Shown here: piece by piece, positions 1 to 64,000 of the stretch
How positions within the stretch are numbered: position 1 is the stretch's first letter
How the letters are laid out: each line of letters opens with the position of its first letter
Origin: Leptonemataceae bacterium
GTDB taxonomy: Bacteria > Spirochaetota > Leptospiria > Leptospirales > Leptonemataceae
Length of the DNA stretch: 64,000 nt
Direction: 5' to 3'
Assembly (NCBI GenBank): GCA_965227295.1
Contig: OZ245742.1
Location: 4,192,001-4,256,000, forward strand
Notes under the pieces: model-generated
What the model was told of the DNA's origin: nothing
What the model saw: only the letters and a program-made list of their open reading frames with translations
The model's database searches: none
Translations under genes and position numbers: made by a program

Positions 1-824
1 TCACGGTTCGCCGCGACAATGAGATCGTTGATGCCGTCGTTGGTGATGTCGGCCACGTTCTGGCGAAACCCGAAGAAACTACCGGACACCGCTCCCTCGA
101 ACTGTATGTTTGAGTCGGCCTCGGTGAGACTGCCGGTGCTGATGTTGCTGCTGCCGAGATAGACGTAGATCATTCCCGAGTTGGTTACGTTGGGTCCGTT
201 GGCGCCGAAGGCTCCGACGCTCAGGTCCGCCACCGTATCGTTGTTCAGGTCGCCGATGGTCATGGAGTTGCCCAGGCTCGCGTTGTCGGTGGTGTGGGTG
301 AGGATCATGTCCGCGTCCGAGGCCAGAAGCGTTGCCGGCCAGGAGCTCCGCCCGAAGAAGACATACACAAAGCCGCGACTCGTGCCGGCGCCGTTGGCCG
401 TAAAGGCGCTGAAGGCGAGATCGTCCAGGCCGTCCGCGTTGATGTCTCCCACGGCCTGGATGATCCCGAACTGCCCGCTGTTCTCGACACCCGTGATTTT
501 AACGTCGGCGGTGTCGTTCTGAATGCTTCCCGTAGCGCTGAGGGGACCGAAGTAGATGTAGATCCGCCCGCGATCGGTACCGCCGCCATCGTAACCAAAT
601 CCACCGATCATCAGGTCTTCGTTGCCGTCGTTGTTGAAATCCGCCTTGATGGTCGGCGGCGTTTCGGGCGGGGTATAAAAGAGATAGGCGAGCCAGGCAG
701 TACCGCAATAGGGATCCCGGGCATCGCATTCTGTTTCCACGGTCAGGCAGGCCGGCATCGTCGACAGGACAGCGCCGGCCAGGATCGCGAGAAATGTTTG
801 GTGAATGGTATGTCCCCGATTCAT
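1..824 (-). CDS. FG-GAP/integrin-alpha-like repeat lipoprotein (partial, runs off the left edge)
   Basis: Manual translation from ATG 824: MNRGHTIHQTFLAILAGAVLSTMPAC (lipobox), then CDARDPYC, then repeats ADFNNDGNEDL, GDINADGLDDL, GDLNNDTVADL, ADITNDGINDL with G.vYvffG motifs. Missing from the ORF track because there is no stop in the window. Confidence 0.85.
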   Translation of the reverse strand, partial: MNRGHTIHQTFLAILAGAVLSTMPACLTVETECDARDPYCGTAWLAYLFYTPPETPPTIKADFNNDGNEDLMIGGFGYDGGGTDRGRIYIYFGPLSATGSIQNDTADVKITGVENSGQFGIIQAVGDINADGLDDLAFSAFTANGAGTSRGFVYVFFGRSSWPATLLASDADMILTHTTDNASLGNSMTIGDLNNDTVADLSVGAFGANGPNVTNSGMIYVYLGSSNISTGSLTEADSNIQFEGAVSGSFFGFRQNVADITNDGINDLIVAANR

Positions 825-959
825 GGGACATGGTTTATCCGATCGCGTTTCTTGCCAGAAAAAACGAGGTTTGCCTCGATGCACCTGCGCCCTGCCCGGC
901 TACTGAAACTCCGTCGCCCAAATGGTTGACCCGATCCCGCCGTCACGGCTTGTTTCCTC

Positions 960-2633
960 ATGCCCTCTACGTACGACTTCATCATCGTCGGCGGCGGCTC
1001 GGCCGGCTGCGTGCTGGCCAACCGTCTGTCGGCCAATGCCGATCAATCCGTGCTCATGCTCGAAGCCGGCCGCCCGGATTACTGGTGGGACCTGTTCATC
1101 CACATGCCCGCCGCGCTCACGATTCCCATCGGCAACAAACACTACGACTGGATGTACGAATCGGAGCCGGAACCGTTCATGGACGGCCGTCGCGTCTATC
1201 ACGCCCGCGGCAAGGTCCTCGGCGGTTCGTCGTCCATCAACGGCATGATCTTCCAGCGCGGCAATCCCCGGGACTTCGAAAAATGGAGTAAGTTGCCGGG
1301 CCTCGGGAACTGGGACTACGCCCACTGCCTGCCGTACTTCAAGCGCATGGAAGAGTGCACGGCCGAACGCGACGGTATTTTGGGCGGCGGCGGGCGCAGC
1401 GCAGAGTTTCGCGGCACCGACGGACCGCTGTGGCTCGAACGCGGGCCGGGTGTGAATCCGCTCTTCGCCGCGTTCTTACAGGCGGCCGAACAGGCCGGCT
1501 ACCCGCTCACCGACGACGTCAACGGTTTTCAGCAGGAGGGCTTCGCGTTGTTTGATCGGAACGTGCGCAAGGGCCGGCGGTGGTCCGCGGCGCGGGCGTA
1601 CTATCATCCTGTCAAACATCGCAAGAACTTAACGTTGCGCAGTCGTGTATTAACGTCGCGCATCATTTTCGAAGAAGGCGGTAGTCGACCCCGGGCCGTG
1701 GGTGTGGAGTTTTTTCGCGGGCGTAAACGTGAAGTCGTCTACGGAAAAGAAATCATTCTGTGCGCCGGGGCCTTCAACTCGCCGCAGTTGCTGCAACTTT
1801 CCGGCGTGGGCCCGGCCGAACATCTCAAGGCCGCCGGCGTGAACGACGTGCGCCTGGACCTGAAGGGCGTCGGTGAGAATCTGATGGACCACCTGGAAGT
1901 CTACGTACAGTACGCGTGCAAGAAGCCGGTGTCGATGAACCCGGCGCTGAAATGGTGGCGCAAACCGTTCATTGGAGCGCAGTGGTTGTTTCGTACCGGC
2001 CCGGCCGCGACGAATCACTTTGAGGCCGGCGGCTTCATCAAGAGCAATGCGAACGAGGCCTATCCGAACCTCATGTTTCACTTTTTGCCCCTGGCGATTC
2101 GCTATGACGGCTCGTCGCCGGCCGGCGGTCACGGTTACCAGGTGCACGTCGGTCCGATGTTTTCGGACGCCCGCGGCCACGTGCGCATTCAATCGACGGA
2201 TCCGCGCGTGCATCCGAAGTGTTTGTTTAATTATCTCAGTACGGAACAGGATCGTCGGGAATGGAAGGAAGCCGTGGACCGCGCCCGCGACATCCTGAAT
2301 CAGCCGGCCATGGCCGAGTTCAACGGCGGCGAGATCTCTCCGGGCCCCGGCGTAAGTTCGAACGAGGAGATCTTAGCGTGGGTTGCGAAGGACGCGGAAA
2401 CCGCGCTCCATCCTTCGGGTACCTGCAAGATGGGGACGGACGAATGGGCCGTCACCGATCCGGAAGGCCTGCGCGTGCACGGCACGGAGGGCCTGCGCGT
2501 CGTGGACGCTTCGATCATGCCGATCATTACGAACGGTAACATCTACGCGCCGACGGTTATGATGGCCGAGAAGGCCGCGGACGCGATCCTGGGGAACACG
2601 CCGCTGCCGGCGGAAGACGTGACGTGGGGCTGA
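960..2633 (+). CDS. betA: Choline dehydrogenase (GMC oxidoreductase)
   Basis: YDFIIVGGGSAGCVLANRLS FAD motif, RGKVLGGSSSINGM, ETALHPSGTCKMG, GLRVVDASIMP, NGNIYAPTVMMAEKAAD. Confidence 0.9.
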   Translation: MPSTYDFIIVGGGSAGCVLANRLSANADQSVLMLEAGRPDYWWDLFIHMPAALTIPIGNKHYDWMYESEPEPFMDGRRVYHARGKVLGGSSSINGMIFQRGNPRDFEKWSKLPGLGNWDYAHCLPYFKRMEECTAERDGILGGGGRSAEFRGTDGPLWLERGPGVNPLFAAFLQAAEQAGYPLTDDVNGFQQEGFALFDRNVRKGRRWSAARAYYHPVKHRKNLTLRSRVLTSRIIFEEGGSRPRAVGVEFFRGRKREVVYGKEIILCAGAFNSPQLLQLSGVGPAEHLKAAGVNDVRLDLKGVGENLMDHLEVYVQYACKKPVSMNPALKWWRKPFIGAQWLFRTGPAATNHFEAGGFIKSNANEAYPNLMFHFLPLAIRYDGSSPAGGHGYQVHVGPMFSDARGHVRIQSTDPRVHPKCLFNYLSTEQDRREWKEAVDRARDILNQPAMAEFNGGEISPGPGVSSNEEILAWVAKDAETALHPSGTCKMGTDEWAVTDPEGLRVHGTEGLRVVDASIMPIITNGNIYAPTVMMAEKAADAILGNTPLPAEDVTWG

Positions 2634-2640
2634 CGCTCCC

Positions 2641-3246
2641 TTACTTCGGCGACTTGCGGTGAATGACCTCGGGGCCGATCTCATCGTATTCGTCCGGCGT
2701 GATCATCGTTTCGGCGAACGTGGAATCGGCCGCCATGCCGGACGTCATGGACCAACTCGTAAAGTGCGGGCTCATGAAGAATCCGGCGACACCGAAGGTT
2801 TCGAAGAACAACTGCGTGGTTGCTTCGCGGGCTTCGTCCGTACTATTCGCGGCCTCGTTTAGAACCACGGCGACCTCGTCCGGTTCTACCTGAAGTTTGC
2901 TCGATAGAATGTGTTGCACGAGCGCTTCGAAGGCGTTCCGGTCGCTGATCGTATTACCACCGGGTTCCAGGGCGTAAGTAATTTTTAATGTAGCTTTGCG
3001 TTCGAGGGCTTCGTTGCCGTAATAGGTTTTTGTACCGCCCATGCCGATCATCGGTCCCGGACTCGCGCTTGTGCCGATCACGGCCGGCATGCTGAACCGC
3101 GGCGCGGATTCGCCGGCCAGACCGGCTTCGATGTTGCCGTCTTTGAGATGCAGGACGACCGTTTGTTCGGGACCGCCGGCGGACAGAGGCAGCGCGAAAA
3201 CGGCGAGCACAATGCAGAGTAGTAATCGATACGACAGGTAATTCAT
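2641..3246 (-). CDS. Secreted truncated actin-like protein (eukaryotic actin subdomains 1+2 only)
   Basis: Signal peptide, then AGLAGESAPR, GPMIGMG, YYGNEA, LQVEPDE..VVLNEA, RE..TQLFFETF and C-terminal STF...IT..EYDEIGPEVIHRK, all collinear with actin motifs. Confidence 0.85.
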   Translation of the reverse strand: MNYLSYRLLLCIVLAVFALPLSAGGPEQTVVLHLKDGNIEAGLAGESAPRFSMPAVIGTSASPGPMIGMGGTKTYYGNEALERKATLKITYALEPGGNTISDRNAFEALVQHILSSKLQVEPDEVAVVLNEAANSTDEAREATTQLFFETFGVAGFFMSPHFTSWSMTSGMAADSTFAETMITPDEYDEIGPEVIHRKSPK

Positions 3247-3303
3247 GTAAAAAATCTCCAGGCAATCTATGCAAAATTTAGACGATGATCCGCCCGATTT
3301 TGT

Positions 3304-4884
3304 TCACCCGGCCCATTCCTCGCGCTCTTGTTCCAGGGGAACAAACTCCGGTTTCAGGAAATAGGCTGAAGTAGTGTCTTCCATTAACAGGCGTAGAAAT
3401 TCACCTACGGACCGTGCAATGAACACACGGTCCTCCGGAGTCCGTTCCAGTACAACTTCGAAACCGTAATCATCTACGGCGATCCAGGCGCCGTCCTGCA
3501 TTTTGCCGAAGGCGATGCCTCGCATATCCGAATAGTCGACACCACCGTCCGTACGATGCTCCACCGTCGCCAGCGGTTCCAGATCCTGCACCGGCAAAAA
3601 CTCGAACTGCCATTGCGGGAAACGAATGCCGTCACATTTATGATACAACGCATTCAGCTCCGCGGGAACGTCGCCCAGTAAAAACGAAACGGTACCGTGC
3701 AACGCTTCGGACACCGCGCCGGCCGGCTTTGGCGGTCGCGGGCTGCCGTACAGCATCAGCTCATCGATGAATTGTAAGGCCGTGCGTACTTCGCGGACGG
3801 CCCATCCGGGCTTCGGCTTCAGGGCGAGGCCTTCCTGATGCACACCCGCGACTCCGCCCACGAATTCCATGCGTTTTGATACGAGGCGGTCCCTGTACTG
3901 AAACGGAACGAAGGAGAGGCCGGAAGGCAAAGAATCAGCGCTCAATCCCGGTCCCAGATCGTAACTTGCATCTTCCCAGTCTTCGTCCGTAACGCCCAGG
4001 ATCGGATTGGGAATCGTAAACCGTCCGGTAACATAGTTGCGCACATACGGAAAGAGATGCGCGATCCAACCGTTCATCAACTCTTCGCCGTAAGCATCCC
4101 TGAGTTTGTAGATGCGTCGCCAGTGGTCCAGGTCAATGTCACCGGAACGCGCGCGCACAAACTGATCGCACACCGGAACCAGATACTCCAGCCACCATGC
4201 ACAGTCATAATCGTGCAGGTACTCCACTTTGGCTCGCAAACGTTGCCAGTCGGCCGGAGTACCTTCCAGTGTGATTTCCGGAATACCGCAGACACAAACA
4301 GAGCGATAGTTGTAAAACGGCTGAAAGACATCCATCATGACCAGGCGACTGACCAAAAGCTCCAGCGGGCCGGAGGTACTGAAGTCGGCCTCCAGCCATT
4401 GAAAAGACTTCGGAGCGCGCGCCTCGATTTCCTCTGCAAACATGGGAAACATAAGCTGCCAGGGATTTTCCGGAGCGCCGTCGACAAAACCTTCGACTTC
4501 GATCGTAATGTCTTTCGTGCCTTCATGTGAGACCAGGCGATCTCGCAGATGCTCCGCATGATTGTGCACGTGATTTGCCAGGCCCTGGGCGATCGTAATC
4601 CAGATCGCATCCGGCGTGAGAATGAGCGGGCGATGCTCGCTGAAGGCAAGATGCACGGCACCGACTAATGGATGACCGGGCGCTCGCACCACGTTATCGG
4701 TATAACTGTAACATGCCTCCAGGGGAGCCGCTTCCTCTTCCGGATAGCTGTACGGCCCGTGATCCACACTGTCGATGGTGCCGGCCATGTAGTCGTAGAT
4801 CTTGCACTCGGGCAGCGGCTCTCGCGCCGGTTCAACATCGTCCACCGGAAACGTGATGTATTGTTCGTTCTTGCGTATGTTCAT
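3304..4884 (-). CDS. DUF4419-family protein with C-terminal SMI1/KNR4-like domain
   Basis: AFSEHRPLILTPDAIWITIAQG, ADFSTS, CGIPEITLEGT.DW, NGWI..LFPY, F.GG..G (DUF4419-like). C-terminal P.EL..LY..CDG ... IAFG ... IARSVGEFL (SMI1-like). Confidence 0.75.
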   Translation of the reverse strand: MNIRKNEQYITFPVDDVEPAREPLPECKIYDYMAGTIDSVDHGPYSYPEEEAAPLEACYSYTDNVVRAPGHPLVGAVHLAFSEHRPLILTPDAIWITIAQGLANHVHNHAEHLRDRLVSHEGTKDITIEVEGFVDGAPENPWQLMFPMFAEEIEARAPKSFQWLEADFSTSGPLELLVSRLVMMDVFQPFYNYRSVCVCGIPEITLEGTPADWQRLRAKVEYLHDYDCAWWLEYLVPVCDQFVRARSGDIDLDHWRRIYKLRDAYGEELMNGWIAHLFPYVRNYVTGRFTIPNPILGVTDEDWEDASYDLGPGLSADSLPSGLSFVPFQYRDRLVSKRMEFVGGVAGVHQEGLALKPKPGWAVREVRTALQFIDELMLYGSPRPPKPAGAVSEALHGTVSFLLGDVPAELNALYHKCDGIRFPQWQFEFLPVQDLEPLATVEHRTDGGVDYSDMRGIAFGKMQDGAWIAVDDYGFEVVLERTPEDRVFIARSVGEFLRLLMEDTTSAYFLKPEFVPLEQEREEWAG

Positions 4885-5046
4885 GATAGAGGACGGATCA
4901 GCGACGATGGCAGTCTTCCGATTCGCTGTCCATCTAAATCATCCGGCGGGAACGTCCTTGCTCTTTTCGTGATGACCGGGAAAACTCGCCGTTATGCATC
5001 GCATCTTACTTGTTTTAAGTATGCTTTTTTGAGTGACGGAGCCGGA

Positions 5047-6813
5047 TCACAACGCCGACTCCACCGCCCGAATTCCCTGCTTCGCTTCGCCTTCCGCGTC
5101 ATGCAACGCATCTTTTAGAAGATCGTCCAGCGTGGCTTCAATGACGCCGAACAACGGCGCGTGCGGATTGTAACCGACTTCGTCCCAGACTTTGCAGAGT
5201 TTCGCGAAGGGATCCGCCTGCATGACGATGCTGTCGTTCGAAAAAACCATCACGTCTTTGCCGGCGTCGTAATGATTCCAGGCGGCGGCATCGGCGACGG
5301 GCCGGCCGGATTTCGCAAAGCTCGTCCAGTAGCCGCCCATGATGTCCGACATGCGATTCTCGGAAACGTTAAAGCCGCCGTCGACGGCGCCCGTGCTGTC
5401 GTCGGAGTTATGAAAGACGTACGGCAACTCCGAGCCGTGGCAGACCGCGTCCGCGCACTGCGGATACTGCGGCCAGGGATTGAACGCGGAGATGTAGTCG
5501 AACGTGTAGACAAAGTTACGCGCAGCCTGCCCCACTGCCGCTGAACGGTTGCCGCACTTAAACAGATAGTCCGTGGCGAGCCGCGCGAGGGTCGCGCTGT
5601 TGTCGCCTTTCACCGGCGGATACTGCTGCACAATGAGTTTGCGTTCGTTTTGATCGAAGAAAAGATTCAACACGAACTGATACTCGGCCTGCGTGATCGC
5701 TCCGATGACCTTCGTCGCCATGGCGATGAACAACACCGCCTCGTTCGCGTTCGAGCCCATCAACATGGGCACACGGAACTGAGCCTTGGAGATCGGCGGC
5801 GGGTTGTCCGTGATTACCCTGTGGTCGATGACCGGAGCCCAGATGACCGGCCCGGCAATGCCTTCGGTCAGCACCGGCAGGAGACCCACGAAATTCGTCT
5901 CGCCGCTAACAATTTCTTTTGTGGACTTAGAACGCAGGCACTCCGCGCGTGCGGCTCCCGGAATCGGACAGAGGTTCACCAGGCTGAAGGCCCGGCCGAG
6001 TTTATCGGCCTGCTGCGCATCTTTGTAGGCCAGCGCGATGGGATTGCTTTCCATGATTGCGAAACGAAACAGGCCCGCGCTACCCGGCGCGGTCGAGGCA
6101 TGCAACCCCACCGACATGGCCCCGGCGCTCTGGCCGAAGATGGTAACCTTGTCCGGACTGCCGCCGAAGGCACCGATGTTCCGTTGCACCCAGCGAAGCG
6201 CCAGTTGTTGATCCAGGAAACCGTAATTCCCCAATAGGCCGGCGTCCTTCACAAAGAGAAAACCCGAAGCACCGAGGCGATAATTCAGGTTCACGATGAT
6301 GATGTCGTGATGCGAGGCGAGGTAGGCGCCGTCGTACAGGGTCGTCTGCGCCGAGCCGGCCATGAAAAATCCGCCGTAAATGAAAACCATCACCGGCGTA
6401 TGCGGCTGCACATGCTCCGGCGTCCACACGTTGACGATGAGACAATCCTCGTCCATGGTCTTCGGATCGTAAGGTGCCTGCGGACAAATTTTACCCGGTC
6501 CCGTCGCATCGAAGACGCCTTCCCAGACGGCCTTCGGTTCCGGCGGCGCGAACCGCACCGGCTTTTCGGCGAAGGGAATGCCCGTGTACGCGTAGGCCTT
6601 GCGATCGCCGGAGTCCACGAGTTGCCCCTGGATCTTTCCGGCCGGCGCGGGAATGATGCCCTGATGCGCCGTCGTCTTCAGCGTCGGCAGATCGGCAACG
6701 GGAGCGGCGGCGTCATGCCCGGCAGGTTTGCACGCGAGAAGCAGCACGCTGCTCGTAAGCAGAGTGGAGGCTAACAGTAGCGTAACATTCGTTCGGAATG
6801 CTTTAATTTGCAT
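5047..6813 (-). CDS. Type-B carboxylesterase/lipase family lipoprotein
   Basis: GIPFA..P.RF..P, EDCL.VNVWTP, YGGFF.GS, NYRLG, FGQSAG nucleophile elbow, HGSELPYVF; lipobox LLLAC. Confidence 0.9.
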   Translation of the reverse strand: MQIKAFRTNVTLLLASTLLTSSVLLLACKPAGHDAAAPVADLPTLKTTAHQGIIPAPAGKIQGQLVDSGDRKAYAYTGIPFAEKPVRFAPPEPKAVWEGVFDATGPGKICPQAPYDPKTMDEDCLIVNVWTPEHVQPHTPVMVFIYGGFFMAGSAQTTLYDGAYLASHHDIIIVNLNYRLGASGFLFVKDAGLLGNYGFLDQQLALRWVQRNIGAFGGSPDKVTIFGQSAGAMSVGLHASTAPGSAGLFRFAIMESNPIALAYKDAQQADKLGRAFSLVNLCPIPGAARAECLRSKSTKEIVSGETNFVGLLPVLTEGIAGPVIWAPVIDHRVITDNPPPISKAQFRVPMLMGSNANEAVLFIAMATKVIGAITQAEYQFVLNLFFDQNERKLIVQQYPPVKGDNSATLARLATDYLFKCGNRSAAVGQAARNFVYTFDYISAFNPWPQYPQCADAVCHGSELPYVFHNSDDSTGAVDGGFNVSENRMSDIMGGYWTSFAKSGRPVADAAAWNHYDAGKDVMVFSNDSIVMQADPFAKLCKVWDEVGYNPHAPLFGVIEATLDDLLKDALHDAEGEAKQGIRAVESAL

Positions 6814-6861
6814 AGGGCTCTTAACTTACGGAAAGCCGGGGTGAACGCAAGCGGAATTCTT

Positions 6862-8270
6862 CGAAATCAAGAGCCGCGAATCCGAACCCGCTCCGCCCCA
6901 CGGATTGAGCGGGGCTCCGGGTGCGGATTCGCTTGCTGGATCTTTACGATGAAGACGCCGTTCCGGTCCGCCGAACCACGATCCCCGGCACAACCTCCGC
7001 ACGTCAGCTGGAACCGGCTGTACCCATAATAGTGTTAATCCAAACTGGCCTTAACTTACACCACGATTCGGGCCTAAGCGAACGAATAAAACGCTTCCGG
7101 TAGTTCAAGAGCTGTGCCCCGCGGCGGTTGCCGTGAAAATACGATATAAGTTGCGCAATGTTGAAGGGGTTCTTTTTGCTACGGCTTAGCGGGAGTTGTG
7201 GAGTTTCGTTTTGCAAAGCACGCTGCGTTCGACCCGGACGTCGCTTTGCAAGTCAACTACCGGACGTTTCTTGCGGCGAAGACGCCGTTCCGGTGCGCCT
7301 TACCAAATTCCCCGGCATGACCTCCGTTCATCTGCTGGAACCAGCCGTACCCAAAAAGTACACTGGCCGCCACTTACACTACGATTCGGGGCGTCCGCGA
7401 ACAACCCGCGCGTTTCCGGTAGTTCAAGAGCCGCGGTTCGTTGCGATTGCCGTGAGGAACATGAAGTAAGTTGTGCAACGGTGAAGGGGTTGTTATGGCT
7501 ACGGCGAAGCGGGAGTTGTGGTATGTCGTTTTGTTAAGACAGTCCGCATCGACCCGGACGTCGGTTGTGCGACTTCTCTATCGTATCGTTTCTTACGGCG
7601 AAGACGCCGTTCCGGTCCGCCTCACCATGCTCCCCGGCATGACCTCCGCCCGTCAGCTGGAACCAGCTGTACCCATAAAAGGCTTAATGTACACTGGCCG
7701 CTACTTACACTACGATTCTGGGCGTGCGTGAGCTACCCGAACGTTTCCGGTAGTTCAAGAGCCGCGGTTCGTTGCGATCGCCGTGAGAAACATGACGTAA
7801 GTTGCGCAACGGTGAAGGGGTTGTTATGGCTACGGCGAAGCGGGAGTTGTGGTATGTCGTTTTGTTAAGACAGTCCGCATCGACCCGGACGTCGGTTGTG
7901 CGACTTCTCTATCGTATCGTTTCTTACGGCGAAGACGCCGTTCCGGTCCGCCTCACCATGCTCCCCGGCATGACCTCCGCCCGTCAGCTGGAACCAGCTG
8001 TACCCATAAAAGGCTTAATGTACACTGGCCGCTACTTACCTCACGATTCAGGGCGTGTGCGAATAATCAAAACATTTCCGGCATTCAAGAGCCGCGGTTT
8101 ATGCACGCCGCCGTGAACATCAAAGCGTAAGTCGTGTAATAGTAGCGGTATCTTTTGGTTACGGCTCTTCGGAGTTGTGGAAATTCGTTTTGCAAAGAAC
8201 GTTCACTTCGACCCGGACGTCGACTTACGACTCTGCTACCGAAGCGTCTCTGACGGCGAAGACCGCATCA
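6862..8270 (+). repeat. Tandem array of about 4.3 copies of a ~320-331 bp unit
   Basis: Marker TTCCGG(T/C)A(G)TTCAAGAGC recurs at about 7095, 7414, 7745 and 8075. The units starting at ~7414 and ~7745 are nearly identical. Blocks GAAGACGCCGTTCCGGT and CTGGAACC are shared by the four full-length units. Confidence 0.95.
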
Positions 8271-8307
8271 GCTTACACTGACCTTCATTTACTCTACAAT
8301 CCCAACC

Positions 8308-10032
8308 CTACCCCAACAACCCAATCTTCTCCCGTGCATCCTTAAACGTCGGATCAACTTCCAGCACGCGATGGTACTGCCTTAACGCCTCATCGAACCG
8401 GGACGCGCGTTCGTAAATCAAGCCCAGGTTAAATAGCAACGTCGGCGAATCCGGAAACAAACGCAACAGCCGACCGTAGATCGCCTCGGCCCGATCGAAA
8501 CGTTCTTCGCGTATCATCAATTCACTGCGCGCATGCAACAAAGCGGGGTGCGCGCCGCCGGCGTTACGTAAGAAGCGGCCCGCCGCGTCGAACTCGTGTT
8601 GATCGAACAATTGCAAACCGAAGAACGCGCGCGCGGCCAGGCAGCGCCCGGCCATGGCTTCGAACTGCGGACGCACCGCCCCGCTCAGGCGGTCGGCGTA
8701 CTGCTCGAACGTACGCAACAAAGTCTTAAAATAAAAGGCCGCCCGTTCGTAATCGCGCGGGCCGTCCCCGCGTAAATTGGAGACGATCTCCTTAAAAATC
8801 CGAAAACGTTCCTGCATGAGACGCGGGTCGTGGCCGCCGCCGCTGATCTTCGCCGCGGCTTCCAGAAAGTAATGGTTCTCCACAAGATCGCCGCGCTCTT
8901 CGTGATCGGGACCGAGCACCGGCGGATGACCGTTGCGCGCCACTTCCAACGCCGTGCGAAAACGATAGCGCAACTCTTCCGGCGGCAACAAGAGATCCTG
9001 CTTATCCGCCATGGCCTTTTGCAACAAACGCTCTTCGCGTTCGTGGGCGCCCAGGCGATGAATGCAGTACACCGTTTCGAAGTACGCCGAACGCCCCGGC
9101 CACACCGAAAACTCCTGGAGTCGCCGCAGATAGTGCACGTACTTACCGTTGATCAAATAAGCGTTCAACACTAATCGCGACAGATAAGCTTTTTCCCCCA
9201 TGAACTTAGCGTGTCGCAACAGCAGACGGTTCGCCCGGAACAGCTTGCCGCGCATCTGGAGGTTCGCGTAGAGGTCCAGCAGATCGTCCTCGTCCACCGG
9301 CGGATTCTTCGCCATGCGGCGAATCACGTAGGCTTCCGTCTCCGTGTCGCCGGTGTAGGCCGCTTCGAGCCAGAGCAAACGCTTTACCGAAGGTCCGCCG
9401 TCGTGGCCGGCCGCGGCCCCGCCGCCCGGCACGGCCTCCGGATCGTCGTGAGCCCCCGGGCGTTTGCGCCCGCGCAAAATTTCATAACAATAATCAAAAT
9501 ACGGATCGTCGTGGCCCACCGAACGCGCGTAAAAATCCGCGGCCAGCGGGCGCTCCGGATGTTCGCAGGCCGAAAGCAGCGCCGCCGTCCGGTACACCGC
9601 GTCCCATTCGCAACCGTGCGCACGCAGGTGTTCGGCCAGGCTGAAGACCCACTGCGACCTCCCGGTCCAGATGGCGAAATGAATCAACGCGACGATGATG
9701 CGCCGGTCGATCTCGTGCCGGCCGTCGGTGGGATCTTCGAACGGCTTGCGCAAGTAGCAACGATATAGCTCGGGCATGAGCTCGCGCGCGCGGCGCCGGG
9801 CCTGGGGATGTAAGATGAACCGCGCCTTCCAGAACACGAAGGCGAAGCGATCCGGCAACGGCCGACCGGAGACGCCCGGGCGGAAGATGCGCTCCATGAG
9901 GATGTCACGATGCGTCAGATTTTCCAGTTGATCGTGGAACAGCGCCCGATAGTAATCATAGGTCTTTGCGTACCGCGCTGCGTCCGGATTCAGACGCAGG
10001 TGGTGACGGGGTTGGGTATTCGCAGAAGCCAT
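8308..10032 (-). CDS. Tetratricopeptide repeat protein
   Basis: C-terminal TPRs (LLFNLGLIYE...DEALRQYHRVLEVDP); long helical ORF. Confidence 0.8.
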   Translation of the reverse strand: MASANTQPRHHLRLNPDAARYAKTYDYYRALFHDQLENLTHRDILMERIFRPGVSGRPLPDRFAFVFWKARFILHPQARRRARELMPELYRCYLRKPFEDPTDGRHEIDRRIIVALIHFAIWTGRSQWVFSLAEHLRAHGCEWDAVYRTAALLSACEHPERPLAADFYARSVGHDDPYFDYCYEILRGRKRPGAHDDPEAVPGGGAAAGHDGGPSVKRLLWLEAAYTGDTETEAYVIRRMAKNPPVDEDDLLDLYANLQMRGKLFRANRLLLRHAKFMGEKAYLSRLVLNAYLINGKYVHYLRRLQEFSVWPGRSAYFETVYCIHRLGAHEREERLLQKAMADKQDLLLPPEELRYRFRTALEVARNGHPPVLGPDHEERGDLVENHYFLEAAAKISGGGHDPRLMQERFRIFKEIVSNLRGDGPRDYERAAFYFKTLLRTFEQYADRLSGAVRPQFEAMAGRCLAARAFFGLQLFDQHEFDAAGRFLRNAGGAHPALLHARSELMIREERFDRAEAIYGRLLRLFPDSPTLLFNLGLIYERASRFDEALRQYHRVLEVDPTFKDAREKIGLLG

Positions 10033-10107
10033 CTTATGTATAGTATCGAAACACCGGCGGAATCTGTTTTACAAAAATCCCGCCCCATTCCCCGCTTTCC
10101 AGAAATT

Positions 10108-12450
10108 ATGTCCACTTATATGCACCGCGCGCTGCCCCTGCTGCTCGTCCTCATCTTACTGAACCCCACCGGCGCCGGGGCCGACCAGGCCCAGGGCTAC
10201 GACGTCTATCGCTTCATGCAGACCGATCGCTGGGATGATCTGCGCGCGCACTTCCAGCGCTACCGCCCCCGCACGCGTACCGAGTACTACGCCCTGGCCG
10301 AGTCCATCTTCCGCACCAATCCGCCGCGGCGGGGCAGCCTCAGCAAAGACCAGGCCCAGGGCTACGCGGCCTTCTTTCAAATATTAGGCTCGAACTGCCA
10401 GGCCTCCAGTGCCGCGGCCTTCGAGGCCTGTCTGGAAGACATTCGCGAGGAGTCGTTGGATGATTTTATGCAGCGCCTGGCGATCTGGAAGGCCGCGGAG
10501 TACGCGGACAAACAGGGCTACGTGAGCCTGGCCTCGTCTCTCCAGGCCCGCGCGAACCTGTCAAAAAACGATCCTCTTTCGGAAAAAATATTCACCGACC
10601 GCCTGGCCACGTACGTACAGTCCGGGCAGTTTTCCGCGGCCCGCGCCCTGGCCGATCGTTACGAGGAACTCCAGGGCCCGTCGGCGAATCTCTATCGCGC
10701 CCGGGCCCTGGTAAAATCTCCCGGCACTACCACCGACGCCGGGGGCAACACCGTCAGCGATCGCGACCGCGCGCTCGGGCTGTACTTCCAGGCCATGCGC
10801 GACACCACCGTCACCTGGCTCGAACGCGCCATCGCCCAGGACGTCATGCGCAACTATCCCGGGTTGTTTACGACGGCGTCGCTGGCTTCCAACAATCCGG
10901 CGAACCGCGAAATCGTCCAGCTCGCGGAGTACATGCCGGCCGGCGAACTGCGAGCACTCCGCCGCGGCATCACGCCGCCGGAACTGGTGCGCACGACCAC
11001 GGCGGAACGCGTGCGCGGCGACGGGCTCTATCTCATCGCCGCCGGGGACGAACACTCCCTCATCTCCCTCGCGAACGCGGCCTATACGCATCTCTCGCAT
11101 TCGCCGGAGATCCTGCGCGAATGGGCCTACGCGCTCCGCCGCAAACGCGAGAACGGCGTGGCCTACGGACTTCTCACCGAGTTCAAACACGTGCGCGCGC
11201 AGTCGCCGTCGCTGTGGCAGGTGTACCTGGACCTGGTCGAAGAGCGCGATCGTAAACTTTATTTCAACGAACTCTTAGAGTACAACGCGCGCTACCACGC
11301 CCACTTCTCCACGGCGGATCGCCTCATCGCCATGCTCATCGGCGAAAGCGCTTCCAACATCAACTGGGCGCCGGACGAACTCTGGAACGAAGCGCGCCAG
11401 AAGCTGCCCGATCAAACGGGCAAGGGTCGCTTCGTCTACTGGCTCAAGCGTTACTATCTTCACAAGAACAACACCGCGGGCATCGAGGATCTCAAAGAGA
11501 ACTTCTACGCCATGGCCCCGGGTTCGTTCTATGCCGGGGCGTTCTGGGAGGACTTCGTCGAGGAATCGAAGGGCGGCGATTTCGCCCGGGACTGGCAGCA
11601 GGTCAACGACCGCCGCAGTTATTTGCAGTGGGTCGGCCGCCACGGCGGCAACGACCAGGCCGTGTTGTTTCTGCGCCGCCGCAACCTCACGCGTTTCCAC
11701 GATCCGCAGGCCCTATATTTATGGAAGGACTTCCAGTCCGGCCGCTATCGTGCGCCGGAGGACATCCAGCATCTGCACCGCCTGGGCGAACTCACGCTGG
11801 GCTCCGAATTCTTCGAGCACTACTACGACGGTAAGGTTTCACACCGCGAACGTTTAGCGCGGCGCGCGTACCTCGGCGACCGGGCGAACTGGTTGCATCA
11901 TTCGGTCTACTTCACCCGCCAGCTCGCGCGGGACATGGGCGTGCCCGAGGATCCCTTCTCCATGCCGGAGGGATTATTGAAAGCGCTCTATCCCCGCCCG
12001 TACTACGACCTGGTTTCGAAGTACTCGCAGGATTACAACATCTCTTCGAACGCGGTCTACGCCCTAATGCGCCAGGAAAGTATGTTTAGAGAGCAGGCCA
12101 TCTCACGCTCCGGTGCCCGGGGGCTCATGCAAATCATGCCCGCCACCGGCAAGTGGCTCGCCGGCAAAATGAACATCCGCAATCCCGATCTCATGGAACC
12201 GGACGTAAACATCAACATGGGCGCGAAGTTCATGTCGGACCTGGTGCGTTCCACCGGTAACTTTCGCTGGGCGAGCATTGCGTACAACGGCGGCCCGGGG
12301 AATCTGCGCCGCTGGAAAGCCGCCTACTACAAGGACGACTTTTACTTTTTCCTCGAGAACCTGCCGAAAGAAGAACCCCGCAACTACTGCCGCGTCACGT
12401 TTCAAAACTACATGCACTACAAAACGACGTATGCTTTGTATCCGGAGTAA
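10108..12450 (+). CDS. Soluble lytic murein transglycosylase (SLT domain) with signal peptide
   Basis: YALMRQES, SGARGLMQIMPATG, ASIAYNGGPGN, EEPRNY; start chosen at ATG 10108 ahead of the signal peptide. Confidence 0.9.
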   Translation: MSTYMHRALPLLLVLILLNPTGAGADQAQGYDVYRFMQTDRWDDLRAHFQRYRPRTRTEYYALAESIFRTNPPRRGSLSKDQAQGYAAFFQILGSNCQASSAAAFEACLEDIREESLDDFMQRLAIWKAAEYADKQGYVSLASSLQARANLSKNDPLSEKIFTDRLATYVQSGQFSAARALADRYEELQGPSANLYRARALVKSPGTTTDAGGNTVSDRDRALGLYFQAMRDTTVTWLERAIAQDVMRNYPGLFTTASLASNNPANREIVQLAEYMPAGELRALRRGITPPELVRTTTAERVRGDGLYLIAAGDEHSLISLANAAYTHLSHSPEILREWAYALRRKRENGVAYGLLTEFKHVRAQSPSLWQVYLDLVEERDRKLYFNELLEYNARYHAHFSTADRLIAMLIGESASNINWAPDELWNEARQKLPDQTGKGRFVYWLKRYYLHKNNTAGIEDLKENFYAMAPGSFYAGAFWEDFVEESKGGDFARDWQQVNDRRSYLQWVGRHGGNDQAVLFLRRRNLTRFHDPQALYLWKDFQSGRYRAPEDIQHLHRLGELTLGSEFFEHYYDGKVSHRERLARRAYLGDRANWLHHSVYFTRQLARDMGVPEDPFSMPEGLLKALYPRPYYDLVSKYSQDYNISSNAVYALMRQESMFREQAISRSGARGLMQIMPATGKWLAGKMNIRNPDLMEPDVNINMGAKFMSDLVRSTGNFRWASIAYNGGPGNLRRWKAAYYKDDFYFFLENLPKEEPRNYCRVTFQNYMHYKTTYALYPE

Positions 12451-12501
12451 GATCCGGGTAACCGAACCGGAATAACGGCACGTGCGGGGACTCTCATTCT
12501 T

Positions 12502-12617
12502 GCGTTAGCGATCCGGAGGGTGGGCCGAAGGCCCAGTCTCAGCCGTCTTCGGCTGAGACCGCAGCGAGAGCGGAGCCCGGAGGAGCGCGACCCGGAGCGA
12601 AGCGCAGGGGAACGCCC
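12502..12617 (+). repeat. REP-like palindromic repeat (intact copy, contains GCGGAGC core at 12570-12576)
   Basis: Nested short hairpins, ...ACCGCAGCGAGAGCGGAGCCCGGAG...GGGAACGCCC; same architecture as 50005-50129. Confidence 0.8.
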
Positions 12618-12691
12618 TTACAAATATTACATTATTCAAAGCTAACATAATAATTTCCGGCTGAATGTTGGGATGCCCGAAACTCTTTTTT

Positions 12692-12809
12692 GGGCGCGTC
12701 GCCTGCGGCGACCGCGCTTTCCGGGGCTCCGCCTTACGGCTACGGTCCTCCGGGCTTCGCCCTCCGGACGCGCGCTAACGCGCGCCCCCTCCAATCGCTC
12801 GCGCGAAGA
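12692..12809 (-). repeat. REP-like palindromic repeat, inverted partner of 12502-12617
   Basis: Reverse complement reads TCTTCGCGCGAGCGAT...TCCGGAGGGCGAAGCCCGGAGGACCGTAGCCGTAAGGCGGAGCCCCGGA...GCGCCCAAAA. Confidence 0.8.
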
Positions 12810-12879
12810 AATTTGCTGTAAAACGGCGAAAGTAATCGCATGATTACGGGATGGTGATGATAATGCTATCTTTCTGCCG

Positions 12880-13733
12880 ATGATCGGCTTCAACCCATTG
12901 AACATTGCAGTTAAGAAAGACTTCTACAAACTTGAGCTTCTGTCAGATATTGAAAAACAATTTCTCGTGCGCTGGATTGAGACAATGTCACCAGTCAACC
13001 GCGCGCTTCACCATAATTGGATAAAAATATTCACGGCTCCTTTTGACTGGATAGACATATTACGGAGCAAGAATACTCTGCAACGAGTGACTTGTATAAA
13101 GCGGCGGAGGCGTCTGCAAACAACATGGAAGAAGATACATTGGAACGTATCGAGGGTTCCGCGATTAGCTTGCTCAAATGCTTAGGATTAAGCCACTGTA
13201 ATTTATTCATGTCTGATGAAAACTTTCGGTTCAATTTTCTCTATTTCTTGGCTTGGCAGTATTTCCGAACTTACAATATGCACCAACGAATCGTGGAAAA
13301 AATACCAACCATGTCCAGTGAGGTTCTTACAGCGGCAGTATGGCCCGTACTTCGACAAATGATTTCAGTAGAACTGGGCATGAGGCTCAGTGCCGTACCC
13401 CTGAGAATATCTTTACTACACAATCCGCACAACATCCCATTTCTTACATCTGACCAGCCCGTCGTGAATATCGCTGCGACTGAAGATGAGGAGCCAGAGG
13501 ACTTAGAACTGTATTATCCACTATCTCCTCATCTGGCCCTGCTTGTCGCTCCCGCTCAAAATGGCTTAGAAACAACAGAGAACCGAGAGATGTCCGAGTT
13601 TCAAACTGAAATATTTAACAATCACCTTATTCGCCGTTCCCACCAACAATTATACTGCAATCCTGAGGCAGCCAAAGTCTTGGAGGGTCTCTCGGTGCGG
13701 AAACGGGACTTCGGTTCGGAGTCGCAGTCCTAA
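12880..13733 (+). pseudogene. Frameshifted, 5'-truncated DUF4238-like gene
   Basis: NIAVKKDFY in one frame; QYFRT, FLTSDQPVVN, YYPLSPHLAL in the next frame. Frames overlap at about 13050-13185. AT-rich relative to flanks. Confidence 0.65.
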
Positions 13734-13871
13734 GGATCCACGACACGTCCCTGAGTGCCACAGTCACCCTCTCGACCTCTCATCCTCCCGCGAAAATCTT
13801 CCCCCGGTGTCCTCGGTGTCTCGGAGGTTCAATTGACACTCAGGCCGCTCCCGAACTCCCTGTCTCAGTCC

Positions 13872-15443
13872 ATGCCCGTCCAGTTCTACAACAGCCTTGC
13901 CGACGAGAAGCAACCGTTTGAACCCGCCGACCCCGCGCGGGTGAAGATCTATAGCTGCGGGCCCACCGTGTACAACTACAATCACCTGGGCAACTTCCGC
14001 GCGTACGTCTTCGTCGATTTACTGCGCCGCTATCTCCTGTTCCGTGGTTACGGCCTCGAACAGACCATGAACATCACCGACGTCGAGGACAAGATCATCA
14101 AAGGCGCGCTGGACGCGGGCCGCTCCATCGACGAATTCACAAAGCCGTACATCGACGCCTTCTTAGAAGACCTGGCGTTCCTGAACATCCAGGACCTGGA
14201 ACACCGGCCGCGGGCCACACGCAGCATCGACGCCATGATCGACATCATGCAACGCCTGGACGAGAACGGCCACGTATACACCCGCGACGGCAACGTGTAC
14301 TTTCGATTAAAAACGTTCACCGATTACGGGCGCCTGTCAAAAATCGAAGCCGAACAGTTGCAGACGGCGGCAGACGGTCGCTTCGAAGCGGACGAATACA
14401 CCAAAGAAGACGTCCGCGACTTCGCGCTCTGGAAGGCGCCGCAGCTCGACAACGAACCCGCCTGGGATTCGCCCTTCGGCCCGGGCCGACCGGGCTGGCA
14501 CTTAGAATGCTCCGCCATGATCCGCGACGTCTACGGCCAGGCCGGCGTCGACATACACACCGGCGGCATCGATCTCTTGTTCCCGCATCACGAAAACGAA
14601 CTGGCGCAAAGCGCCTGCGCCTACCCCGGCGACAACTTCGTTCGCTACTGGATGCACAACGAACATCTGCTCGTCGACGGCAAGAAGATGTCCAAGTCCG
14701 AGCGGAACTACTTTCTCCTGCGCGACTTCAGCGACAACGAACGACTGCAGGCCCTGGTCAACGACGGCATTGCCCCGGACTTCCTGCTGAAGCTCAAAGA
14801 ACGCGGGCGCCTCGGTGTTTGCCTGCGGCATTTGCTGATCGGCACGCACTATCGCCAGAAGCTCAACTTCACGTTCACCGGCATCCAGGCCGCGGACGCC
14901 GCCCTGGGGCGTATTCAAAATATGATCGCCCGCCTCAAGGAAGAGAGCGGCTGGTCCGCCGCCGACATCCGCCGGGCCGGCGAGGACCACGCCGCGAAAG
15001 AACGCGAGCGCGGCCCCGGCGCCGAACCGCTGTTTCCGAACGAGGACTCACCGACGTCGGCGGCGGAGCAGGCCCACGCCGCCTTCACGGCGGCCCTGGA
15101 CGACGACCTGAACGTTGCGCGAGCCTTCGCCGCCCTCTTCGATCTCGCCCGCGAAAGCACGCGCAACTTAGAAGGCCTGGGCACGGCCTTCGCGGAGCGC
15201 GCCCTCATCTTCCTGCACCAGGCCGACGCCGTCCTCGGCATCCTGGATTTTTCCGAGCAGGCCGACGCGGCCCCCGGCATCGACGCGGTGGATGCGGATC
15301 GCATTGAACGGCTCATTCAGGAACGCAAAGACGCGCGCGCGAACAAGGACTTCGCCCTGGCCGACCGCATCCGCGACGAATTGAAAGATGAAGGCATCAT
15401 TCTGAAAGACAGCCCGGAAGGAACCACCTGGGAAGTGGAGTAG
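13872..15443 (+). CDS. cysS: Cysteinyl-tRNA synthetase
   Basis: CGPTVY, HLGN, DFALWK, GRPGWHLECSAM, DIHTGGIDLLFPHHENE, KMSKS, ADRIRDEL. Confidence 0.97.
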   Translation: MPVQFYNSLADEKQPFEPADPARVKIYSCGPTVYNYNHLGNFRAYVFVDLLRRYLLFRGYGLEQTMNITDVEDKIIKGALDAGRSIDEFTKPYIDAFLEDLAFLNIQDLEHRPRATRSIDAMIDIMQRLDENGHVYTRDGNVYFRLKTFTDYGRLSKIEAEQLQTAADGRFEADEYTKEDVRDFALWKAPQLDNEPAWDSPFGPGRPGWHLECSAMIRDVYGQAGVDIHTGGIDLLFPHHENELAQSACAYPGDNFVRYWMHNEHLLVDGKKMSKSERNYFLLRDFSDNERLQALVNDGIAPDFLLKLKERGRLGVCLRHLLIGTHYRQKLNFTFTGIQAADAALGRIQNMIARLKEESGWSAADIRRAGEDHAAKERERGPGAEPLFPNEDSPTSAAEQAHAAFTAALDDDLNVARAFAALFDLARESTRNLEGLGTAFAERALIFLHQADAVLGILDFSEQADAAPGIDAVDADRIERLIQERKDARANKDFALADRIRDELKDEGIILKDSPEGTTWEVE

Positions 15444-15444
15444 C

Positions 15445-16227
15445 GTGAGCAAAGCACGCATCATCTACGGTCGCCATCCGGTGAGCGCGTATCTTAAGGG
15501 CGCGGGCGACGACCAGGCCGTGGCCGCGGTCTATCTCGGCGAACACTTCCCGCGTAAGTTAGGCGACGAGCTGCGCAAGAAGTTTGCGAACGCAAGCTTT
15601 CACGAGCTGCCGCGCAAAGAACTGGATCGCCTGTACCCCGGTCTGCGTCATCAGGGCGTCGTCCTTGAATTTCACGAGGGCGCGCCCATGCCTGGCGAAG
15701 CCGAGGCCGGCGACGACTGGCACGACATTGTCCGCGAACGGAACGGCCTCATCATTCTCCTGGATCGCATTCAGGATCCGCACAATCTCGGCAGCATCAT
15801 CCGCAGCGCCGAGGCTTTGGGTGCACGCTGCGTGTTCGTCACGGGCCAGGGCGCGCCGGTCAACGAGACAGTGCACAAGGTTTCGAGCGGCGCAAGTTTA
15901 CGATTGCCGCTGTTTCGTAAGAGCAACCTCGCACAGTTACTCGACGCCCTCAAAGACGCCGGCTACTGGATCTGCGCCGCCGCGGCCCGCGAAGATCTGC
16001 CGGAGGATCTCCCCGCCGATCATCCCGTCCAGGCGCATACCGAACTCGGCCGGCTTCCGGAGGCCCAGGAAATCGCGCTCATCATCGGCAGCGAGGGCGA
16101 CGGCGTAAAAACGTTGTCGATCAAACGCAGCGACTACGTGATCACGATCGATCTGCCGGGCGATACCGAATCATTGAACGCCGGGGTCGCGGCGGGGATT
16201 TTGATTGATCGGATCGTGCATAGATAG
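15445..16227 (+). CDS. rlmB: 23S rRNA Gm2251 methyltransferase (SpoU/TrmH family)
   Basis: YGRHPV, HQGVV, LDRIQDPHNLGSIIRSA, IGSEGDG, ESLNAGVAAG; directly downstream of cysS. Confidence 0.85.
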   Translation: MSKARIIYGRHPVSAYLKGAGDDQAVAAVYLGEHFPRKLGDELRKKFANASFHELPRKELDRLYPGLRHQGVVLEFHEGAPMPGEAEAGDDWHDIVRERNGLIILLDRIQDPHNLGSIIRSAEALGARCVFVTGQGAPVNETVHKVSSGASLRLPLFRKSNLAQLLDALKDAGYWICAAAAREDLPEDLPADHPVQAHTELGRLPEAQEIALIIGSEGDGVKTLSIKRSDYVITIDLPGDTESLNAGVAAGILIDRIVHR

Positions 16228-16365
16228 CCAAAGTCTTCGCGTCAGCGATTGGAAGGCGTGTCGGGTGGATTTTTCGCTTCGCTGTTGCCGTCTACAACTT
16301 GCTACGAATCAGAAACCTACAGGAGGCCGCAGCATGATCGCGAATGCTAACTTGCGAAACACAAG

Positions 16366-16448
16366 CGTTAGGGATGCGCAGGGTGCCGCGCAGCGGCAGT
16401 CCGGAGTGCGAAGCACGGAGGACCGAAGCGAAGCGGAGCACTGCGTAA
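16366..16448 (+). other. attL: 5' half of a REP-like repeat + core GCGGAGC (16433-16439) + element arm ACTGCGTAA
   Basis: Matches the 5' half of the intact repeat at 50005-50129 up to the core, then diverges abruptly. Confidence 0.8.
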
Positions 16449-16617
16449 TGCACGGAGTAAATCGGCGTGAAAATGTGTAATTTCGCTTATTTCGCGCGGT
16501 TCGCTTCCCTTATGACCGGGGCGGAGAATACCGCAAGACCGTTTCGGGAAATCCGGCCGCGCAAGCCGGTTTTCGGAGGGTTTGTTGTCCATCCTCCAAT
16601 AAAATTTCCCTATCGTT

Positions 16618-17127
16618 TCAGAATGTTACAAAGGACGCAAGCCGCTTTTGATTTGTCGCTGGAGTTTCCCCGGCCCCTTCGTCCGGTGTGCCGGGGGACG
16701 TGCCGGGGGCCGTCCCTTGTCCTCCCAGCCAGGGCGGGCTAAGGAAGCGTCGCCAGTGACTCAATACGGCATCCGCGTTGTTGATTGATTCAAGTGAGGT
16801 AAATAAAATCCGTTCCCGCCGCGCCGCCGTAACCATGGTACGAGAAAACACATGCATGAACTCTTCCGGGTCGCAATCGTAGACTTCGCATAGTCGCACG
16901 AATTCGACCGGGTCAATACCCCTGCCGCCGCCGTGATCCTCAATCACGGCCAGCCGTTCTAACGTAATCGGCAGTGAGGCGCAAACCCGCGCGACATCCT
17001 CGCGGGCAATGTCTGATAAGATTCGCACACGCTGCAATAGCAGTCCCAGGCGACGGGCTTCCGCCTCACTCCAGACTATCGCCGCCGCCGTCGGAAAGTT
17101 TACGTCTACTATTTCGAATAGTGGCAT
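16618..17127 (-). CDS. Putative XRE-like helix-turn-helix protein
   Basis: LGLLLQRVR...AREDVA...ITLERLAVIEDHG...IDPVEFVRLCEVY resembles an XRE HTH. Confidence 0.55.
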   Translation of the reverse strand: MPLFEIVDVNFPTAAAIVWSEAEARRLGLLLQRVRILSDIAREDVARVCASLPITLERLAVIEDHGGGRGIDPVEFVRLCEVYDCDPEEFMHVFSRTMVTAARRERILFTSLESINNADAVLSHWRRFLSPPWLGGQGTAPGTSPGTPDEGAGETPATNQKRLASFVTF

Positions 17128-17557
17128 CTTCGAGCCCTCCTGTCAATTCCTCTGCCCACGCTGTCCGAACAAGGGTCCGACGGTGTCGCGCCTTGCTCAG
17201 AAAAGATTCTAATTGCCTTTCAAGAACCGTATCGGGTGCGTACGCAATTGCATTGCGAAAGACACTGAAACTGTCCAGGTCCAGCAATTCACATAGCCGC
17301 AAGTATGCATATACTGAATACTTTCCCGGCGTTCCTCTCTCTATAGCCTTCAACCGGTGCTTGCCCATTCCGCGCAGTCGTCGGCACAGTCGAAAAATGG
17401 CGGGAGGCTCAAGCCCTAATTGCAACCGGCGTTCGCGAATCTGCTTTCCGATCCTTCTTACGACAGTGGCGGGCAGAAATAGGCCCTCGTTCGTCTGGCC
17501 GGTCGTGATTTGCGCGATTTTTTTCGCCGCATCTTCGTATGTTTTTGGAGTTAGCAT
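17066..17557 (-). CDS. Putative XRE-like helix-turn-helix protein
   Basis: IGKQIRERRLQLGL...HRLKAIERG...YLRLCELLDL. Confidence 0.6.
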   Translation of the reverse strand: MLTPKTYEDAAKKIAQITTGQTNEGLFLPATVVRRIGKQIRERRLQLGLEPPAIFRLCRRLRGMGKHRLKAIERGTPGKYSVYAYLRLCELLDLDSFSVFRNAIAYAPDTVLERQLESFLSKARHRRTLVRTAWAEELTGGLEDATIRNSRRKLSDGGGDSLE

Positions 17558-17646
17558 AAAACTGAGTTCAAATTCGCGTCCATTTCCCGGTGATTACGCT
17601 TGAATTCTTCGCAATTTGAGGGCGAAAATGATGGAAAAAATTTGAT

Positions 17647-17973
17647 TCATAACGAATTTAAGAGCGCTTTCGCTTCAGCTTCGCCATGCGCGAGCGCAAG
17701 GGGAATGTGACTTTGCGTCAAAATGCTTCCGACTCTTTTGTTTTCGCCCACAAGGACAACGACGCGGCCCCCGCCGGTCTCACAAATCCGCTGTAATTGG
17801 AACAATTGACCGATTGCGGCCGAATCGATAACCAGGACTTGCGTTAAGTCTACAATAATGCGTGAGTAAGATGCAGAATGGATTTTAAATTGTTCGGCCC
17901 ATTTGTGCGCATTGTGCATATTGAAAGTGTCGTCATCGACAATAATAGTTTTCATTCGAGCGCTCATTCTCAT
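17647..17973 (-). CDS. STAS-domain anti-sigma-factor antagonist
   Basis: IIVDLTQVLVIDSAAIGQL (phospho-Ser DS motif), GGRVVVL, 108 aa. Confidence 0.8.
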   Translation of the reverse strand: MRMSARMKTIIVDDDTFNMHNAHKWAEQFKIHSASYSRIIVDLTQVLVIDSAAIGQLFQLQRICETGGGRVVVLVGENKRVGSILTQSHIPLALAHGEAEAKALLNSL

Positions 17974-17978
17974 GCGAC

Positions 17979-18821
17979 TTACAGCGAAAAGGACCAGGAC
18001 AATACAAAGTTATCCTGAGAAAAAGTTAGCGCCGGTAAGTCGCCGTGCTCATCGAAGAATTTCGGGCGCGTGACGCCATGCAGTCGTGAGTCTATCTGCG
18101 CGAGGGCATAGACTGCTATGGCGAGGCCGAGCGAGATTTCTGCACGCGTACGCGCAGCTCGCAACTCTCGTTCGCGTGATGCTGAATCGAAGGGTGCTTC
18201 GTACCACGCACGATCAACCGAGGCCCCGCGCCGCACCAGCTCCCGATTACTGAAATACGCGGCGGTTAAAAACACCGGCCAGGCGATAGCATAGAAACCA
18301 CCCCGATAATAAAAGCCTTCTCCCATATGACCGGCCCCGGGCCAAATGAGGTTGTATGTTTGCAAATCGCTCTTGCGTTCGGCGGCTTTCTTGTCCTGCT
18401 CCAATTTTCTCCTTTTCTGATCTTTGATCGCTGCAATTTCTTCGTTGGCTGATCTTTCATACTCCCGCGTGCGCACATCGAAGCGCTCTACTTTCAATTC
18501 TCTTTCTTTGGCTCCCATGCCCACTTTGAGAGTGTTGTTTTCGAGCTCCAATCGCTCAATCTTTGCCTCGGGAGTTTCCGCGACGATCGATTGCGAATAC
18601 AAAGGGTTAATCGAAATCGATATGATAAGGGCGGCCGTTAATAGGAACAATACCGGCCCCGACGAGATGAACGTATTCTTTCCCGGCGCGTGTAAAGACG
18701 ACGCCGCGCATTGGGCTATCCTCTTCCCCGATGAAATAAAATGTGCCAATTCTTCCATATTCATCTTTAATCTGTTCCTCCGTCCATTCCGCGCCAAACG
18801 CTTCAAACTTCTTTGGAGCAT
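17979..18821 (-). CDS. Exported/membrane coiled-coil protein of the ECF-FecR operon (true start probably downstream)
   Basis: Signal-like segment, coiled coil, LIWPGAGH.G...RG membrane motif, C-terminal aromatic strand. Confidence 0.55.
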   Translation of the reverse strand: MLQRSLKRLARNGRRNRLKMNMEELAHFISSGKRIAQCAASSLHAPGKNTFISSGPVLFLLTAALIISISINPLYSQSIVAETPEAKIERLELENNTLKVGMGAKERELKVERFDVRTREYERSANEEIAAIKDQKRRKLEQDKKAAERKSDLQTYNLIWPGAGHMGEGFYYRGGFYAIAWPVFLTAAYFSNRELVRRGASVDRAWYEAPFDSASRERELRAARTRAEISLGLAIAVYALAQIDSRLHGVTRPKFFDEHGDLPALTFSQDNFVLSWSFSL

Positions 18822-19665
18822 CAGAGAGCAAATCTTTGATGGCCTCTATGGCATGGCGCGACAGTTGAAAGGTTTCGCTGAATTTTTCGCGCTGGCCGTC
18901 GTATTCGACTCCCTCACCGGCGTTAACAATAATGGCTTTCCCGTTTCGGTTGGCCACGCGGACAGAACCTGAAACGACCTGGAGAAACTCCGAATTGTGA
19001 TAGACGCCTAATCTTAATTCGGTTCCAATTAGTGTATAATCGGCCCTGTCCGATGCGATTACGTAGTGTTTCGCCTCCCCGGCCAGGGGGCGCGAAAAAA
19101 CAGTGATATTGCCGTAAGAAACGTAGAGGCGAGCCGTGTTTTTTTTACAGTCCACTCCCGGGAAGCTCACCAGGGAAGGCGGCAAGAAAACCATTCTCGC
19201 GTTGCCACATTGTACGATTACCTGGCCGTGAAATTCATTCGGGAGGACCAGAATATCACCAGCCTTCAGATCACCCGGTGTCGCTCCCGGTATTCGAAGT
19301 TGCTCCTCGTTCCGCTTCAGATAAGCGCCGTTTTCAACTGAAGTTATCAATGCGGCACCGAACGAATTCGGCTGGACGAGTAATCCCCAAAACAATGCAA
19401 AGGCGCCAGCCACAAACAGAAGACTCGCTGCGACCTTCAAATAGAACGGCGTGAATGACTGTTGCACTCCTCCAATCTTGTTGAAGTCTTCGATGTCAGC
19501 GTCAAGACCGGGATACGTCGGAGCGTCGTCCGGTCGTTTCTTTCTTTCTTCAATCTTTTGTAAGATTCGGTCCAGTCGTTCTTTAGAAACGGGTGTATCG
19601 TTGCGTAAGGACTCGAATGTCTTGCGCCATTCTCTGGGGATTCTATCATCATCGTATGAACTCAT
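18607..19665 (-). CDS. FecR-domain transmembrane anti-sigma protein
   Basis: Single TM helix, then LKAGDIL, LYVSYG, IGTE, QVVSGSVRV, VNAGEG; ATGA overlap with the ECF sigma gene. Confidence 0.75.
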   Translation of the reverse strand: MSSYDDDRIPREWRKTFESLRNDTPVSKERLDRILQKIEERKKRPDDAPTYPGLDADIEDFNKIGGVQQSFTPFYLKVAASLLFVAGAFALFWGLLVQPNSFGAALITSVENGAYLKRNEEQLRIPGATPGDLKAGDILVLPNEFHGQVIVQCGNARMVFLPPSLVSFPGVDCKKNTARLYVSYGNITVFSRPLAGEAKHYVIASDRADYTLIGTELRLGVYHNSEFLQVVSGSVRVANRNGKAIIVNAGEGVEYDGQREKFSETFQLSRHAIEAIKDLLSDAPKKFEAFGAEWTEEQIKDEYGRIGTFYFIGEEDSPMRGVVFTRAGKEYVHLVGAGIVPINGRPYHIDFD

Positions 19666-20201
19666 AATGGCTTGATCCCCCTTTTTTTGAATTCCGCTAT
19701 AAGGCTTCTGTTTGCACGCCTCAAAAGTCTACTGGCCCAGCTTTCATGAACGCCCATAACCTGCGCGATCTCAGAGAGGTTAAGGTCACATTCATGACGA
19801 AGCCTCGCGCATTGCGCTTGTTCTGGCGGTAGACGTAAGAGTACGTCCTGATAAATACTTTTGATCGGCGAAGTACTGCTTTCGCGCAATCGCGAAAGGT
19901 GCTCGTTTACTGTACGCTTGACACGGTCGGCTTCTAACTCAAATTCTTTCTCCCGACCGGAGCCCTGCCGCTTCGCATGGTCTTTGCGCAAACCCTCCGC
20001 CACACGATAAAGCAAGGCTCGTCGGATGTACGCGAGCTTGCCCGCCTGGATTTTTCGCCACAGCAATATGAAGGTATCCTGCGCCAGGTCATCACTTAAC
20101 TCAGGATGGCCGGTTTTTTGATCGAGGTACCGGACAAGCTTCTCTTGCTCCCTTTTGTAAATCCGGGTGAGTTCCCGTTCCAATTCCTCGTATTCGCTCA
20201 T
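19662..20201 (-). CDS. ECF-type RNA polymerase sigma factor
   Basis: DDLAQDTFILLW, LYRVA, LLRLPPEQ...LNLSEIAQVMGV. Confidence 0.85.
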   Translation of the reverse strand: MSEYEELERELTRIYKREQEKLVRYLDQKTGHPELSDDLAQDTFILLWRKIQAGKLAYIRRALLYRVAEGLRKDHAKRQGSGREKEFELEADRVKRTVNEHLSRLRESSTSPIKSIYQDVLLRLPPEQAQCARLRHECDLNLSEIAQVMGVHESWASRLLRRANRSLIAEFKKRGIKPL

Positions 20202-20280
20202 TTGAACCGGCAGCAGCTATTAGCCGCTTACTCTGAACCGATCGAGAGACGCGGAAACTTTCCTGGTATCGCAAAAAATT

Positions 20281-20790
20281 TCAATCGGCCGGAAAAAAAT
20301 ACTCTATACGTTGAATTGAATCCCACGCGTACGAGGTTGAACCATTTTGGCCGATCGGAAGGACGGACACCCCCTGCGCATCGTGCCGTGTCAAATGTCC
20401 GATAATCTCTTGATTCTTCCCGGTGATTAAGCGAACCCTGACATCAGTTAAAAGCGCTGTTCGTATACGGCGTACTCTTGCAAGCGGATAGCGGCCCCCG
20501 CCGAGGGAGCTTTCTAAAAGGATGTATGCGTTTTGGCCTGTGGTCTGCCGGTAGATCGTCCCCACGATGACGGTTTCAGGATTAAGGAATTCTATACGCG
20601 CCAATTGCCCCGCTGATTCCCTGGGTGATTCCTCGCCAAAAAGCGTACAGGAGGCGAAAAAAAGCACTGAGCATACCAAAAAAAAACGCCGCAAAGGAAA
20701 GTTTCGGGTGCTCCCGATCGGTTTACATGCGTGGGCGACGAGCACACACAGGGGGCGTTTAGTTATGCGAGTCATAGAAATTTTCACCAT
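20281..20790 (-). CDS. Hypothetical lipoprotein with two small beta domains (start uncertain)
   Basis: Lipobox LFFASC; internal duplication (VIVGTIYRQ / EIIGHLTRH); co-oriented with the sigma operon. Confidence 0.5.
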   Translation of the reverse strand: MVKISMTRITKRPLCVLVAHACKPIGSTRNFPLRRFFLVCSVLFFASCTLFGEESPRESAGQLARIEFLNPETVIVGTIYRQTTGQNAYILLESSLGGGRYPLARVRRIRTALLTDVRVRLITGKNQEIIGHLTRHDAQGVSVLPIGQNGSTSYAWDSIQRIEYFFPAD

Positions 20791-21697
20791 GTTAGTGGTT
20801 CTTATCTCTTCTTTCTTTGCATTGAATTACTGCACAACCATTTTCGGCCAAGCGGGTCAGGATGTAGCAGATTCAGGGCCGCTTTTACTACTCGCGGCCG
20901 GGCTCGGGAACATCGGAACGCCCCTGGATTTGGACGGGGACGGCACCACGGACGGCACCGCCTACGATACGAACGGCGACGGCGTCCTTGATGCCATCGC
21001 CTGGACGCTAACGCCGGGAACGGTTTCAGCTCTACTTGATACGAACAACGATGGGATTTTCGATGCCATCGACACGAACGGCGACGGAACGGCGGAGGCT
21101 CACACCTGTAGTAATACGGGGGGCCTGACTACCGGCGAGAACTGTACCGGCAGTGCCGTTAACATCGTCGCCGGTGGCCTCGACACAGACGGCGACGGGG
21201 CGGCAGACATTAGTTTTCAGACCGACACAAGTGATAGCGGTTCCTCAGGATCGGGTAGCGGAGGGGGGGCTACTCCGGCGACACCAAAATTTATCTTTGT
21301 CACTGCCGCCACATTTGGCGGAATCCTGGGGGGCTTTACCGGAGCGGACGCGCTTTGCAATGCCGACGCAAACAAGCCGAATTCAAGCACATATAAAGCC
21401 GGGCTCGCCGGTAATTCTGCTTTTGCTGCTAACCAGGAGTATACGCGGCCCGACTCAACGACCATTGGAACAACGGACGGCACGGGAAGTCTGACGACTC
21501 CCTTAACAAGTTCAATCGCCGCATCTTCGCCTGTCGAAATTTGGACCGGTGGCGATGGTACGAACTGTAGTAGCTGGACCGCGAATTCTACTTGCGGAAT
21601 TGGACTGGCCACAAGTACAACCGTGACTTTCTGGAACAACGGCAACGAGTTTGCGCCAATCTCGACGAACAACGCTCTATATTGTGTTGAGCAATAA
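20765..21697 (+). CDS. Lipoprotein with DxNGDG repeats and C-terminal DUF1554 (Len/endostatin-like) domain
   Basis: DLDGDG, DTNGDG, DTNNDG, DTNGDG, DTDGDG; KFIFVT...GILGGFTGADALC.ADANKP..YKA...IWTG...LYCVEQ. Confidence 0.8.
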   Translation: MRVIEIFTMLVVLISSFFALNYCTTIFGQAGQDVADSGPLLLLAAGLGNIGTPLDLDGDGTTDGTAYDTNGDGVLDAIAWTLTPGTVSALLDTNNDGIFDAIDTNGDGTAEAHTCSNTGGLTTGENCTGSAVNIVAGGLDTDGDGAADISFQTDTSDSGSSGSGSGGGATPATPKFIFVTAATFGGILGGFTGADALCNADANKPNSSTYKAGLAGNSAFAANQEYTRPDSTTIGTTDGTGSLTTPLTSSIAASSPVEIWTGGDGTNCSSWTANSTCGIGLATSTTVTFWNNGNEFAPISTNNALYCVEQ

Positions 21698-21711
21698 ACT
21701 ACAAGAGGAAA

Positions 21712-22182
21712 ATGTATTGCATCAGGGGCGCACGGCGTTTTTATACCGTCGTGCGTCTTGCATTTATCCTTTTTGTTTCTTTGGCTTTGTCGGCCTCTTG
21801 TCGCAAGCCAGAGTATTCGCAGCTCAGCTCACCCTCAAGAGTTAAGAGCTACCTTGCCGGTACTGCCTGGAAATGCGAGACTAGAGAGCTTACGTCTTTT
21901 CTAAGATTTTGGTCTTCGCCCCGGGGTGACAAACTCTTGTTCTCGCTCCTCCAATCGGAGCGAAACAAGCCAGGCGGAGGGCTTGTCTTAAGGGTTGAGG
22001 GGGGAACGCTAAGGCTGTACGATGACGGCTTAGTCGGCTTTTCTTATCCAGGGCGGACAGGAGAATTCACCCAACAGCGGTTCTTTGTTCATGCTTCGGA
22101 CAATAAAAAGCTTCGCATGATAAATACAAGCGTCGTGGATTGCATTCGCCAAATGACAAAGACGCCCGGTACAGTTCTCTAA
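21712..22182 (+). CDS. Hypothetical lipoprotein
   Basis: Hydrophobic segment + LSASC lipobox; W-x-C motif shared with 22188-22619. Confidence 0.55.
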   Translation: MYCIRGARRFYTVVRLAFILFVSLALSASCRKPEYSQLSSPSRVKSYLAGTAWKCETRELTSFLRFWSSPRGDKLLFSLLQSERNKPGGGLVLRVEGGTLRLYDDGLVGFSYPGRTGEFTQQRFFVHASDNKKLRMINTSVVDCIRQMTKTPGTVL

Positions 22183-22187
22183 ATGCT

Positions 22188-22619
22188 CTATCGCGTTTCG
22201 CTAAGTAGCTCCGTATTCCGAAAGCAAACCCTCTGCAATTGACCATCCGCAAACAACGTCATCTTTTCCGGCGGTCGTCCAACCAGCACGACGTCGAAGG
22301 CGCTTCCCACCGTCCCTTGATGTGCTAGCTGAAATCGGAATCCGCCGTCATGGAGCAGGACGAGAGCCTGTACGGGATTCTCCCCGCGCATTTGATCAAA
22401 AGCACGCGGCCCCCCTCCCATATCCACCGTAAGGCGGTCAGGCGGAATGTCATCCGGTGCCGAATACATCTCGAAGACCTGTCCATATTCTTCGGGACAG
22501 GTCCAATACGAACCGACAATTTCGCGCAGTTCTGTTTTCGTAGGGCTATATTCGCCGGAGCAACCAGAACCGGCAACAGTCATGACAATTAGAAAAGAAA
22601 AAAGCCGGGCATTGTTCAT
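22188..22619 (-). CDS. Hypothetical lipoprotein
   Basis: MNNARLFSFLIVMTVAGSGC signal/lipobox; convergent with 21712-22182. Confidence 0.55.
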   Translation of the reverse strand: MNNARLFSFLIVMTVAGSGCSGEYSPTKTELREIVGSYWTCPEEYGQVFEMYSAPDDIPPDRLTVDMGGGPRAFDQMRGENPVQALVLLHDGGFRFQLAHQGTVGSAFDVVLVGRPPEKMTLFADGQLQRVCFRNTELLSETR

Positions 22620-22662
22620 GATGGTAGACGCTCCGTCGCTTCTAACGTTCTGACAAGCAAAT

Positions 22663-22932
22663 TTAGCTTGAGGCTCGACACCGAACGCCCCGCCAGGCCA
22701 ACCATACCAGCAGGCCGCCGCCGAGGACGAGAAAGGGGCCATATTGATTCCAGACGTATTCCCCGGCCTTTTCCGCGCACCACTGTTTCACGGCGTCCGG
22801 CACAAGATCCAGACCGACGGTCTCGCCCGCGCCGTGAAGCCCACCGCAACCGCACGGCCGCGCCCCGGCCAGCCCGTTACGAATCCGCTGGAGCTTCTGC
22901 GCGACCTCTTCTAATTCGTTTCGCGTCTTCAT
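22663..22932 (-). CDS. Small C-terminally anchored membrane protein
   Basis: ATG 22932 with upstream AGGAG; C-terminal FLVLGGGLLVWLAWR. Confidence 0.6.
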   Translation of the reverse strand: MKTRNELEEVAQKLQRIRNGLAGARPCGCGGLHGAGETVGLDLVPDAVKQWCAEKAGEYVWNQYGPFLVLGGGLLVWLAWRGVRCRASS

Positions 22933-23506
22933 AGCGCTTGCTCCTGTGCTTAACTTTCGGCCCGGGAGTCTTGCCGGTACTCTTCGGAATCCTGGCCAGC
23001 ACCCGCCAGCCGAGAACGCCAACCACAATTACGGCCGCGATAATTCCTAGACGTTCTATCCGATCCAGGCCCCCGGTTACGTCGTCCACCGTGATGATAG
23101 GCTTTTCCGGGTCCTGGGCCTGCTCACTCAAGTACTCCGCCTTTGCCCGCTGATAATACGTCGCGAATTCGGGCGATGACTGGTAAATGATTTTGGTCGG
23201 ATTCTTTCCGTCATCATGGATGATGTACACCGTCTTTCGCATCCGCAATCGGGTTTCGTGTCGGCCGTCTACCCGTAAGACGTGCGTTCGGCCGGGACCG
23301 AAAATCAATCCCAGGCCGCCGCCCCAGTGTATCCGGGCATAATTGAAAACGCGCCAGAGATCCTTAGAATCGCCGCCGGTTATGTCCAGAAAATCAATCC
23401 CATGATCGAACGTTCCATAGTTCTTGACCGTGAAATCGGCTCCCCCGTGATCATTAAAGAATTTCGCGGCTGCGAGGGCATCGCTCGTAATTGGGCAAGA
23501 GGGCAT
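22877..23506 (-). CDS. Tail-anchored protein, possible degenerate peptidase M15-like fold
   Basis: HGIDF...WGGGLGL...HVLRVDGR parallels the neighbouring M15-like gene; C-terminal TM + basic tail. Confidence 0.55.
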   Translation of the reverse strand: MPSCPITSDALAAAKFFNDHGGADFTVKNYGTFDHGIDFLDITGGDSKDLWRVFNYARIHWGGGLGLIFGPGRTHVLRVDGRHETRLRMRKTVYIIHDDGKNPTKIIYQSSPEFATYYQRAKAEYLSEQAQDPEKPIITVDDVTGGLDRIERLGIIAAVIVVGVLGWRVLARIPKSTGKTPGPKVKHRSKRYEDAKRIRRGRAEAPADS

Positions 23507-23565
23507 TTTTAGCCTTTTCTCCCAGACGATCGCCCACAGTTTCCAGCCGACACAAGACACCCGAA

Positions 23566-24087
23566 TCACTCCACACCATACGATTCCGCCGAACGCGACG
23601 ACGCCAGCAACGCAAACACCAAAACACCCACGGCAAACACCAGCCCCCCGACCAACCACGAATCGAGCGGCGTACCTGCAGGTACTCCGTAAACCGGCCG
23701 CAACCGATCGAACCAGGCCCCGGTCAGCTTCGTAACTTTCACCGGCCGGGATTTAGAGAGTTCCACAAAATAAAACGGCGACGGCCGCGCGTCTACGTGT
23801 AAGTGACGGTCGGCCGGGGGATAGCCGAGGGCGACACCACCGGGCCAGCTCGTAGCCGTGAGCCGTCGCGCGACGTGCCACAACGTTGCCCGGCAGCGAT
23901 CGTCCGCGGCCGGGCACCCGAAATCCACCGCGGCGCGTCGACCATGAAAACCGCTATCCCCGCGGTCGGTCGACGTCACCGGGAGATCTCCGCCGCCGGC
24001 GCGCGTTACCGCCCGGATGATTTGACGCTGCGCCGGTGACAGTGCGGCGAAGCGGGCGCGGTCCTCGAGTACGTCGCGAGCCTTCAT
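23566..24087 (-). CDS. Peptidase M15-like (LAS) metallopeptidase with C-terminal TM anchor
   Basis: VTSTDR, SGFHGRRAAVDF (H-x6-D), GGVALG, HLHVDAR (HxH). Confidence 0.75.
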   Translation of the reverse strand: MKARDVLEDRARFAALSPAQRQIIRAVTRAGGGDLPVTSTDRGDSGFHGRRAAVDFGCPAADDRCRATLWHVARRLTATSWPGGVALGYPPADRHLHVDARPSPFYFVELSKSRPVKVTKLTGAWFDRLRPVYGVPAGTPLDSWLVGGLVFAVGVLVFALLASSRSAESYGVE

Positions 24088-24088
24088 A

Positions 24089-24430
24089 TCATTTCCCGCG
24101 CATGATCGAAATTAATAACGCCGCCGCCAGGCCCACGGTGACGATCGCCAGAGCGTTCCGGTGGGGCTGGTAGATCGTGCGGTCCGGATTGAACCGGAGG
24201 CCGTCCACGGGCGCACGCACGGAAACGAACCCGGCCGCGCGGGCAACGTCGCGGGCTTCCTCCACGCGGTCCGCGTCTACGAAGACGTACGAAGGATCAA
24301 ACGAAAAGAAGTCTATGCCGCGTGTTTGTAATTCTTCCCGTACGCCTAACATCTTCGCCTGTGTCGCCGCGTCGCGCTGCGATGGGTAGAGATCCAGGAA
24401 AACATACTGCGGGCTTTGAATGATTGGCAT
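24089..24430 (-). CDS. Small C-terminally anchored membrane protein
   Basis: MPIIQ start with AAAGG RBS; C-terminal ALAIVTVGLAAALLISIMRGK. Confidence 0.65.
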   Translation of the reverse strand: MPIIQSPQYVFLDLYPSQRDAATQAKMLGVREELQTRGIDFFSFDPSYVFVDADRVEEARDVARAAGFVSVRAPVDGLRFNPDRTIYQPHRNALAIVTVGLAAALLISIMRGK

Positions 24431-24434
24431 GATG

Positions 24435-24896
24435 TTACCTTTTCTTTCTTTTGCCCGACCGCGAAGTCTGACCGCCGAAGGCCCCGGACGCCCACAGCAC
24501 AAAACCACCGACCGCCAGACCGCCCAGAATCAAAGCGACCGGCGGGCCGTCGTCCGGTCGCTCCGGCGGTTTGACGGGGTTTACAAAGATTTCCGGGGGC
24601 GGTCGCCAGTCCGGATCGATCGCCCCGGGCTGCGGTTTCGGGACGGGATCAGACGCGACCACCACCGGGGACGGCGCGGGCGGCCGCACGGGTACAGGGG
24701 CCGGAGCCGTGCCGGGGATCGCCAGCACCAGGCCCGGCCAGATCGTATACGGCGACCGGTTCTGAAATGTATACACCCGCGAGCCGATGCGCACCGTACG
24801 CCCGTGGTTCGCGCGGGCGATTTCCGGCCAGCGCACTCCGTAGCGTGCGCCGATCCGTGAAAGTGTATCCCCTGATCTAACTGTATATTGAATCAT
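24435..24896 (-). CDS. LysM-domain protein with Pro-rich linker and C-terminal TM anchor
   Basis: YTVRSGDTLSRIGARYGVRWPEIARAN...TIWPGLVLAIP. Confidence 0.9.
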   Translation of the reverse strand: MIQYTVRSGDTLSRIGARYGVRWPEIARANHGRTVRIGSRVYTFQNRSPYTIWPGLVLAIPGTAPAPVPVRPPAPSPVVVASDPVPKPQPGAIDPDWRPPPEIFVNPVKPPERPDDGPPVALILGGLAVGGFVLWASGAFGGQTSRSGKRKKR

Positions 24897-24897
24897 A

Positions 24898-25290
24898 TTA
24901 GTACCATGCCCCCGCCGGAAACGCCTGGACGCGCTGCCCGAAGGCGGCGACCTGGAGCTTTAAGCGTTTGATTTCATCGTCTTTCGTCTGCGCCCGCTGC
25001 TTGCACTTTTGCAGCTCCTCCCAAATGTTTCGCATTCCCCGTTCGGTCTGAATCGTCGTGGATGCTACCTGTTGCCGGGCCTGTTCCTGGGCTTCGGCCA
25101 CCTGTTGTTTGGCCTGCTCTTTAAGTTGTTCCCGAAGCTGTTTCGCTTTCCGGATTTCTACCTGTAGCTCCTGGCCCTGAGCGTTAACGTCGCTCATGGC
25201 CTGATTGAATTCCGTTTGCTGACGGTGCGACTCCGCCATGCCCTGAGCCGCGCTTACCAGATCAAGAATCAGTCCGATGGGAAAAGACAT
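24898..25290 (-). CDS. Coiled-coil hypothetical protein
   Basis: Q/E/K-rich heptads; tight coupling to neighbours. Confidence 0.65.
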   Translation of the reverse strand: MSFPIGLILDLVSAAQGMAESHRQQTEFNQAMSDVNAQGQELQVEIRKAKQLREQLKEQAKQQVAEAQEQARQQVASTTIQTERGMRNIWEELQKCKQRAQTKDDEIKRLKLQVAAFGQRVQAFPAGAWY

Positions 25291-25309
25291 AACTTTACAT
25301 CACACTGAC

Positions 25310-26257
25310 TTAGTACGAATAATCCCATTCGAGCATAACCAGGCCCGACGCCGCACTGACGCTGGACGTGCCCGGTACGTATTCATCGCCCCCGTTCCCG
25401 CCCTTGCTCCCGGCACCGAACGTCTGATACGGCGCGGCCCCACCGTTCGAGCCCTCGCCGCCGGATGGGCCGACCGGAGGCTGCCCGCCGAACCGCGCAC
25501 CCCCGCTACCGCCCGGGGCGGTAGCCAGCGCCCCGAAGGACGACGCGCCGCCGGGGTAGCCCGTCGTTTGATTGGCAACACCCGGCCCGCCCGCGCCGAC
25601 CGTTACCAGGTAGGTGGCCCCGGGAACCAGTGAGACCGGGATTTCAACCAGTCCTCCGGCTGCGCCTCCGCCGCCACCGGCACCGCCGCCGCCGTCATCG
25701 CCGTTCTCACCACCGGCGCCGCTCCCGCCGCCACCCACACAGCGCAACGTAATTTCAAAATCAAGGCTCGCCGGACAGAGGAAAGAATGTGTCCCCGGCG
25801 TGGTCCACAGCACGACGTCGTTAGGGTACAGGGAACGTAAGATTAACTTCTTAGTTTGCAGCTCCTGGCCTTCGCTTAACGACGAAGCTTCACCGCCGGT
25901 CGCCGTGACGATCGAACCGTCAAGACCGACGGCGAGAAATTCGCCGATATGCAACAGCGGCGCGGCGATGGAAACATCATCCAGGTCATAAAAACCATCG
26001 GGTTTCGCTAGTAACGCGGCCAGGTCGGCCTTTAGATCCAGTTCAAGTTGTAAGTCGTGAATGTCGGCTATATCATGTAAGTGAATCGCATCCGCTTTCG
26101 CGGCCAGCTCCGTTTCTAACGAAACGATGTCCGGGATACTGTGCGCATGGCCCAGGGCGGCCTTGTTCTGTAGCTCCGACTCCAGCCCCTCGATGTCCTG
26201 GACCTGGAACAGATCCGCGAAGTCCCGCGCTTCGATGCGTTCACCGTTCGCGGGCAT
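25310..26257 (-). CDS. Fibre/spike-like protein: phage-tail H-x-H repeats + glycine-rich C-terminal domain
   Basis: DIEGLESELQNKA / HAHSIPDIVSLETELAAKA / HLHDIADIHDLQLELDLKA; then TPGTHSF...VGGGGSG...GGGGGAAGG...PGATYLVTVGAGG; TGATG coupling at 26257. Confidence 0.75.
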   Translation of the reverse strand: MPANGERIEARDFADLFQVQDIEGLESELQNKAALGHAHSIPDIVSLETELAAKADAIHLHDIADIHDLQLELDLKADLAALLAKPDGFYDLDDVSIAAPLLHIGEFLAVGLDGSIVTATGGEASSLSEGQELQTKKLILRSLYPNDVVLWTTPGTHSFLCPASLDFEITLRCVGGGGSGAGGENGDDGGGGAGGGGGAAGGLVEIPVSLVPGATYLVTVGAGGPGVANQTTGYPGGASSFGALATAPGGSGGARFGGQPPVGPSGGEGSNGGAAPYQTFGAGSKGGNGGDEYVPGTSSVSAASGLVMLEWDYSY

Positions 26258-26913
26258 CAGTACGCCCCCGCGTTCAAGAAATCCGGTAATTGATGGTTGT
26301 ACGCCTCGACGTCTACCTCTATGACGAACCGGACCCGGGTTGATGCGTAAACTTCCGTTTGCTTCAGGCTTGCCAGATACGGTATGAGTGCCAGATAGCC
26401 GCCGCGCGAATAAAACGGCAAATCCAGGCTTGCGGCGTATGTCGTCCCCTGGATCATTAACCCTTCGTGAAATTCTTCTAAATTGTTTATGAAACCGTAC
26501 GCGCTCCACTCCGGATAATACGCCGCGTCCGCCAGACGATAGCCGATCCGAAACGGGAAACCCCGGTTTCGCGCGTGGGGAGAGACGAGCAGTGTTTCCG
26601 GAAATCCCGTGTAGCTGGAAAGGAGCGGCGTCTCCGGCGCGTACAGGATTTCGGCCCCCTGGTCGAAATGCGCGGCGAATCGCTGGTACGGCTGGCCGGG
26701 GAGACTGACCAGGGCCAGCGTTACCGGCGTGTCCAGCGCCGTCTGTGAGCGGAAGTAATGGGCCTGGTTTAGAAACGACCGGATACGTAGGTACACGTTC
26801 TGCGGCACTTCCGCCAGGCCGATGGAAAACGTTTCACTGTACAGATCGTTCGCCGCATCGTACGATTGCGAAAACACCACCTGTTGACTGACTGTTTCGA
26901 CGACCAGGCCCAC
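26257..26913 (-). CDS. Hypothetical beta-rich structural protein (vertex/penton candidate)
   Basis: Lies between the capsid candidates and the fibre; alternating hydrophobic strands. Confidence 0.5.
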   Translation of the reverse strand: MGLVVETVSQQVVFSQSYDAANDLYSETFSIGLAEVPQNVYLRIRSFLNQAHYFRSQTALDTPVTLALVSLPGQPYQRFAAHFDQGAEILYAPETPLLSSYTGFPETLLVSPHARNRGFPFRIGYRLADAAYYPEWSAYGFINNLEEFHEGLMIQGTTYAASLDLPFYSRGGYLALIPYLASLKQTEVYASTRVRFVIEVDVEAYNHQLPDFLNAGAY

Positions 26914-26916
26914 AAC

Positions 26917-27315
26917 TTACCCCGTGGTTTCGCAGATCAGCAACACCGATACGCCCCGGGCCGGGACGGCATATGCAAAGGTTTGCAGGTGCATTTCCAT
27001 TTCGCGCCCGTTCGGCCAGGTGAGCGGACGGATCTTTTGAAAGACCCGCTCCATATCGCGCGGCGCTCCAATCTGACTTAACTCGACCGCGTCCTGAAAC
27101 GTAAGATTCGACGCGTTCGTACCCTGGGGTTTCAGGGCAAAGAGCACGTCGTCAAACACGGTGGGTGCGGCCGGTTCCGGATAACGCACGACCAGCCCGA
27201 TGATCTCCAGGGTGTGGCCGCTCTGGTTCGTGCGTGTGCCGACCTTGCCGAGTGTAGCCGACGCGCTGACCGGGTTATCGTTCACGATGCGATAGAGCAG
27301 AGTTTCGCGGGCCAT
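26917..27315 (-). CDS. Candidate small capsid protein (single jelly-roll-like size and pattern)
   Basis: 132 aa; strong GGAGG RBS; about eight short alternating beta strands; no TM. Confidence 0.45.
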   Translation of the reverse strand: MARETLLYRIVNDNPVSASATLGKVGTRTNQSGHTLEIIGLVVRYPEPAAPTVFDDVLFALKPQGTNASNLTFQDAVELSQIGAPRDMERVFQKIRPLTWPNGREMEMHLQTFAYAVPARGVSVLLICETTG

Positions 27316-27336
27316 GCCTTAACCTCCGGTCGTCGT

Positions 27337-28017
27337 TTATTTGCGGGCCGGTTGCGAAGCGTGGTCCATGCCGCGCAAACGTAACCGCACAAAGTGGTCA
27401 TTCAACGAAGCGGGAAAGTTAAAGCCCGCCGCCTCGAATACCAGCGACATTGATTGATCCGAGTTCCGCCAGTCCGGCGAGAACTTGAATTCGTACGGGT
27501 ACGCCACATTGGAACGCGGTCCCGCGAGCGCTGCCGAGGGCGTCGGCATGAGCACGGCCACTCCGGCCGCGACATCCAGAGCATTCCCCGGGTCTGTCTC
27601 AACCTGGTGAGGATAGAAGACCCAGGGCAAAGGCCCCGTGAGATCCACGGCCGACGACCAGTCGAGCAACTGTGACGTATCGCGGATTAACTTCACGTAC
27701 GCCCGGTTGACGACTTTCGCCCAGTCGTTGAACCGGTCCATGAAAGTGGCTCCGCCGGTCGGGATGAATGCGCCGCCGTCCTCGCCGATGATGTCCAGGA
27801 CCATTTGCACGGCGCCGCCGATGCCCGTTTGCCAGGCATTGTTCCCGTTGGTGCGGTAAGATGTATCCGCACCGAGTTGTTCGGCCTGGCCGTCAAAGAA
27901 GTTGATCTTTGCCGGTTGCCCGCCGGTGATTCGTTTGATACTGACCAGCGTGTGCGGATACGCGCCCACATCGTAGGGCGACCTCCGCCGGGGTCGATTC
28001 GGTCCGCTTCCGTCCAT
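27337..28017 (-). CDS. Candidate major capsid protein
   Basis: AGGAG RBS before MDGSG (alternative in-frame ATG at 28050); beta-strand pattern KINFFD, VQMVLDI, AYVKLIR, YEFKF, MSLVFE, FVRLRLRG; follows the basic and membrane protein genes. Confidence 0.45.
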   Translation of the reverse strand: MDGSGPNRPRRRSPYDVGAYPHTLVSIKRITGGQPAKINFFDGQAEQLGADTSYRTNGNNAWQTGIGGAVQMVLDIIGEDGGAFIPTGGATFMDRFNDWAKVVNRAYVKLIRDTSQLLDWSSAVDLTGPLPWVFYPHQVETDPGNALDVAAGVAVLMPTPSAALAGPRSNVAYPYEFKFSPDWRNSDQSMSLVFEAAGFNFPASLNDHFVRLRLRGMDHASQPARK

Positions 28018-28050
28018 AGTCTTCGCTCCTGAGTTATGTTCGCCGTACAT

Positions 28051-28641
28051 TTACGCGGCGTAATAGTCGTAGTAATCGCCGGGGTCGTCGTCTCCGTGTA
28101 AGAGTTCGTCGAGTTCCGCCGCCTTCTCATGGCGATACACGGGATCGCCCCGCATTTCGTAATCGTCTTCCGGCATGGGCAGCGCTCCGCTCTCTTCCTC
28201 ACGCAAAGCCTCCAGCATTTCGCGGCGCTGGTCGCCGTCCGCCAGCGCCCACGCGAGCGCGAGCATTTGCCGGGGGTCCTGGATTTCGGCCTGGGCTGCG
28301 GGCGGCCCGGCCAGCTGGCCGGTAGCGCTGGCAACGGCGGGAAAGCCCATCGCCGAGAACCCGCGCGGCAGACCATAGGCCAGCGTACCGATGAAGACAC
28401 CCGCGATAGCCGGGGCAATCCAGGCATTGTCTTTGTAGGTCTTCGAGTCCAGCCGGTCGCCGATCAAAAGCGCCCCGACACCCAGGGCCGTAGCCAGACC
28501 GGGCCGGACCCAGGGCGTTAGCTTGCTGCCCTCTAAGAATTCCTCGCCGATCTTGCCGAGACTGTGCGTGAGCCACATACCGCCGAGAGCCGCGCCGCCC
28601 GCCATGACCAGGCCGAGTTTGTTCGTCTGTACATCACACAT
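28051..28641 (-). CDS. Membrane protein with three Gly/Ala-rich hydrophobic segments and an acidic tail
   Basis: LGLVMAGGAALGGMWL, GLATALGVGALLIG, WIAPAIAGVFIGTLAYG; D/E/Y-rich C-terminus. Confidence 0.7.
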   Translation of the reverse strand: MCDVQTNKLGLVMAGGAALGGMWLTHSLGKIGEEFLEGSKLTPWVRPGLATALGVGALLIGDRLDSKTYKDNAWIAPAIAGVFIGTLAYGLPRGFSAMGFPAVASATGQLAGPPAAQAEIQDPRQMLALAWALADGDQRREMLEALREEESGALPMPEDDYEMRGDPVYRHEKAAELDELLHGDDDPGDYYDYYAA

Positions 28642-28642
28642 T

Positions 28643-28894
28643 TCATCGCCTCCGGGCTTTCGCCTTTTTCTTCGCTTTCTTCTTCGCGCGTTTCTTCGTG
28701 GTCTTCTTACGCGCTTTCTTCCTGGCCTTTTTCTTGACTTTCTTCTTCGTCTTCTTTTTGACCTTCTTCTTAACTTTCTTTTTCTTCTTTTTAGCGCCCG
28801 CCTGGGCCGCTTTCTTGATGGCGTTAAATTTACTTTCGGTCATGCACACCTGCTTTTTGCGTATGCCGGAACTGAATAGACTTCCTAACATCAT
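28643..28894 (-). CDS. Lysine-rich histone H1/protamine-like protein
   Basis: KKKKKKVKKKVKKKTKKKVKKKARKKARKKTTKKRAKKKAKKKAKARRR; fits exactly between coupled neighbours. Confidence 0.8.
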   Translation of the reverse strand: MMLGSLFSSGIRKKQVCMTESKFNAIKKAAQAGAKKKKKKVKKKVKKKTKKKVKKKARKKARKKTTKKRAKKKAKKKAKARRR

Positions 28895-28902
28895 CGTACT
28901 TC

Positions 28903-30318
28903 CTATTTGGATTTTCCCCGCATGGCGATGGCGAGCACGGCCACCCCGACCAGGGCCGCGCCGCCGATATAGACGGCGGTCTTAGGAATTCCGCCGATCG
29001 TGTCCGACGCCTTCGCCGGGGGCGGGGATTGCAGCATAACGCGCGGCATCCCACCCGGCCGGGGGGCCGGGGCCACGTAGACGCGCGGCCGGGCCACCGG
29101 CGCGGGACGCGGAGCCGGGCGCGGTGCGGGCCGGGGCCGCGCGAACTGTAACGCCGTCCTAAGCAGCTGCTGGCGTTCGCGGGCCTTGCGGGCCGCATCG
29201 GCCCGGCGTTTCGCGCTCATTTGCTGCGCGATTTGCAGCGGATTGATTTTGCCGATGAGCGAACCGATGCCACCGCCGGAGGCGAGGCCGGGCAATAGCG
29301 ACGAAAGACCGCCCGCCGCCCCGGCCGCGCCGGTGATGCCCGGCACCACCGCGGCGAGCGCGGGCAGAAAGCCCAGCTCGCCCGCCAGCGTCCCGGCGGC
29401 GAAACCGTAGAGCGCCGCCGCGCCGGGATCGTCGTAATAATAGCTCTGTTGCCCGTAGCCCGTATCCGCGTAGGGATCGCTGTAATACGGGTCTTTTGCG
29501 GCGTAGGAATCGGCGTACGCGTCGCCGTAGGGATCTTCCGCGTACGGATCGTATCCGTACGGGTCTTCCGTCATCGCGTAAGGATCTTCAGCCATACCGT
29601 ACGGGTCTTCGCCCATGCCGTAAGGATCTTCCGCCGCGTACGGATCTTCGCCACCGCCGGGCATCATACCATCCGCGCCCGGCATCATCGACGTAGCGGC
29701 CTGGAGCACTTCGCCCGCGCCTTCCGCGATGCTCGAAACGAACTTGCCCGCGTCCTGGCCGATGTTTGATACAAACTTGCCGTAACCCTTCGCGGCGTGG
29801 CTTACGCCTTTACTCAGATCTTTAAAGCCCCGGGAAAGCGGTTTCGTTACGTGATTCAAGTTGACTTTCGGCAGCTTGAATTTGGGTAACTTGAATTTCG
29901 GAAGCCTGATTTTCGGTAACTTGAACTTAGGTAGTTTCAAATTCATTCGAAACTTGCCCAGGCCCTTAAACGCCTTCCCGAAATTGAACTTTGGGAGCCT
30001 CATCTTGAATCCTTTGAACTTGAACGCGTTTCCGAAGGACTTACCGAGAGAGAACCGGCCGAGTTCTGCGCCGGAGAGTTCGTCTGTAATGACCAGCGTA
30101 TCGGGAAACCAGGTGCCATCGATGGGCGTGTCATCGCCCGCCAGCGTCCACTGGTTCACGTCATCGACGACGTAGTCACCTTCTAACGATACCGCGACGT
30201 GCTCGGGCAGACCGTCGTAGAAATCGCCCCACATTTGCACGGCTTCGCCGTACAGTGTGTGCGTTTCATGGGCGCGTAAGTCGTCGCCGTGGAGTTCTAA
30301 GAGTGCAACCACGCGCAA
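28903..30318 (-). CDS. Modular low-complexity protein (KLPKF repeats, EDPY repeats, RPAP repeats, C-terminal TM)
   Basis: 471-aa ORF, TTG/GTG start, internal repeats visible in protein and DNA. Confidence 0.75.
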   Translation of the reverse strand: MRVVALLELHGDDLRAHETHTLYGEAVQMWGDFYDGLPEHVAVSLEGDYVVDDVNQWTLAGDDTPIDGTWFPDTLVITDELSGAELGRFSLGKSFGNAFKFKGFKMRLPKFNFGKAFKGLGKFRMNLKLPKFKLPKIRLPKFKLPKFKLPKVNLNHVTKPLSRGFKDLSKGVSHAAKGYGKFVSNIGQDAGKFVSSIAEGAGEVLQAATSMMPGADGMMPGGGEDPYAAEDPYGMGEDPYGMAEDPYAMTEDPYGYDPYAEDPYGDAYADSYAAKDPYYSDPYADTGYGQQSYYYDDPGAAALYGFAAGTLAGELGFLPALAAVVPGITGAAGAAGGLSSLLPGLASGGGIGSLIGKINPLQIAQQMSAKRRADAARKARERQQLLRTALQFARPRPAPRPAPRPAPVARPRVYVAPAPRPGGMPRVMLQSPPPAKASDTIGGIPKTAVYIGGAALVGVAVLAIAMRGKSK

Positions 30319-30419
30319 AAGTTAATACTATCGCGCGGGGTTTGTATAGCGGGAAATGGGTTAGTGTGTGGGGATTGGCCGCTACGTGTCCGGGTGGTGG
30401 CAGCAAAAACAATACTATT

Positions 30420-30815
30420 TTAGTGCCGGGGAAAGAACCGCCATTCTTGCTCTTGTCCTGAAGTATGCCGTGGTTGCTCTTGTACTTCACCGGGTTGCAC
30501 GAAATATGCACCGATTACATACGATGCAGCTACAGAAGAAAGAAAACCGACAATAAAACTAACCGTAAGCGATGCGAAATAGCCGATGGTCTTCTGCCAC
30601 CACTTCGGTTTAAACTCAGGAAGCCAAGTTACATTTCCGCATGACTGACACCTGACCCTTGAGCCCGCGTTGTGGTCTGTGATATTAAAAGTTGCCGAGC
30701 AATTGTCGTTTGGACACGGCATCACCCGGATGGTCTCAACCTGAGGAGAGCCCCCCACGATGTCAGGAATTATTGCGCCCATAAACAGTCTCCCTAACTT
30801 GCCTGAACTGTCCAA
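30420..30815 (-). CDS. Zinc-ribbon membrane protein
   Basis: CPNDNC...CQSC followed by a TM helix; AT-rich. Confidence 0.55.
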   Translation of the reverse strand: MDSSGKLGRLFMGAIIPDIVGGSPQVETIRVMPCPNDNCSATFNITDHNAGSRVRCQSCGNVTWLPEFKPKWWQKTIGYFASLTVSFIVGFLSSVAASYVIGAYFVQPGEVQEQPRHTSGQEQEWRFFPRH

Positions 30816-31300
30816 CGCTTAACTAGCCGATCGAAACCTGCGTAGACCTCCATGCCTCCGTGGTGTTCGCGCAGAAAGTGGATTATTGGCCCGTGACTCT
30901 TGTGTAATGAGAGCACGGCTCTTTGAAAGTATCTCGCGAGGACTTCCTCGTCGGCAGTTCGGTTTTCAATGGCCAGGGAAACCATTTCCAAATAATTGAG
31001 AACCTCCGTAGCGGCACGGTATGACCCTTTGTATGTTACTATCGCATCTGTGGGATCATTATTAAACGCTAGTAAGAAGAGCGGTTTTACTGACAGCTGT
31101 ACGCGTTCTATATACTCTGGCCCGGTCCATTGCCGGATGTAGTCCATAGCATTTTCTCGTTTCTGAAAGCGTAGATTCCTTCTATGTGCCACGATAAGGA
31201 CGCCGGGAATTAACAAGATGGACAATATTTGCGCAATCTGTATCGTCAGCTCGATCAAATCCATTCCAACCCCTCCCGAATATGCCTCAGTAAGTTTCAC
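30794..31300 (-). CDS. DUF4760-like membrane-anchored protein
   Basis: N-terminal TM; VLNYLEMVSLAIE...DEEVL..YF...F..L..RW; AT-rich. Confidence 0.6.
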   Translation of the reverse strand: MKLTEAYSGGVGMDLIELTIQIAQILSILLIPGVLIVAHRRNLRFQKRENAMDYIRQWTGPEYIERVQLSVKPLFLLAFNNDPTDAIVTYKGSYRAATEVLNYLEMVSLAIENRTADEEVLARYFQRAVLSLHKSHGPIIHFLREHHGGMEVYAGFDRLVKRWTVQAS

Positions 31301-31354
31301 ATTTTAGGCATTTCTAAGTAGGTCAAGCATCTTACGAGACTACCTTGACTTCAT

Positions 31355-31543
31355 TTAAGGGCTTTGCAGGGATTTTTCCTTCTTTATTCGACGAACGGTC
31401 CGTTCTGAAATATTTATTGAACCCATCCATGGAAAATCTGGGTCACCTCGTTTAAAGAAGGAAACAACGTCAGGAGCCTGCCAGCCTTGGCTAATTAGCT
31501 CCCTAATCTTTTGTCGCACAGGTTCAGGTATCCGCCGTCCCAT
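31355..31543 (-). CDS. Small helix-turn-helix protein
   Basis: RQKIRELISQGW...DVV...NISERTVRRIKK; GGAGG RBS. Confidence 0.7.
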   Translation of the reverse strand: MGRRIPEPVRQKIRELISQGWQAPDVVSFFKRGDPDFPWMGSINISERTVRRIKKEKSLQSP

Positions 31544-32018
31544 AAAAAACCCTCCGAAACTCTTCATCATACAGGCGCCCCCCAAACACACACCGATCAT
31601 CATACGTTGCATCGGTGGGCACCCAGGCCCCGCCTAACTCAATCTCAGGATAAACATGATGAGGCCCGGCCCCCGGCCGTGTGCCGACACACGCCAGCCG
31701 CGAGCGCAGTCCTTTCAAAAACGCAAACGCTAAAAGTAAGATGGCCTTGTCGTCACAATCCCGCGCAAACGGCCAGTCTGGCCGGACGGTGTAACGCGGG
31801 CGGGAAAGCATTTCCACGCCCGGCGGATCGGCGTGATACTTCAACCGCCGGACGTGGTTATAAAACTCCTCGAAAGACAGGTGAGCAAACGGGAGCAAAT
31901 CGGCGGCGTAGCGCCGCGCCATGTCGAACATACGCGCGACGGTAATTTCATACGACGCCAGGTCCTGCGTAAGCTTCGCCTGAATCGAAAGCAGGGTGTC
32001 ACGCAGGGAGTTAATCAG
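31524..32018 (-). CDS. Transglutaminase-like cysteine protease (start uncertain)
   Basis: Y..DP.G.E, RDCDDKAILL (Cys), HHVYPE (His), WVPTDAT (Asp). Confidence 0.8.
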   Translation of the reverse strand: MINSLRDTLLSIQAKLTQDLASYEITVARMFDMARRYAADLLPFAHLSFEEFYNHVRRLKYHADPPGVEMLSRPRYTVRPDWPFARDCDDKAILLLAFAFLKGLRSRLACVGTRPGAGPHHVYPEIELGGAWVPTDATYDDRCVFGGRLYDEEFRRVFYGTADT

Positions 32019-32301
32019 ACACCCCCGGCGCACGGCCCGGCTGGAAGATTTGCAGGCGGGCGAGACGTTCCCGCATCCGCGCGACGTGGTCAGAAATATC
32101 CCGGCCGGACAAGACCAGGCCGAAAGCGCGTTCCAGGTTAAACAGGATGGCTTCCACTTCCTGCACATCGCTCACGATGGTTTCCGCCGCTTCCGCGTAG
32201 TACTTCATAGCCCGTTCCAGGGCTTCGACGCGCTCCGCGAGATCTTCCGGCGCATCCCCGGCGACCGCCGCCGGAGTAGGCTGATTACTTGCATCATTCA
32301 T
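32011..32301 (-). CDS. Small helical hypothetical protein
   Basis: TAATG coupling to the upstream gene; amphipathic helices. Confidence 0.6.
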   Translation of the reverse strand: MNDASNQPTPAAVAGDAPEDLAERVEALERAMKYYAEAAETIVSDVQEVEAILFNLERAFGLVLSGRDISDHVARMRERLARLQIFQPGRAPGVSD

Positions 32302-33071
32302 TATACAGGCTCCTGACCGGCCGGAATCCCGGCGGGCGCACCCTGCGCCGCCGCCAACCCCTGGCCGCTAAGTATCTCTCGAATCGTTCCCAAATTACGC
32401 AGGACTTCGCCGCCCAGGTCCAGGCCCCGATAAAACATCCGTTCCCCGGGCGTCTGGTTCTCCGTGGACAGACGGTCAGACTGGCGTTTTAGATCGTGGT
32501 CGTGTTCCTCGTGCAACCGATCAATCCGCCGCTCATAAGACCGGCGCATCTCGTCCATATCTTCGCGGATCAAAGTCAGGCTGCGTTCATGGCCTCGCTG
32601 TAGATCCTCAAACATGGTGCGAAACGTGCCCTGCATCGATTCCATCATCATTTTCATGGAAGCGGTAGCGGCGTTGTCCCGGATCTTCTGCGCCTCATCC
32701 AGCTTGTGTTCCATCTTTTCCATGTAGGTAAAGGCACGATTGAGTACGGTCTGTTCGGTAGGATCGGGGAACGGAGAGAGCGCCGCCGCGCCCCCTCCGT
32801 TCTTCCCGTTCTTCGCGGCGGCGCTGTTGCCGTGCATCGGCCGCGTGACCTGGCCGGAGAAAACCCGCGTCCAGTCCTTATCCTTCTCGCCCCGGGCGAA
32901 CAGTTCCACGGTGTATTCCCCCGGCTCCAGGTCCGGCAGATCCGGGCTATGGAGTTCTACTGCGTCCATACCGGCGCGATGGATGCGCAAACGGTAACGC
33001 GCATCCTCGCCGTATTCCGATTTGATGCGCGACGCCTCTTTAAGAAATTGTTTGAGAGTAAACTTTAACAT
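32301..33071 (-). CDS. Hypothetical protein with beta N-terminus and long coiled coil
   Basis: AGGGAG RBS directly after the integrase; 256 aa. Confidence 0.65.
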   Translation of the reverse strand: MLKFTLKQFLKEASRIKSEYGEDARYRLRIHRAGMDAVELHSPDLPDLEPGEYTVELFARGEKDKDWTRVFSGQVTRPMHGNSAAAKNGKNGGGAAALSPFPDPTEQTVLNRAFTYMEKMEHKLDEAQKIRDNAATASMKMMMESMQGTFRTMFEDLQRGHERSLTLIREDMDEMRRSYERRIDRLHEEHDHDLKRQSDRLSTENQTPGERMFYRGLDLGGEVLRNLGTIREILSGQGLAAAQGAPAGIPAGQEPV

Positions 33072-33077
33072 GTTAAT

Positions 33078-34181
33078 TTAATCTCCCTTTTTCCTTTTGC
33101 TCATGTCTTTTTTCGCGTGAGGCCCCCGTGTCGATGACTTGCGTGAAACGTTAGAGCGGCGACGCCCCTTCTTTTGCTCCTCGCTGTACACCATTCGTCG
33201 TAGCTCTGCACAGGACGGGACGTCCGAAGCCTTTAAAGATCCTTGTTGATAAAACTGGATAAACGTTTGTACGTTTCGCCAGCCGCCGTGTTTCATGATG
33301 GCCGGGAGCATTTCCGGGGAGGCATTGTAGAACCATTGCGCAAACGCGTGCCTGAATTTGTGCGGGGAAAAGTGCGTCCCATGTCCAAATACTTTCCGGC
33401 ACGCCATTTTACAGCGGAATAAGGCGTGATGACGGTCAAACGGAGTCCCGTCTGTCTTCTCGAAGAGAAATACCTTGCCTTTGAAAACCTCGCGGATGCG
33501 TTTATAGACGTCGTAGCGCAATTCCCGCGTGTCGATGCTCCCCCCCTTTTGTCGGACGGTGTAGTAAATACCGCCGTCGGGCGTTAGGTGATCGGTATTG
33601 AAATCGGACAGTCGGAGGGAGCACAGTTCGCTGATGCGTAGGGCACTGAACAAAAGAAACTCGATCAGGGCGGAGTCGCGTTCCAGCGCTTCATCGATTA
33701 ACTGCATGACCTGTTTTAGCGTGGGGACGATGATTCGGGCCGGTACACGCTTGAGTGAGGTCCACTTCTTAAAGGTCCGGTCGATTGTGGTTTGCAGCGC
33801 GAAATCGAGATCGTATGCGTCCCCGTAGTAGCTGATAACGGCCCCCTTGAATTGAAACGCCACGTTACGGACTGTTTGGGGCTTGTAGCGCTTTAGATGC
33901 TCTTCCAGGTACGCTGTAATATCCTGCAAGGTCATCCCGTTCGGATGTTTGGCGTTAATTTTCCGGAGATTGGAGTTTTCCGCTTTTTTCCGGGTCAAAG
34001 GGAGCCGGGGAATCACCAAACCCGAATAGTAGTCTAGAAGATTCGTCGCGGAAAATGCACCGGCTGACGCGGGCGTGTCGGGATTCCGGACAATTTCCGG
34101 CCCCTTAAAATCCTTAAACTTTTTTCGTTTATATTGAATAAACGAAACAACATTTGATGTTTCCATACATACAGCGGACAT
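33078..34181 (-). CDS. Tyrosine recombinase/integrase
   Basis: SALRISEL (R), QKGG (K), PHKFRH (HxxR), KHGGW (H/W), TFIQFY (Y); adjacent to attR. Confidence 0.92.
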   Translation of the reverse strand: MSAVCMETSNVVSFIQYKRKKFKDFKGPEIVRNPDTPASAGAFSATNLLDYYSGLVIPRLPLTRKKAENSNLRKINAKHPNGMTLQDITAYLEEHLKRYKPQTVRNVAFQFKGAVISYYGDAYDLDFALQTTIDRTFKKWTSLKRVPARIIVPTLKQVMQLIDEALERDSALIEFLLFSALRISELCSLRLSDFNTDHLTPDGGIYYTVRQKGGSIDTRELRYDVYKRIREVFKGKVFLFEKTDGTPFDRHHALFRCKMACRKVFGHGTHFSPHKFRHAFAQWFYNASPEMLPAIMKHGGWRNVQTFIQFYQQGSLKASDVPSCAELRRMVYSEEQKKGRRRSNVSRKSSTRGPHAKKDMSKRKKGD

Positions 34182-34242
34182 ACTATTCCCCTGAAACCGG
34201 CAAGGGAAAAAACACTTGTCAGCCGCTTACTATATTTACTAG

Positions 34243-34372
34243 TTACGCAATTGCGGAGCCCGGAGTAGCCCGGCGCCCGGCCGGCGGAATTGAGCGACGC
34301 GCCTTGCGCGTCGTCGGGTTCACAAGTCGCTACGACCGCGACTTGTGCGCGGCCCGGCCGGGCGCAACGCCC
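34243..34372 (+). other. attR: element arm TTACGCAAT + core GCGGAGC (34253-34259) + 3' half of the REP-like repeat
   Basis: CCGGAGTAGCCCG after the core matches the intact repeat at 50089-50101; ends AACGCCCAAA like other copies. Confidence 0.8.
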
Positions 34373-34670
34373 AAAGAAATCTCACTGGTCCCCGCTTTCG
34401 AGTGACTTTTTCAGCAGCCTGCTAACGCAAGAATTGATAGTCTACAGTCGCTCCGTCATCCTTGAGCGGCCTTTTTAGCCGGCCCCTCCTGGTGCGCTAA
34501 GCCCACGGAGGGGCGCTGCACACCAGGACGTGTGGCCTGCGCCGTACGCGACTGATTCTCAATTTCGACGTGCCTGTGGTCCTGGCGGCATAATCTGGTG
34601 GATCGCACAAACGCCGTGCAGTTGATTAATGTCGGGTCATCTTCCACAGACTTGTACAAGGAGTAACAAC

Positions 34671-35042
34671 TTGAGCGAACTAACACGTAAAGATTTCATT
34701 CGCCGCTCGGCAGTCCTCGGCGCGGTCAGCGTCGGTGCGAGCGCCGTGCTGGCATACTGCGGTGGGCGTCCGCCGGCGGAAGACGAAGGTGAAGTCGCAT
34801 CCGAAGCCGGTTCCGCATGCAGCGATCTTTCCGGCCTCACCGACGCCGAAAAACAGCAGCGTCAGACCATGACGACGAACCTGAAGTACGTCGAAAAATC
34901 CGAAGTGGCGGGTCAGCAGTGCGACAACTGCCAGCTCTACAAGGTCCCCGAGGGCGGTTCCGCCTGCGGCGGCTGCCAGCTCTTCCCGGGACCGGTGGCC
35001 GCGGAAGGTCACTGCGCTTCGTGGGCCGCTAAAGCCGGCTGA
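34671..35042 (+). CDS. High-potential iron-sulfur protein (HiPIP) with Tat-like signal
   Basis: TRKDFIRR signal; LKYVE.S...CDNCQLY...GCQLFPG.V...GHC.SW; TTG start with AAGGAG. Confidence 0.88.
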   Translation: MSELTRKDFIRRSAVLGAVSVGASAVLAYCGGRPPAEDEGEVASEAGSACSDLSGLTDAEKQQRQTMTTNLKYVEKSEVAGQQCDNCQLYKVPEGGSACGGCQLFPGPVAAEGHCASWAAKAG

Positions 35043-35066
35043 TCACAGGTTAAGATTCAGAACGGC

Positions 35067-35102
35067 AACGGCCGCGTTCGGGAAACCGGCGCGGCCGTTT
35101 TT
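35067..35102 (+). terminator. Rho-independent terminator
   Basis: AACGGCCGCG...CGCGGCCGTT stem followed by a T run after HiPIP. Confidence 0.75.
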
Positions 35103-35160
35103 GTGTAATGAGCGGTGCGATCATCGGCGCGCTTCAAAGCCACAGCCTGAAGGAGTCTGC

Positions 35161-36006
35161 ATGAGCAAAAAAGCATCATCGAAAAAGAAAGTCCCGGCCA
35201 GGGGAAAGGAAACCGCGCGGAAGACCGCCGCGAAGAAGACCACCGCGCCCAAATCGGCACTGTTGATCGATGTCACGGCGGACAACGTCACGGAAACCGG
35301 CTTCTTCTGTATGATGAGCAAACCGAAGTCCCCGGGTTACCAACAAAAACTCGCCTGGTTGCAACAGCGCTTTCGCGAAGGCATGCGCATCAAAATGGCC
35401 GGCGGCGGCGGGCGGGCCTTCATCGAGTACATTCCCGGCGAGTACGCCTGGCGGCCGGTCGAAGCGAAGGGCTACTTCGTCATTCATTGCCTGTGGGTCG
35501 TCGGACAGAGCAAGGGCCGGGGCATCGCTCGCAGCCTGCTCAACGCCTGCATCGAGGACGCGCGGGCCTCCGGCGCGAAGGGTGTGGCCATGGTCACGAG
35601 CGAGGGCAACTGGTTGCTCGGCAAAAAGTTTCTCGAAACGCACGGCTTCACTTCCGTGGACCAGGCGCCGCCGTCCTTCGAACTGATGGTCCTGTCCTTC
35701 GGCAAAACTCCGCCCCCGCGCTTCAGTGGAAACTGGGAGAAGAAATGTAAACAATTCGGCCGCGGTCTTACGATCGTCCGCACGGATCAGTGCCCGTACT
35801 TAGAAGATGCGACCCGGAATTTCATCGGCGTCGCGGAAGCGCGTGGTATCCCGTCACGCGTGATGGACTTGAAGGACAGCAAGAGCATTCGCGAAAAATC
35901 CCCGAGCGCCTACGGGGTGTTTAACGCCGTACTGGACGGCAGGTTGCTGTCGTACTGTTACCTGACGCCGGCACAGATCGAGAAGGCATTGGACGCCTTA
36001 TCTTAG
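35161..36006 (+). CDS. GNAT acetyltransferase with YoaP-like domain
   Basis: FIEYIPGEYAWRPV, IHCLWV..KGRG, QCPY, PSAYGVF. Confidence 0.8.
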   Translation: MSKKASSKKKVPARGKETARKTAAKKTTAPKSALLIDVTADNVTETGFFCMMSKPKSPGYQQKLAWLQQRFREGMRIKMAGGGGRAFIEYIPGEYAWRPVEAKGYFVIHCLWVVGQSKGRGIARSLLNACIEDARASGAKGVAMVTSEGNWLLGKKFLETHGFTSVDQAPPSFELMVLSFGKTPPPRFSGNWEKKCKQFGRGLTIVRTDQCPYLEDATRNFIGVAEARGIPSRVMDLKDSKSIREKSPSAYGVFNAVLDGRLLSYCYLTPAQIEKALDALS

Positions 36007-36043
36007 CGGCGTATTGCGCTACGCCCTGAGAACCGGCACGATC

Positions 36044-36892
36044 CTACCCTGCTCGCTCCGCGGCTTGCACCGTGTGTTGCAGCAGCATCGCGATCGTCAT
36101 GGGCCCGACACCGCCCGGCACCGGAGTAATGTACGACGCCTTTTGCGCGCACGAATCAAACTCCGCGTCACCGACGTTGCCCGGATTGTAACCGGCATCC
36201 AGAACGACGACACCTTCTTTCAACGCATCGCCCTTGATGAAGTTCGGCTTGCCCACCGCGGCGACGACGATGTCCGCCGTCGCCAGGTGACTTTCCAGAT
36301 TCTCCGTCTTCGAATGACAGACGGTAACAGTCGCATTGCGACCCAGCAGCAGCATGGCCATGGGCTTGCCCAGGATCGGCGAGCGGCCGACAACGACGGC
36401 GTGTTTGCCCTGGATCGGCAGATCGTATTCATCCATGAGGCGAATCATACCCGCCGGCGTGCAGCTCGCATAGGCCCCTTCGATGCCGAACGAAATTGCG
36501 CCGAAGCCGAGCGTCGTTACGCCGTCCACGTCTTTCGCCGGAGCGATGCGATCAAAGGCCGCGCGCTCATCGACACCGGAGGGCACCGGATGCTGGAGCA
36601 GAATACCGTGCACATTCGGATCGCGATTCAGTTCGTCGATGATGCGCAACAACGCCGACGTCTGCGTGGCGGCTGGCAGCGTGATTTTGCGCGAATCCAT
36701 GCCCACGGATTCGCAGGCCTTGCCTTTCATTTTCACGTAGGTGGCCGAGGCGGGATCGTCCCCGACAAGGATGGTCGCCAGCACGGGCTTCGGCCGGCCC
36801 TTCGTTTCCACGAGATGTGTTACGCGTTGTTTGAGATCTTCGCGGATTTTGGCGGCCAGGGCTTTGCCGTCGAGGAGGATGGGTTCGGGCAT
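36044..36892 (-). CDS. folD: Methylenetetrahydrofolate dehydrogenase/cyclohydrolase
   Basis: LDGKALA, VGDDPASATYV, GILLQHP, KDVDG, VGRSPILGKP, TPVPGGVGPMTIAML. Confidence 0.97.
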   Translation of the reverse strand: MPEPILLDGKALAAKIREDLKQRVTHLVETKGRPKPVLATILVGDDPASATYVKMKGKACESVGMDSRKITLPAATQTSALLRIIDELNRDPNVHGILLQHPVPSGVDERAAFDRIAPAKDVDGVTTLGFGAISFGIEGAYASCTPAGMIRLMDEYDLPIQGKHAVVVGRSPILGKPMAMLLLGRNATVTVCHSKTENLESHLATADIVVAAVGKPNFIKGDALKEGVVVLDAGYNPGNVGDAEFDSCAQKASYITPVPGGVGPMTIAMLLQHTVQAAERAG

Positions 36893-37074
36893 GGGAGATG
36901 ATCACCGCACGTGGATCATCTGAGCAAGAAGAATTTGCTACTCCGAGGTACCGAGGAGAAGATTGAGTCGGATGAATGAACTGGCGACTGAAAGCGTTCG
37001 TAACCCGACAATCGATCTCCCACAAAAGTCCTTCCCATCAAGACCTCGGTGCCTCGGTCCTCGGAGTAATCTTC

Positions 37075-37407
37075 CTAACGCACCACGTAACGAACCCGAC
37101 AGTATTCGGCGTCGTAGATCAAGAAAAACTCGGCCTTGCTGTAGTTCGGTCGTTCGCCGCGGCCGCTCAGTTCCCGTTCCAGCATCTCCTTCGCGGCTTT
37201 GCACGAGGTGGTTTGCTTCATGGGAAAACTGTTCTCTGCCAGGGCCTTTTCGGAGGCCCGGCCGGTGCTCAGAAACTCGGTACCGCCGTCCTTGAGTTCG
37301 TTGACGACGACGCCCGTAGGAATAGGCTTCCGTTCGTCGCCGGCACAGCCGGCCACCAGGAGCACGACGATCAGCGTCGCGCCCCAAAAAATACTTACGA
37401 TGCGCAT
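37075..37407 (-). CDS. Hypothetical lipoprotein downstream of leuD
   Basis: MRIVSIFWGATLIVVLLVAGC lipobox; 2 bp after the leuD stop. Confidence 0.65.
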   Translation of the reverse strand: MRIVSIFWGATLIVVLLVAGCAGDERKPIPTGVVVNELKDGGTEFLSTGRASEKALAENSFPMKQTTSCKAAKEMLERELSGRGERPNYSKAEFFLIYDAEYCRVRYVVR

Positions 37408-37409
37408 GA

Positions 37410-38030
37410 TTATGAGACGTTCGCGTAGTACGGATGGTTCGTCGCGTACTTTTTCTCGAACGTGTCGATGGCGTCGCCTTTGCGCATGGTCAGGCCGATG
37501 TCGTCCCAGCCGTTCAGCAGACATTCTTTCCGGAAGGCATCCACTTCGAAACTGTAGCTCTTGCCGGCGGCATGTACCTTTTGTTCCGGCAAGTCCACCG
37601 TAATCTCGGCGCCCTCGTTGCCTTCGATCCACGCCATGATCTCCCGCACTTCCGCGCCGGAAAGAATCACGGGCAACATGCCGTTCTTAAAGCAGTTGTT
37701 ATAAAAGATATCTGCGAACGACGGCGCGATAACGGAGAGAAAACCGTAGTCATTCAGCGCCCACGGGGCGTGCTCCCGGGAAGAGCCGCTGCCGAAGTTT
37801 TCTCCGGCCACGAGGACCGAAGCGCCTTTGTAGCGAGGCGCGTTCAGAATGAAGTCCGGGTTCTCCTGTTTGCCGTCGTCGTCGAGAAAACGCCAGTCGT
37901 GAAAGAGATGAACGCCGAAGCCCGTGCGCTCGATCTTCTTTAAGAACTGCTTGGGGATGATCTGATCCGTGTCCACGTCGGAACGGTCCAGCGGCGCCGC
38001 GAGGCCCGTGTGAGTTTTAAAGGGTTGCAT
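37410..38030 (-). CDS. leuD: 3-isopropylmalate dehydratase small subunit
   Basis: [42 protein letters not shown]. Confidence 0.97.
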
Positions 38031-38076
38031 AATGTATCTCCAGTAATAGTCAGTCAGTCCTTCTTAGAGTGCCGGT

Positions 38077-39477
38077 TCAGTTCCAGCCGCGCACGTCCAC
38101 AAAACGTCCCTCGATGGCCGCCGCGGCCGCCATCTCCGGGCTCACCAGGTGTGTACGCCCGCCTCGGCCCTGACGACCTTCGAAGTTCCGGTTGGACGTC
38201 GAAGCGCAACGCTCGCCTTCTTTCAGATTGTCGTCGTTCATGGCGAGGCACATGGAACAACCGGCCTGCCGCCACTCGAAACCCGCCTCGATAAAGATGC
38301 GATCCAGGCCCTCTTCTTCAGCCTGGCGTTTCACCCGGCCGGAGCCCGGCACCACCATGGCCCGCAGGCCGCTTTTGACCTTCTTGCCCTTCACAATGTC
38401 CGCGGCGTTGCGCAGGTCTTCGATGCGCGAGTTCGTGCACGAACCAATGAACACCGTATCGATGTTGATCTCGGTGATCTTCGCGCCGGCGGCGATGCCC
38501 ATGTACTCAAGGGCTCGTTCGGTGGCTTTCTTTTCGCCTTCGTCGCCCAGAGCGGCCGGATCCGGAACGTTTCCGCTAACTTTTGTCACCATGCCGGGGT
38601 TGGTCCCCCAGGTGACCTGCGGCTCGATGGCGGCCCCGTCCAGTTCAATGACTCGATCAAAGTGCGCCCCCTCGTCCGAGGGCAACGTCCGCCAGTAGGC
38701 CACGGCCTGTTCCCAGGCCTCGCCGGACGGCGAGAAGTCCCGGTCTTTAAGGTACTCGAAGGTCTTCTCGTCCGGAGCGATGAGGCCCGCCCGGGCCCCG
38801 GCCTCGATGGACATGTTGCAGACGGTCATGCGTCCTTCCACGGAAAGCGCTTCGATCGCCTCGCCGGCGTACTCCATGACGTAGCCCTGGCCGCCCCGCG
38901 TGCCGATCTCCCCGATGATCGCTAAGATAATATCTTTCGGAGTTACGCCGCGCCCGAGTTTGCCGTTCACTTTGATTAACATGTTTTTCGATTTCGGCTG
39001 GCGCAGAGTCTGCGTGGCGAGCACGTGCTCCACCTCGGAAGTACCGATGCCGAAGGCCAGGGCGCCGAAGGCACCGTGGGTGCTGGTATGCGAATCGCCG
39101 CAAACGATGGTGGTCCCGGGGAGCGTGATGCCCATCTCCGGGCCGATCACGTGCACGATGCCCTGGTCCGGGTGATTGAGATCGAAGAGGCGGACGCCGA
39201 ATTCTTTGCAGTTCGCGTTCAGCGCCTCCATTTGTTTTTTGGAGATTTCCCCGGCCGCGCCCCAGTCCCGGGAGCGCGTGGAGACGTTGTGATCCATGGT
39301 GGCAAACGTCAAATCCGGGCGGCGGACCTGGCGCCCGGCCATGCGCAGGCCCTCAAAGGCCTGGGGCGAGGTCACCTCGTGCACCAGGTGGCGGTCGATG
39401 TAGATCAGCGAAGATCCGTCGGCATCGTCCACCAGGTGGGCGTCCCAGATTTTGTCGTACATGGTTTTTGCAGTCAT
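38077..39477 (-). CDS. leuC: 3-isopropylmalate dehydratase large subunit
   Basis: [55 protein letters not shown]. Confidence 0.98.
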
Positions 39478-39560
39478 GAGTTCCGTCCTGTTGCATAAAA
39501 GCTAACCGATCCGGGCCCATAATGCAAATAAATTATAATTATTGCAGCTATTACGATTCG

Positions 39561-41243
39561 TTATAGGTCGACTCGATGCCACAGAACCCGAAACGGCGCC
39601 GCTTCAATGTTCCGCCGCACCCAGCCCGGCGGCGGGTCGGCCGTGGCGGCCTGCAATCGCCGGCGCAGTTCGCTCTCCGGAAAGTACGCCGGCAGGAGTT
39701 CCGGATAATCGAACAAAAAGGCATCGCTTTCGCGCAACCGATCTTCCAGGCTCACGTCGGCGTCCCGCTCCAGGGTGACCTTCCGCACCTTCGGCACGTA
39801 CTCCAGCATGCCCTCATCCGCCGTGGCAACCCGCAGGCCGTCCCGCTCCGCGGCCAGCTCGTTCAGAAAATGAATAGTTGTGAGGTTCGGACGATGCAAG
39901 GGGCCAGCTAATATATTTTCAACGACGGTTACGGCGCGGGGCATCAGCAGAAGCATGAGAGCGCAGCCCAGGAGCGTGACCACACCCTGGAACGCAATCG
40001 GTACCGAAGGCGTTAACCGCCAGGGGAATTCCCGCACGCCGAGTTCCAGGAGAAGGCTGGACAGCAACAACGCCGCGCACAGCAGCGGCAACAGGTAGTG
40101 CTCTCGCGGATAAAAGACCAGGCAGGCCGCGGTAAAGGGCGTGATGAGCACCATCAGCACAAAGACCTGTTCGAGAAAATTACGCGCCAGGATTTTGCGG
40201 CGCAGGCCGATCACCACGGCAACCAGGACGACGACAAAGACATATCCGATCCAGCGAGATTCCCGCGCCATGCCGGCGGCGTCGGATTGGGCGAAGACCG
40301 GCCAGTGCTGCTGAAACTCGCGCCAGAAGTTTTCGAATAACAACGAAACGTTGAAGCCGACATGCCGCAGGAACTCGCCGGGATTGGAAATCAGCATGTG
40401 CCACACGCCCGGTTCGCCCGGGCCGAAGGAGCGGGCATACCACGCCGGCAACGCCGCGAGGTCCACGGGCACCGGCACATCAAATCGCTCGCCGTAAGCG
40501 CGGACGTAGTGCTGCATTACGGTCAGTTCCAGGATGTCGACCCGGCTCTGGTCACCGCCGGGGGAACCGTAACCCACAAACAGCGCGAGGCCGAGTGTCA
40601 GCATAAGACCGGGCAATAGAAAGGCGGAGAATCGACGACCGCCGAAAACGTCGCCCCGGGAACTCAGAAGCCGCCACGCCAGATACAATGCCGGCAACAG
40701 CAGGGCCGCGACAAACTCCGCTCGAACGTAACTTAAGAACAGGATCAGCGGAATCAATGCGGCCACGCGCCCGGTCTCACTGCGCACGAGCCGGCGCATC
40801 AACGCGGCATACAATAAGAAGACGATGAGCAAGAAGTACACGGAACGCGGCAGGGCCTTGAGGTGCATGGTCCACAACGCGGCATAAACGGAGAGCGGTA
40901 GCGCGATGCAGCGACGCACGACGAACGAACGCAGGCTTACGTAGATTGACGTCGCGAGGCCGCCGAGCAACACCACGTGATTCACATAGTAGAGTCCGAG
41001 CGGATCCAGACCGCTCAGGAATTCCAGCACGACGTACCAGAGCACGTAAGCCGGGGAGCGATAGAATGAAAACTCGGACCACTCGAAGTTCAGCGCGGGC
41101 TTGAGATAAAGCACGGTTTCATCGTAGATGGCGACGTCGTAGATCTCCGACAGCGGCATGACGATGCGATACACCGCAACGAGGATAGCGGCGACGCAGA
41201 CGACTTCGCTGAAGATCCAGATGATCCGTTCCGTGGACTTCAT
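39561..41243 (-). CDS. Polytopic membrane protein, GT-C glycosyltransferase-like
   Basis: More than ten TM segments; DE motif (IYDETVLY) after TM1. Confidence 0.6.
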   Translation of the reverse strand: MKSTERIIWIFSEVVCVAAILVAVYRIVMPLSEIYDVAIYDETVLYLKPALNFEWSEFSFYRSPAYVLWYVVLEFLSGLDPLGLYYVNHVVLLGGLATSIYVSLRSFVVRRCIALPLSVYAALWTMHLKALPRSVYFLLIVFLLYAALMRRLVRSETGRVAALIPLILFLSYVRAEFVAALLLPALYLAWRLLSSRGDVFGGRRFSAFLLPGLMLTLGLALFVGYGSPGGDQSRVDILELTVMQHYVRAYGERFDVPVPVDLAALPAWYARSFGPGEPGVWHMLISNPGEFLRHVGFNVSLLFENFWREFQQHWPVFAQSDAAGMARESRWIGYVFVVVLVAVVIGLRRKILARNFLEQVFVLMVLITPFTAACLVFYPREHYLLPLLCAALLLSSLLLELGVREFPWRLTPSVPIAFQGVVTLLGCALMLLLMPRAVTVVENILAGPLHRPNLTTIHFLNELAAERDGLRVATADEGMLEYVPKVRKVTLERDADVSLEDRLRESDAFLFDYPELLPAYFPESELRRRLQAATADPPPGWVRRNIEAAPFRVLWHRVDL

Positions 41244-41319
41244 GTTTCGTTATTGCAGTCTCACCGGCGTCGCGCCGTAAAGTGATTTACCCCGGGCACC
41301 GGGGAATCGAGACATCACC

Positions 41320-42207
41320 ATGGAGTTCCGGCAGATCCGCTACTTTCTTGAGATCCAGCGCGCCGGATCGTTCATGAAGGCGGCCGGTCGCCTGGGCCTT
41401 ACGCAGCCGGCCCTGTCCAGACAGATGATGCTCCTGGAACGCGAGATCGGCCAGCAGTTGCTGGAACGCGGAGCCCGGGACGTGCGTCTCACTCCGGCCG
41501 GTGAGACGTTTCTTCAGTATGCCGTGCGCCTGAACGATCTCTGGCGTGAACTCCAGGACTGCCTCAAGGAACCCGACGAAGAACCGACGGGGGAGTTCAG
41601 TCTCATCACCGGCGGCACCGTGGCCGCGTACGTGCTTCCGGAAATTCTGCGCCGCCTTCGCAAAAAATATCCCGGCCTGGTGTTTCGGGTGTACGAGGGC
41701 GACGCCCACGAAACCCGGGAAGCCCTGCTCCGGGGCGACGCCGATCTCGGCATCCTCACCGGCGAGATCAGCGAAAGCAGTACCCTCGTACAACGCCCGT
41801 ACCTGGTCGATCGCATCCTGCCGGTGGCCGCAAAGAATCATCCCATCTTCCGCAAAAAGAAACTCACCGTTGCGGACCTGGCCGGGGAAGACTTCGTGTT
41901 CTTTCATCCCGCCTCGGCGGTCCGCGGAGTCGTCGAAAAAAAACTGCGTTCCCTGCGGCCGCGTCTGAATCCCTCAATCGTAATGGAACTGCGATCGCTC
42001 CAGGGCGTGATTCGCAGCGTCGAGGCCGGTCTGGGCATCGGCTTCCTTTCCGAAGTTTGTCTCACACAGAAGCTGCGCCCCCTGCCGTTTGCGGAACTCG
42101 TAGCCGAACGCCAGTTTTACTTTTCGTACCGCCGCCACGGCCGCCCGGGCCTGGCCGTGCTCATCGAAGAGATCGAAAAACACACCGCCGGCGGCGGGGA
42201 CGAATAA
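41320..42207 (+). CDS. LysR-family transcriptional regulator
   Basis: YFLEI...SFMKAA.RL.LTQPALSRQ..LE...G..L..R...V.LTPAG. Confidence 0.95.
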   Translation: MEFRQIRYFLEIQRAGSFMKAAGRLGLTQPALSRQMMLLEREIGQQLLERGARDVRLTPAGETFLQYAVRLNDLWRELQDCLKEPDEEPTGEFSLITGGTVAAYVLPEILRRLRKKYPGLVFRVYEGDAHETREALLRGDADLGILTGEISESSTLVQRPYLVDRILPVAAKNHPIFRKKKLTVADLAGEDFVFFHPASAVRGVVEKKLRSLRPRLNPSIVMELRSLQGVIRSVEAGLGIGFLSEVCLTQKLRPLPFAELVAERQFYFSYRRHGRPGLAVLIEEIEKHTAGGGDE

Positions 42208-42292
42208 AAAAACGCATCCAGGTGCTTGTCCACGAAATCAAACGCGATCTTTCCATTAAGTAAACATGCTAATCAATTAAGGAGTTATCACC

Positions 42293-43165
42293 ATGAAACG
42301 TTTTACTGCTATCACGATCGTCCTCGCCTTCGCCGCTCTCTGCCACTGCCTGGCGGACGTCCGTCCCGAAGACCTCCGCGGCCCCGACGACCCGGGAGCG
42401 GCGGCGGCCGGTCGCGAATTGCTGCGCACGTCCATGGAGCGGGCCGGTCTCCGCGCCTGGCAGAAGCACGTGACGGCCAGCGTGGAAGTTGACGATACCT
42501 GGAACGGCATCGGGGCGCTCATCGGTCCCTGGCCGGAGAATCCGCAGAAGTTTCGCCAGGATTTTCTCCTGGGAACGTTCACTTCGCGCGTAGAATTACT
42601 GAGCGGCGAGGAACGCGGCACGGTCTTCGGCATGCAGAACTGGAAGACCTATGTCGCCGGCGCCGGTGGTGCGAATGCCAGGCACGAAGAGAATGCGGAC
42701 ATGTTCTTTCTTTTGCCGACGCTACAGTACTTCTTCGAGTTTCCGTTTCGCATCGACTCGGCCGATACCATCGTGGCGGCCGGAGAGCGCACGCTGGACG
42801 GTGTCACCTACGATCTCGTCTTCGCCACCTGGGGCGACCTCGAACCCAACGACCGGGTGGACCAGTACTTGATATACATTGAACGCGAGAGCGGACTCAT
42901 TCGCAAGTTGCGTTACACGGTCCGCGAGAGCGGTTCGTTCTTTGCGGGCACCATGCATTACGATGACTTTCGTAACGTCGACGGGGTGATGACGCCGCAC
43001 CGCCAGACCATCACGCTGGACGCGCCGGAGGACATCGACAGCCCGCAGGACGTCTTCGAAGACAACCTGCACGACATGATCATTGCCTCGATCAAATTCG
43101 ATGTCGTGAGGCCGGAAGAACTGACGCCGTTTCCCGGCGGCGGTGGCGGGGATTATAAGCCGTAA
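42293..43165 (+). CDS. Exported hypothetical protein (possible lipoprotein)
   Basis: AAGGAG RBS, signal peptide, beta-rich body. Confidence 0.7.
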   Translation: MKRFTAITIVLAFAALCHCLADVRPEDLRGPDDPGAAAAGRELLRTSMERAGLRAWQKHVTASVEVDDTWNGIGALIGPWPENPQKFRQDFLLGTFTSRVELLSGEERGTVFGMQNWKTYVAGAGGANARHEENADMFFLLPTLQYFFEFPFRIDSADTIVAAGERTLDGVTYDLVFATWGDLEPNDRVDQYLIYIERESGLIRKLRYTVRESGSFFAGTMHYDDFRNVDGVMTPHRQTITLDAPEDIDSPQDVFEDNLHDMIIASIKFDVVRPEELTPFPGGGGGDYKP

Positions 43166-43215
43166 GAGTTTTTACCACCGAGGCTCCGAGGACACCGAGA
43201 GAAGAATTTACAGAC

Positions 43216-43361
43216 GTTGGCGATGCGGGAATTCTCCGGGGGTGACGGAGAACCGCGAGTCCGGGCCAGGCTTGCCCGGAGGGTGAGCCGTTCGCCGCAG
43301 GCGAGGCCCGGACGTTCGCGCGCAGCGCGACGCGGGTCGGAGTCAGGGGGCGGAGCCCCCT
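43216..43361 (+). repeat. GC-rich multi-hairpin extragenic palindromic element
   Basis: Nested hairpins (TCGCCGCAGGCGA, TCGCGCGCAGCGCGA, GGGGCGGAGCCCC) between convergent genes. Confidence 0.55.
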
Positions 43362-43376
43362 CTTAAATAAGAATTC

Positions 43377-43817
43377 TTAATCTTCTTTCAGATTACTCTT
43401 GTACGCCTCATACACGACATCGAACTCCGGCGGCATGCTAATGGCGCGGCCGGCGGCCATATCGATCCACATGTGATGGCTGAGCCCGTCGGCCACGCAG
43501 CGGTTGTCCTTGATGTCCCACATGGAACAGCCGAGCACCAGCGTACGCCGCGTGATCTTCGTGGGGCCGATGCTAACTTCGAGATCCGCCGGGAACACGA
43601 CCTGGCCGCGGTAGTTGAACTCCAGCTTCGTGAGAATCATGGTGACGTTCTCGGGAAGTTTGTAATCAAAACGCCGGTGCAGATGAACCAGATACTCCGC
43701 CCGGGCCGTTTCGAAGTAGCGCGTGTATGACACGTTGTTGACGTGGCGCAGGGCGTCCATGTCCCCCCAGGCGACGCGGATCGGAACAGAGAAATCGTAG
43801 CGCTGTGGATGGGGCAT
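43377..43817 (-). CDS. Acyl-CoA thioesterase (4HBT/YbgC family)
   Basis: VAWGDMDALRHVNNVSYTRYFETAR. Confidence 0.9.
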   Translation of the reverse strand: MPHPQRYDFSVPIRVAWGDMDALRHVNNVSYTRYFETARAEYLVHLHRRFDYKLPENVTMILTKLEFNYRGQVVFPADLEVSIGPTKITRRTLVLGCSMWDIKDNRCVADGLSHHMWIDMAAGRAISMPPEFDVVYEAYKSNLKED

Positions 43818-43833
43818 GGTACCACGTTCCAAA

Positions 43834-44340
43834 ATGGGCAGCAGCGTGTCAGATCAAATTCACATCACCATCCGCCGGGTCGAACCGGACGCCGACGAGT
43901 GCCGGCTCCTCAGCAACCTCGCAATTCGCTCGAAGGCCTACTGGAACTACAACGAAGAATTCCTGAATGCCTGCCGCGACGAGCTCACCGTGCGGCCGGA
44001 GTTTGTCCAGGACAACCCCACGTTCGTCATCGAATGCGACGGGCGCATCACCGGTTTTTATTCGATCGGCCAGGTCCTGGATAAACGCGACGACAACCGC
44101 TGCGAACTCGACTACCTCTTCGTCGAACCGAAGTGGATCGGCAAAGGCCTGGGGCGCCGGCTCATCGAACACGCCAAAGTCGAAGCACGGCGCATCGGCT
44201 ACGATCTGCTGGAAATCCAGGGCGATCCGAACGCGGAGCCGTTTTACCTGGCCGTCGGCGCCGAGAAGATCGGTAAGCGCGAATCGCTGAGTGTTAAGGG
44301 CCGCTACCTGCCGGTGTATGAGATCGACTTGCGAGACTGA
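43834..44340 (+). CDS. GNAT family N-acetyltransferase
   Basis: RSKAYWNY, LDYLFVEPKWIGKGLG, DPNAEPFY. Confidence 0.88.
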   Translation: MGSSVSDQIHITIRRVEPDADECRLLSNLAIRSKAYWNYNEEFLNACRDELTVRPEFVQDNPTFVIECDGRITGFYSIGQVLDKRDDNRCELDYLFVEPKWIGKGLGRRLIEHAKVEARRIGYDLLEIQGDPNAEPFYLAVGAEKIGKRESLSVKGRYLPVYEIDLRD

Positions 44341-44650
44341 GTCGCACAACCGACTTCCGGGTCGAATTCCGCATACTCAGCAAAACGAAAATCCACAACT
44401 CTTCAGGTGCCGTAGAAAAAAAGCCCCTCACCGTTGCGCAACTCACTGAGTGTTTCCCGGGGAAAACCTTACGACCCCCGGCTCTTGAACGACCGGATAC
44501 GTTTTTCTCGTTTCGACCGGCACGAATCGTGGTGTAAGTGAAGACCGGTGTACATTAATAAGAATTTGGGTACAACTGGTTCCAGCTGACGCACGGAGGT
44601 CATGCCGGGGAACAAAATACGGCGGACCGGAACGGCGTCTTCGTCGAACT
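44341..44650 (-). repeat. Single copy of the ~330-bp repeat unit
   Basis: Reverse complement contains GAAGACGCCGTTCCGGTCCGCC, CCCCGGCATGACCTCCG, CAGCTGGAACCAG, TTCAAGAGCCG, GACCCGGAAGTCGGTTGTGCGAC. Confidence 0.9.
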
Positions 44651-44657
44651 CCAAAGA

Positions 44658-45902
44658 CTACGATCGTCCATCAGTCACACTCCGCCACCGGCGCACCACA
44701 TCGTACAAAAACAACACGTACGCCAATCCCACGCACGAATGCATCAACGCCGCCTGCACGGCCGATTCGAACCATTCCGTAGGATACACGTGCAAATGCC
44801 GGCCCTCGTGGCTCAGAAATACAAACGCCGTGAACATATAAACAATTGATAAACGAAAGTTACCGGCCAGCAAATAGACGAAGATGATCAACAGCGGGGC
44901 GATGCGCTGGCCGCCCTGGGTCACCGAGAACACGAAAAAGAACGACGGCACGAGAATCAGCGCGTGCAAAAACGTGATGCGCCGGAAAAACAGCGCCGTG
45001 AGTGCGAGGCCCGTCATGGCGAACATAACGATGCGGTTCAGCCCCGTGAAGTACCAGGGATACAGGTGCCAGATCGAGAACCAGTGCGGCGGCGCGTTTT
45101 CGAGGCGGCCGCGGCGCTCCCAGCCCACGAGGGATTCCGGATAGTACGGCAGCATGCCGATGGCGAACACCGCGAAGAACAGAGCGATCGCCGCCCAGAT
45201 CTTCCAATCTTTGAGCACCGGCATCATCCAGGCAAGCGACAGTTCGCGGCCGTCTCCGACGTGCTTTGATCTGACATGATGCACCAGAACGACCGGCAAC
45301 AAAAACGCGGACACGCCGTTGAGCGCGGCGAGCAATCCCAGGAGCGGTGCCGTGCTGAGCAGGCCGCCGCCGTATCGATACAACGCAAAGATCAAAAACG
45401 GCAATGCGATGTACAGTGCCTTGTCCTCGTAGCTGCCGTGGAAGATGCGCCACCAGAGACCGTTCGCAAAAAACAAGATCAAAAAGAAAAAGAACGAGTA
45501 CAGCGGCAGGTCTTTGCGCCGGGTCAGGTAGGCCACCAGGCACAACGCGAGCGTGAGCCACACGAACGAGTACACCACGAAACCGTTCACGCCCCAGCGC
45601 GCGCCCATGATGTACAAATACTTATAAACGAGATGCTGCAGGCCCGGGTAGTCGAGCAGGCGCGGGTTTGCATGATCGTCACCGGCAATGCCGGCGACCT
45701 CGGGGATCGCGTACGGATTCGAATCGAAGACGTAGTCGATCATCGCGAAGTGATTGTAGATCGCGTAGTTGAAACCGAAGACGCCCAGTACGTTGATCTC
45801 GACGAACTTCACGAAGAGCGCGCCCAGGGCCAGAAACAACAAGAGCGCCGTCCACTGACGGCGCCCCATGATCGCGGTGACTGAGTAACCCGGCAAAGGC
45901 AT
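44658..45902 (-). CDS. Polytopic membrane protein translationally coupled to rpoD
   Basis: TGATG overlap with the rpoD stop; about 10 TM segments; DYPG motif suggests a GT-C-like fold. Confidence 0.65.
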   Translation of the reverse strand: MPLPGYSVTAIMGRRQWTALLLFLALGALFVKFVEINVLGVFGFNYAIYNHFAMIDYVFDSNPYAIPEVAGIAGDDHANPRLLDYPGLQHLVYKYLYIMGARWGVNGFVVYSFVWLTLALCLVAYLTRRKDLPLYSFFFFLILFFANGLWWRIFHGSYEDKALYIALPFLIFALYRYGGGLLSTAPLLGLLAALNGVSAFLLPVVLVHHVRSKHVGDGRELSLAWMMPVLKDWKIWAAIALFFAVFAIGMLPYYPESLVGWERRGRLENAPPHWFSIWHLYPWYFTGLNRIVMFAMTGLALTALFFRRITFLHALILVPSFFFVFSVTQGGQRIAPLLIIFVYLLAGNFRLSIVYMFTAFVFLSHEGRHLHVYPTEWFESAVQAALMHSCVGLAYVLFLYDVVRRWRSVTDGRS

Positions 45903-47659
45903 CAGTCGATGTAGTCTTTGAGTTTGCGTGAGCGCGACGGATGCCGCAGACGCCGCAGGGCCTTCGCTTCGATCTGGCGAATGCGTTCGCGCGTTACCTG
46001 GAAGACGTAACCGACCTCTTCGAGGGTATGCGAGTAACCGTCGTCGAGACCGAAGCGCATGCGCAGAACTTTTTGTTCCCGCGCCGGCAGCGTGTTGAGC
46101 ACGGACTTGATCTGCTCGGACAACAGACGCGACGCGGTGGCGTTGACCGGCGACTCCACCTCGGTATCCGGAATGAAATCGCCCAGTTCGGAGTCTTCCT
46201 CGCTGCCCACCGGAACTTCGAGGGAGATCGGTTCGCGCGCCACGTTCTTCACGGCCTTTACACGCTGCACCGGCCAGCCCAGGCGCTCGGCAATTTCGTC
46301 GTTGGTCGGCTCCCGACCGGTCTCTTGCAAAAAGAGCCGCGTTTCGCGCACGACCTTGTTGATCTGTTCGATCATGTGCACCGGAATGCGAATGGTGCGC
46401 GCCTGGTCGGAGATGGCGCGGGTAATAGCCTGGCGAATCCACCACGTGGCGTACGTCGAGAACTTGTAGCCCTTCTTGTACTCGAACTTATCGACGGCTT
46501 TGATTAAGCCTATGTTGCCTTCCTGAATGAGATCGAAGAAGTGCATGCCGCGGTTCGCGTAACGCTTCGCGATCGAAACCACGAGGCGCAGGTTCGCCTT
46601 GATGAGTTCCTTCTTGGCCTGGGCGATTTCGCGTTCGCCCTTGTTCAACGATTCGCCCCAGCGCAGGATGTCCTGGATCGGGGATCCGGCTTCCTGTTCC
46701 ATGCGGCGGAGCTTTCTTTCGTTATTACGGATGTCTTTGATGACCTCGCGCACCTCTTCGATGTCGCAGCCCATCTCTTTTTCGATTTCGTCCAGGTTCT
46801 CGTTCTTCTCGATGAACCGGTTGAATGCTTTGATTTCTTTAATGTCTTTGCCGTATTTCGCTTTGATGCCCAGGAAGTGGCGCTGGATTTCTTTGATGCG
46901 GAAGACCATGGACTTGATCTTCTGCGAAATTCGCTGGATTTCTTTTTGCGAGACGCCCACTTCCCGCACGGCCGCGTCGATGACGCCGCGGGATTCGTCG
47001 GACTTTTGTTTGTACTCGCGCCACTTCTTCGAACCCTCCACGTATTTGCGGAGCTTCGAGTTGGCCTCGTTGAAGCGCTTCTCTTCGCCGGAGATGATTT
47101 CCATCTTCTCGAAAAAGATCTTTTCGAGTTTTTCCATCTCGGCCTGGCTGAGATAGTAAGCCTTGTTTACGCGCACGACGTCGGAGATTTTGATCTTCCG
47201 GGCGCGGATCTTCGGCATAAGCTTGAAGAAGTTGGCGCGGAGGAGCGACGATTCCAGGATCGTCTCTTCGATGATGTTCTCACCGTTTTCGATGCGCTTC
47301 GCCAGGAAGACTTCTTTATCGCCGGAGATGAGCGAGACCTTGCCGATCTCTTTCAAATACAGACGGATCGGGTCGTCGCTGATGGTTCCGGATCCGGAGT
47401 CCTTCTTCTTGCGAGTGACTTTTTTCTCGGGCTTCGGCGCCGGGGCCGGGGCCGGGTTTTCCTGCTCAATCGCCCTGCTGGAGTATTCTTCGACGACCTC
47501 GATGCCGAGCTGATTCAGTAGCGTGAAGACGTCTTCGATGCGCTCTGAGTTAACGATTTTCTCGGGGAGATATTCGTTGATTTCGTCGTAAGTGATTTCT
47601 CCGTTGGCCTTGCCGATCGAAATGATTTTCTGGATCTCGGGGAGGTCCTCCATCGCCAT
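45902..47659 (-). CDS. rpoD: Primary sigma factor sigma-70
   Basis: [58 protein letters not shown]. Confidence 0.98.
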
Positions 47660-47840
47660 TGCAGCTAACTCCTCTGTTCAGTGTGCTGATCGTGCTGATT
47701 GCCGATATCTCTCGAAACGGCTGTATCTTACGGAACGGTTCGGGGGCGCGAACGCCCTGTTTCAGTATTATCGATTCGGCGGTGCCGAAAAGCAACTCCC
47801 GGGGGTGAAAGAATCGTGCGGACGAGGTAAAAATGAGTGC

Positions 47841-49889
47841 TCAGCGTGCGGGCTGCCCTGAATTCCGTCGCATGGATTCCAGTTTTTTCAGTTCCTTTAA
47901 GAGATTTCCGTTTTCTTCTATAAGATACGATTGATCGATTGAATCGGCCACCGTGTAGCGACGCTCGTTTTCCGCTATTCTTTTTTTCAACTGGAGGATC
48001 TGATGCTCCACCAGCAAGTCGCGGAGAACGGAACGCTCCAGGTGAAAATCCCGATTCCCCCCGCCGTCCGATCCCGAGCCGGCCTCTTCGCGACGTAACA
48101 CGGCTTCCGTGAAGCCCTGCAGGGTCTCCTCCGGCAGTTCAAAGCGGCCGAAGTCGTCCGGCCGCCATAGATTACCGGTCAGGTAACGCGTTTCGAGATA
48201 ACGCCACAGAAACTCCGCCTGGGCGTCCTCAAATTCCACACCGGCCACATCCTGCTGGAACTCGCCGAAGATCGCCGGGGCGAACAACAATTCCAGGACG
48301 ATAGCCCGCTCGCACGAGGCAATCCGCCGGAGCAACGGGTCCGGGCGGCCACGGTTCTGGCGCTGCACGCCGACCGCACGGGCAGGCCGGGCCGGCTCGC
48401 CCGCGAACTCCGGGTCCGGCCCGGGGCCCTGCCCTTCCCGGGAACGCGCCGGTGCCGGACGGCTACCGAATGCGGCATCCCGGCGTACTCCAGGACGACC
48501 GGCCTGTTCCCATTCTCGCAAGACTTCCACCGGATTGAGTCCCAGCATCCGGCCGGCTTCTTCCAGCAAGAACACGCGATCCGACTCCCGACCGATCTCC
48601 CCCACGCCGGCAAACAGCCGATCCAGGCCCGGCCGCTTTTCCGTGCCCCGGGGCATGGCCGCCTGAAGTTCTCCCAGGTAAAACTCCCGGGCGTTGCGGG
48701 CGAACTCCCGGGGATCGTCCCATTGTCGCCCGTCGGCGAAACCGGCGAACCGATCGGGGAACATCGTTTCGAGCAGATAGAATTTTTCCGCCGGAATCCG
48801 ACCGTGCTCCAGCAGCTCCGCGATTTGTGGGGCCGGCGTTTTCATGGAAAGGTCGAAGGGATCGAGGCCGCCGGGCAACAGGAGGACCTGGGACCCCAGA
48901 CCGCCCTGCTCCAGGGAGAGGCGCGCGAACTTGAGCGCAGCGCGGCGCCCGGCCCCGTCGCCGTCGAAGATGCACAACAGTTTCGAAGAATAACGCGAGA
49001 TTAACTTTAAGTGATCCGCGGTTAGCGCGGTGCCCAGGGGCGCGCAGGCGTTTCGAAAGCCGGCCTGAGACAGGCCGATCACGTCCATATACCCTTCGAC
49101 CAGGATGCATTCGCCCTGCGAACGGATCTCGCTCATGCCGTGATACAATCCGTAGAGCACCCGGCTCTTATGAAAGAGCGCCGACTCCGGCGAGTTGATG
49201 TACTTCGCCGCCTTACGTTCCGGATCCGGATTGTCCTGGGGCATCGCCCGTCCGCCGAAGGCGACGGCCCGCCCCGCCCCGTCACGGATGGGAAAGAGGA
49301 TGCGATCCCGAAAGAAGTCGTACGGCGGCCGATCCTCGCGCCCCTGCTTGAGCAGACCGAGTTCCACGAGCTCTTTTTCATCGCCCTGGAACTTGTTCCG
49401 CAGCCACTCGAAGGAATCCGGGGACGCGCCCAGGGCAAACGTCTCGATGGTCTCGGAGGTCAGCCCGCGTTTCGCCAGATACTCGCGATTGCGTCGTCCC
49501 TCCGACGAGGCCAGGTAGGTCTGGAACGCGCGGAGCACGCGCTCGTTCAGTTCACTGAGTTTGTCCCGGCGATCATTGCCCCGCCCGCCCTTTTTCAAAT
49601 GCGCCGGTTTTTCGATACCGGCAAAACGCGCCAGGGTATCCAGGGCCTCGGGAAACGGCAGACCCTCGTGGTCCATGACAAAACGCAGCAGGTCTCCGCC
49701 CTTGCCGCAACCGAAGCAATAGAAGAAACCCTTCTCCGGCGTGACACTGAACGACGGCGTCTTCTCCGAATGAAACGGACACAGTCCGATCAGGCGTTTC
49801 CCCGCTCGTTTGAGTGCCACGGTTCGGCCGATGTAGGCCTCGATCGGCACCGCGGTCAGCACCTGTTCTTTGAAATCCTGAGAGTTCAC
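47841..49889 (-). CDS. dnaG: DNA primase
   Basis: CPFHSEKTPSF, CFGC, FGGR, KYINSPES, VEGYMDV, FDGDGAG. Confidence 0.97.
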   Translation of the reverse strand: MNSQDFKEQVLTAVPIEAYIGRTVALKRAGKRLIGLCPFHSEKTPSFSVTPEKGFFYCFGCGKGGDLLRFVMDHEGLPFPEALDTLARFAGIEKPAHLKKGGRGNDRRDKLSELNERVLRAFQTYLASSEGRRNREYLAKRGLTSETIETFALGASPDSFEWLRNKFQGDEKELVELGLLKQGREDRPPYDFFRDRILFPIRDGAGRAVAFGGRAMPQDNPDPERKAAKYINSPESALFHKSRVLYGLYHGMSEIRSQGECILVEGYMDVIGLSQAGFRNACAPLGTALTADHLKLISRYSSKLLCIFDGDGAGRRAALKFARLSLEQGGLGSQVLLLPGGLDPFDLSMKTPAPQIAELLEHGRIPAEKFYLLETMFPDRFAGFADGRQWDDPREFARNAREFYLGELQAAMPRGTEKRPGLDRLFAGVGEIGRESDRVFLLEEAGRMLGLNPVEVLREWEQAGRPGVRRDAAFGSRPAPARSREGQGPGPDPEFAGEPARPARAVGVQRQNRGRPDPLLRRIASCERAIVLELLFAPAIFGEFQQDVAGVEFEDAQAEFLWRYLETRYLTGNLWRPDDFGRFELPEETLQGFTEAVLRREEAGSGSDGGGNRDFHLERSVLRDLLVEHQILQLKKRIAENERRYTVADSIDQSYLIEENGNLLKELKKLESMRRNSGQPAR

Positions 49890-50004
49890 GACTCCCTACT
49901 ATAATACGACATAATCCAAAGGCGAATCTGCTCAGCACAGTGTACACTTTCAACTGCATTCAGGAATTTAAGTGTGCATAGTGATCCACGCTCCGGTGTT
50001 TAAC

Positions 50005-50129
50005 TCTTCGCGCCAGGGATACGCAGGATGCCGGCGCAAGCCGTCAGTCCGGAGCGCGAAGCGCGGAGGACCGAAGCGATAGCGGAGTCCGGAGTAGCCC
50101 GACCGACGCCGAAGGCGGCGGGAGCGCCC
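50005..50129 (+). repeat. REP-like palindromic repeat (intact; model of the empty attB); partial inverted copy at 50168-50190
   Basis: GGGATACGCAGG...CAGTCCGGAGCGCGAAGCGCGGAGGACCGAAGCGATAGCGGAGTCCGGAGTAGCCCG...GAGCGCCC. Confidence 0.85.
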
Positions 50130-50246
50130 AAAACTAAAAAGACAAAGTATCTATGTCAGTAAGATCTTTGGGGCGTTCCCCTCGCTGCGCGAGGAGCCAA
50201 TCAAGCCTCTCTACCTCTCATCCTCCTGTGAAGAAGATCACAGGCT

Positions 50247-50702
50247 TCAGCCCTTCAGCTTCGCCATCACCAGGTTCTTCACGACACTGCCGTCGATATT
50301 CTGGCCCTTGAACTTACCCATCACCGGCCCCATGACCTTGCCCATGTCCGCGGGACTCGATGCGCCGGTTTTTGCCAGCACCTCGTCAATGGCCTTTGCG
50401 ATTTCCTCTTCCGGCACCGCCGGCGGCAGATAGCGCTCCAGGACTTCCAGCTCGGCTTGCTCTTTGGCCGCCATTTCGGCCCGGCCGCCCTTTTCGAACT
50501 GCTCCATGGCCTCTCGGCGTTTCTTGATCCCGCGCTGGATGATCTTCTCCACGGCGTCGTCGGCAATGTCGTCACTGCCGTCTTTGGTCATTTCGTACTG
50601 GAGATCGGATTTCAGCATGCGGAGCGTGGCCAGGTCGACCTCGGCCTTGCTCTTCATGGCCGCCTTCATGTCGGCCTGGATTTTCTCGTAGAGTTCACCC
50701 AT
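50247..50702 (-). CDS. GatB/YqeY domain protein
   Basis: DMKAAMKSK, LRMLK, KKRREA..QF..GGR, YLP, DMGKVMG. Confidence 0.93.
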   Translation of the reverse strand: MGELYEKIQADMKAAMKSKAEVDLATLRMLKSDLQYEMTKDGSDDIADDAVEKIIQRGIKKRREAMEQFEKGGRAEMAAKEQAELEVLERYLPPAVPEEEIAKAIDEVLAKTGASSPADMGKVMGPVMGKFKGQNIDGSVVKNLVMAKLKG

Positions 50703-50862
50703 GTTCGTCCTCGTTGTCTGGTATGATGCGCCGGCAGTACGCCCGGACATAGAAAATCCCCGAAATGCAACCAATTGAGGCCGCTCATCTTCGGGGATTC
50801 CCGGGGCTTTGACTGTCCGCCCGCCGGATAAGATTCGGAAAATATGTGCTATGAGGCGCGAC

Positions 50863-51075
50863 TCAGTTGTTGCGCTCTTTGCGGATCATCATGAGCCGCT
50901 TTTTCTCGCGTTTGCGGAGCGCTGCTTCCCGCTTGCGCTTCCGGCGCTCGGACGGTTTCTCGAAAAATTCCCGGCGCTTGATTTCGGACTGGATGCCCGC
51001 GTTGACACATTCGCGCTTGAAGCGCTTCAGTGCGGCGTCGATGGACTCGCCTTCTTTTACCTGTACTCCAATCAT
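50863..51075 (-). CDS. rpsU: 30S ribosomal protein S21
   Basis: [27 protein letters not shown]. Confidence 0.96.
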
Positions 51076-51263
51076 TACAAACTGCTGTCCTGCCTCCGTA
51101 TTCCGGAAAGTAGGCGCCGGCGGCGCTGCATACTTTCGGGTTCTGCCAGTTTTTCAAGGGGGAAGGCAGAGTCAAGGGATTTCCTGGAAAGCCGGGTGTG
51201 CAGGCCTCCCGTCGTCCGGGGGCCCGCCGGCCCGTGTCCATTGCGAGCGACATGCTGACATGT

Positions 51264-51357
51264 GTACAGTAGTACCATTCACTGGTACATAAAATTATTA
51301 AAGTGAACATTTTCTCAGTTTGTACGAAAAAGTACTGTACCTTTGTACGACTTGTAC
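51264..51357. promoter_or_regulatory. AT-rich intergenic cluster of eight GTAC motifs
   Basis: GTAC at 51264, 51272, 51285, 51322, 51332, 51337, 51345, 51354. Confidence 0.55.
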
Positions 51358-51406
51358 CGTTAAACAAATCAGACATAATCCCTCAGCACCAGGAGATACA
51401 CGACAC

Positions 51407-51622
51407 ATGCAACTCGGTTCCGACGACTTTCGCAAACAACTCGCTCAGTACATCGACTTTCGCGGCATTGACATCGTCCTGCATCTAAAGGACGGTACCT
51501 GCATCGAACTCGACAAGAATCGCACCCTCGAAGGCGATGTAATCATTAAGAACGGTCGTGAGGGAACCGGTGCCAGCGTGCACATCGAAGAAGTCGTGAA
51601 AGCGGACTTCTTCGCGGCCTGA
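51407..51622 (+). CDS. Small hypothetical protein (71 aa)
   Basis: AGGAG RBS; followed by a terminator. Confidence 0.7.
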   Translation: MQLGSDDFRKQLAQYIDFRGIDIVLHLKDGTCIELDKNRTLEGDVIIKNGREGTGASVHIEEVVKADFFAA

Positions 51623-51631
51623 ACCAGACAG

Positions 51632-51653
51632 AACCGGCAGCGCCGGTTTTTTT
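51632..51653 (+). terminator. Rho-independent terminator
   Basis: AACCGGC-AGC-GCCGGTT + T run. Confidence 0.75.
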
Positions 51654-52620
51654 ATTTGCGGGCCACCGTACGGATTAGATCTCGATCGTCCCCGGCCAGC
51701 AAGCCTTCCTGCACGAACTTCTGCAGCATGAGATCGCCGGTTTCCTCATCCGGCGCTCTTTGCATGAGGCCGTAGATTAAGTCCAGTGAAAGTTTACGCC
51801 GCTCCGCCGGCTTCTTGTCTTCGTCGCGCATGATCGTCCGAATGGACTGTACTTCCTGCTTTTCCGCATCGAGAAAATTCGCCAGCGTGGAAAGGCGGCT
51901 TTGTACACTGTCCGGCAGATTTGAGAAGATACCCTGGCGCAGGTACGGAGCATAGTTCCGGCGAAAGCGTATGCGAAACCATTCGTCGGGCATGAATCGC
52001 AACAGCACGGGCTTGCGGTCGGCGATCTCGTCCAGTGCCGCCGCCTGCACTTCCTCGGACGAAAAGAACAGCAGGCCCACCGTAACGTGCAGGTTTCGAT
52101 CCGCCGTCATGGCAAGGACCTTTGCCCGGCGCTCCGGAGAAACGTTGTCCAGCGCAGCGAAGTACAAACGGCCGGACGCTTCACGAAACGTATCCCCCAT
52201 GGCGATGACGCGTTGGGTGAACTCGGGGATTTCCTCCTGCTCCGTCGGGCGATCACTGATTTCCAGAAATAACGAGAGGTCCGTAAAATCGCCGCCTACC
52301 CGCGCAATGTTACCCACTTCACGGATCAACAGCGTGCGCAGTTCTTCTTCGACGATGTAGACCAGGGCGGAATCGGTAAGTTTGCTCAGGAGTTCGTTGG
52401 AACGTTTCGAATCCAGGATGTTCAGCAGGAAGATAATGAAGTCCGAGTACTTCTGAACGAAGTTCTCAATGACGTGGGGCTCCAGCTCCGACAGCAGGCG
52501 GTACGACTTCCGGATTTCCAGGAGATTGATCTCCCGAAAAACACCGGCCGCGTACTCGAGAAACTCATCCGATTCCCCGCTGTCGGCACCGGAAGGAGAC
52601 TGAGGCGAGTCCGGGAGCAT
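51652..52620 (-). CDS. Hypothetical helical protein
   Basis: 322-aa ORF with host-like codon usage. Confidence 0.65.
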   Translation of the reverse strand: MLPDSPQSPSGADSGESDEFLEYAAGVFREINLLEIRKSYRLLSELEPHVIENFVQKYSDFIIFLLNILDSKRSNELLSKLTDSALVYIVEEELRTLLIREVGNIARVGGDFTDLSLFLEISDRPTEQEEIPEFTQRVIAMGDTFREASGRLYFAALDNVSPERRAKVLAMTADRNLHVTVGLLFFSSEEVQAAALDEIADRKPVLLRFMPDEWFRIRFRRNYAPYLRQGIFSNLPDSVQSRLSTLANFLDAEKQEVQSIRTIMRDEDKKPAERRKLSLDLIYGLMQRAPDEETGDLMLQKFVQEGLLAGDDRDLIRTVARK

Positions 52621-52775
52621 AGCTTGAAAATTAGACGGAAATTCCGTCTGCTAAGCCCTTCGGATTTTTCAGGCCCAGGCGACAACTATGATTCTGGTTT
52701 CGCCGGAAAACCTCCTCCCGTTAGCATCAGTTTTTACAATATTAACAGCAAACGCGGCCGGATTCCGCTCTGCCG

Positions 52776-53831
52776 TCATTCAAACAGCGAATGATTGCGT
52801 TCGCCTTCCACGGCCTGGCGAATGTCTTCGATGATTTGCCGGGCCTGGTCCGTCCAGGTGGAGTCCTCGTCCAGCGCGGCGTAGTGCTCGAAACATTCCA
52901 GGGCCTGCTCGAAGTACTTGAGCGAGTAGTAGAGCAAACCCAGATTGTAGTAGGCCTCGGGAAACTCCGGATCCAGTTCAATGCAGCTCTGGAAGTAACG
53001 AATGGCGGCGGCGTAGCGTTTTTCTTTGAAGTGAATGTTGGCGACGTTGTAGAGGGCCTCGACGCAGTCCGGATAGAGTTCCAGTGCCCGCTCGTAGTAA
53101 TGCAGGGCGTCGGCAGTCTTGTGATGTTCAAAGCAGAGATTGCCGAACTCGATGAGCGCGGCGACGTGATCCGGTTTCTCGCGGATGATTTCTTCCAGCA
53201 CCTGGCTGACCAGGCGAAAGTTGCCGGTGCCCAGCACTTTCAGGTAACGTTCTTCGAGACCCAGGACCGCGGGATCTTCCCCGAAGCCGCCCTCCCCCGA
53301 CGGCTCCGGGTGCAGGGGGCGGACATCACCGGAGTTCTTCCCGTCCCCCTCGTAGCGGAAATACAACTGCCCGGTCTCCGGATGCAGGAGCCGGCCCTGG
53401 TCCTTTCTTAATAAAGTACCGCTGCCATGCAGAGAAAGCCGATTGTGCCAGTCGGCCTCCGCCTCGTTTTCCACGATGCGACGGATGCGTTGGAGAGACA
53501 GGCCCTGCTTGCGAAAACTCGCAATGAGGCGAATGCGGACCAGATCCTGAAACGAAAGATCCCCGGGGTCGTCGGACACGCCGGGGCGCTCCGGCCCGAG
53601 TCCGGTCAAAAGACCGGTCTTACGCCAGTAGTCGATGTAGTGACGGGGGACCGCCAGTTTCAGCGCCGCTTCGGATACCTTCACCGCTATGCTCCATCCC
53701 CTGGTTTTTTTGTTCGCCGCGGGCCAAAAATCAGAGCGGCAAGGGGCTGCAATGCTTGCCAGAGGCGCCGCCCTGATGCACTCTGCCCGGGAGCCCCGGG
53801 GGATTATGTCTCTTGAAGAGTTTCGGGACAT
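52776..53831 (-). CDS. MerR-like HTH + TPR protein (start uncertain)
   Basis: IDYWRKTGLL...FQDLV..R.I...R.QGLSLQRIR; C-terminal TPRs (EALYNVA, EAYYNLG). Confidence 0.8.
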   Translation of the reverse strand: MSRNSSRDIIPRGSRAECIRAAPLASIAAPCRSDFWPAANKKTRGWSIAVKVSEAALKLAVPRHYIDYWRKTGLLTGLGPERPGVSDDPGDLSFQDLVRIRLIASFRKQGLSLQRIRRIVENEAEADWHNRLSLHGSGTLLRKDQGRLLHPETGQLYFRYEGDGKNSGDVRPLHPEPSGEGGFGEDPAVLGLEERYLKVLGTGNFRLVSQVLEEIIREKPDHVAALIEFGNLCFEHHKTADALHYYERALELYPDCVEALYNVANIHFKEKRYAAAIRYFQSCIELDPEFPEAYYNLGLLYYSLKYFEQALECFEHYAALDEDSTWTDQARQIIEDIRQAVEGERNHSLFE

Positions 53832-53922
53832 AATCTATACTGTTCCCTGACCGTGTAAAGCACGAATATCCAGAATATCCCGGCCGGCGAATCAACGACA
53901 GGAAAGTTCTCAGGAGAAGGCG

Positions 53923-56900
53923 ATGCAATCAGCCGACGACAAATTCACGCATCTACATCTTCACACCTCATACAGCCTCCTCGACGGGGCCATACGTATT
54001 CCGTCGCTCATGAAGAAGGTCAGGGAACTGGGCATGGACGCCGTTGCCATGACCGACCACGGCAACATGTTCGGCGCCATCGAATTCTATCGTTCCGCCG
54101 TACAGGAAGGCGTGAAGCCCATCATCGGCCTGGAGTTCTACGTCGCCCCGGGGGATCGCCGGGAGAAGAAGGTCCTTGAGAAACTTGCCGACGGCAACAA
54201 CTATCATTTAATCATCCTCGCACAAAACGAAACCGGTTATCGCAACCTCATTCGCCTGGCCAGCCGCTCGTACACCGAGGGTTTTTATCGTAAACCCCGC
54301 ATCGACTACGATCTGCTCGCCGACCACTCCGAAGGCCTGGTCTGCCTCACGGCCTGCCTGGGTGGTGAAGTGCAACGCAAGGTCCTCGCCGGCAAACACG
54401 ATGAGGCCGCGCATCTTTCCGGCAAGTTACGAGAAATCTTCGGTCGCGATCGTTTTTACCTGGAGATCCAGAACCACGGCCTGCCCGAGGAAATGGAAGT
54501 CGCGAAGGCGCACATCGAAATCGCAAAACGCAACGACATTCAGATCGCACTGACAAACGACTCGCATTTTCTCACCCGGGACGATCAAATCGCCCAGGAC
54601 ATTCTGCTGCGCATCAATCAAAAGAAAAACATCGAGGACGAACTGCACTTCGGCTTCAATCCGGAGTTCTACGTTAAGTCGCCTCAGGAAATGCGCCGGT
54701 TATTCCCGGACATTCCGGACGCGTTCTACGCCACACAACGCATCAACGAAATGATCGACCTCAACTTCGAGTTCGGCAATCCCCTGCTGCCGAAGTTCGA
54801 GGTGCCCGCGGGTGAAACCCTGAACACGCACATGCGCAAGCTCGCCGAACAAGGCCTGCGCCAGCGTTACGGCACCATCACCAAACAAATTCAAGAGCGC
54901 TTCGAATTTGAGTACGGTGTCATCACGAACATGGACTTCGCCGGTTACTTTCTCATCGTTCAGGATTTCATCAACTGGGCGAAGCGCGAAGGCATTCCGG
55001 TGGGACCGGGCCGCGGTTCGGCGGCGGGCAGCATCGTGGCCTACGCCCTGGGTATTACGGACATTGAGCCGCTGCGCTTCGGCCTGCTCTTTGAACGTTT
55101 CCTGAATCCGGACCGCAAAGAAATGCCGGATATCGACGTCGACTTCTGCGCCGAACGACGCGAGGAAGTCATCAACTACGTGCGCGCGAAGTACGGTTCC
55201 GAGAAGGTCGGCCAGATCATCACCTACGGAACCATGGCCGCGAAGGCCTGTCTCAAAGACGTGGCCCGGGTGCTGAACATTCCCTTTGACGAAGCCAATA
55301 ACATTTCGAAAATGTTCCCGGACGTGCTGAACATCTCCATCGACGAGGCCGTAGACGCTTCAAAGGAACTGCGGGACTACAGCAACAGCGGCGAGGTCCA
55401 GAAGAAACTTTTCACGGTGGCGCGCACCCTCGAAGGCAACGTGCGTCACACCGGCGTGCACGCGGCCGGCGTGGTCATCGCACCGCAGCCGCTCGAAGAG
55501 CTCGTGCCACTCGCGACCATCGCCAACAAGTCCGAGAAAAACGGCGAACGCGTCGCGGTGTCGCAGTACGACATGAACGCTCTCACGGACGTCGGCCTGG
55601 TGAAGATGGACTTCCTCGGCCTGCGCAACTTAACGGTTATCTCGCACTGCGTGAAGGGCATCAAGGAACGCGGCGGTCCCGAGCTCGACATGTCCACCCT
55701 GCCCCAGGACGATAAAAAGGCCTACGAACTGCTCGGCCGCGGCGATGTGAAAGGCGTCTTTCAACTGGAGTCCAGCCCCGGCATGCGCGAGTTTGTGCTC
55801 CGACTCAAGCCCGAACGCTTCGAGGATATTGTCGCTCTCATCGCCCTGTTTCGCCCCGGCCCGCTCATGGCCGGCATGGCGGATTCGTTCATCAACCGCA
55901 AGAAGGGCCGCGAGAAAGTCGTCTACCCGCATAAGGATCTGGAAGATGTCCTCTCCGATACCTACGGGGTCATCGTCTACCAGGAGCAGGTCATGCTCAT
56001 CTCCCGCGTGATCGGCGGTTTCTCCCCGGCCGAAGCGGACGCGCTCCGTAAGGCCATGGGTAAAAAGATTCACGACAAAATGGCCGCCATGCGCGTGAAG
56101 TTCATCGAGGGCGGCATCGCACGCGGCTACGGAGAAAAGTTTTCCGCCGATCTCTACGACCAGATGGCCCAGTTCGCGAGCTACGGTTTCAACAAGTCGC
56201 ACTCGGCGGCCTACGCGTACATCGTCTACCAGACCGCGTATCTCAAAGCGAACTTTCCCACGGACTACATGCGCGCGGTCCTCAACACGGAACTGGACCG
56301 CACCGAAAAACTGGTCAACTACATCGCCGACTGCAAGAACATGAACATCGAGATCCTGGGGCCCGACGTCAACGAGTCCGGCCACGGCTTCGCCTACGTC
56401 AAAGAAGGCACGCTGCGTTTCGGTCTCGGCGCCGTGAAAAACGTCGGGGATCCGGCGGTGGAAAGCATTCGGGAACAACGCAGCGAAGTTGACGGCGGCA
56501 GGTACACGTCGCTCTTTCAGTTCATGGAGTACGTGGACCTGCGGCAGTGCAACCGCCGCGCCATGGAATCGCTGATCTACGCCGGCGCCTTCGATAACCT
56601 GGGTTACACGCGTAAGGCGTTGATCGAAGGACTGGATGTGGCCTTTCATCACGGCCAGCAGCACCAGGCCGACCGCGAATCCGGGCAGAACTCGCTCTTC
56701 GGTGCCCTCGAAGGTTCGGCCGGCATGGCCGCCCAGGAGCCGATTCCCCGCGGCGAGGACGTCAACGAATTCGATTCCACGGAACTCCTGAAGCTCGAAA
56801 AAGAAGTCCTCGGTTTTTATTTCAGCGGACACCCCTTAAAGAAGTACGAGCGTACCTTAAAGAAAATCCGGGCCATCCCCATCGGCGCGTTGCCGGAAAT

Positions 56901-57498
56901 CGCCAGCGGCGCGAAGGTCGAGGTGGCCGGCGTAATCTCGGACTACAGCATTCGACTGACAAAAAGCGGCAAGGAGATGGCCCGCCTGAACATCGAGGAT
57001 ATGACCGGCACGGTGGAAGCAGTGATCTTTCCCTCGGCCTTCGAACGCATCAAACGCGACCTGGTAAAAGACACCCCGCTCTTCATCAAAGGTAATCTGG
57101 AGAAACGCGAGGACACGGGCACGCCGAACATGATCGTAAACGCCCTCGGGCCGTTGAACCACGACTCCTTAGAGGAAAAACAGGAGAAGGCCCTGCACCT
57201 CAAGCTCTCTCCGAACGCCCTGGATCCCAACTCCCTCGTCCAGTTGCAAACGATCCTGCGCGGCTCCCGGGGGAACTTGAGCGTCTACTTTCACCTGCAA
57301 CGCGGCAACAATGAGGACGACACCATGGTCATCCGCGCCCACGACAGCTTCAACGTAAACTTCACCCAGGAACTTTGCGACCGCCTCGCGCGATTGGATC
57401 AGGTGCAGGGCATTTACATCTCGGTGGGCGGCAACATCCATCGCCGCTACGACGTGAACTGTGCGAAGAACGAACAGCGGGCCGTGGTTTCGGCGTGA
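53923..57498 (+). CDS. dnaE: DNA polymerase III alpha subunit
   Basis: FTHLHLHTSYSLLDGA, TDHGN, GRGSAAGS, PDIDVDF, KMDFLGL, YGFNKSHS. Confidence 0.98.
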   Translation: MQSADDKFTHLHLHTSYSLLDGAIRIPSLMKKVRELGMDAVAMTDHGNMFGAIEFYRSAVQEGVKPIIGLEFYVAPGDRREKKVLEKLADGNNYHLIILAQNETGYRNLIRLASRSYTEGFYRKPRIDYDLLADHSEGLVCLTACLGGEVQRKVLAGKHDEAAHLSGKLREIFGRDRFYLEIQNHGLPEEMEVAKAHIEIAKRNDIQIALTNDSHFLTRDDQIAQDILLRINQKKNIEDELHFGFNPEFYVKSPQEMRRLFPDIPDAFYATQRINEMIDLNFEFGNPLLPKFEVPAGETLNTHMRKLAEQGLRQRYGTITKQIQERFEFEYGVITNMDFAGYFLIVQDFINWAKREGIPVGPGRGSAAGSIVAYALGITDIEPLRFGLLFERFLNPDRKEMPDIDVDFCAERREEVINYVRAKYGSEKVGQIITYGTMAAKACLKDVARVLNIPFDEANNISKMFPDVLNISIDEAVDASKELRDYSNSGEVQKKLFTVARTLEGNVRHTGVHAAGVVIAPQPLEELVPLATIANKSEKNGERVAVSQYDMNALTDVGLVKMDFLGLRNLTVISHCVKGIKERGGPELDMSTLPQDDKKAYELLGRGDVKGVFQLESSPGMREFVLRLKPERFEDIVALIALFRPGPLMAGMADSFINRKKGREKVVYPHKDLEDVLSDTYGVIVYQEQVMLISRVIGGFSPAEADALRKAMGKKIHDKMAAMRVKFIEGGIARGYGEKFSADLYDQMAQFASYGFNKSHSAAYAYIVYQTAYLKANFPTDYMRAVLNTELDRTEKLVNYIADCKNMNIEILGPDVNESGHGFAYVKEGTLRFGLGAVKNVGDPAVESIREQRSEVDGGRYTSLFQFMEYVDLRQCNRRAMESLIYAGAFDNLGYTRKALIEGLDVAFHHGQQHQADRESGQNSLFGALEGSAGMAAQEPIPRGEDVNEFDSTELLKLEKEVLGFYFSGHPLKKYERTLKKIRAIPIGALPEIASGAKVEVAGVISDYSIRLTKSGKEMARLNIEDMTGTVEAVIFPSAFERIKRDLVKDTPLFIKGNLEKREDTGTPNMIVNALGPLNHDSLEEKQEKALHLKLSPNALDPNSLVQLQTILRGSRGNLSVYFHLQRGNNEDDTMVIRAHDSFNVNFTQELCDRLARLDQVQGIYISVGGNIHRRYDVNCAKNEQRAVVSA

Positions 57499-57509
57499 GT
57501 CGGTGGTTC

Positions 57510-57889
57510 TTCAGGAGCCGTGGTTCGCGGCGGCAGCCGTGAAAAACATGAGGTAGTTGCGGGATTTTTGAGGGAAGTTTATGGCTGCGGTTCGTCACGT
57601 CGGCCGTGAGAAATATAAAGTAAGTCGCCGCATGTGTGAGGGGCTTTTATGGCTACAGCTTTGCGGGAGCCTCAATCTCGCTTCGGCGAGATTGAGGGAT
57701 AGGCCGGGACATGTCCGCCTTCAGAAACGTTGTGGATTTTCGTTTTGTTAAGAATGCTGCGTTCGACCCGGACGCCGATTTGCGACTCCGCTCCCGTTGG
57801 CGACTCTTACAACGACGACGCCGGGCCGGTCCGCCCGGCCCGCGCTCCCCGGAATGGCCTCCACCCGTCATCTGGAACCAGTCGTACCC
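57510..57889 (+). repeat. Diverged copy of the ~330-bp repeat with internal duplication/insertion
   Basis: TTCAGGAGCCG, CCGTGAAAAACATGA, TTATGGCTAC, TTGTGGATTTTCGTTTTGTTAAGA, TTCGACCCGGACG, CTGGAACCAGTCGTACCC. Confidence 0.8.
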
Positions 57890-57916
57890 GGAAAATTCCC
57901 GTAACAATCTCTCAGG

Positions 57917-58936
57917 TTAATCTACGGTAAGCACAACCTTGCCGGTGTTCTTGCGATCCTGGATGAACTGATGCGCCTCCGCGGCCTGGCTTAACGGGAA
58001 GCTTGCAGCGATGTGCGGTTTGATCTTACCCACCTCGAACAAATCCACCAATTCAAGACCGATGTGGCGCAGAACCGGTAGCTCCTCCCACAGGTGACCC
58101 AGGTTCAAACCGAAGACGCCCTTGTTTTGATTGAGGAGGCTCAGCGGTTTGAACTTCGGCATCGAAAACACCGTGGTGAGCAGGCTGATCATGGAACGCC
58201 GCTTCCCCGTGGCCGCGCTGGAGATGCCGAACATCACCAGGCGTCCCAGACTCGCCAGAGAATCGTAGCTTTTTTGAAAAGACTTACCGCCTACCGCGTC
58301 AAGGATCAGATGGACGCCCTTGCCGTTCGTAATGCGACGCACCTCCGCCTCGAAGTCCTGCGTGCGATAGTCGATGGCGTGATGCAGTCCGTGTTCTTTC
58401 AGAAAAGCGTGTTTGCCCGCCGAAGCGGTACCGAAGATTTCCGCGTTCTTAAGTTGTGCGAGCTGAATCGCGGCAAGGCCCACGCCGCCGCCGGCCGAGT
58501 GGATTAAGAAACGTTCGCCTTCTTTTAAGTTGCCCTGAAAAAACATGCCCAGGTGCGCCGTGAAGTAGTTCACGGGAATGGCGGCGGCTTCTTCGAAGCT
58601 CGCATCTTTCGGCATGGCAAAGACCTGCTGCTCCGGCACGCTGACCACGGATGAATAACCGCCGAACCGCGTAATGGCGAAAACGCGATCGCCCGCTTTG
58701 AACTCGCGGACTCCGGCGCCCACGGCACTCACCGTACCCGCCACTTCATAGCCGACGACACAGGGAATCGGCGGCGCGTCGGGATACATACCCATGCGCG
58801 CCAGGATGTCGGCGAAGTTAATGCCCGTCGCACGCACGGCGATCAATACCTCGCCCTCCCCCGGCGTCGGGTCCGGCGCTTCGCGTAATTCGAGCACCTC
58901 CGGCGCTCCGGTTTTTGAAATCCAGATCTGTTGCAT
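57917..58936 (-). CDS. Medium-chain dehydrogenase/reductase (quinone oxidoreductase/VAT-1-like)
   Basis: GINFAD...R.G.YP, GYEVAG, LIHSAGGGVGLAAIQLA, RKNTGKVVL. Confidence 0.9.
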   Translation of the reverse strand: MQQIWISKTGAPEVLELREAPDPTPGEGEVLIAVRATGINFADILARMGMYPDAPPIPCVVGYEVAGTVSAVGAGVREFKAGDRVFAITRFGGYSSVVSVPEQQVFAMPKDASFEEAAAIPVNYFTAHLGMFFQGNLKEGERFLIHSAGGGVGLAAIQLAQLKNAEIFGTASAGKHAFLKEHGLHHAIDYRTQDFEAEVRRITNGKGVHLILDAVGGKSFQKSYDSLASLGRLVMFGISSAATGKRRSMISLLTTVFSMPKFKPLSLLNQNKGVFGLNLGHLWEELPVLRHIGLELVDLFEVGKIKPHIAASFPLSQAAEAHQFIQDRKNTGKVVLTVD

Positions 58937-58937
58937 A

Positions 58938-59285
58938 TCAGGCCGCCTCGTAATCGGTGATGAGTGCGACCACGATGATGATCGCGCCGTAGCCGGCAAA
59001 GAAGTAGAGCGCCATGGTATCGCCGCTGAAACCCACGAGAAACGGCAGGGCGATCAAGGCCGGACCGATGATTCGTTCCATCCAGCCGTGGATCGGGAAC
59101 GGAATGAGTCGCAACAAACCGAGGGGCATGGCCGTCGCCAGAGAAATCAACAGATGGCCGCCGGCCAGGGCATAGGCGATGAGTCGCGGCACTTCGCCGA
59201 AGCTCAGCAGCGAGGGAGCGGCCAGAAAGATGAGCACGGTGGCGTAATCGAGCACGCCGTGGAACGAGGGACTGATCAATTTCAT
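58938..59285 (-). CDS. Small four-TM membrane protein (SPW-repeat-like)
   Basis: MKLISP..HGVLDY, IPFPIHGW.E, ALITDY. Confidence 0.7.
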   Translation of the reverse strand: MKLISPSFHGVLDYATVLIFLAAPSLLSFGEVPRLIAYALAGGHLLISLATAMPLGLLRLIPFPIHGWMERIIGPALIALPFLVGFSGDTMALYFFAGYGAIIIVVALITDYEAA

Positions 59286-59674
59286 ATACATTGCGGTAAC
59301 ATGACAAACCGCTGCTTGCAACAAGTTTCGCGGAATGAATATTTCATTGTAAATTTTAAAGTGCCGCACCCCCCGGCCGACCACTGTGGGTCGGCGAAAC
59401 CGGTAACGCCCAGTTCGGCGGCGAGCCCGGGGTCTCGGACGCCTACATCGGCGGCCTGTGGTGGCTGGATCAACTCGCCGCAATTTCCGGAACAGCGCAC
59501 GGTCTATGTCGTAAATACCGACGACGTGCTGGGGCAAATCGTCCGTGTCAACGGCACCACCCTGAATGTCGGCGCGGACGGCACACCACCGCCGATCCGT
59601 TCTTTCGGCGCCCCTCTCGCAACGGACATGGATGTCCTGGTCCCGCCCCTGGGCTATGTTTTTCTCGAAGGACG

Positions 59675-60313
59675 TTAAGGCGAACCGTAACGTTTCGCGT
59701 CCCGCACGGATCCTTCGGCGATCAAAAGCTGTGCCGCATAGTAGGTCAGCATGATCGCCAGGCCGGCGTAGGGTACGGGAGCGACGAAGTTCTTCTGCGC
59801 GATCAACGAGTCCGAGGACATGAAGATCACGGCACCGAAATAAACCGTGAGCGCCGACGGTCTCCGAAAAGCCGCGGATACCGTCATCAGGGCAATCACA
59901 CCGACATATGCAAAGACCGGGCCGGTCATGGCTCCAAGGTGCGGCGCGATATGATAGCCGACCAGCGAGACGAGTATCACCGCCGCGCCGGCAGGAATGA
60001 TCCTGGCCGGACGAAAGTGAAACTGCATGAAGAAACTCGAAGTATAAAGCACGTGCGCCGTGAAGAAAGCGGCCAGCCCCAAAAGAAACGAAGATGCCAG
60101 GGGCAAGGATAGAATGATGTCCCCCACCGAAGAGGCAATCAGGCCGGCGAAAAGCAGTCGTCCCTTGCTGTCGTCGAGATTCAGAAAAACCCTGGCGGCC
60201 AGGGCCCAGATGGGAACGGCCTTCAGGAACGCGAAGAATATGCCCGTTTCAAAGAACGTGAGAATACAGACCAGCACGCTGCTGATCGCGAAGAGAATCA
60301 GAAGGGCCGGCAC
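59675..60313 (-). CDS. YhhN/lysoplasmalogenase family membrane protein
   Basis: K..P, SSVGDIIL, FLLGLAAFFTAHVLY, GA..FM.SDSLIA, MLTYYAAQ. Confidence 0.88.
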   Translation of the reverse strand: MPALLILFAISSVLVCILTFFETGIFFAFLKAVPIWALAARVFLNLDDSKGRLLFAGLIASSVGDIILSLPLASSFLLGLAAFFTAHVLYTSSFFMQFHFRPARIIPAGAAVILVSLVGYHIAPHLGAMTGPVFAYVGVIALMTVSAAFRRPSALTVYFGAVIFMSSDSLIAQKNFVAPVPYAGLAIMLTYYAAQLLIAEGSVRDAKRYGSP

Positions 60314-60323
60314 AACGAACGAC

Positions 60324-61121
60324 TCAGACGCGCACGACGATGGAGCAACTGTGTTCTAAGGCGCCGGAAAAATCTAACCGGTATTCACCTTCGGTTAAGT
60401 GCTCGAAGCTGAGCGACGGACGCCCGGACGCGAAGGACTGCGAGTCCACGGTGCGTCCGTCCTGTTTTAAGGCCAGGCGCGTTTTCCAGTATCCGTCCGG
60501 GCAGGTGACGATCAGCGTGAGGCGTTCGTCGGATTCAGCCAGGATCTGAAACTGAAGGCGGGCGGTGGAGTTCGGGAGAGATTGAGAAAAAACGAGGTGA
60601 GAAGTGCGGGCGGAGGGAATGGCGGCGTTGCGGGTGGCGAGCAGGGTTTCGTCTTCGAGAAACAAACCCTGCCACGCGGACTTCACCGCACGCAGGCCCT
60701 CGCCGAGATGCAGGATTAACGCGGGCACCTCGGGCTGCTCCGTCTGCGCATCCTGAGCGAGGACGCGGCCCATGACGTGGCGCAGCGCTTCCGGAAGTTC
60801 CTGCCGTCCGGCGTCCGTGCGACTCATGAGATCGCCGGCGAAGTAGGCCGCCAGGACGGCTTCCTGATCCGCCCGGGCCAGGCTGTCCGGGAAAGACCCG
60901 GTACGTCTGAGTTCGTCGGCGAGCTGTGAGATTTCGTTTTCGCGGTCGGCGGGAAGCGCGGTGTGCTGCAGGGAGAGACAGGATACCAGGCCCTCTTCCA
61001 GGGCGAAGAGGCTCCGGCGGTGTTCGGGGCTTATTCGGTCCGGATGTTGATAGAGAGACTCGGGGTCCTCAACAAAAAGTCTGTCCATTTCAGGACCGCC
61101 GGCTTCGTTCGATGATTTCAT
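60324..61121 (-). CDS. Hypothetical protein downstream of a sigma factor
   Basis: 265-aa ORF, beta-rich C-terminus. Confidence 0.6.
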   Translation of the reverse strand: MKSSNEAGGPEMDRLFVEDPESLYQHPDRISPEHRRSLFALEEGLVSCLSLQHTALPADRENEISQLADELRRTGSFPDSLARADQEAVLAAYFAGDLMSRTDAGRQELPEALRHVMGRVLAQDAQTEQPEVPALILHLGEGLRAVKSAWQGLFLEDETLLATRNAAIPSARTSHLVFSQSLPNSTARLQFQILAESDERLTLIVTCPDGYWKTRLALKQDGRTVDSQSFASGRPSLSFEHLTEGEYRLDFSGALEHSCSIVVRV

Positions 61122-61303
61122 GTTTTGCTCGCATGGGCCGCTGATTTAAGGGCTGAGCCCGGCGGCATGGTTTGGACTACCTGATTCCCTGTTTCTCTCT
61201 GTTGATCTATACGACGGTGACGGAAATATTTTCCTTAGGGTTCCACCCGATTTTTCCTGACCCTGGCCGGAAAAAGATCTGAAAAATGGCCGTTTTCAGT
61301 GGT

Positions 61304-62260
61304 TTACGAAGAAGATTCACTAACCAACCCGCCGCGCACCCGGTCCAGGGCCCGCATCATCTGCACGGACACGCTGCCCTCGGGAATGTCCAGCAACTCC
61401 GCGATATACCGGTACGGGACCCGCACAATAAAGTGTCCCCGGCTCTTCTTAACGAGTAGTTTCTCGCGCTGCTGGTACTTCTTCTCGATGGAGCGCTCCA
61501 CCCGCTCTATCTCCTCGGGATCGACCTTCTTACCGCCCGAACCAGCCAGGAGCTTCTCCTTCTTCTGCTTCAGCTCAAGGATGGCCAGGTACAGCGAAGT
61601 GATCTTATCCTCGGCGCCGAGGTTCTTGATCTCCTTCTCCGAAAGCATATGCTTCAGGTCTGCCAGGGTCGCGAGAATCTCCGAACGATCCTTGCCCGAG
61701 CGCTCACTGATGTACTGGAGTTCGTCCGGGCTCAGGTCCAGGTAGTAGATGTAGGAAAGCTTAAAGACCGATCGCAGCTCCACGGGCAAATCGAGCATCT
61801 TTTTTTGGAACGCCTGAACGATTTTTTGATCGCCCATATCCAGGCTGCGCGGATCCGGAGTGTTTTCCACGAGATTGTGTTCGTGGCCGCGCTCGTCCGA
61901 GCGAGAGACCTGGACCGTGTCCACTTCCCGAATCGTACGCATCCAGTCGATGACCAGGTTGCGCAGGACCGTATAGAACCAGGTGCGAAACGAGGAGCGC
62001 CCCTGGAAGGAACCGAAGCGGCCGCCGTCCTTGAGGCGTTCAAAGGCGTACAGAAAAAAATCCGAGGCCGCGTCCTGGTCCAGGTGAAAGACCTTGATCG
62101 GGAAGTTATAGATGTCCTCGGCGAACTCTTCGAAGAACTGCTTGAGGGCTGCAGCGTCTCCTTTCCCGCAGAGGTCGACAAGCTCCAGGATCCGTTGTTT
62201 TTCCGCTTCCTCTTCTTCCGTGGGAGCGGCTGCTTCGTTCTGCTGATCCGCGGGCTTCAT
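61304..62260 (-). CDS. Alternative (ECF-like) sigma-70 family factor
   Basis: ASDFFLYAFERL, FQGRSSFRTWFYTVLRNLVIDWMR, YRYIAELLDIPEGSV. Confidence 0.85.
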   Translation of the reverse strand: MKPADQQNEAAAPTEEEEAEKQRILELVDLCGKGDAAALKQFFEEFAEDIYNFPIKVFHLDQDAASDFFLYAFERLKDGGRFGSFQGRSSFRTWFYTVLRNLVIDWMRTIREVDTVQVSRSDERGHEHNLVENTPDPRSLDMGDQKIVQAFQKKMLDLPVELRSVFKLSYIYYLDLSPDELQYISERSGKDRSEILATLADLKHMLSEKEIKNLGAEDKITSLYLAILELKQKKEKLLAGSGGKKVDPEEIERVERSIEKKYQQREKLLVKKSRGHFIVRVPYRYIAELLDIPEGSVSVQMMRALDRVRGGLVSESSS

Positions 62261-62362
62261 GAGTCCTGGCTGTCGCGCGCGAATAGGTACGATAGTTTCA
62301 TGAAAAAGGTGGGTGACCGAAAAACAGTTGCAGGATCGTCGCGACCGGTAAGCATAAAACTG

Positions 62363-63331
62363 ATGATTCCTCGGCAATGTCCACGATTTTTTTCGATCCT
62401 GCTTCCCGCCGCGTTCTGCGCCGGCGTCCTGTATCTTGCCCTGCCCCTGGGCGCGCAGCAAGACGTGCCGGACTCACGACCGAACTTTCGCTGGCCCATG
62501 GAGGCCGGAAACTATCCGGACGTCCGCGGGCTCACTTCGACCTTCGGTGAATCCCGGGGCGACCACTTTCACAACGGCCTGGATATAGCCGGCCTCGGCG
62601 ACCCCATCTACCCCGTGGCGGACGGCTACATCGTCTACGGCCGGCGCGCGGCAGATGACCCGTACCTGCCGGAGCAGGGACCGGGCAACTACGTATTCCT
62701 GTATCACGGCCGCGGCTGGTGGAGCGGCTACTATCACCTGAAAAGCGATCCAACCCTGGCGCGACGGGGCCAGGTCGGCGAGGAAAGCGTCATCGGCCGC
62801 GCCGGCAATACGGGCCATTCCGGCGGGGCGCACCTGCACTTCTTCGTCGCCCGGTACAGTGCCGACGGGACCACCACCATCCTGAACCCGCTCATGCTGT
62901 TGCCGCGCAGCACGGATACGAACGCGCCGGTCATCGGACAGCTCGCCGTATACACACCCAACGGAAAGACTCTTATTGCCCACTCGCGCCCGGAGCGCAT
63001 CCGGCTCACACAATCGTATCCGATCCTGATCAACGTAATTGATCCCGGCATGGAACGATCGACCCGGCGCGGCATATACCGGCTCACCTGGGAGTTGAAC
63101 GGCCTGCCCGCGCAAAGCCGGGTCTTCGACGAAATCAGTTACAACGAGGACGTGGGGGACTGGGTCCTGCAGGATGAGTACACCTTTCCGAAAGTCTTCC
63201 AGCACGGTTTGTATAACCTGGGCGAACTGGAATGGAAGGCCGGCAAGAACACGCTCATCGTTTCGGCCGAAGATCTGAACGGCAACACGGCGAGTGTGGA
63301 ATTCGACGTCACCGTGGATCGCGAGTACTGA
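62363..63331 (+). CDS. M23 family metallopeptidase
   Basis: TSTFGESR.DHFHNGLD, GNYV, YYHL, GNTGHSGGAHLHF; signal peptide. Confidence 0.9.
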   Translation: MIPRQCPRFFSILLPAAFCAGVLYLALPLGAQQDVPDSRPNFRWPMEAGNYPDVRGLTSTFGESRGDHFHNGLDIAGLGDPIYPVADGYIVYGRRAADDPYLPEQGPGNYVFLYHGRGWWSGYYHLKSDPTLARRGQVGEESVIGRAGNTGHSGGAHLHFFVARYSADGTTTILNPLMLLPRSTDTNAPVIGQLAVYTPNGKTLIAHSRPERIRLTQSYPILINVIDPGMERSTRRGIYRLTWELNGLPAQSRVFDEISYNEDVGDWVLQDEYTFPKVFQHGLYNLGELEWKAGKNTLIVSAEDLNGNTASVEFDVTVDREY

Positions 63332-63346
63332 ACCGCTCTTGCGCGC

Positions 63347-64000
63347 TCATTCGGGGCGCACAACATCTTCCGGATCGTAACGATCCCAGGCGCCGCCTTC
63401 CACCGGCGCGCAACGTGCAATGTAGGTCGCGGTCTCCACGACCCGCAGCCGTCCTCGCGGAGCGCCCAGGCGGCTGACGGTAAGTCGCTGACCTTTCTTG
63501 ATCCCGTCGATCGCTCCCAGGTTTACGTAAATCGAACCCGGCTTCACCTTAATGATCTTGCCGTGCGGCGCGAGTCGTGCCCGCAAACGAACGGCGGCCG
63601 CGTTATTCGCATGATAGATCGCATCACGGCCGCGCCCTTCCACGGTAAAACGATCAATGGGAGACGCGGTGTTCTTTTCGGTCACGGAGTAGCTGATGCG
63701 AATGCCCTCCCCGCCCTGAGTGATCCGATAACTTCCCGATACGATATAGTCGACCTTGGTCCGACTGCGTTTCTCCTGCTCTCCGATTTCCCGGGCAAAC
63801 CTGGGGCTGTAGTAGATGCCGTAGGCGTAACGGCCGTTGTCCGCGGCCGCCCCGGATTGGCGAATGTCACTGAGCACGCGCGTGCGAAACTCCGACGAAA
63901 CGGAACGTACCGGTCCCGGGCGGTCGAGTTCAAACATTAAACCCTGCGCGACGCGATCCGCCCCGTCCGGATGCAGCGGGAATTGATCCTCGGGACGAAT
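63347..64000 (-). CDS. 3' end of an exported protein with FlgT-C-like domain (partial)
   Basis: Frame open to the window end; IYVNLGAIDGIKKGQRL. Confidence 0.65.
   Translation of the reverse strand: MRPEDQFPLHPDGADRVAQGLMFELDRPGPVRSVSSEFRTRVLSDIRQSGAAADNGRYAYGIYYSPRFAREIGEQEKRSRTKVDYIVSGSYRITQGGEGIRISYSVTEKNTASPIDRFTVEGRGRDAIYHANNAAAVRLRARLAPHGKIIKVKPGSIYVNLGAIDGIKKGQRLTVSRLGAPRGRLRVVETATYIARCAPVEGGAWDRYDPEDVVRPE

Follow-up and report, generated by a model that had tools for sequence, protein, structure and literature searches.

A probably temperate, virus-like element that carries its own tyrosine recombinase lies within a multicopy intergenic repeat of a Leptonemataceae bacterium

Introduction

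Why an element with its own integrase should lie inside a host repeat is the question raised by this locus. Temperate phages and genomic islands with lambda/Xer-type tyrosine integrases usually insert at single-copy sites such as tRNA genes or dif. In the window, by which we mean the whole 64,000-nt stretch of DNA analysed (contig OZ245742.1, 4,192,001-4,256,000; coordinates are given in its numbering unless the genome that carries it, G000, is named), an element of 17,813 bp (16440-34252), hereafter e1, splits such a repeat in two. It appears that e1 is a repeat-targeting, probably temperate virus-like element integrated by its own tyrosine recombinase, a reading to which we give a probability of roughly 85%. 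On this reading it belongs to an undescribed family of ~18-kb elements in this bacterial order.

Results

The original prediction placed the 7-mer GCGGAGC at both junctions of e1, and it is found there exact to the base (Table 1). The two junctions do not agree in the base on either side of this 7-mer, which limits the shared core to exactly 7 bp. An uninterrupted twin of the split repeat lies outside the window (G000:C1:5147704-5148048, reverse strand); of the flanking sequence, 74 of 74 nt on the left and 119 of 120 nt on the right match it, and these matches overlap on the twin by precisely the core. Both halves are also recognised as family members by nhmmer, the left at 16259-16447 (model positions 2-190) and the right at 34248-34421 (model positions 172-343). 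An empty site built from the coordinates, with e1 removed, is identical to the twin in 333 of 348 columns, and such a reconstruction of ~345 bp of flank cannot be due to chance. Thus, the outer halves do rebuild the repeat as had been proposed, but the split unit is longer than stated, at ~345 bp (the sum of both halves in Table 1). The copies named at 50005-50129 and 12502-12617 are likewise real members of the family, but they are more diverged, and the decisive intact copy is the twin. In G001 and G002, which belong to the same genus, the genes that flank e1 are adjacent, with neither element nor repeat between them, and no breakpoint elsewhere was found in these relatives that lack e1.

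The element is present once in the 5.94-Mb genome, where both of its end motifs are unique, and its length including one core, 17,820 bp, is that predicted. The G+C content is 50-52% in parts of e1 versus ~59% in the flanks. The 8/9 complementarity claimed for the inner ends holds at the positions given in Table 1, with a single additional T (34252) between the TTACGCAAT arm and the right core. However, the 8-bp inverted arms stand 10 bp apart in e1 and 6 bp apart in the paralogous element e2 (see below), which counts against our explanation. Among the assembled contigs of three public runs (contigs only), one 'empty' joint, 16432 -> 34253, is accounted for by the twin repeat copy, and no attP-type joint that goes back was present.

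Table 1. Features of e1, of the repeat that it splits and of further repeat copies in the window.
Feature	Position	Strand	Basis
Diverged copy of target repeat family	12496..12628	+	nhmmer E 1.1e-15
Inverted copy of target repeat family	12687..12826	-	nhmmer E 6.6e-21
Left (5') half of split ~345-bp repeat, outer attL	16257..16439	+	98.4% identity over 183 bp to twin, G000 5147866-5148048
Core GCGGAGC, left junction (attL)	16433..16439	+	direct reading; overlap of both matches on twin
Integrated element e1	16440..34252		single copy; missing from syntenic site in G001, G002
Integrase-distal inner end ACTGCGTAA, terminal inverted repeat arm	16440..16448	+	8/9 complementary to 34243-34251
Cargo block, four genes	17647..20201	-	profile searches
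Cargo: STAS-domain protein	17647..17973	-	profile searches
Cargo: 280-aa ORF	17979..18821	-	open reading frame
Cargo: 352-aa protein, weak cupin match	18607..19665	-	profile searches
Cargo: ECF-type sigma factor	19662..20201	-	profile searches
LysM-domain protein	24435..24896	-	PF01476 E 1.4e-10; phrog_380 endolysin E 1.6e-9, LysM part only
Tail-fibre-like protein	25310..26509	-	PF12789 (phage tail repeat), PF21722 (glycine-rich domain); phrog_863 E 2.7e-22
ORF132 (26917-27315) and ORF218 (26257-26913)	26257..27315	-	same order in e3; tblastn 31% identity, E 2e-6 and 1e-16
ORF85, core-module gene	31355..31612	-	60% identity to e2 counterpart
ORF214	31524..32168	-	common to e3 (genus g24): 39% identity over 162 aa, tblastn E 1.3e-21
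ORF96, core-module gene	32011..32301	-	55% identity to e2 counterpart
ORF256, core-module gene	32301..33071	-	51% identity to e2 counterpart
Tyrosine recombinase (integrase), 367 aa	33078..34181	-	PF00589 61.5 bits, cut-off 27.1; phrog_1 E 1.5e-23
15-mer AGTAAATATAGTAAG, between core and integrase start	34226..34240	-	identical in e1 and e2
Integrase-proximal inner end TTACGCAAT, other inverted repeat arm	34243..34251	+	direct reading
Core GCGGAGC, right junction (attR)	34253..34259	+	direct reading; overlap of both matches on twin
Right (3') half of split repeat, outer attR	34253..34424	+	94.1% identity over 170 bp to twin
Uninterrupted copy of target repeat family	49959..50128	+	nhmmer E 2.3e-28; sequence read

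The target repeat is intergenic and gave 233 nhmmer matches in the genome, 34.2 kb in total. The core is present at the aligned place in 146 of these 233 copies and the insertion point of e1 lies within the best-conserved segment of the family, so that the predicted attachment site in a multicopy repeat is indeed what is found. The repeat is rich in G-N-A triloop hairpins and its stems covary, one pair being G-C in 101 and C-G in 62 of 170 rows. Pairs of P2 are exchanged for A-T and C-G, and the pairing is lost when the partner column is shifted. With 233 extragenic copies whose hairpins are backed by compensatory changes, the family answers to the description of short multicopy palindromes by which REPs are defined, but a classical REP is smaller and simpler than its unit. 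Because no RAYT gene (Y1 transposase, PF01797) is found in G000 (0 matches, the control search being positive in 6 of 14 named genomes), the predicted label 'REP-like' stands only loosely, for a structured, multicopy and palindromic repeat.

The integrase gene begins 72 bp from the right core and reads inward. In an alignment with six relatives (seven sequences) residues R182, K212, H274, R277, W301 and Y311 are invariant, and we take them as an intact set that fills the catalytic roles R..K..H-x-x-R..H/W..Y. The closest curated models are Xer-like, every score being far below its cut-off, and no curated subfamily is matched. The AGTAAATATAGTAAG 15-mer occurs twice genome-wide, once each in e1 and e2, and might serve as a promoter or as a binding site. 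ORF256, for which AlphaFold models a small alpha/beta N-domain followed by a 100-residue helix (pLDDT 73.6), has no family match in profile searches and is found in only one of 156 genomes of the order, G000 itself. Profile searches likewise returned no family for ORF85, a candidate small DNA-binding regulator or directionality factor, or for ORF132 and ORF218, which are candidate virion proteins. The fibre-like and LysM proteins are the only candidates in e1 for lysis or host-recognition functions. Since no terminase, portal or major capsid protein was recognised in the 29 ORFs of e1 or the 24 of its homologue e3, a search that distant folds may escape, the viral nature of these elements is something that we infer.

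The same genome harbours a paralogous element, e2 (12.7 kb, G000 2989217-3001919), which also occurs once. Its integrase is 30% identical to that of e1, and the two have ORF256, ORF96 and ORF85 in common at 51-60% identity. This element interrupts one unit of a second, 330-bp repeat family (365 matches, 74.4 kb) at the 11-bp core CACAACTCCCG, an 11-mer with 134 occurrences in the genome against 4 expected, and this core overlaps the inverted repeat of e2. The architecture of both elements is alike and they are equally oriented relative to a common GC-NNN-GC-GG(G)AG motif.

In another genus of the order (g24) there is an ~18-kb phage-like homologue, e3, that is collinear with e1 (integrase 29% identity, ORF214 39%, ORF132 31%, ORF218 31%). 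Its products include a VapE-like primase/helicase, a fibre-like protein, a VanY-type endolysin (24.9 bits versus a cut-off of 25; phrog_6523 E 1.7e-11) and spanins. This element resides at five different loci with five distinct left flanks in five genomes (G038, G101, G098, G121 and G102), and its 7-bp core, CCCGCCA, is found at all of these insertions and likewise in the empty sites. Four of the five insertions are within copies of a hairpin repeat that numbers 5-14 copies per genome, the reversed-pattern control giving 0. All four other genomes checked lack e3 at the G038 site and have an intact repeat between these flanks; the G101 site is empty in G102, and the repeat copy that holds e3 in G098 is intact in G101. 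However, the e3 insertion of G102 is not in the hairpin repeat, and its site has little in common beyond the core; recognition may be of the core and not of the repeat itself. It also counts against repeat targeting that the region upstream of a more distant integrase homologue, in G013, is single-copy. The check proposed at the outset, whether homologous elements are flanked by repeats at other loci, was thus answered positively twice, by e2 in its second family and by e3 at four of five loci, two of them seen empty. A candidate inversion of ~150 kb has its ends at repeat copies in G038 and G121.

Discussion

We propose that the Xer-like recombinase of e1 inserted a circular form of the element by ordinary double-strand attP x attB exchange within GCGGAGC, and that attB is one copy of the ~233-copy structured intergenic repeat, not a unique gene end. 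The crossover has a GCGAAGC mini-hairpin on one side and, on the other, the 3' strand of a covarying stem. Such a scheme supposes that e1 passed through a circular intermediate and that double-stranded attP and attB were cut at the edges of the 7 bp; activity presumably persists today. For e1, the same core is found at either junction, as integration by attP x attB exchange requires, and an attB without interruption exists elsewhere in the genome. Targeting of a multicopy host repeat is a trait of this element group, and each element therefore has several to more than 100 potential landing sites. Since there is only one insertion of e1, we infer rather than observe its use of more than one repeat copy.

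It is conceivable, if unlikely, that the integrase of e1 in effect accepts only one or very few sites, reading beyond the conserved repeat core (to a near-exact 25-nt attB, for instance, or to the ~345-bp long subfamily), and that the multicopy nature of the target is of little practical consequence for e1. Indeed, e1 is single-copy, only some 6-7 long copies of the repeat exist, and the only other exact 25-nt attB in the genome is that of the twin, with 12 sites within one mismatch and 23 within two. However, homologous e3 elements occupy five loci in five genomes, the 11-bp core of e2 is found 134 times, and the core of e1 falls where the ~233 copies are all best conserved.

Another scenario is that the integrase recognises the folded, single-stranded hairpin of the repeat and recombines one strand only, as integron integrases do with attC. 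The target folds, covaries and abounds in G-N-A triloop hairpins, and a stem-loop adjoins the core in all three families (GCGAAGC for e1, GC-NNN-GC for e2 and CCCCGCCC-loop-GGGTGGGG for e3). We nonetheless consider this improbable, since the identical cores of 7, 11 and 7 bp and the inverted inner ends are the requirement and the product of ordinary double-strand exchange, e3 has in one case inserted away from any hairpin repeat, and on the integron-integrase model TIGR02249 the integrase of e1 scores 22 bits and its e2 paralogue 26 bits against a cut-off of 265. As far as sequence can tell, ordinary double-strand recombination would account for the data and would make integron-like hairpin recognition unnecessary. 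A wider version of the idea, in which integrases read the folded form of host repeats and the repeats serve as genome-wide, attC-like landing pads for whole viruses, strikes us as only slightly less doubtful. If it were true, integrase-driven exchange between repeat copies would also produce chromosomal inversions, for example the candidate one in G038/G121.

That e1 is a cut-and-paste or copy-paste transposon, with the 7 bp as target-site duplication and the 9-bp ends as its inverted repeats, is hardly credible despite the formal likeness of short terminal inverted repeats and a short flanking direct repeat: no transposase domain is present in the 29 scanned ORFs, a tyrosine recombinase sits at the element end, the supposed duplication differs in length, with 7 bp for e1 against 11 bp for e2, where it overlaps the inverted repeat, and the same 7 bp at every e3 insertion and in the empty sites indicate pre-existing identity and not duplication of an arbitrary target. 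It is equally implausible that both halves of the repeat are part of e1 and that 'intact' copies elsewhere are scars of excision or deletion (solo ends), as the scarcity of long copies and the near-identity of the twin to the flanks might suggest, given that the family, with ~233 copies and compensatory changes in its stems, is old and diversified, none of its copies contains the element-end sequence, and the empty sites of g24 are intact repeats between conserved host flanks.

Integration of e1 by its own tyrosine recombinase resembles that of lambda/Xer-type elements in the PF00589 recombinase beside one end, the identical short core in attL and attR, the inverted inner ends and the precise empty site in relatives. 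It is unlike them in that attB is a high-copy, non-coding structured repeat (~233, ~365 and 5-14 copies) and not a unique gene end; neither arm-binding sites nor an excisionase were identified, the conserved 15-mer and ORF85 being all that was noted. The integron integrase recombines attC sites, first described as repeats of Vibrio cholerae, and there too a tyrosine recombinase has a multicopy, imperfectly palindromic repeat as its partner. However, the mobile unit is here an 18-kb element with its own integrase and not a cassette, and its identical core and inverted arms are in keeping with double-strand exchange. Use of more than one chromosomal site by one integrase, as in the e1 group, is reportedly also a feature of the Stx phage Phi24B, with several natural sites, and of ICEclc, said to integrate into several tRNA-Gly genes, but these sites are few, lie in genes or are pseudo-sites, and do not make up a dedicated intergenic repeat family.

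In Neisseria, the prophage Nf1/MDA lies in dRS3, a repeat of 20 bp, and the Nf enzyme is a transposase-like recombinase of the IS110/Piv type. Nf1/MDA thus differs from e1 in being a filamentous phage whose enzyme is not a tyrosine recombinase. [quoted passage not shown] Specific insertion into REPs, as neutral multicopy targets, is described for ISPpu9, ISPpu10, ISPa11, ISPsy8, ISRm19 and ISRm22 (PMC1525189). Compared with such insertion sequences, which are 1-2 kb long and encode transposases, the elements described here span 12.7-18 kb, would move by tyrosine integrases and have a target that is not of the REP/RAYT type.

Junctions of e1 and its rebuilt empty site

The window covers C1:4192001-4256000 of the Leptonemataceae source genome (G000), a single 5.94-Mb contig, and contains the 17,813-bp element e1, which is bounded by GAAGCGAA-GCGGAGC-ACTGCGTAA on the left (core 16433-16439) and by TTACGCAATT-GCGGAGC-CCGGAGTAG on the right (core 34253-34259). 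Both cores read as the original prediction had claimed, and 9 bp at each inner end (16440-16448, 34243-34251) form an inverted pair, complementary at 8/9 positions. Since the bases flanking the 7-mer are unlike at the two junctions, the common core is exactly 7 bp. Neither the interior of e1 nor either of its end motifs has a second copy in the genome. The outer flanks were also proposed to rebuild an intact repeat, and they do match an uninterrupted copy elsewhere in G000 (the twin, 5147704-5148048, reverse strand), but the extent first assigned to them was too short, as the spans similar to other genomic copies are 16257-16439 and 34253-34424. Against the twin, 74/74 positions of the left 74 nt and 119/120 of the right 120 nt are identical, the two matches overlap on it by exactly the 7-bp core, and the empty site built from the coordinates is identical in 333/348 columns, with the differences mostly in the last ~48.

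In the same-genus genomes G001 and G002, the genes that flank e1 are adjacent, with neither element nor repeat between them, and these element-free relatives show no breakpoint elsewhere. Both genomes lack a close homologue of the e1 integrase (best E-values 3.8e-5 and 1.7e-5).

A truncated right half of the long repeat form is present at G000:C1:2838575-2838735. It begins 11 nt beyond the first base of the core position, has 98.8% identity to window 34264-34424 with the flank counted in, and may be what is left of a previous event at a site of this kind.

Coordinates and properties of the elements, repeats and genes discussed (window positions unless a genome is named; ORF names give protein length in aa)
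Feature	Coordinates	Strand	Description
e1 tyrosine recombinase	33078-34181	minus	367 aa; start 72 bp from right core, reads inward
ORF173	23566-24087	minus	H48, D55, H95, H97 invariant in 4 sequences
e1 lysine-rich 83-aa protein	28643-28894	minus	almost wholly lysine, arginine and alanine repeats
e1 471-aa protein, beside the 83-aa one	28903-30318	minus	PKF/KLP and DPYG repeats, C-terminal membrane anchor
e1 fibre-like protein			PF12789, PF21722; phrog_863, E 2.7e-22
Other e1 products			LysM protein, DUF4760, several membrane proteins
Further e1 products			ECF sigma factor, STAS protein, DUF1554 protein
Left flanking genes of e1 site			cysS and SpoU-type methyltransferase
Right flanking genes of e1 site			HiPIP-like gene and GNAT gene
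Other copies of e1 target repeat in window	12496-12628, 12687-12826, 49959-50128		~230 sites genome-wide
330-bp repeat in window	6922-8263, 44333-44648, 57506-57897
e2	G000 2989217-3001919		12.7 kb; integrase 2989291-2990292
Separated flanks of G101 e3 site, in G038	G038:C1 263432-266480 and 414974-418685
Separated flanks of G101 e3 site, in G121	G121:C18 564093-567148 and 710203-713551

The repeat targeted by e1

Starting from the twin, two nhmmer rounds gave 233 matches to the target repeat in G000 (34.2 kb in total), of which ~6-7 are long and more than 200 have a common core of ~130 nt. The insertion point of e1 falls in the best-conserved segment, GACCGAAGCGAAGCGGAGCCC. GCGGAGC occurs at the aligned place in 146/233 copies and the 14-mer GAAGCGGAGCCCGG in 23, while the 25-nt attB is found once exactly, 12 times with up to one mismatch, 23 times with up to two and 39 times with up to three.

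Judging from base-pair covariation, counted over 170-172 distinct rows, this repeat folds. In an outer stem, one pair is found as G-C in 101 rows and as C-G in 62; in a second stem, the three pairs change to A-T and C-G; and in a hairpin stem, one pair is G-C 84 times, C-G 28 times and T-A 21 times. When the partner column is slid by 1-2 positions as a control, pairing is lost. The loops are mostly G-N-A triplets. The crossover core spans a short junction together with, on one side, half of a GCGAAGC mini-hairpin (the 3' half) and, on the other, the base that opens the 3' strand of the second stem. The label 'REP-like' given to this repeat is apt as far as a structured hairpin family goes, but holds only in a loose sense because no RAYT gene (Y1 transposase, PF01797) was found in G000, in a search whose control was positive in 6/14 named genomes. 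Rfam has no match within the window. Overall, the repeat has a multi-helix architecture in which compensatory base changes are clear and the hairpins carry G-N-A triloops.

The integrase and a second element in G000

The e1 integrase scores 61.5 bits against PF00589 (cut-off 27.1) and matches phrog_1 at E 1.5e-23, and its catalytic residues R182, K212, H274, R277, W301 and Y311 are intact and do not vary when it is aligned with six relatives. It lies below every curated NCBIfam cut-off, the nearest models being Xer-like. When 1.84 billion representatives were scanned in full with HMMER, 557 matches reached E<=1e-3 and only 4 reached E<=1e-30; the integrase and ORF256 also come out as near-orphans when proteins are searched by words, and Atlas matches, with scores below 0.9, are leads only. 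Close relatives of the integrase were found in neither genome nor metagenome contigs. Among viral contigs, the integrase aligns at one locus (29%) and neither ORF256 nor the end-motif pattern has a match; the integrase and ORF237 match none of 50,697 phage records.

The paralogous element e2 carries an integrase 30% identical to that of e1 over 348 aa, and the two elements have a collinear module in common (integrase, ORF256 at 51%, ORF96 at 55% and ORF85 at 60%). ORF256 occurs in 1/156 genomes of the order, namely G000. The e2 element splits one unit of a 330-bp tandem repeat of a family distinct from the e1 target, which has 365 nhmmer matches (74.4 kb, or 1.25% of the genome) in tandem arrays of 2-5 units and gave only one weak match in five related genomes, two of them of the same genus. 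Its left junction ends in ...ATAC-CACAACTCCCG-TTGTGTAAAG and its right junction in ...CTTTA-CACAACTCCCG-CTCAGCC, the intact neighbouring unit reading ATACCACAACTCCCGCTCAGC. The 11-bp core of e2 is found 134 times in the genome, where 4 would be expected. Its integrase starts close to the core (~75 bp) and reads inward, as that of e1 does, and e2 too has inverted repeats at its inner ends. Between core and integrase, e1 and e2 have an identical 15-mer that is found nowhere else in the genome, GC-NNN-GC-GG(G)AG stands at the crossover of both targets, and the two elements are oriented alike relative to this motif. The e2 cargo includes a polymorphic-toxin-like protein of 1,843 aa, which has a pretoxin-HINT domain, with small ORFs downstream; HTH regulators are also part of it.

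A related element in different repeat copies of another genus

Of 401 genomes sampled from the phylum, 39 have matches at E<=1e-25 to a profile built on the integrase group. In genus g24, of the same order as the e1 host, the match sits in a ~18-kb element, e3 (18,134 bp and 35.8% G+C in genome G101), that is collinear with e1 through the integrase (29%), ORF214 (39%, E 1e-21), part of ORF471, ORF132 (31%) and ORF218 (31%, E 1e-16). Its junctions have a common 7-bp core, CCCGCCA, and its target is a ~65-nt hairpin repeat, ...CCCCGCCC-loop-GGGTGGGGAACTAGA-CCCGCCA-CCCAATA.GTCCTCT.TATCAC, of which five g24 genomes contain 8, 7, 11, 14 and 5 exact-pattern copies, with none for the reversed-pattern control in 5/5.

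Alternative copies of this repeat are demonstrably used by e3. The copies of e3 in G038, G101 and G098 are 78-89% identical in DNA and have unlike host flanks. The G038 site is empty, with the repeat intact and the same flanks, in 4/4 other genomes checked (G101, G102, G121 and G098), and in G102 the repeat is intact at the G101 site, which is empty there. In G098, e3 occupies the next repeat copy, 3.4 kb away, which is intact in G101; in G121 it occupies a variant copy, and the site in G102 has the core without the hairpin repeat. Five genomes thus provide five different left flanks, 4/5 of them in the hairpin repeat, a positive outcome for the suggested check of whether homologous elements lie in repeat copies at different loci. 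As to other integrase homologues, in G013 the upstream region is single-copy and the e1 module is not shared, in G320, G345, G272 and G266 no flanking repeat is convincing, and in G110, G112 and G087 no e3-type end was found within the 600-700 bp examined.

A tRNA-Gly gene lies ~240 bp outside attL of the G101 e3, close to the repeat copy and without overlap.

Gene content of e1 and e3

Besides its integrase, e3 codes for a VapE-like primase/helicase, a fibre-like protein, spanins and a VanY-type endolysin (24.9 bits, cut-off 25; phrog_6523, E 1.7e-11). Neither e1 nor e3 has a recognised capsid, portal or terminase gene. Because a structural block is shared and e3 has a lysis cassette, we infer that the e1/e3 family consists of small temperate viruses of an undescribed kind. 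It is possible that the 83-aa and 471-aa proteins are DNA-condensing and membrane virion components.

ORF173 has a relative at 87% identity on a 7-kb contig, and its alignment against metagenome, genome and viral contigs gave no close relatives. Its reading as an M15-type peptidase, for which an H..D..HxH pattern seen by eye was the sole basis, was dropped: ORF173 matches nothing in Pfam at E up to 5, a PDB profile search gave 0 matches and hhalign found no similarity to the e3 endolysin. Its predicted model is unusable (pLDDT 46.5), and that of ORF256 is an uninformative coiled coil.

Integration into multicopy repeats

How does such an element enter a repeat? The most likely scenario is that a circular form of e1 would carry an attP in which a single core lies between the two inner ends, and that the integrase would exchange strands with a double-stranded repeat copy within the identical 7 bp. 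Such an exchange would yield the two observed junctions and would be precisely reversible. The 8-bp inverted arms are spaced by 10 bp in e1 and by 6 bp in e2, and as integrase binding sites they are therefore putative. Perhaps the integrase instead recognises a hairpin form of the repeat, as in integrons, since a stem-loop abuts the core in 3/3 repeat families. We consider this improbable, as nothing in the data requires such recognition and one e3 insertion, that of G102, lies outside the hairpin repeat.

In public sequencing runs, e1 is present in two runs of one study and there is nothing in a third; these are available as contigs only, which break inside the repeat, and no attP joint is among them. 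No RNA run with e1 is listed, and these data weigh neither for nor against excision. A joint of 16432 to 34253 was considered as an excision product and rejected, since its genome-level depth and short sides indicate that it derives from the twin.

Site-specific integrases are textbook single-site enzymes, and integron integrases use multicopy attC repeats as their sites. The e1 target is likewise multicopy, but the e1 enzyme fails the integron-integrase model (22 bits against a cut-off of 265). The filamentous phage of Neisseria dRS3 repeats relies on an enzyme class other than tyrosine integrases. The known occupants of REP-type repeats are small insertion sequences (PMC1525189) and this Neisseria phage in dRS3 (PMC3898611). 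By comparison, e1, e2 and e3 are ~13-18 kb in size and have tyrosine integrases, and no tyrosine-integrase element in REP-type repeats was found described in the open-access literature. We rate this as a new variant of site-specific integration, borne by an undescribed element family.

Related elements of ~13-18 kb occupying three unrelated multicopy structured repeats offer a natural system for how integrases trade specificity against number of sites, and insight into why intergenic repeats are safe harbours. The many native landing pads of these integrases could also be of use for genetics in a group of bacteria that is hard to manipulate. At the same time, the elements reveal an undescribed small virus-like family in which neither capsid nor packaging genes are recognisable.

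The contribution of such integrases to rearrangements between repeat copies can be tested. In both G038 and G121, the two flanks of the site that e3 occupies in G101 are ~150 kb apart and inverted. The left-flank segment ends less than ~100 bp from an exact hairpin repeat copy in both genomes, and a copy near the right-flank segment is seen only in G038 of the two. This arrangement suggests an inversion between repeat copies in G038 and G121.

Follow-up and report, generated by a model that had tools for sequence, protein, structure and literature searches.

A compact run of small genes on one strand of a bacterial chromosome raises the question of whether it encodes a virus and, if so, of which kind. 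The locus lies within a 64,000-nucleotide stretch of DNA (the window), which is bacterial chromosome, with dnaE, dnaG, cysS and leuCD present. The host is probably a spirochaete, as suggested only by sub-threshold NCBIfam matches in the window (a BB0259-type flagellar transglycosylase and an LBF_0142 lipoprotein) together with DUF1554.

The original prediction had placed a single minus-strand virion module at 22663-33071. Translations and per-codon-position GC showed that this block is real, a continuous series of open reading frames running from 33071 to 22663 with 19 closely spaced, co-directional genes, all with intact frames (Table 1). From the junction of the integrase with g1 to that of g18 with g19, 15 of the 19 junctions were overlaps or gaps of at most 21 nt and the remaining four were 33, 59, 90 and 185 nt, counts that depend on the chosen start codons (those of g3, g7, g18 and g19 are uncertain). 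Genes g7 to g17 had GC3 values of 0.63-0.77 and GC2 values of 0.36-0.58. A rival open reading frame at 27693-28427 was rejected as a shadow frame with an inverted GC pattern (0.48/0.75/0.67).

The integrase gene was left out of the original prediction and falls outside its interval. It opens the co-directional block, ending 6 nt before g1. Its product matched the tyrosine recombinase (phage integrase) family PF00589 with an E value of 1.1e-16 (61.5 bits; cut-off, 27.1) and phrog_1 (integrase) at 1.5e-23, and was XerA/XerC/XerD-like below the NCBIfam cut-offs. With the integrase, the island spans 22663-34181, about 11.5 kb on one strand. Neither att repeats nor a tRNA target was found at the island flanks, where the best match was 11 nt (about 0.8 expected by chance). 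The tetranucleotide usage of the island (0.171) was at the upper edge only of that of the host segments (0.103-0.174; 19 of 20 segments lower). A search of 185,579 representative genomes returned no relative. The island is most likely an undescribed temperate tailless virus in its integrated form, with a genome that is complete or nearly so.

Table 1. Genes of the island, listed from the integrase to the last gene of the block
Gene	Length (aa)	Position	Strand	Description	Evidence
integrase	367	33078..34181	-	Tyrosine integrase	PF00589, phrog_1
g1	256	32301..33071	-	N-terminal domain and long helical/coiled-coil part	Translation
g2	96	32011..32301	-	Acidic (pI 4.6), helical	1-nt overlap with g1; no family found
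g3	about 169	31524..32033	-	Start uncertain	Translation
g4	62	31355..31543	-	Basic (pI 10.9), low GC (0.46)	Translation
g5	156	30794..31264	-	DUF4760 protein, N-terminal TM segment, low GC (0.48)	PF15956
g6	120	30420..30782	-	Zinc-ribbon-like N terminus and one TM segment, low GC (0.50)	Profile, hydropathy
g7	about 443	28903..30234	-	Modular repeat protein	Translation; DNA repeats
g8	83	28643..28894	-	Extremely Lys-rich C-terminal tail	Translation; repeat family D1
g9	196	28051..28641	-	Membrane protein	Hydropathy
g10	226	27337..28017	-	Candidate single-jelly-roll capsid protein, short basic N-terminal arm	Family, AlphaFold model, Foldseek
g11	132	26917..27315	-		Translation
g12	218	26257..26913	-	Acidic	Homologues; 1-nt overlap with fibre gene g13
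g13	315	25310..26257	-	Fibre/spike: phage-tail-repeat region and glycine-rich C-terminal domain	Pfam, PHROGs
g14	130	24898..25290	-	Coiled coil	Translation; coiled-coil noise matches only
g15	153	24435..24896	-	N-terminal LysM, Pro-rich linker, C-terminal TM anchor	PF01476
g16	113	24089..24430	-	Tail-anchored	TM 94-110, KD 2.61
g17	173	23566..24087	-	Tail-anchored	TM 145-161, KD 2.82
g18	about 209	22877..23506	-	Membrane-anchored, basic tail	TM 155-171
g19	89	22663..22932	-	Tail-anchored, last gene of the block, start uncertain	Hydrophobic segment 67-83, KD 1.66

As predicted from the sequence, Pfam and PHROGs recognised no terminase, portal, HK97 capsid, tape measure, sheath, Zot or conjugation family, the sole exception being a low-complexity tape-measure match in g7 (E = 1.5e-4). 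The terminase, portal, HK97-fold capsid and tail genes of a Caudoviricetes prophage were absent from the 19 block proteins in these searches, and the Caudoviricetes-type signal in the block consisted of the fibre domains and the tape-measure match only. The same searches returned no F-type capsid or HUH Rep family, as in the Microviridae, and no Zot-type ATPase with a tiny coat protein, as in the Inoviridae. No Rep or P-loop ATPase was found in the block by Pfam, PHROGs or a Walker-A search, which in six frames across 21000-35500 gave four pattern matches, none within an ATPase-like open reading frame. Only three block proteins exceeded a curated Pfam cut-off: the fibre protein g13 (PTR and Gly_rich_2), g15 (LysM) and g5 (DUF4760).

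Since no replication or packaging gene is encoded, the island may be defective or non-viral. A non-viral integrative island, or the decayed remnant of a mobile element, would encode cell-envelope proteins and no virion of its own; the absence of a recognised capsid family, the flanks without att sites or a tRNA target and the composition near that of the host all fit this reading, whereas the operon-like tight packing and the intact frames argue against it. Alternatively, a satellite or helper-dependent element with its own capsid and fibre genes could depend on another virus, or on the host, for replication and packaging, which would suit a structural set that appears complete while those genes are absent. 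However, no helper was recognisable within the window, and none of the known satellite hallmarks (primase, small terminase, capsid-size redirectors) was detected in Pfam or PHROGs; we regard a satellite as very improbable.

The glycine-rich fibre named in the original prediction was borne out, with g13 matching PF12789 PTR at 1.3e-11, PF21722 Gly_rich_2 at 9.2e-11 and 12 PHROG families, all tail or fibre except three (best, phrog_863 at 2.7e-22). We propose that g13 is the receptor-binding protein. If the island were non-viral, this fibre would instead be adhesin-like, beside LysM and membrane-anchored envelope proteins; its phage tail-fibre domains speak against that.

The last five proteins were tail-anchored, as had been claimed, with one C-proximal hydrophobic segment each (KD17 1.66-2.82), and hydrophobic segments with KD17 of at least 1.6 were present in 9 of the 19 block proteins, which are thus predicted membrane proteins. 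The LysM domain of the tail-anchored g15, omitted in the earlier annotation, matched PF01476 at 1.4e-10 and the LysM part of the endolysin family phrog_380 at 1.6e-9; its TM segment is at 120-136. An H-x6-D ... H-x-H pattern in g17, read by eye, was reminiscent of LAS/M15 zinc peptidases, and profile and PDB searches gave no match for this protein. BLASTP aligned g17 weakly with g18 (25% over 104 aa, E = 0.02), and g18 is possibly a diverged paralogue of g17.

Among the upstream genes, g1 gave coiled-coil-type noise only, with no family above cut-off and no PDB relative, and could be a scaffold or a replication-associated protein. A Cys...His-His...Asp pattern is visible by eye in the g3 translation; its original label of Cys protease found no match in Pfam, NCBIfam, PADLOC or the PDB, and no profile matched the HTH label of g4, which is possibly a regulator of that type. 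The probable accessory gene g5 matched PF15956 at 8.4e-19 and phrog_2284 at 3.3e-8, and g6 matched Zn_ribbon_4 below cut-off (E = 0.0042). The modular repeat architecture claimed for g7 was supported by DNA repeat families D3, D4 and D14. Its modules are KFKLPK repeats, EDPYG repeats, an Ala/Gly-rich hydrophobic stretch, RPAP repeats and a C-terminal TM anchor, with TM segments at 287-303 and 421-437 and a weak low-complexity match to phrog_33360. The Lys-rich character of g8 was likewise confirmed (pI 12.0), and we propose that this protein may condense the genome. The g9 protein has one to three hydrophobic segments and is acidic in its C-terminal half (pI 4.4); no family was found for it.

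The family of the candidate capsid protein g10 is tiny. It numbers about ten in 15 billion proteins, and its members come from two genomes and from contigs of 1.2-30 kb. The distant members are of the same length class (214-224 aa); they come from contigs measuring 1.2-6.6 kb and from the second genome, of 4.73 Mb. We take g10 as the probable conserved hallmark of a very rare family. Three contigs, of 5.94 Mb, 7,039 bp and 29,857 bp, each carry homologues of both g10 and g12. The presence of the pair on the 7,039-bp contig, and of the g10 relatives on the shortest contigs, argues against a non-viral island.

Profile, PDB and phage-genome searches gave no similarity for g10, g11 or g12. The AlphaFold model of g10 was of low confidence (pLDDT 51.1, pTM 0.51; 118 of 226 residues below 50), and Foldseek returned zero matches at E ≤ 1e-3 in the PDB or BFVD. 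Nevertheless, viral single-jelly-roll coats dominated the list, as 34 of the 36 PDB matches listed (best E = 0.046), among them coats of ssRNA viruses and of Sulfolobus polyhedral virus 1 (SPV1). The best BFVD match had a probability of 0.93 (E = 7.2e-3), and 19 of the best 50 listed were named capsid, coat or readthrough proteins. In contrast, the equally poor g11 model gave unrelated folds. These matches weakly point to g10 as a single-jelly-roll capsid protein, and the capsid assignment of the island, which draws on this weak structural model, is correspondingly tentative. That the capsid call depends on a model of pLDDT 51, none of whose matches reaches E ≤ 1e-3, lends some weight to a non-viral or decayed island, but almost all the PDB matches listed were viral coats, which weighs against it, and we consider such an island unlikely, though a serious contender.

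The neighbouring proteins were less telling. A single-sequence model of g11 had low confidence (pLDDT 48, pTM 0.36) and was mixed alpha/beta rather than beta-rich as originally labelled; it showed no jelly roll, as an uninformative model, and its Foldseek matches were heterogeneous, none at E ≤ 1e-3. Pfam and further profile searches found no family for g11, and one may speculate that it is a penton or second capsid protein. By hhalign g12 was unrelated to g10, and searches of the PDB, Atlas and phage sequences gave no match; we propose that g12 could be a vertex or fibre-base protein.

The original prediction had read the 226-aa and 132-aa proteins as the large and the small member of a vertical single-jelly-roll capsid pair that covers an internal membrane, as in P23-77 and SH1 (Helvetiavirae). 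P23-77, SH1 and SNJ1 (Matshushitaviridae, Sphaerolipoviridae and Simuloviridae) are small viruses that lack a tail and contain an internal membrane; some of them are temperate or occur as integrase-flanked proviruses. For an internal membrane in the island virus, the nine predicted membrane proteins give indirect evidence only. Their adjacent small capsid genes are followed by many small membrane-protein genes, comparable to the two adjacent genes of unequal size in the island, and the g10 jelly-roll signal fits here too. However, the packaging ATPase belongs to the conserved sphaerolipovirus core (PMC5332951), and the island has no counterpart of this FtsK/HerA-type enzyme (ORF13 in P23-77). 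The hhalign probabilities of the g10 family profile against P23-77 VP17 and VP16 were only 0.15 and 0.10, tblastn of 21 island proteins against the P23-77 genome gave a best E value of 0.19, and no P23-77-, SH1- or HHIV-2-type capsid protein was among the Foldseek matches listed for the g10 model; nor was the low-confidence g11 model a jelly roll. Because the packaging ATPase and VP16/VP17 similarity are absent, the P23-77/SH1 reading fails a defining test, and we regard it as highly doubtful.

Corticovirus PM2 and related double-jelly-roll proviruses resemble the island in genome size (about 10 kb), in often being integrated in bacterial chromosomes and in having a single structural operon with capsid, spike and many tiny membrane proteins. 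However, PM2 has a 269-aa double-jelly-roll capsid protein (P2), an ATPase (P9) and a replication initiator (P12), none with an island counterpart. The island has no P-loop of an A32/FtsK-type ATPase and no PM2 rolling-circle initiator, g10 (226 aa) is shorter than P2, and the best tblastn E value against PM2 was 0.063.

A further alternative is a pleomorphic, enveloped virus resembling plasmavirus L2 or the pleolipoviruses. Its virion would be a membrane vesicle with the fibre and tail-anchored proteins, and g10 would be a matrix or nucleoprotein and not an icosahedral shell. Acholeplasma phage L2 (Plasmaviridae) is a temperate membrane virus of similar size and content: its circular genome of 11,965 bp has DnaA-box origins and encodes envelope proteins and a site-specific recombinase, and neither a replication protein nor an ATPase is annotated in it; the nine membrane proteins, the Lys-rich g8 and the missing packaging ATPase of the island also suit such a virus. 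However, L2 is enveloped and pleomorphic without a shell protein, whereas the g10 model resembles shell-forming jelly-roll coats. No similarity to L2 proteins was found at E ≤ 0.1, and spirochaete cells possess both a wall and an outer membrane, while the L2 record names a wall-less host. A pleomorphic virus is improbable in our estimate.

The jelly rolls of SPV1 are tangential, and we know of no packaging ATPase in this virus. As for a relation to the VP4/VP10 shell proteins, the SPV1 matches to the g10 model (PDB 6oj0_A, rank 5, TMq 0.33; BFVD VP4, rank 21) were weak, with E values of 0.19 and 0.11 and TM scores of 0.31-0.39. According to PMC8459092, the shell of portogloboviruses is made of jelly-roll proteins, with an inner membrane and a nucleoprotein core, and replication proteins are not recognisable. 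Like the proposed island virus, SPV1 (Portogloboviridae) has a single-jelly-roll shell, an inner lipid layer that contains many membrane proteins and DNA condensed by a basic nucleoprotein (PMC8459092). On the other hand, SPV1 has a hyperthermophilic archaeal host, a circular dsDNA of about 20 kb and a T=43 shell, whereas the island lies in a bacterial chromosome and is about 11.5 kb; the resemblance is at the level of the weak Foldseek matches. The island is also integrase-led and integrated, a state that the available text of PMC8459092 does not describe for SPV1.

The broader claim of a tailless membrane virus stood in part: an integrase-associated island with a phage-type fibre, many membrane proteins and the g10 jelly-roll signal weakly supports it, but the P23-77/SH1 type was not supported. 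Our preferred explanation, at just short of an even chance, is a new temperate tailless virus whose capsid is built of jelly rolls, which has many membrane proteins and a Lys-rich protein to condense its DNA, and which packages its genome without a motor. In this virus, g10 would form the capsid shell, as a single jelly roll with a short basic N-terminal arm, g11 to g13 would provide the vertex and receptor-binding fibre, and g8 would neutralise and condense the DNA. Proteins g7, g9 and g15 to g19 would belong to a virion-associated lipid membrane and may also bind or cut the cell wall at entry and exit (LysM in g15; a possible zinc peptidase in g17/g18), with g1, g2 and g14 as putative coiled-coil assembly factors. 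Because no P-loop ATPase and no replication initiator are encoded, the genome would rely on the host machinery for its replication and become enclosed through condensation and co-assembly instead of being pumped into a preformed shell. Such a mode would be closer to that of the archaeal portoglobovirus SPV1 than to that of P23-77, PRD1 or PM2.

Translation together with per-codon-position GC revealed an unbroken series of minus-strand ORFs from 33071 down to 22663, in a window with a G+C content of about 58 to 61%. The block comprises 19 genes, numbered g1 to g19 in that order, and the third-position G+C of 0.63 to 0.77 in g7 to g17 indicated that those frames are coding. A long overlapping ORF at 27693-28427 had an inverted codon-position GC pattern and was rejected as a shadow frame. 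The original prediction had listed the genes accurately; its chief omission was a tyrosine integrase, which lies on the block's own strand with a 6-nt gap from its end to the first block gene. Since the integrase is 6 nt from g1 and on the same strand, the unit that needs explanation is the island at 22663-34181, about 11.5 kb. When start codons were picked by Shine-Dalgarno context (those of g3, g7, g18 and g19 being uncertain), 15 of the 19 junctions from the integrase to g19 were overlaps or gaps of at most 21 nt.

We then searched the block proteins for recognizable families. Pfam and PHROGs identified no terminase, portal, HK97 capsid, sheath, Zot or conjugation family, as had been claimed from the first inspection, and no Rep or polymerase family. 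A six-frame Walker-A search of 21000-35500 for a packaging ATPase returned four pattern matches, none of them in an ATPase-like ORF. To our knowledge, few families of bacterial tailless membrane-containing viruses have been described, and every one of them carries a packaging ATPase.

A curated Pfam cut-off was reached by 3 of the 19 block proteins (g13, g15 and g5). The Gly-rich fibre protein g13 had matches in 12 PHROG families, most of them for tails or fibres (best phrog_863, 2.7e-22); its PDB sequence matches were Gly-Ser linker artefacts. A segment with KD17 of at least 1.6 was present in 9 of the 19 proteins, and each of g15 to g19 had one C-proximal hydrophobic segment. The Lys-rich protein g8 (83 aa, pI 12.0) has a tail of almost pure lysine. 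Weak similarity between g17 and g18 (E 0.02) centered on an H-x6-D ... H-x-H-like pattern that, in our own motif reading and with no profile match, is reminiscent of LAS/M15 zinc peptidases. No paralogues within the island were detected at E ≤0.05. The labels "Cys protease" for g3 and "HTH" for g4 found no support in Pfam, NCBIfam, PADLOC or PDB sequences and are motif readings. PADLOC gave a weak coiled-coil match and nothing else among the island proteins, and PDB sequence searches with g10, g12, g1, g3 and g17 produced no meaningful match.

Features of the island and of its chromosomal surroundings
Feature	Positions	Strand	Evidence and remarks
BB0259-type flagellar lytic transglycosylase (Borrelia BB0259-like)	9910-12450	+	NCBIfam 1.9e-45, below cut-off
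ECF-type sigma factor	19662-20201		
352-aa protein			Overlaps sigma factor; possible anti-sigma protein (own reading, with sub-threshold cupin match only)
DUF1554 protein	20567-21697		Three repeats spaced 105-111 nt (repeat family D6)
Lipoprotein-like ORF	22188-22619		
g15			LysM above Pfam cut-off
g13, fibre			Phage-tail-repeat domain PF12789 and glycine-rich domain PF21722
Low-GC trio g4-g6	30420-31543	-	g4, basic, 62 aa; g5, DUF4760 and TM; g6, zinc-ribbon-like and TM
g5			DUF4760 above Pfam cut-off
Tyrosine integrase	33078-34181	-	PF00589 E 1.1e-16; phrog_1 1.5e-23
LBF_0142-family lipoprotein (Leptospira)	42293-43165	+	NCBIfam 1.7e-30, below cut-off

The 226-aa protein g10 and the 218-aa protein g12 had just two other relatives each among 5.8 billion clustered proteins, and these share the same two contigs (7,039 bp and 29,857 bp). 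Five more distant g10 relatives, 19 to 26% identical and all 214 to 224 aa long, came from searching 1.84 billion representatives with a profile, and a profile-seeded word search added two further ones, one of which lies on a 4.73-Mb contig representing a second genome; the remaining distant relatives are on contigs of 1.2 to 6.6 kb, among them contigs of 6,579 bp and 3,394 bp. The 537-aa protein P0012, with tandem repeats of about 80 aa, matched g10 at E 8e-4 in six stretches, was judged a low-complexity false positive and was left out of the g10 alignments. No related locus was found among 185,579 representative genomes. In tblastn searches of the INPHARED phages, g10 and g12 had no match at E ≤1, g13 had none at E ≤1e-3, and g11, the 132-aa protein, had a single match (E 0.9); blastn with 26000-33100 against the same phages also found no match. 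PLSDB plasmids had no match to g10, and the ESM Atlas gave no usable match for g10 or g12. By hhalign, g10 and g12 had no detectable paralogy, and neither g11 nor g12 had a profile relation to g10.

To explore the fold of g10, a model was built from an 8-sequence alignment. The model was poor (pLDDT 51.1, pTM 0.51), with seven strands, a central helix and residues 121-187 unmodelled. Foldseek against the PDB, in which no match reached E ≤1e-3, placed viral jelly-roll coat proteins in 34 of the 36 matches listed, the other two being TasA. The coats were from luteoviruses, bromoviruses, tymoviruses, picorna-like viruses, Sulfolobus polyhedral virus 1 (SPV1; TMq 0.33), PBCV-1 and SGIV. In BFVD, the best match was the unnamed UniProt entry I1ZBH9 (E 7.2e-3, probability 0.93), and 19 of the best 50 rows were named capsid, coat or readthrough proteins, with SPV1 VP4 at rank 21. 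The model of g11 was equally poor (pLDDT 48, mixed alpha/beta) and matched kinases, ribosomal proteins, SPFH domains and phage tail parts. Since an equally poor model yielded such unrelated folds, the jelly-roll signal of g10 is not general to bad models. Members of the g10 family also share a short positively charged N-terminal arm, and an arm of that kind occurs in many jelly-roll coat proteins. That g10 is a jelly-roll capsid protein has, in our estimate, roughly even odds.

The borders and composition of the island were also analyzed. No tRNA or Rfam feature was found, and direct-repeat searches for att-like sequences gave no more than one 11-nt exact match, AGCCGCTTACT, at 34221, where it precedes the start of the integrase by 40 nt, and at 20222, where it precedes that of the sigma factor by 21 nt. 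This match is at chance level, about 0.8 such being expected in the compared regions, and was therefore not taken as an att site. A promoter/terminator scan gave no signal higher than in shuffled sequence. The tetranucleotide usage value of the island was 0.171 versus 0.103 to 0.174 for 20 host segments, 19 of which were lower; a value at the upper edge of that range does not make the island a clear outlier. The g4-g6 trio, with a G+C of 0.46 to 0.50 versus 0.59 to 0.65 in its neighbours and bounded by 90- and 185-nt gaps, looks like an accessory insert, and no PADLOC defence family was matched in it. A non-viral or decayed island, favoured by the lack of att sites and the near-host composition but disfavoured by the phage-type fibre domains and the coat-protein matches of g10, is a rather unlikely reading, though the likeliest of the alternatives.

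PMC5332951 lists a pair of capsid proteins, one major membrane protein and the packaging ATPase as the conserved sphaerolipovirus core. The P23-77 gene for this ATPase, ORF13, is found two genes upstream from VP16/VP17. No ATPase is encoded in the island. The hhalign probability of the g10 profile was 0.15 with P23-77 VP17 and 0.10 with VP16, the best match of any island protein to the P23-77 genome had E 0.19, and no P23-77- or SH1-type chain was among the Foldseek matches listed for the g10 model. The P23-77-like design with two vertical jelly-roll capsid proteins that had been proposed at first is not supported by these results, and a member of the Helvetiavirae is now highly unlikely; the wider proposal of a tailless virus keeps partial support. 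The corticovirus PM2 and the plasmavirus L2 likewise had no sequence relation to the island, and an L2-like virus, enveloped and pleomorphic, for which the many membrane segments may be cited, is improbable beside the jelly-roll matches of g10.

The nearest described analogue of the combination proposed below is SPV1, an archaeal portoglobovirus, in the sense of working like it rather than belonging with it. In PMC8459092, SPV1 is described with VP4/VP10 as jelly-roll proteins, a membrane on the inside, a nucleoprotein core of VP1 and no recognizable replication proteins. The Charybdis preprint (10.1101/2025.08.03.668216) describes a different element, archaeal and 4.6 kb. The literature search, which covered few subscription journals and so does not prove novelty, found, for spirochaetes, only papers on tailed phages and no report joining jelly-roll or tailless viruses with this phylum.

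We propose that the island is a temperate element that would integrate via its tyrosine recombinase and express one long structural operon. The g10 protein would build a small shell, g11 to g13 would form the vertex with a trimeric-looking host-binding fibre, and g8 would neutralize the DNA. The modular repeat protein g7, the membrane protein g9 and the tail-anchored g15 to g19 may reside in a virus-associated membrane, binding or cutting peptidoglycan at entry or exit. Since neither motor nor initiator is encoded, replication would be left to the host, and encapsidation would proceed through condensation and co-assembly. A helper-dependent satellite, a reading suggested by the same missing genes in an island with its own shell candidate and fibre, is in our estimate very improbable.

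The flanks of the island are chromosomal, with LeuCD, HiPIP and GNAT proteins on one side and the ECF sigma factor, possible anti-sigma protein and DUF1554 protein on the other; dnaE, dnaG and cysS lie farther out. The BB0259-type and LBF_0142 matches, with DUF1554 (above its cut-off) as a third spirochaete-type hint, hint at a spirochaete host. A low-GC stretch (about 0.51) adjoins the island at 17979-22619 and contains the sigma factor, the 352-aa protein, the DUF1554 protein and the lipoprotein-like ORF. Elsewhere in the window, a 201-aa minus-strand ORF at 2641-3246 matches eukaryotic actin: residues 27-159 align with positions 4-129 of the 410 in the Pfam Actin profile (E 8.4e-25), and residues 28-162 with residues 7-139 of PDB actins (E 2.5e-26). 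With an N-terminal signal-peptide-like segment and a weak NCBIfam "syringactin" match at its C-terminus, it is a truncated actin-like protein, possibly secreted, on a bacterial chromosome.

Taken together, our best reading, with a likelihood somewhat short of even, is of a tailless and membrane-rich element that is virus-like and has a probable jelly-roll protein. The fuller proposal is more doubtful: that the island founds a new family, possibly a taxon of higher rank, of temperate viruses of bacteria, with a small icosahedral single-jelly-roll shell lacking sequence relation to known capsids, a protein-rich lipid membrane, a histone-like Lys-rich core protein and motor-free genome enclosure. 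Such a virus would be the bacterial equivalent of the portogloboviruses of archaea, and the spirochaete phylum would have its first known tailless virus. If not viral, the island is just another orphan genomic island; a real virus would be a new variation on the theme of tailless jelly-roll viruses. An ATPase-less bacterial jelly-roll virus would broaden the known assembly strategies and link bacterial viruses to the archaeal oddity SPV1. The g10 family could then be used to search for a virus group missed by current hallmark-gene pipelines, and spirochaetes would gain a new kind of mobile element.
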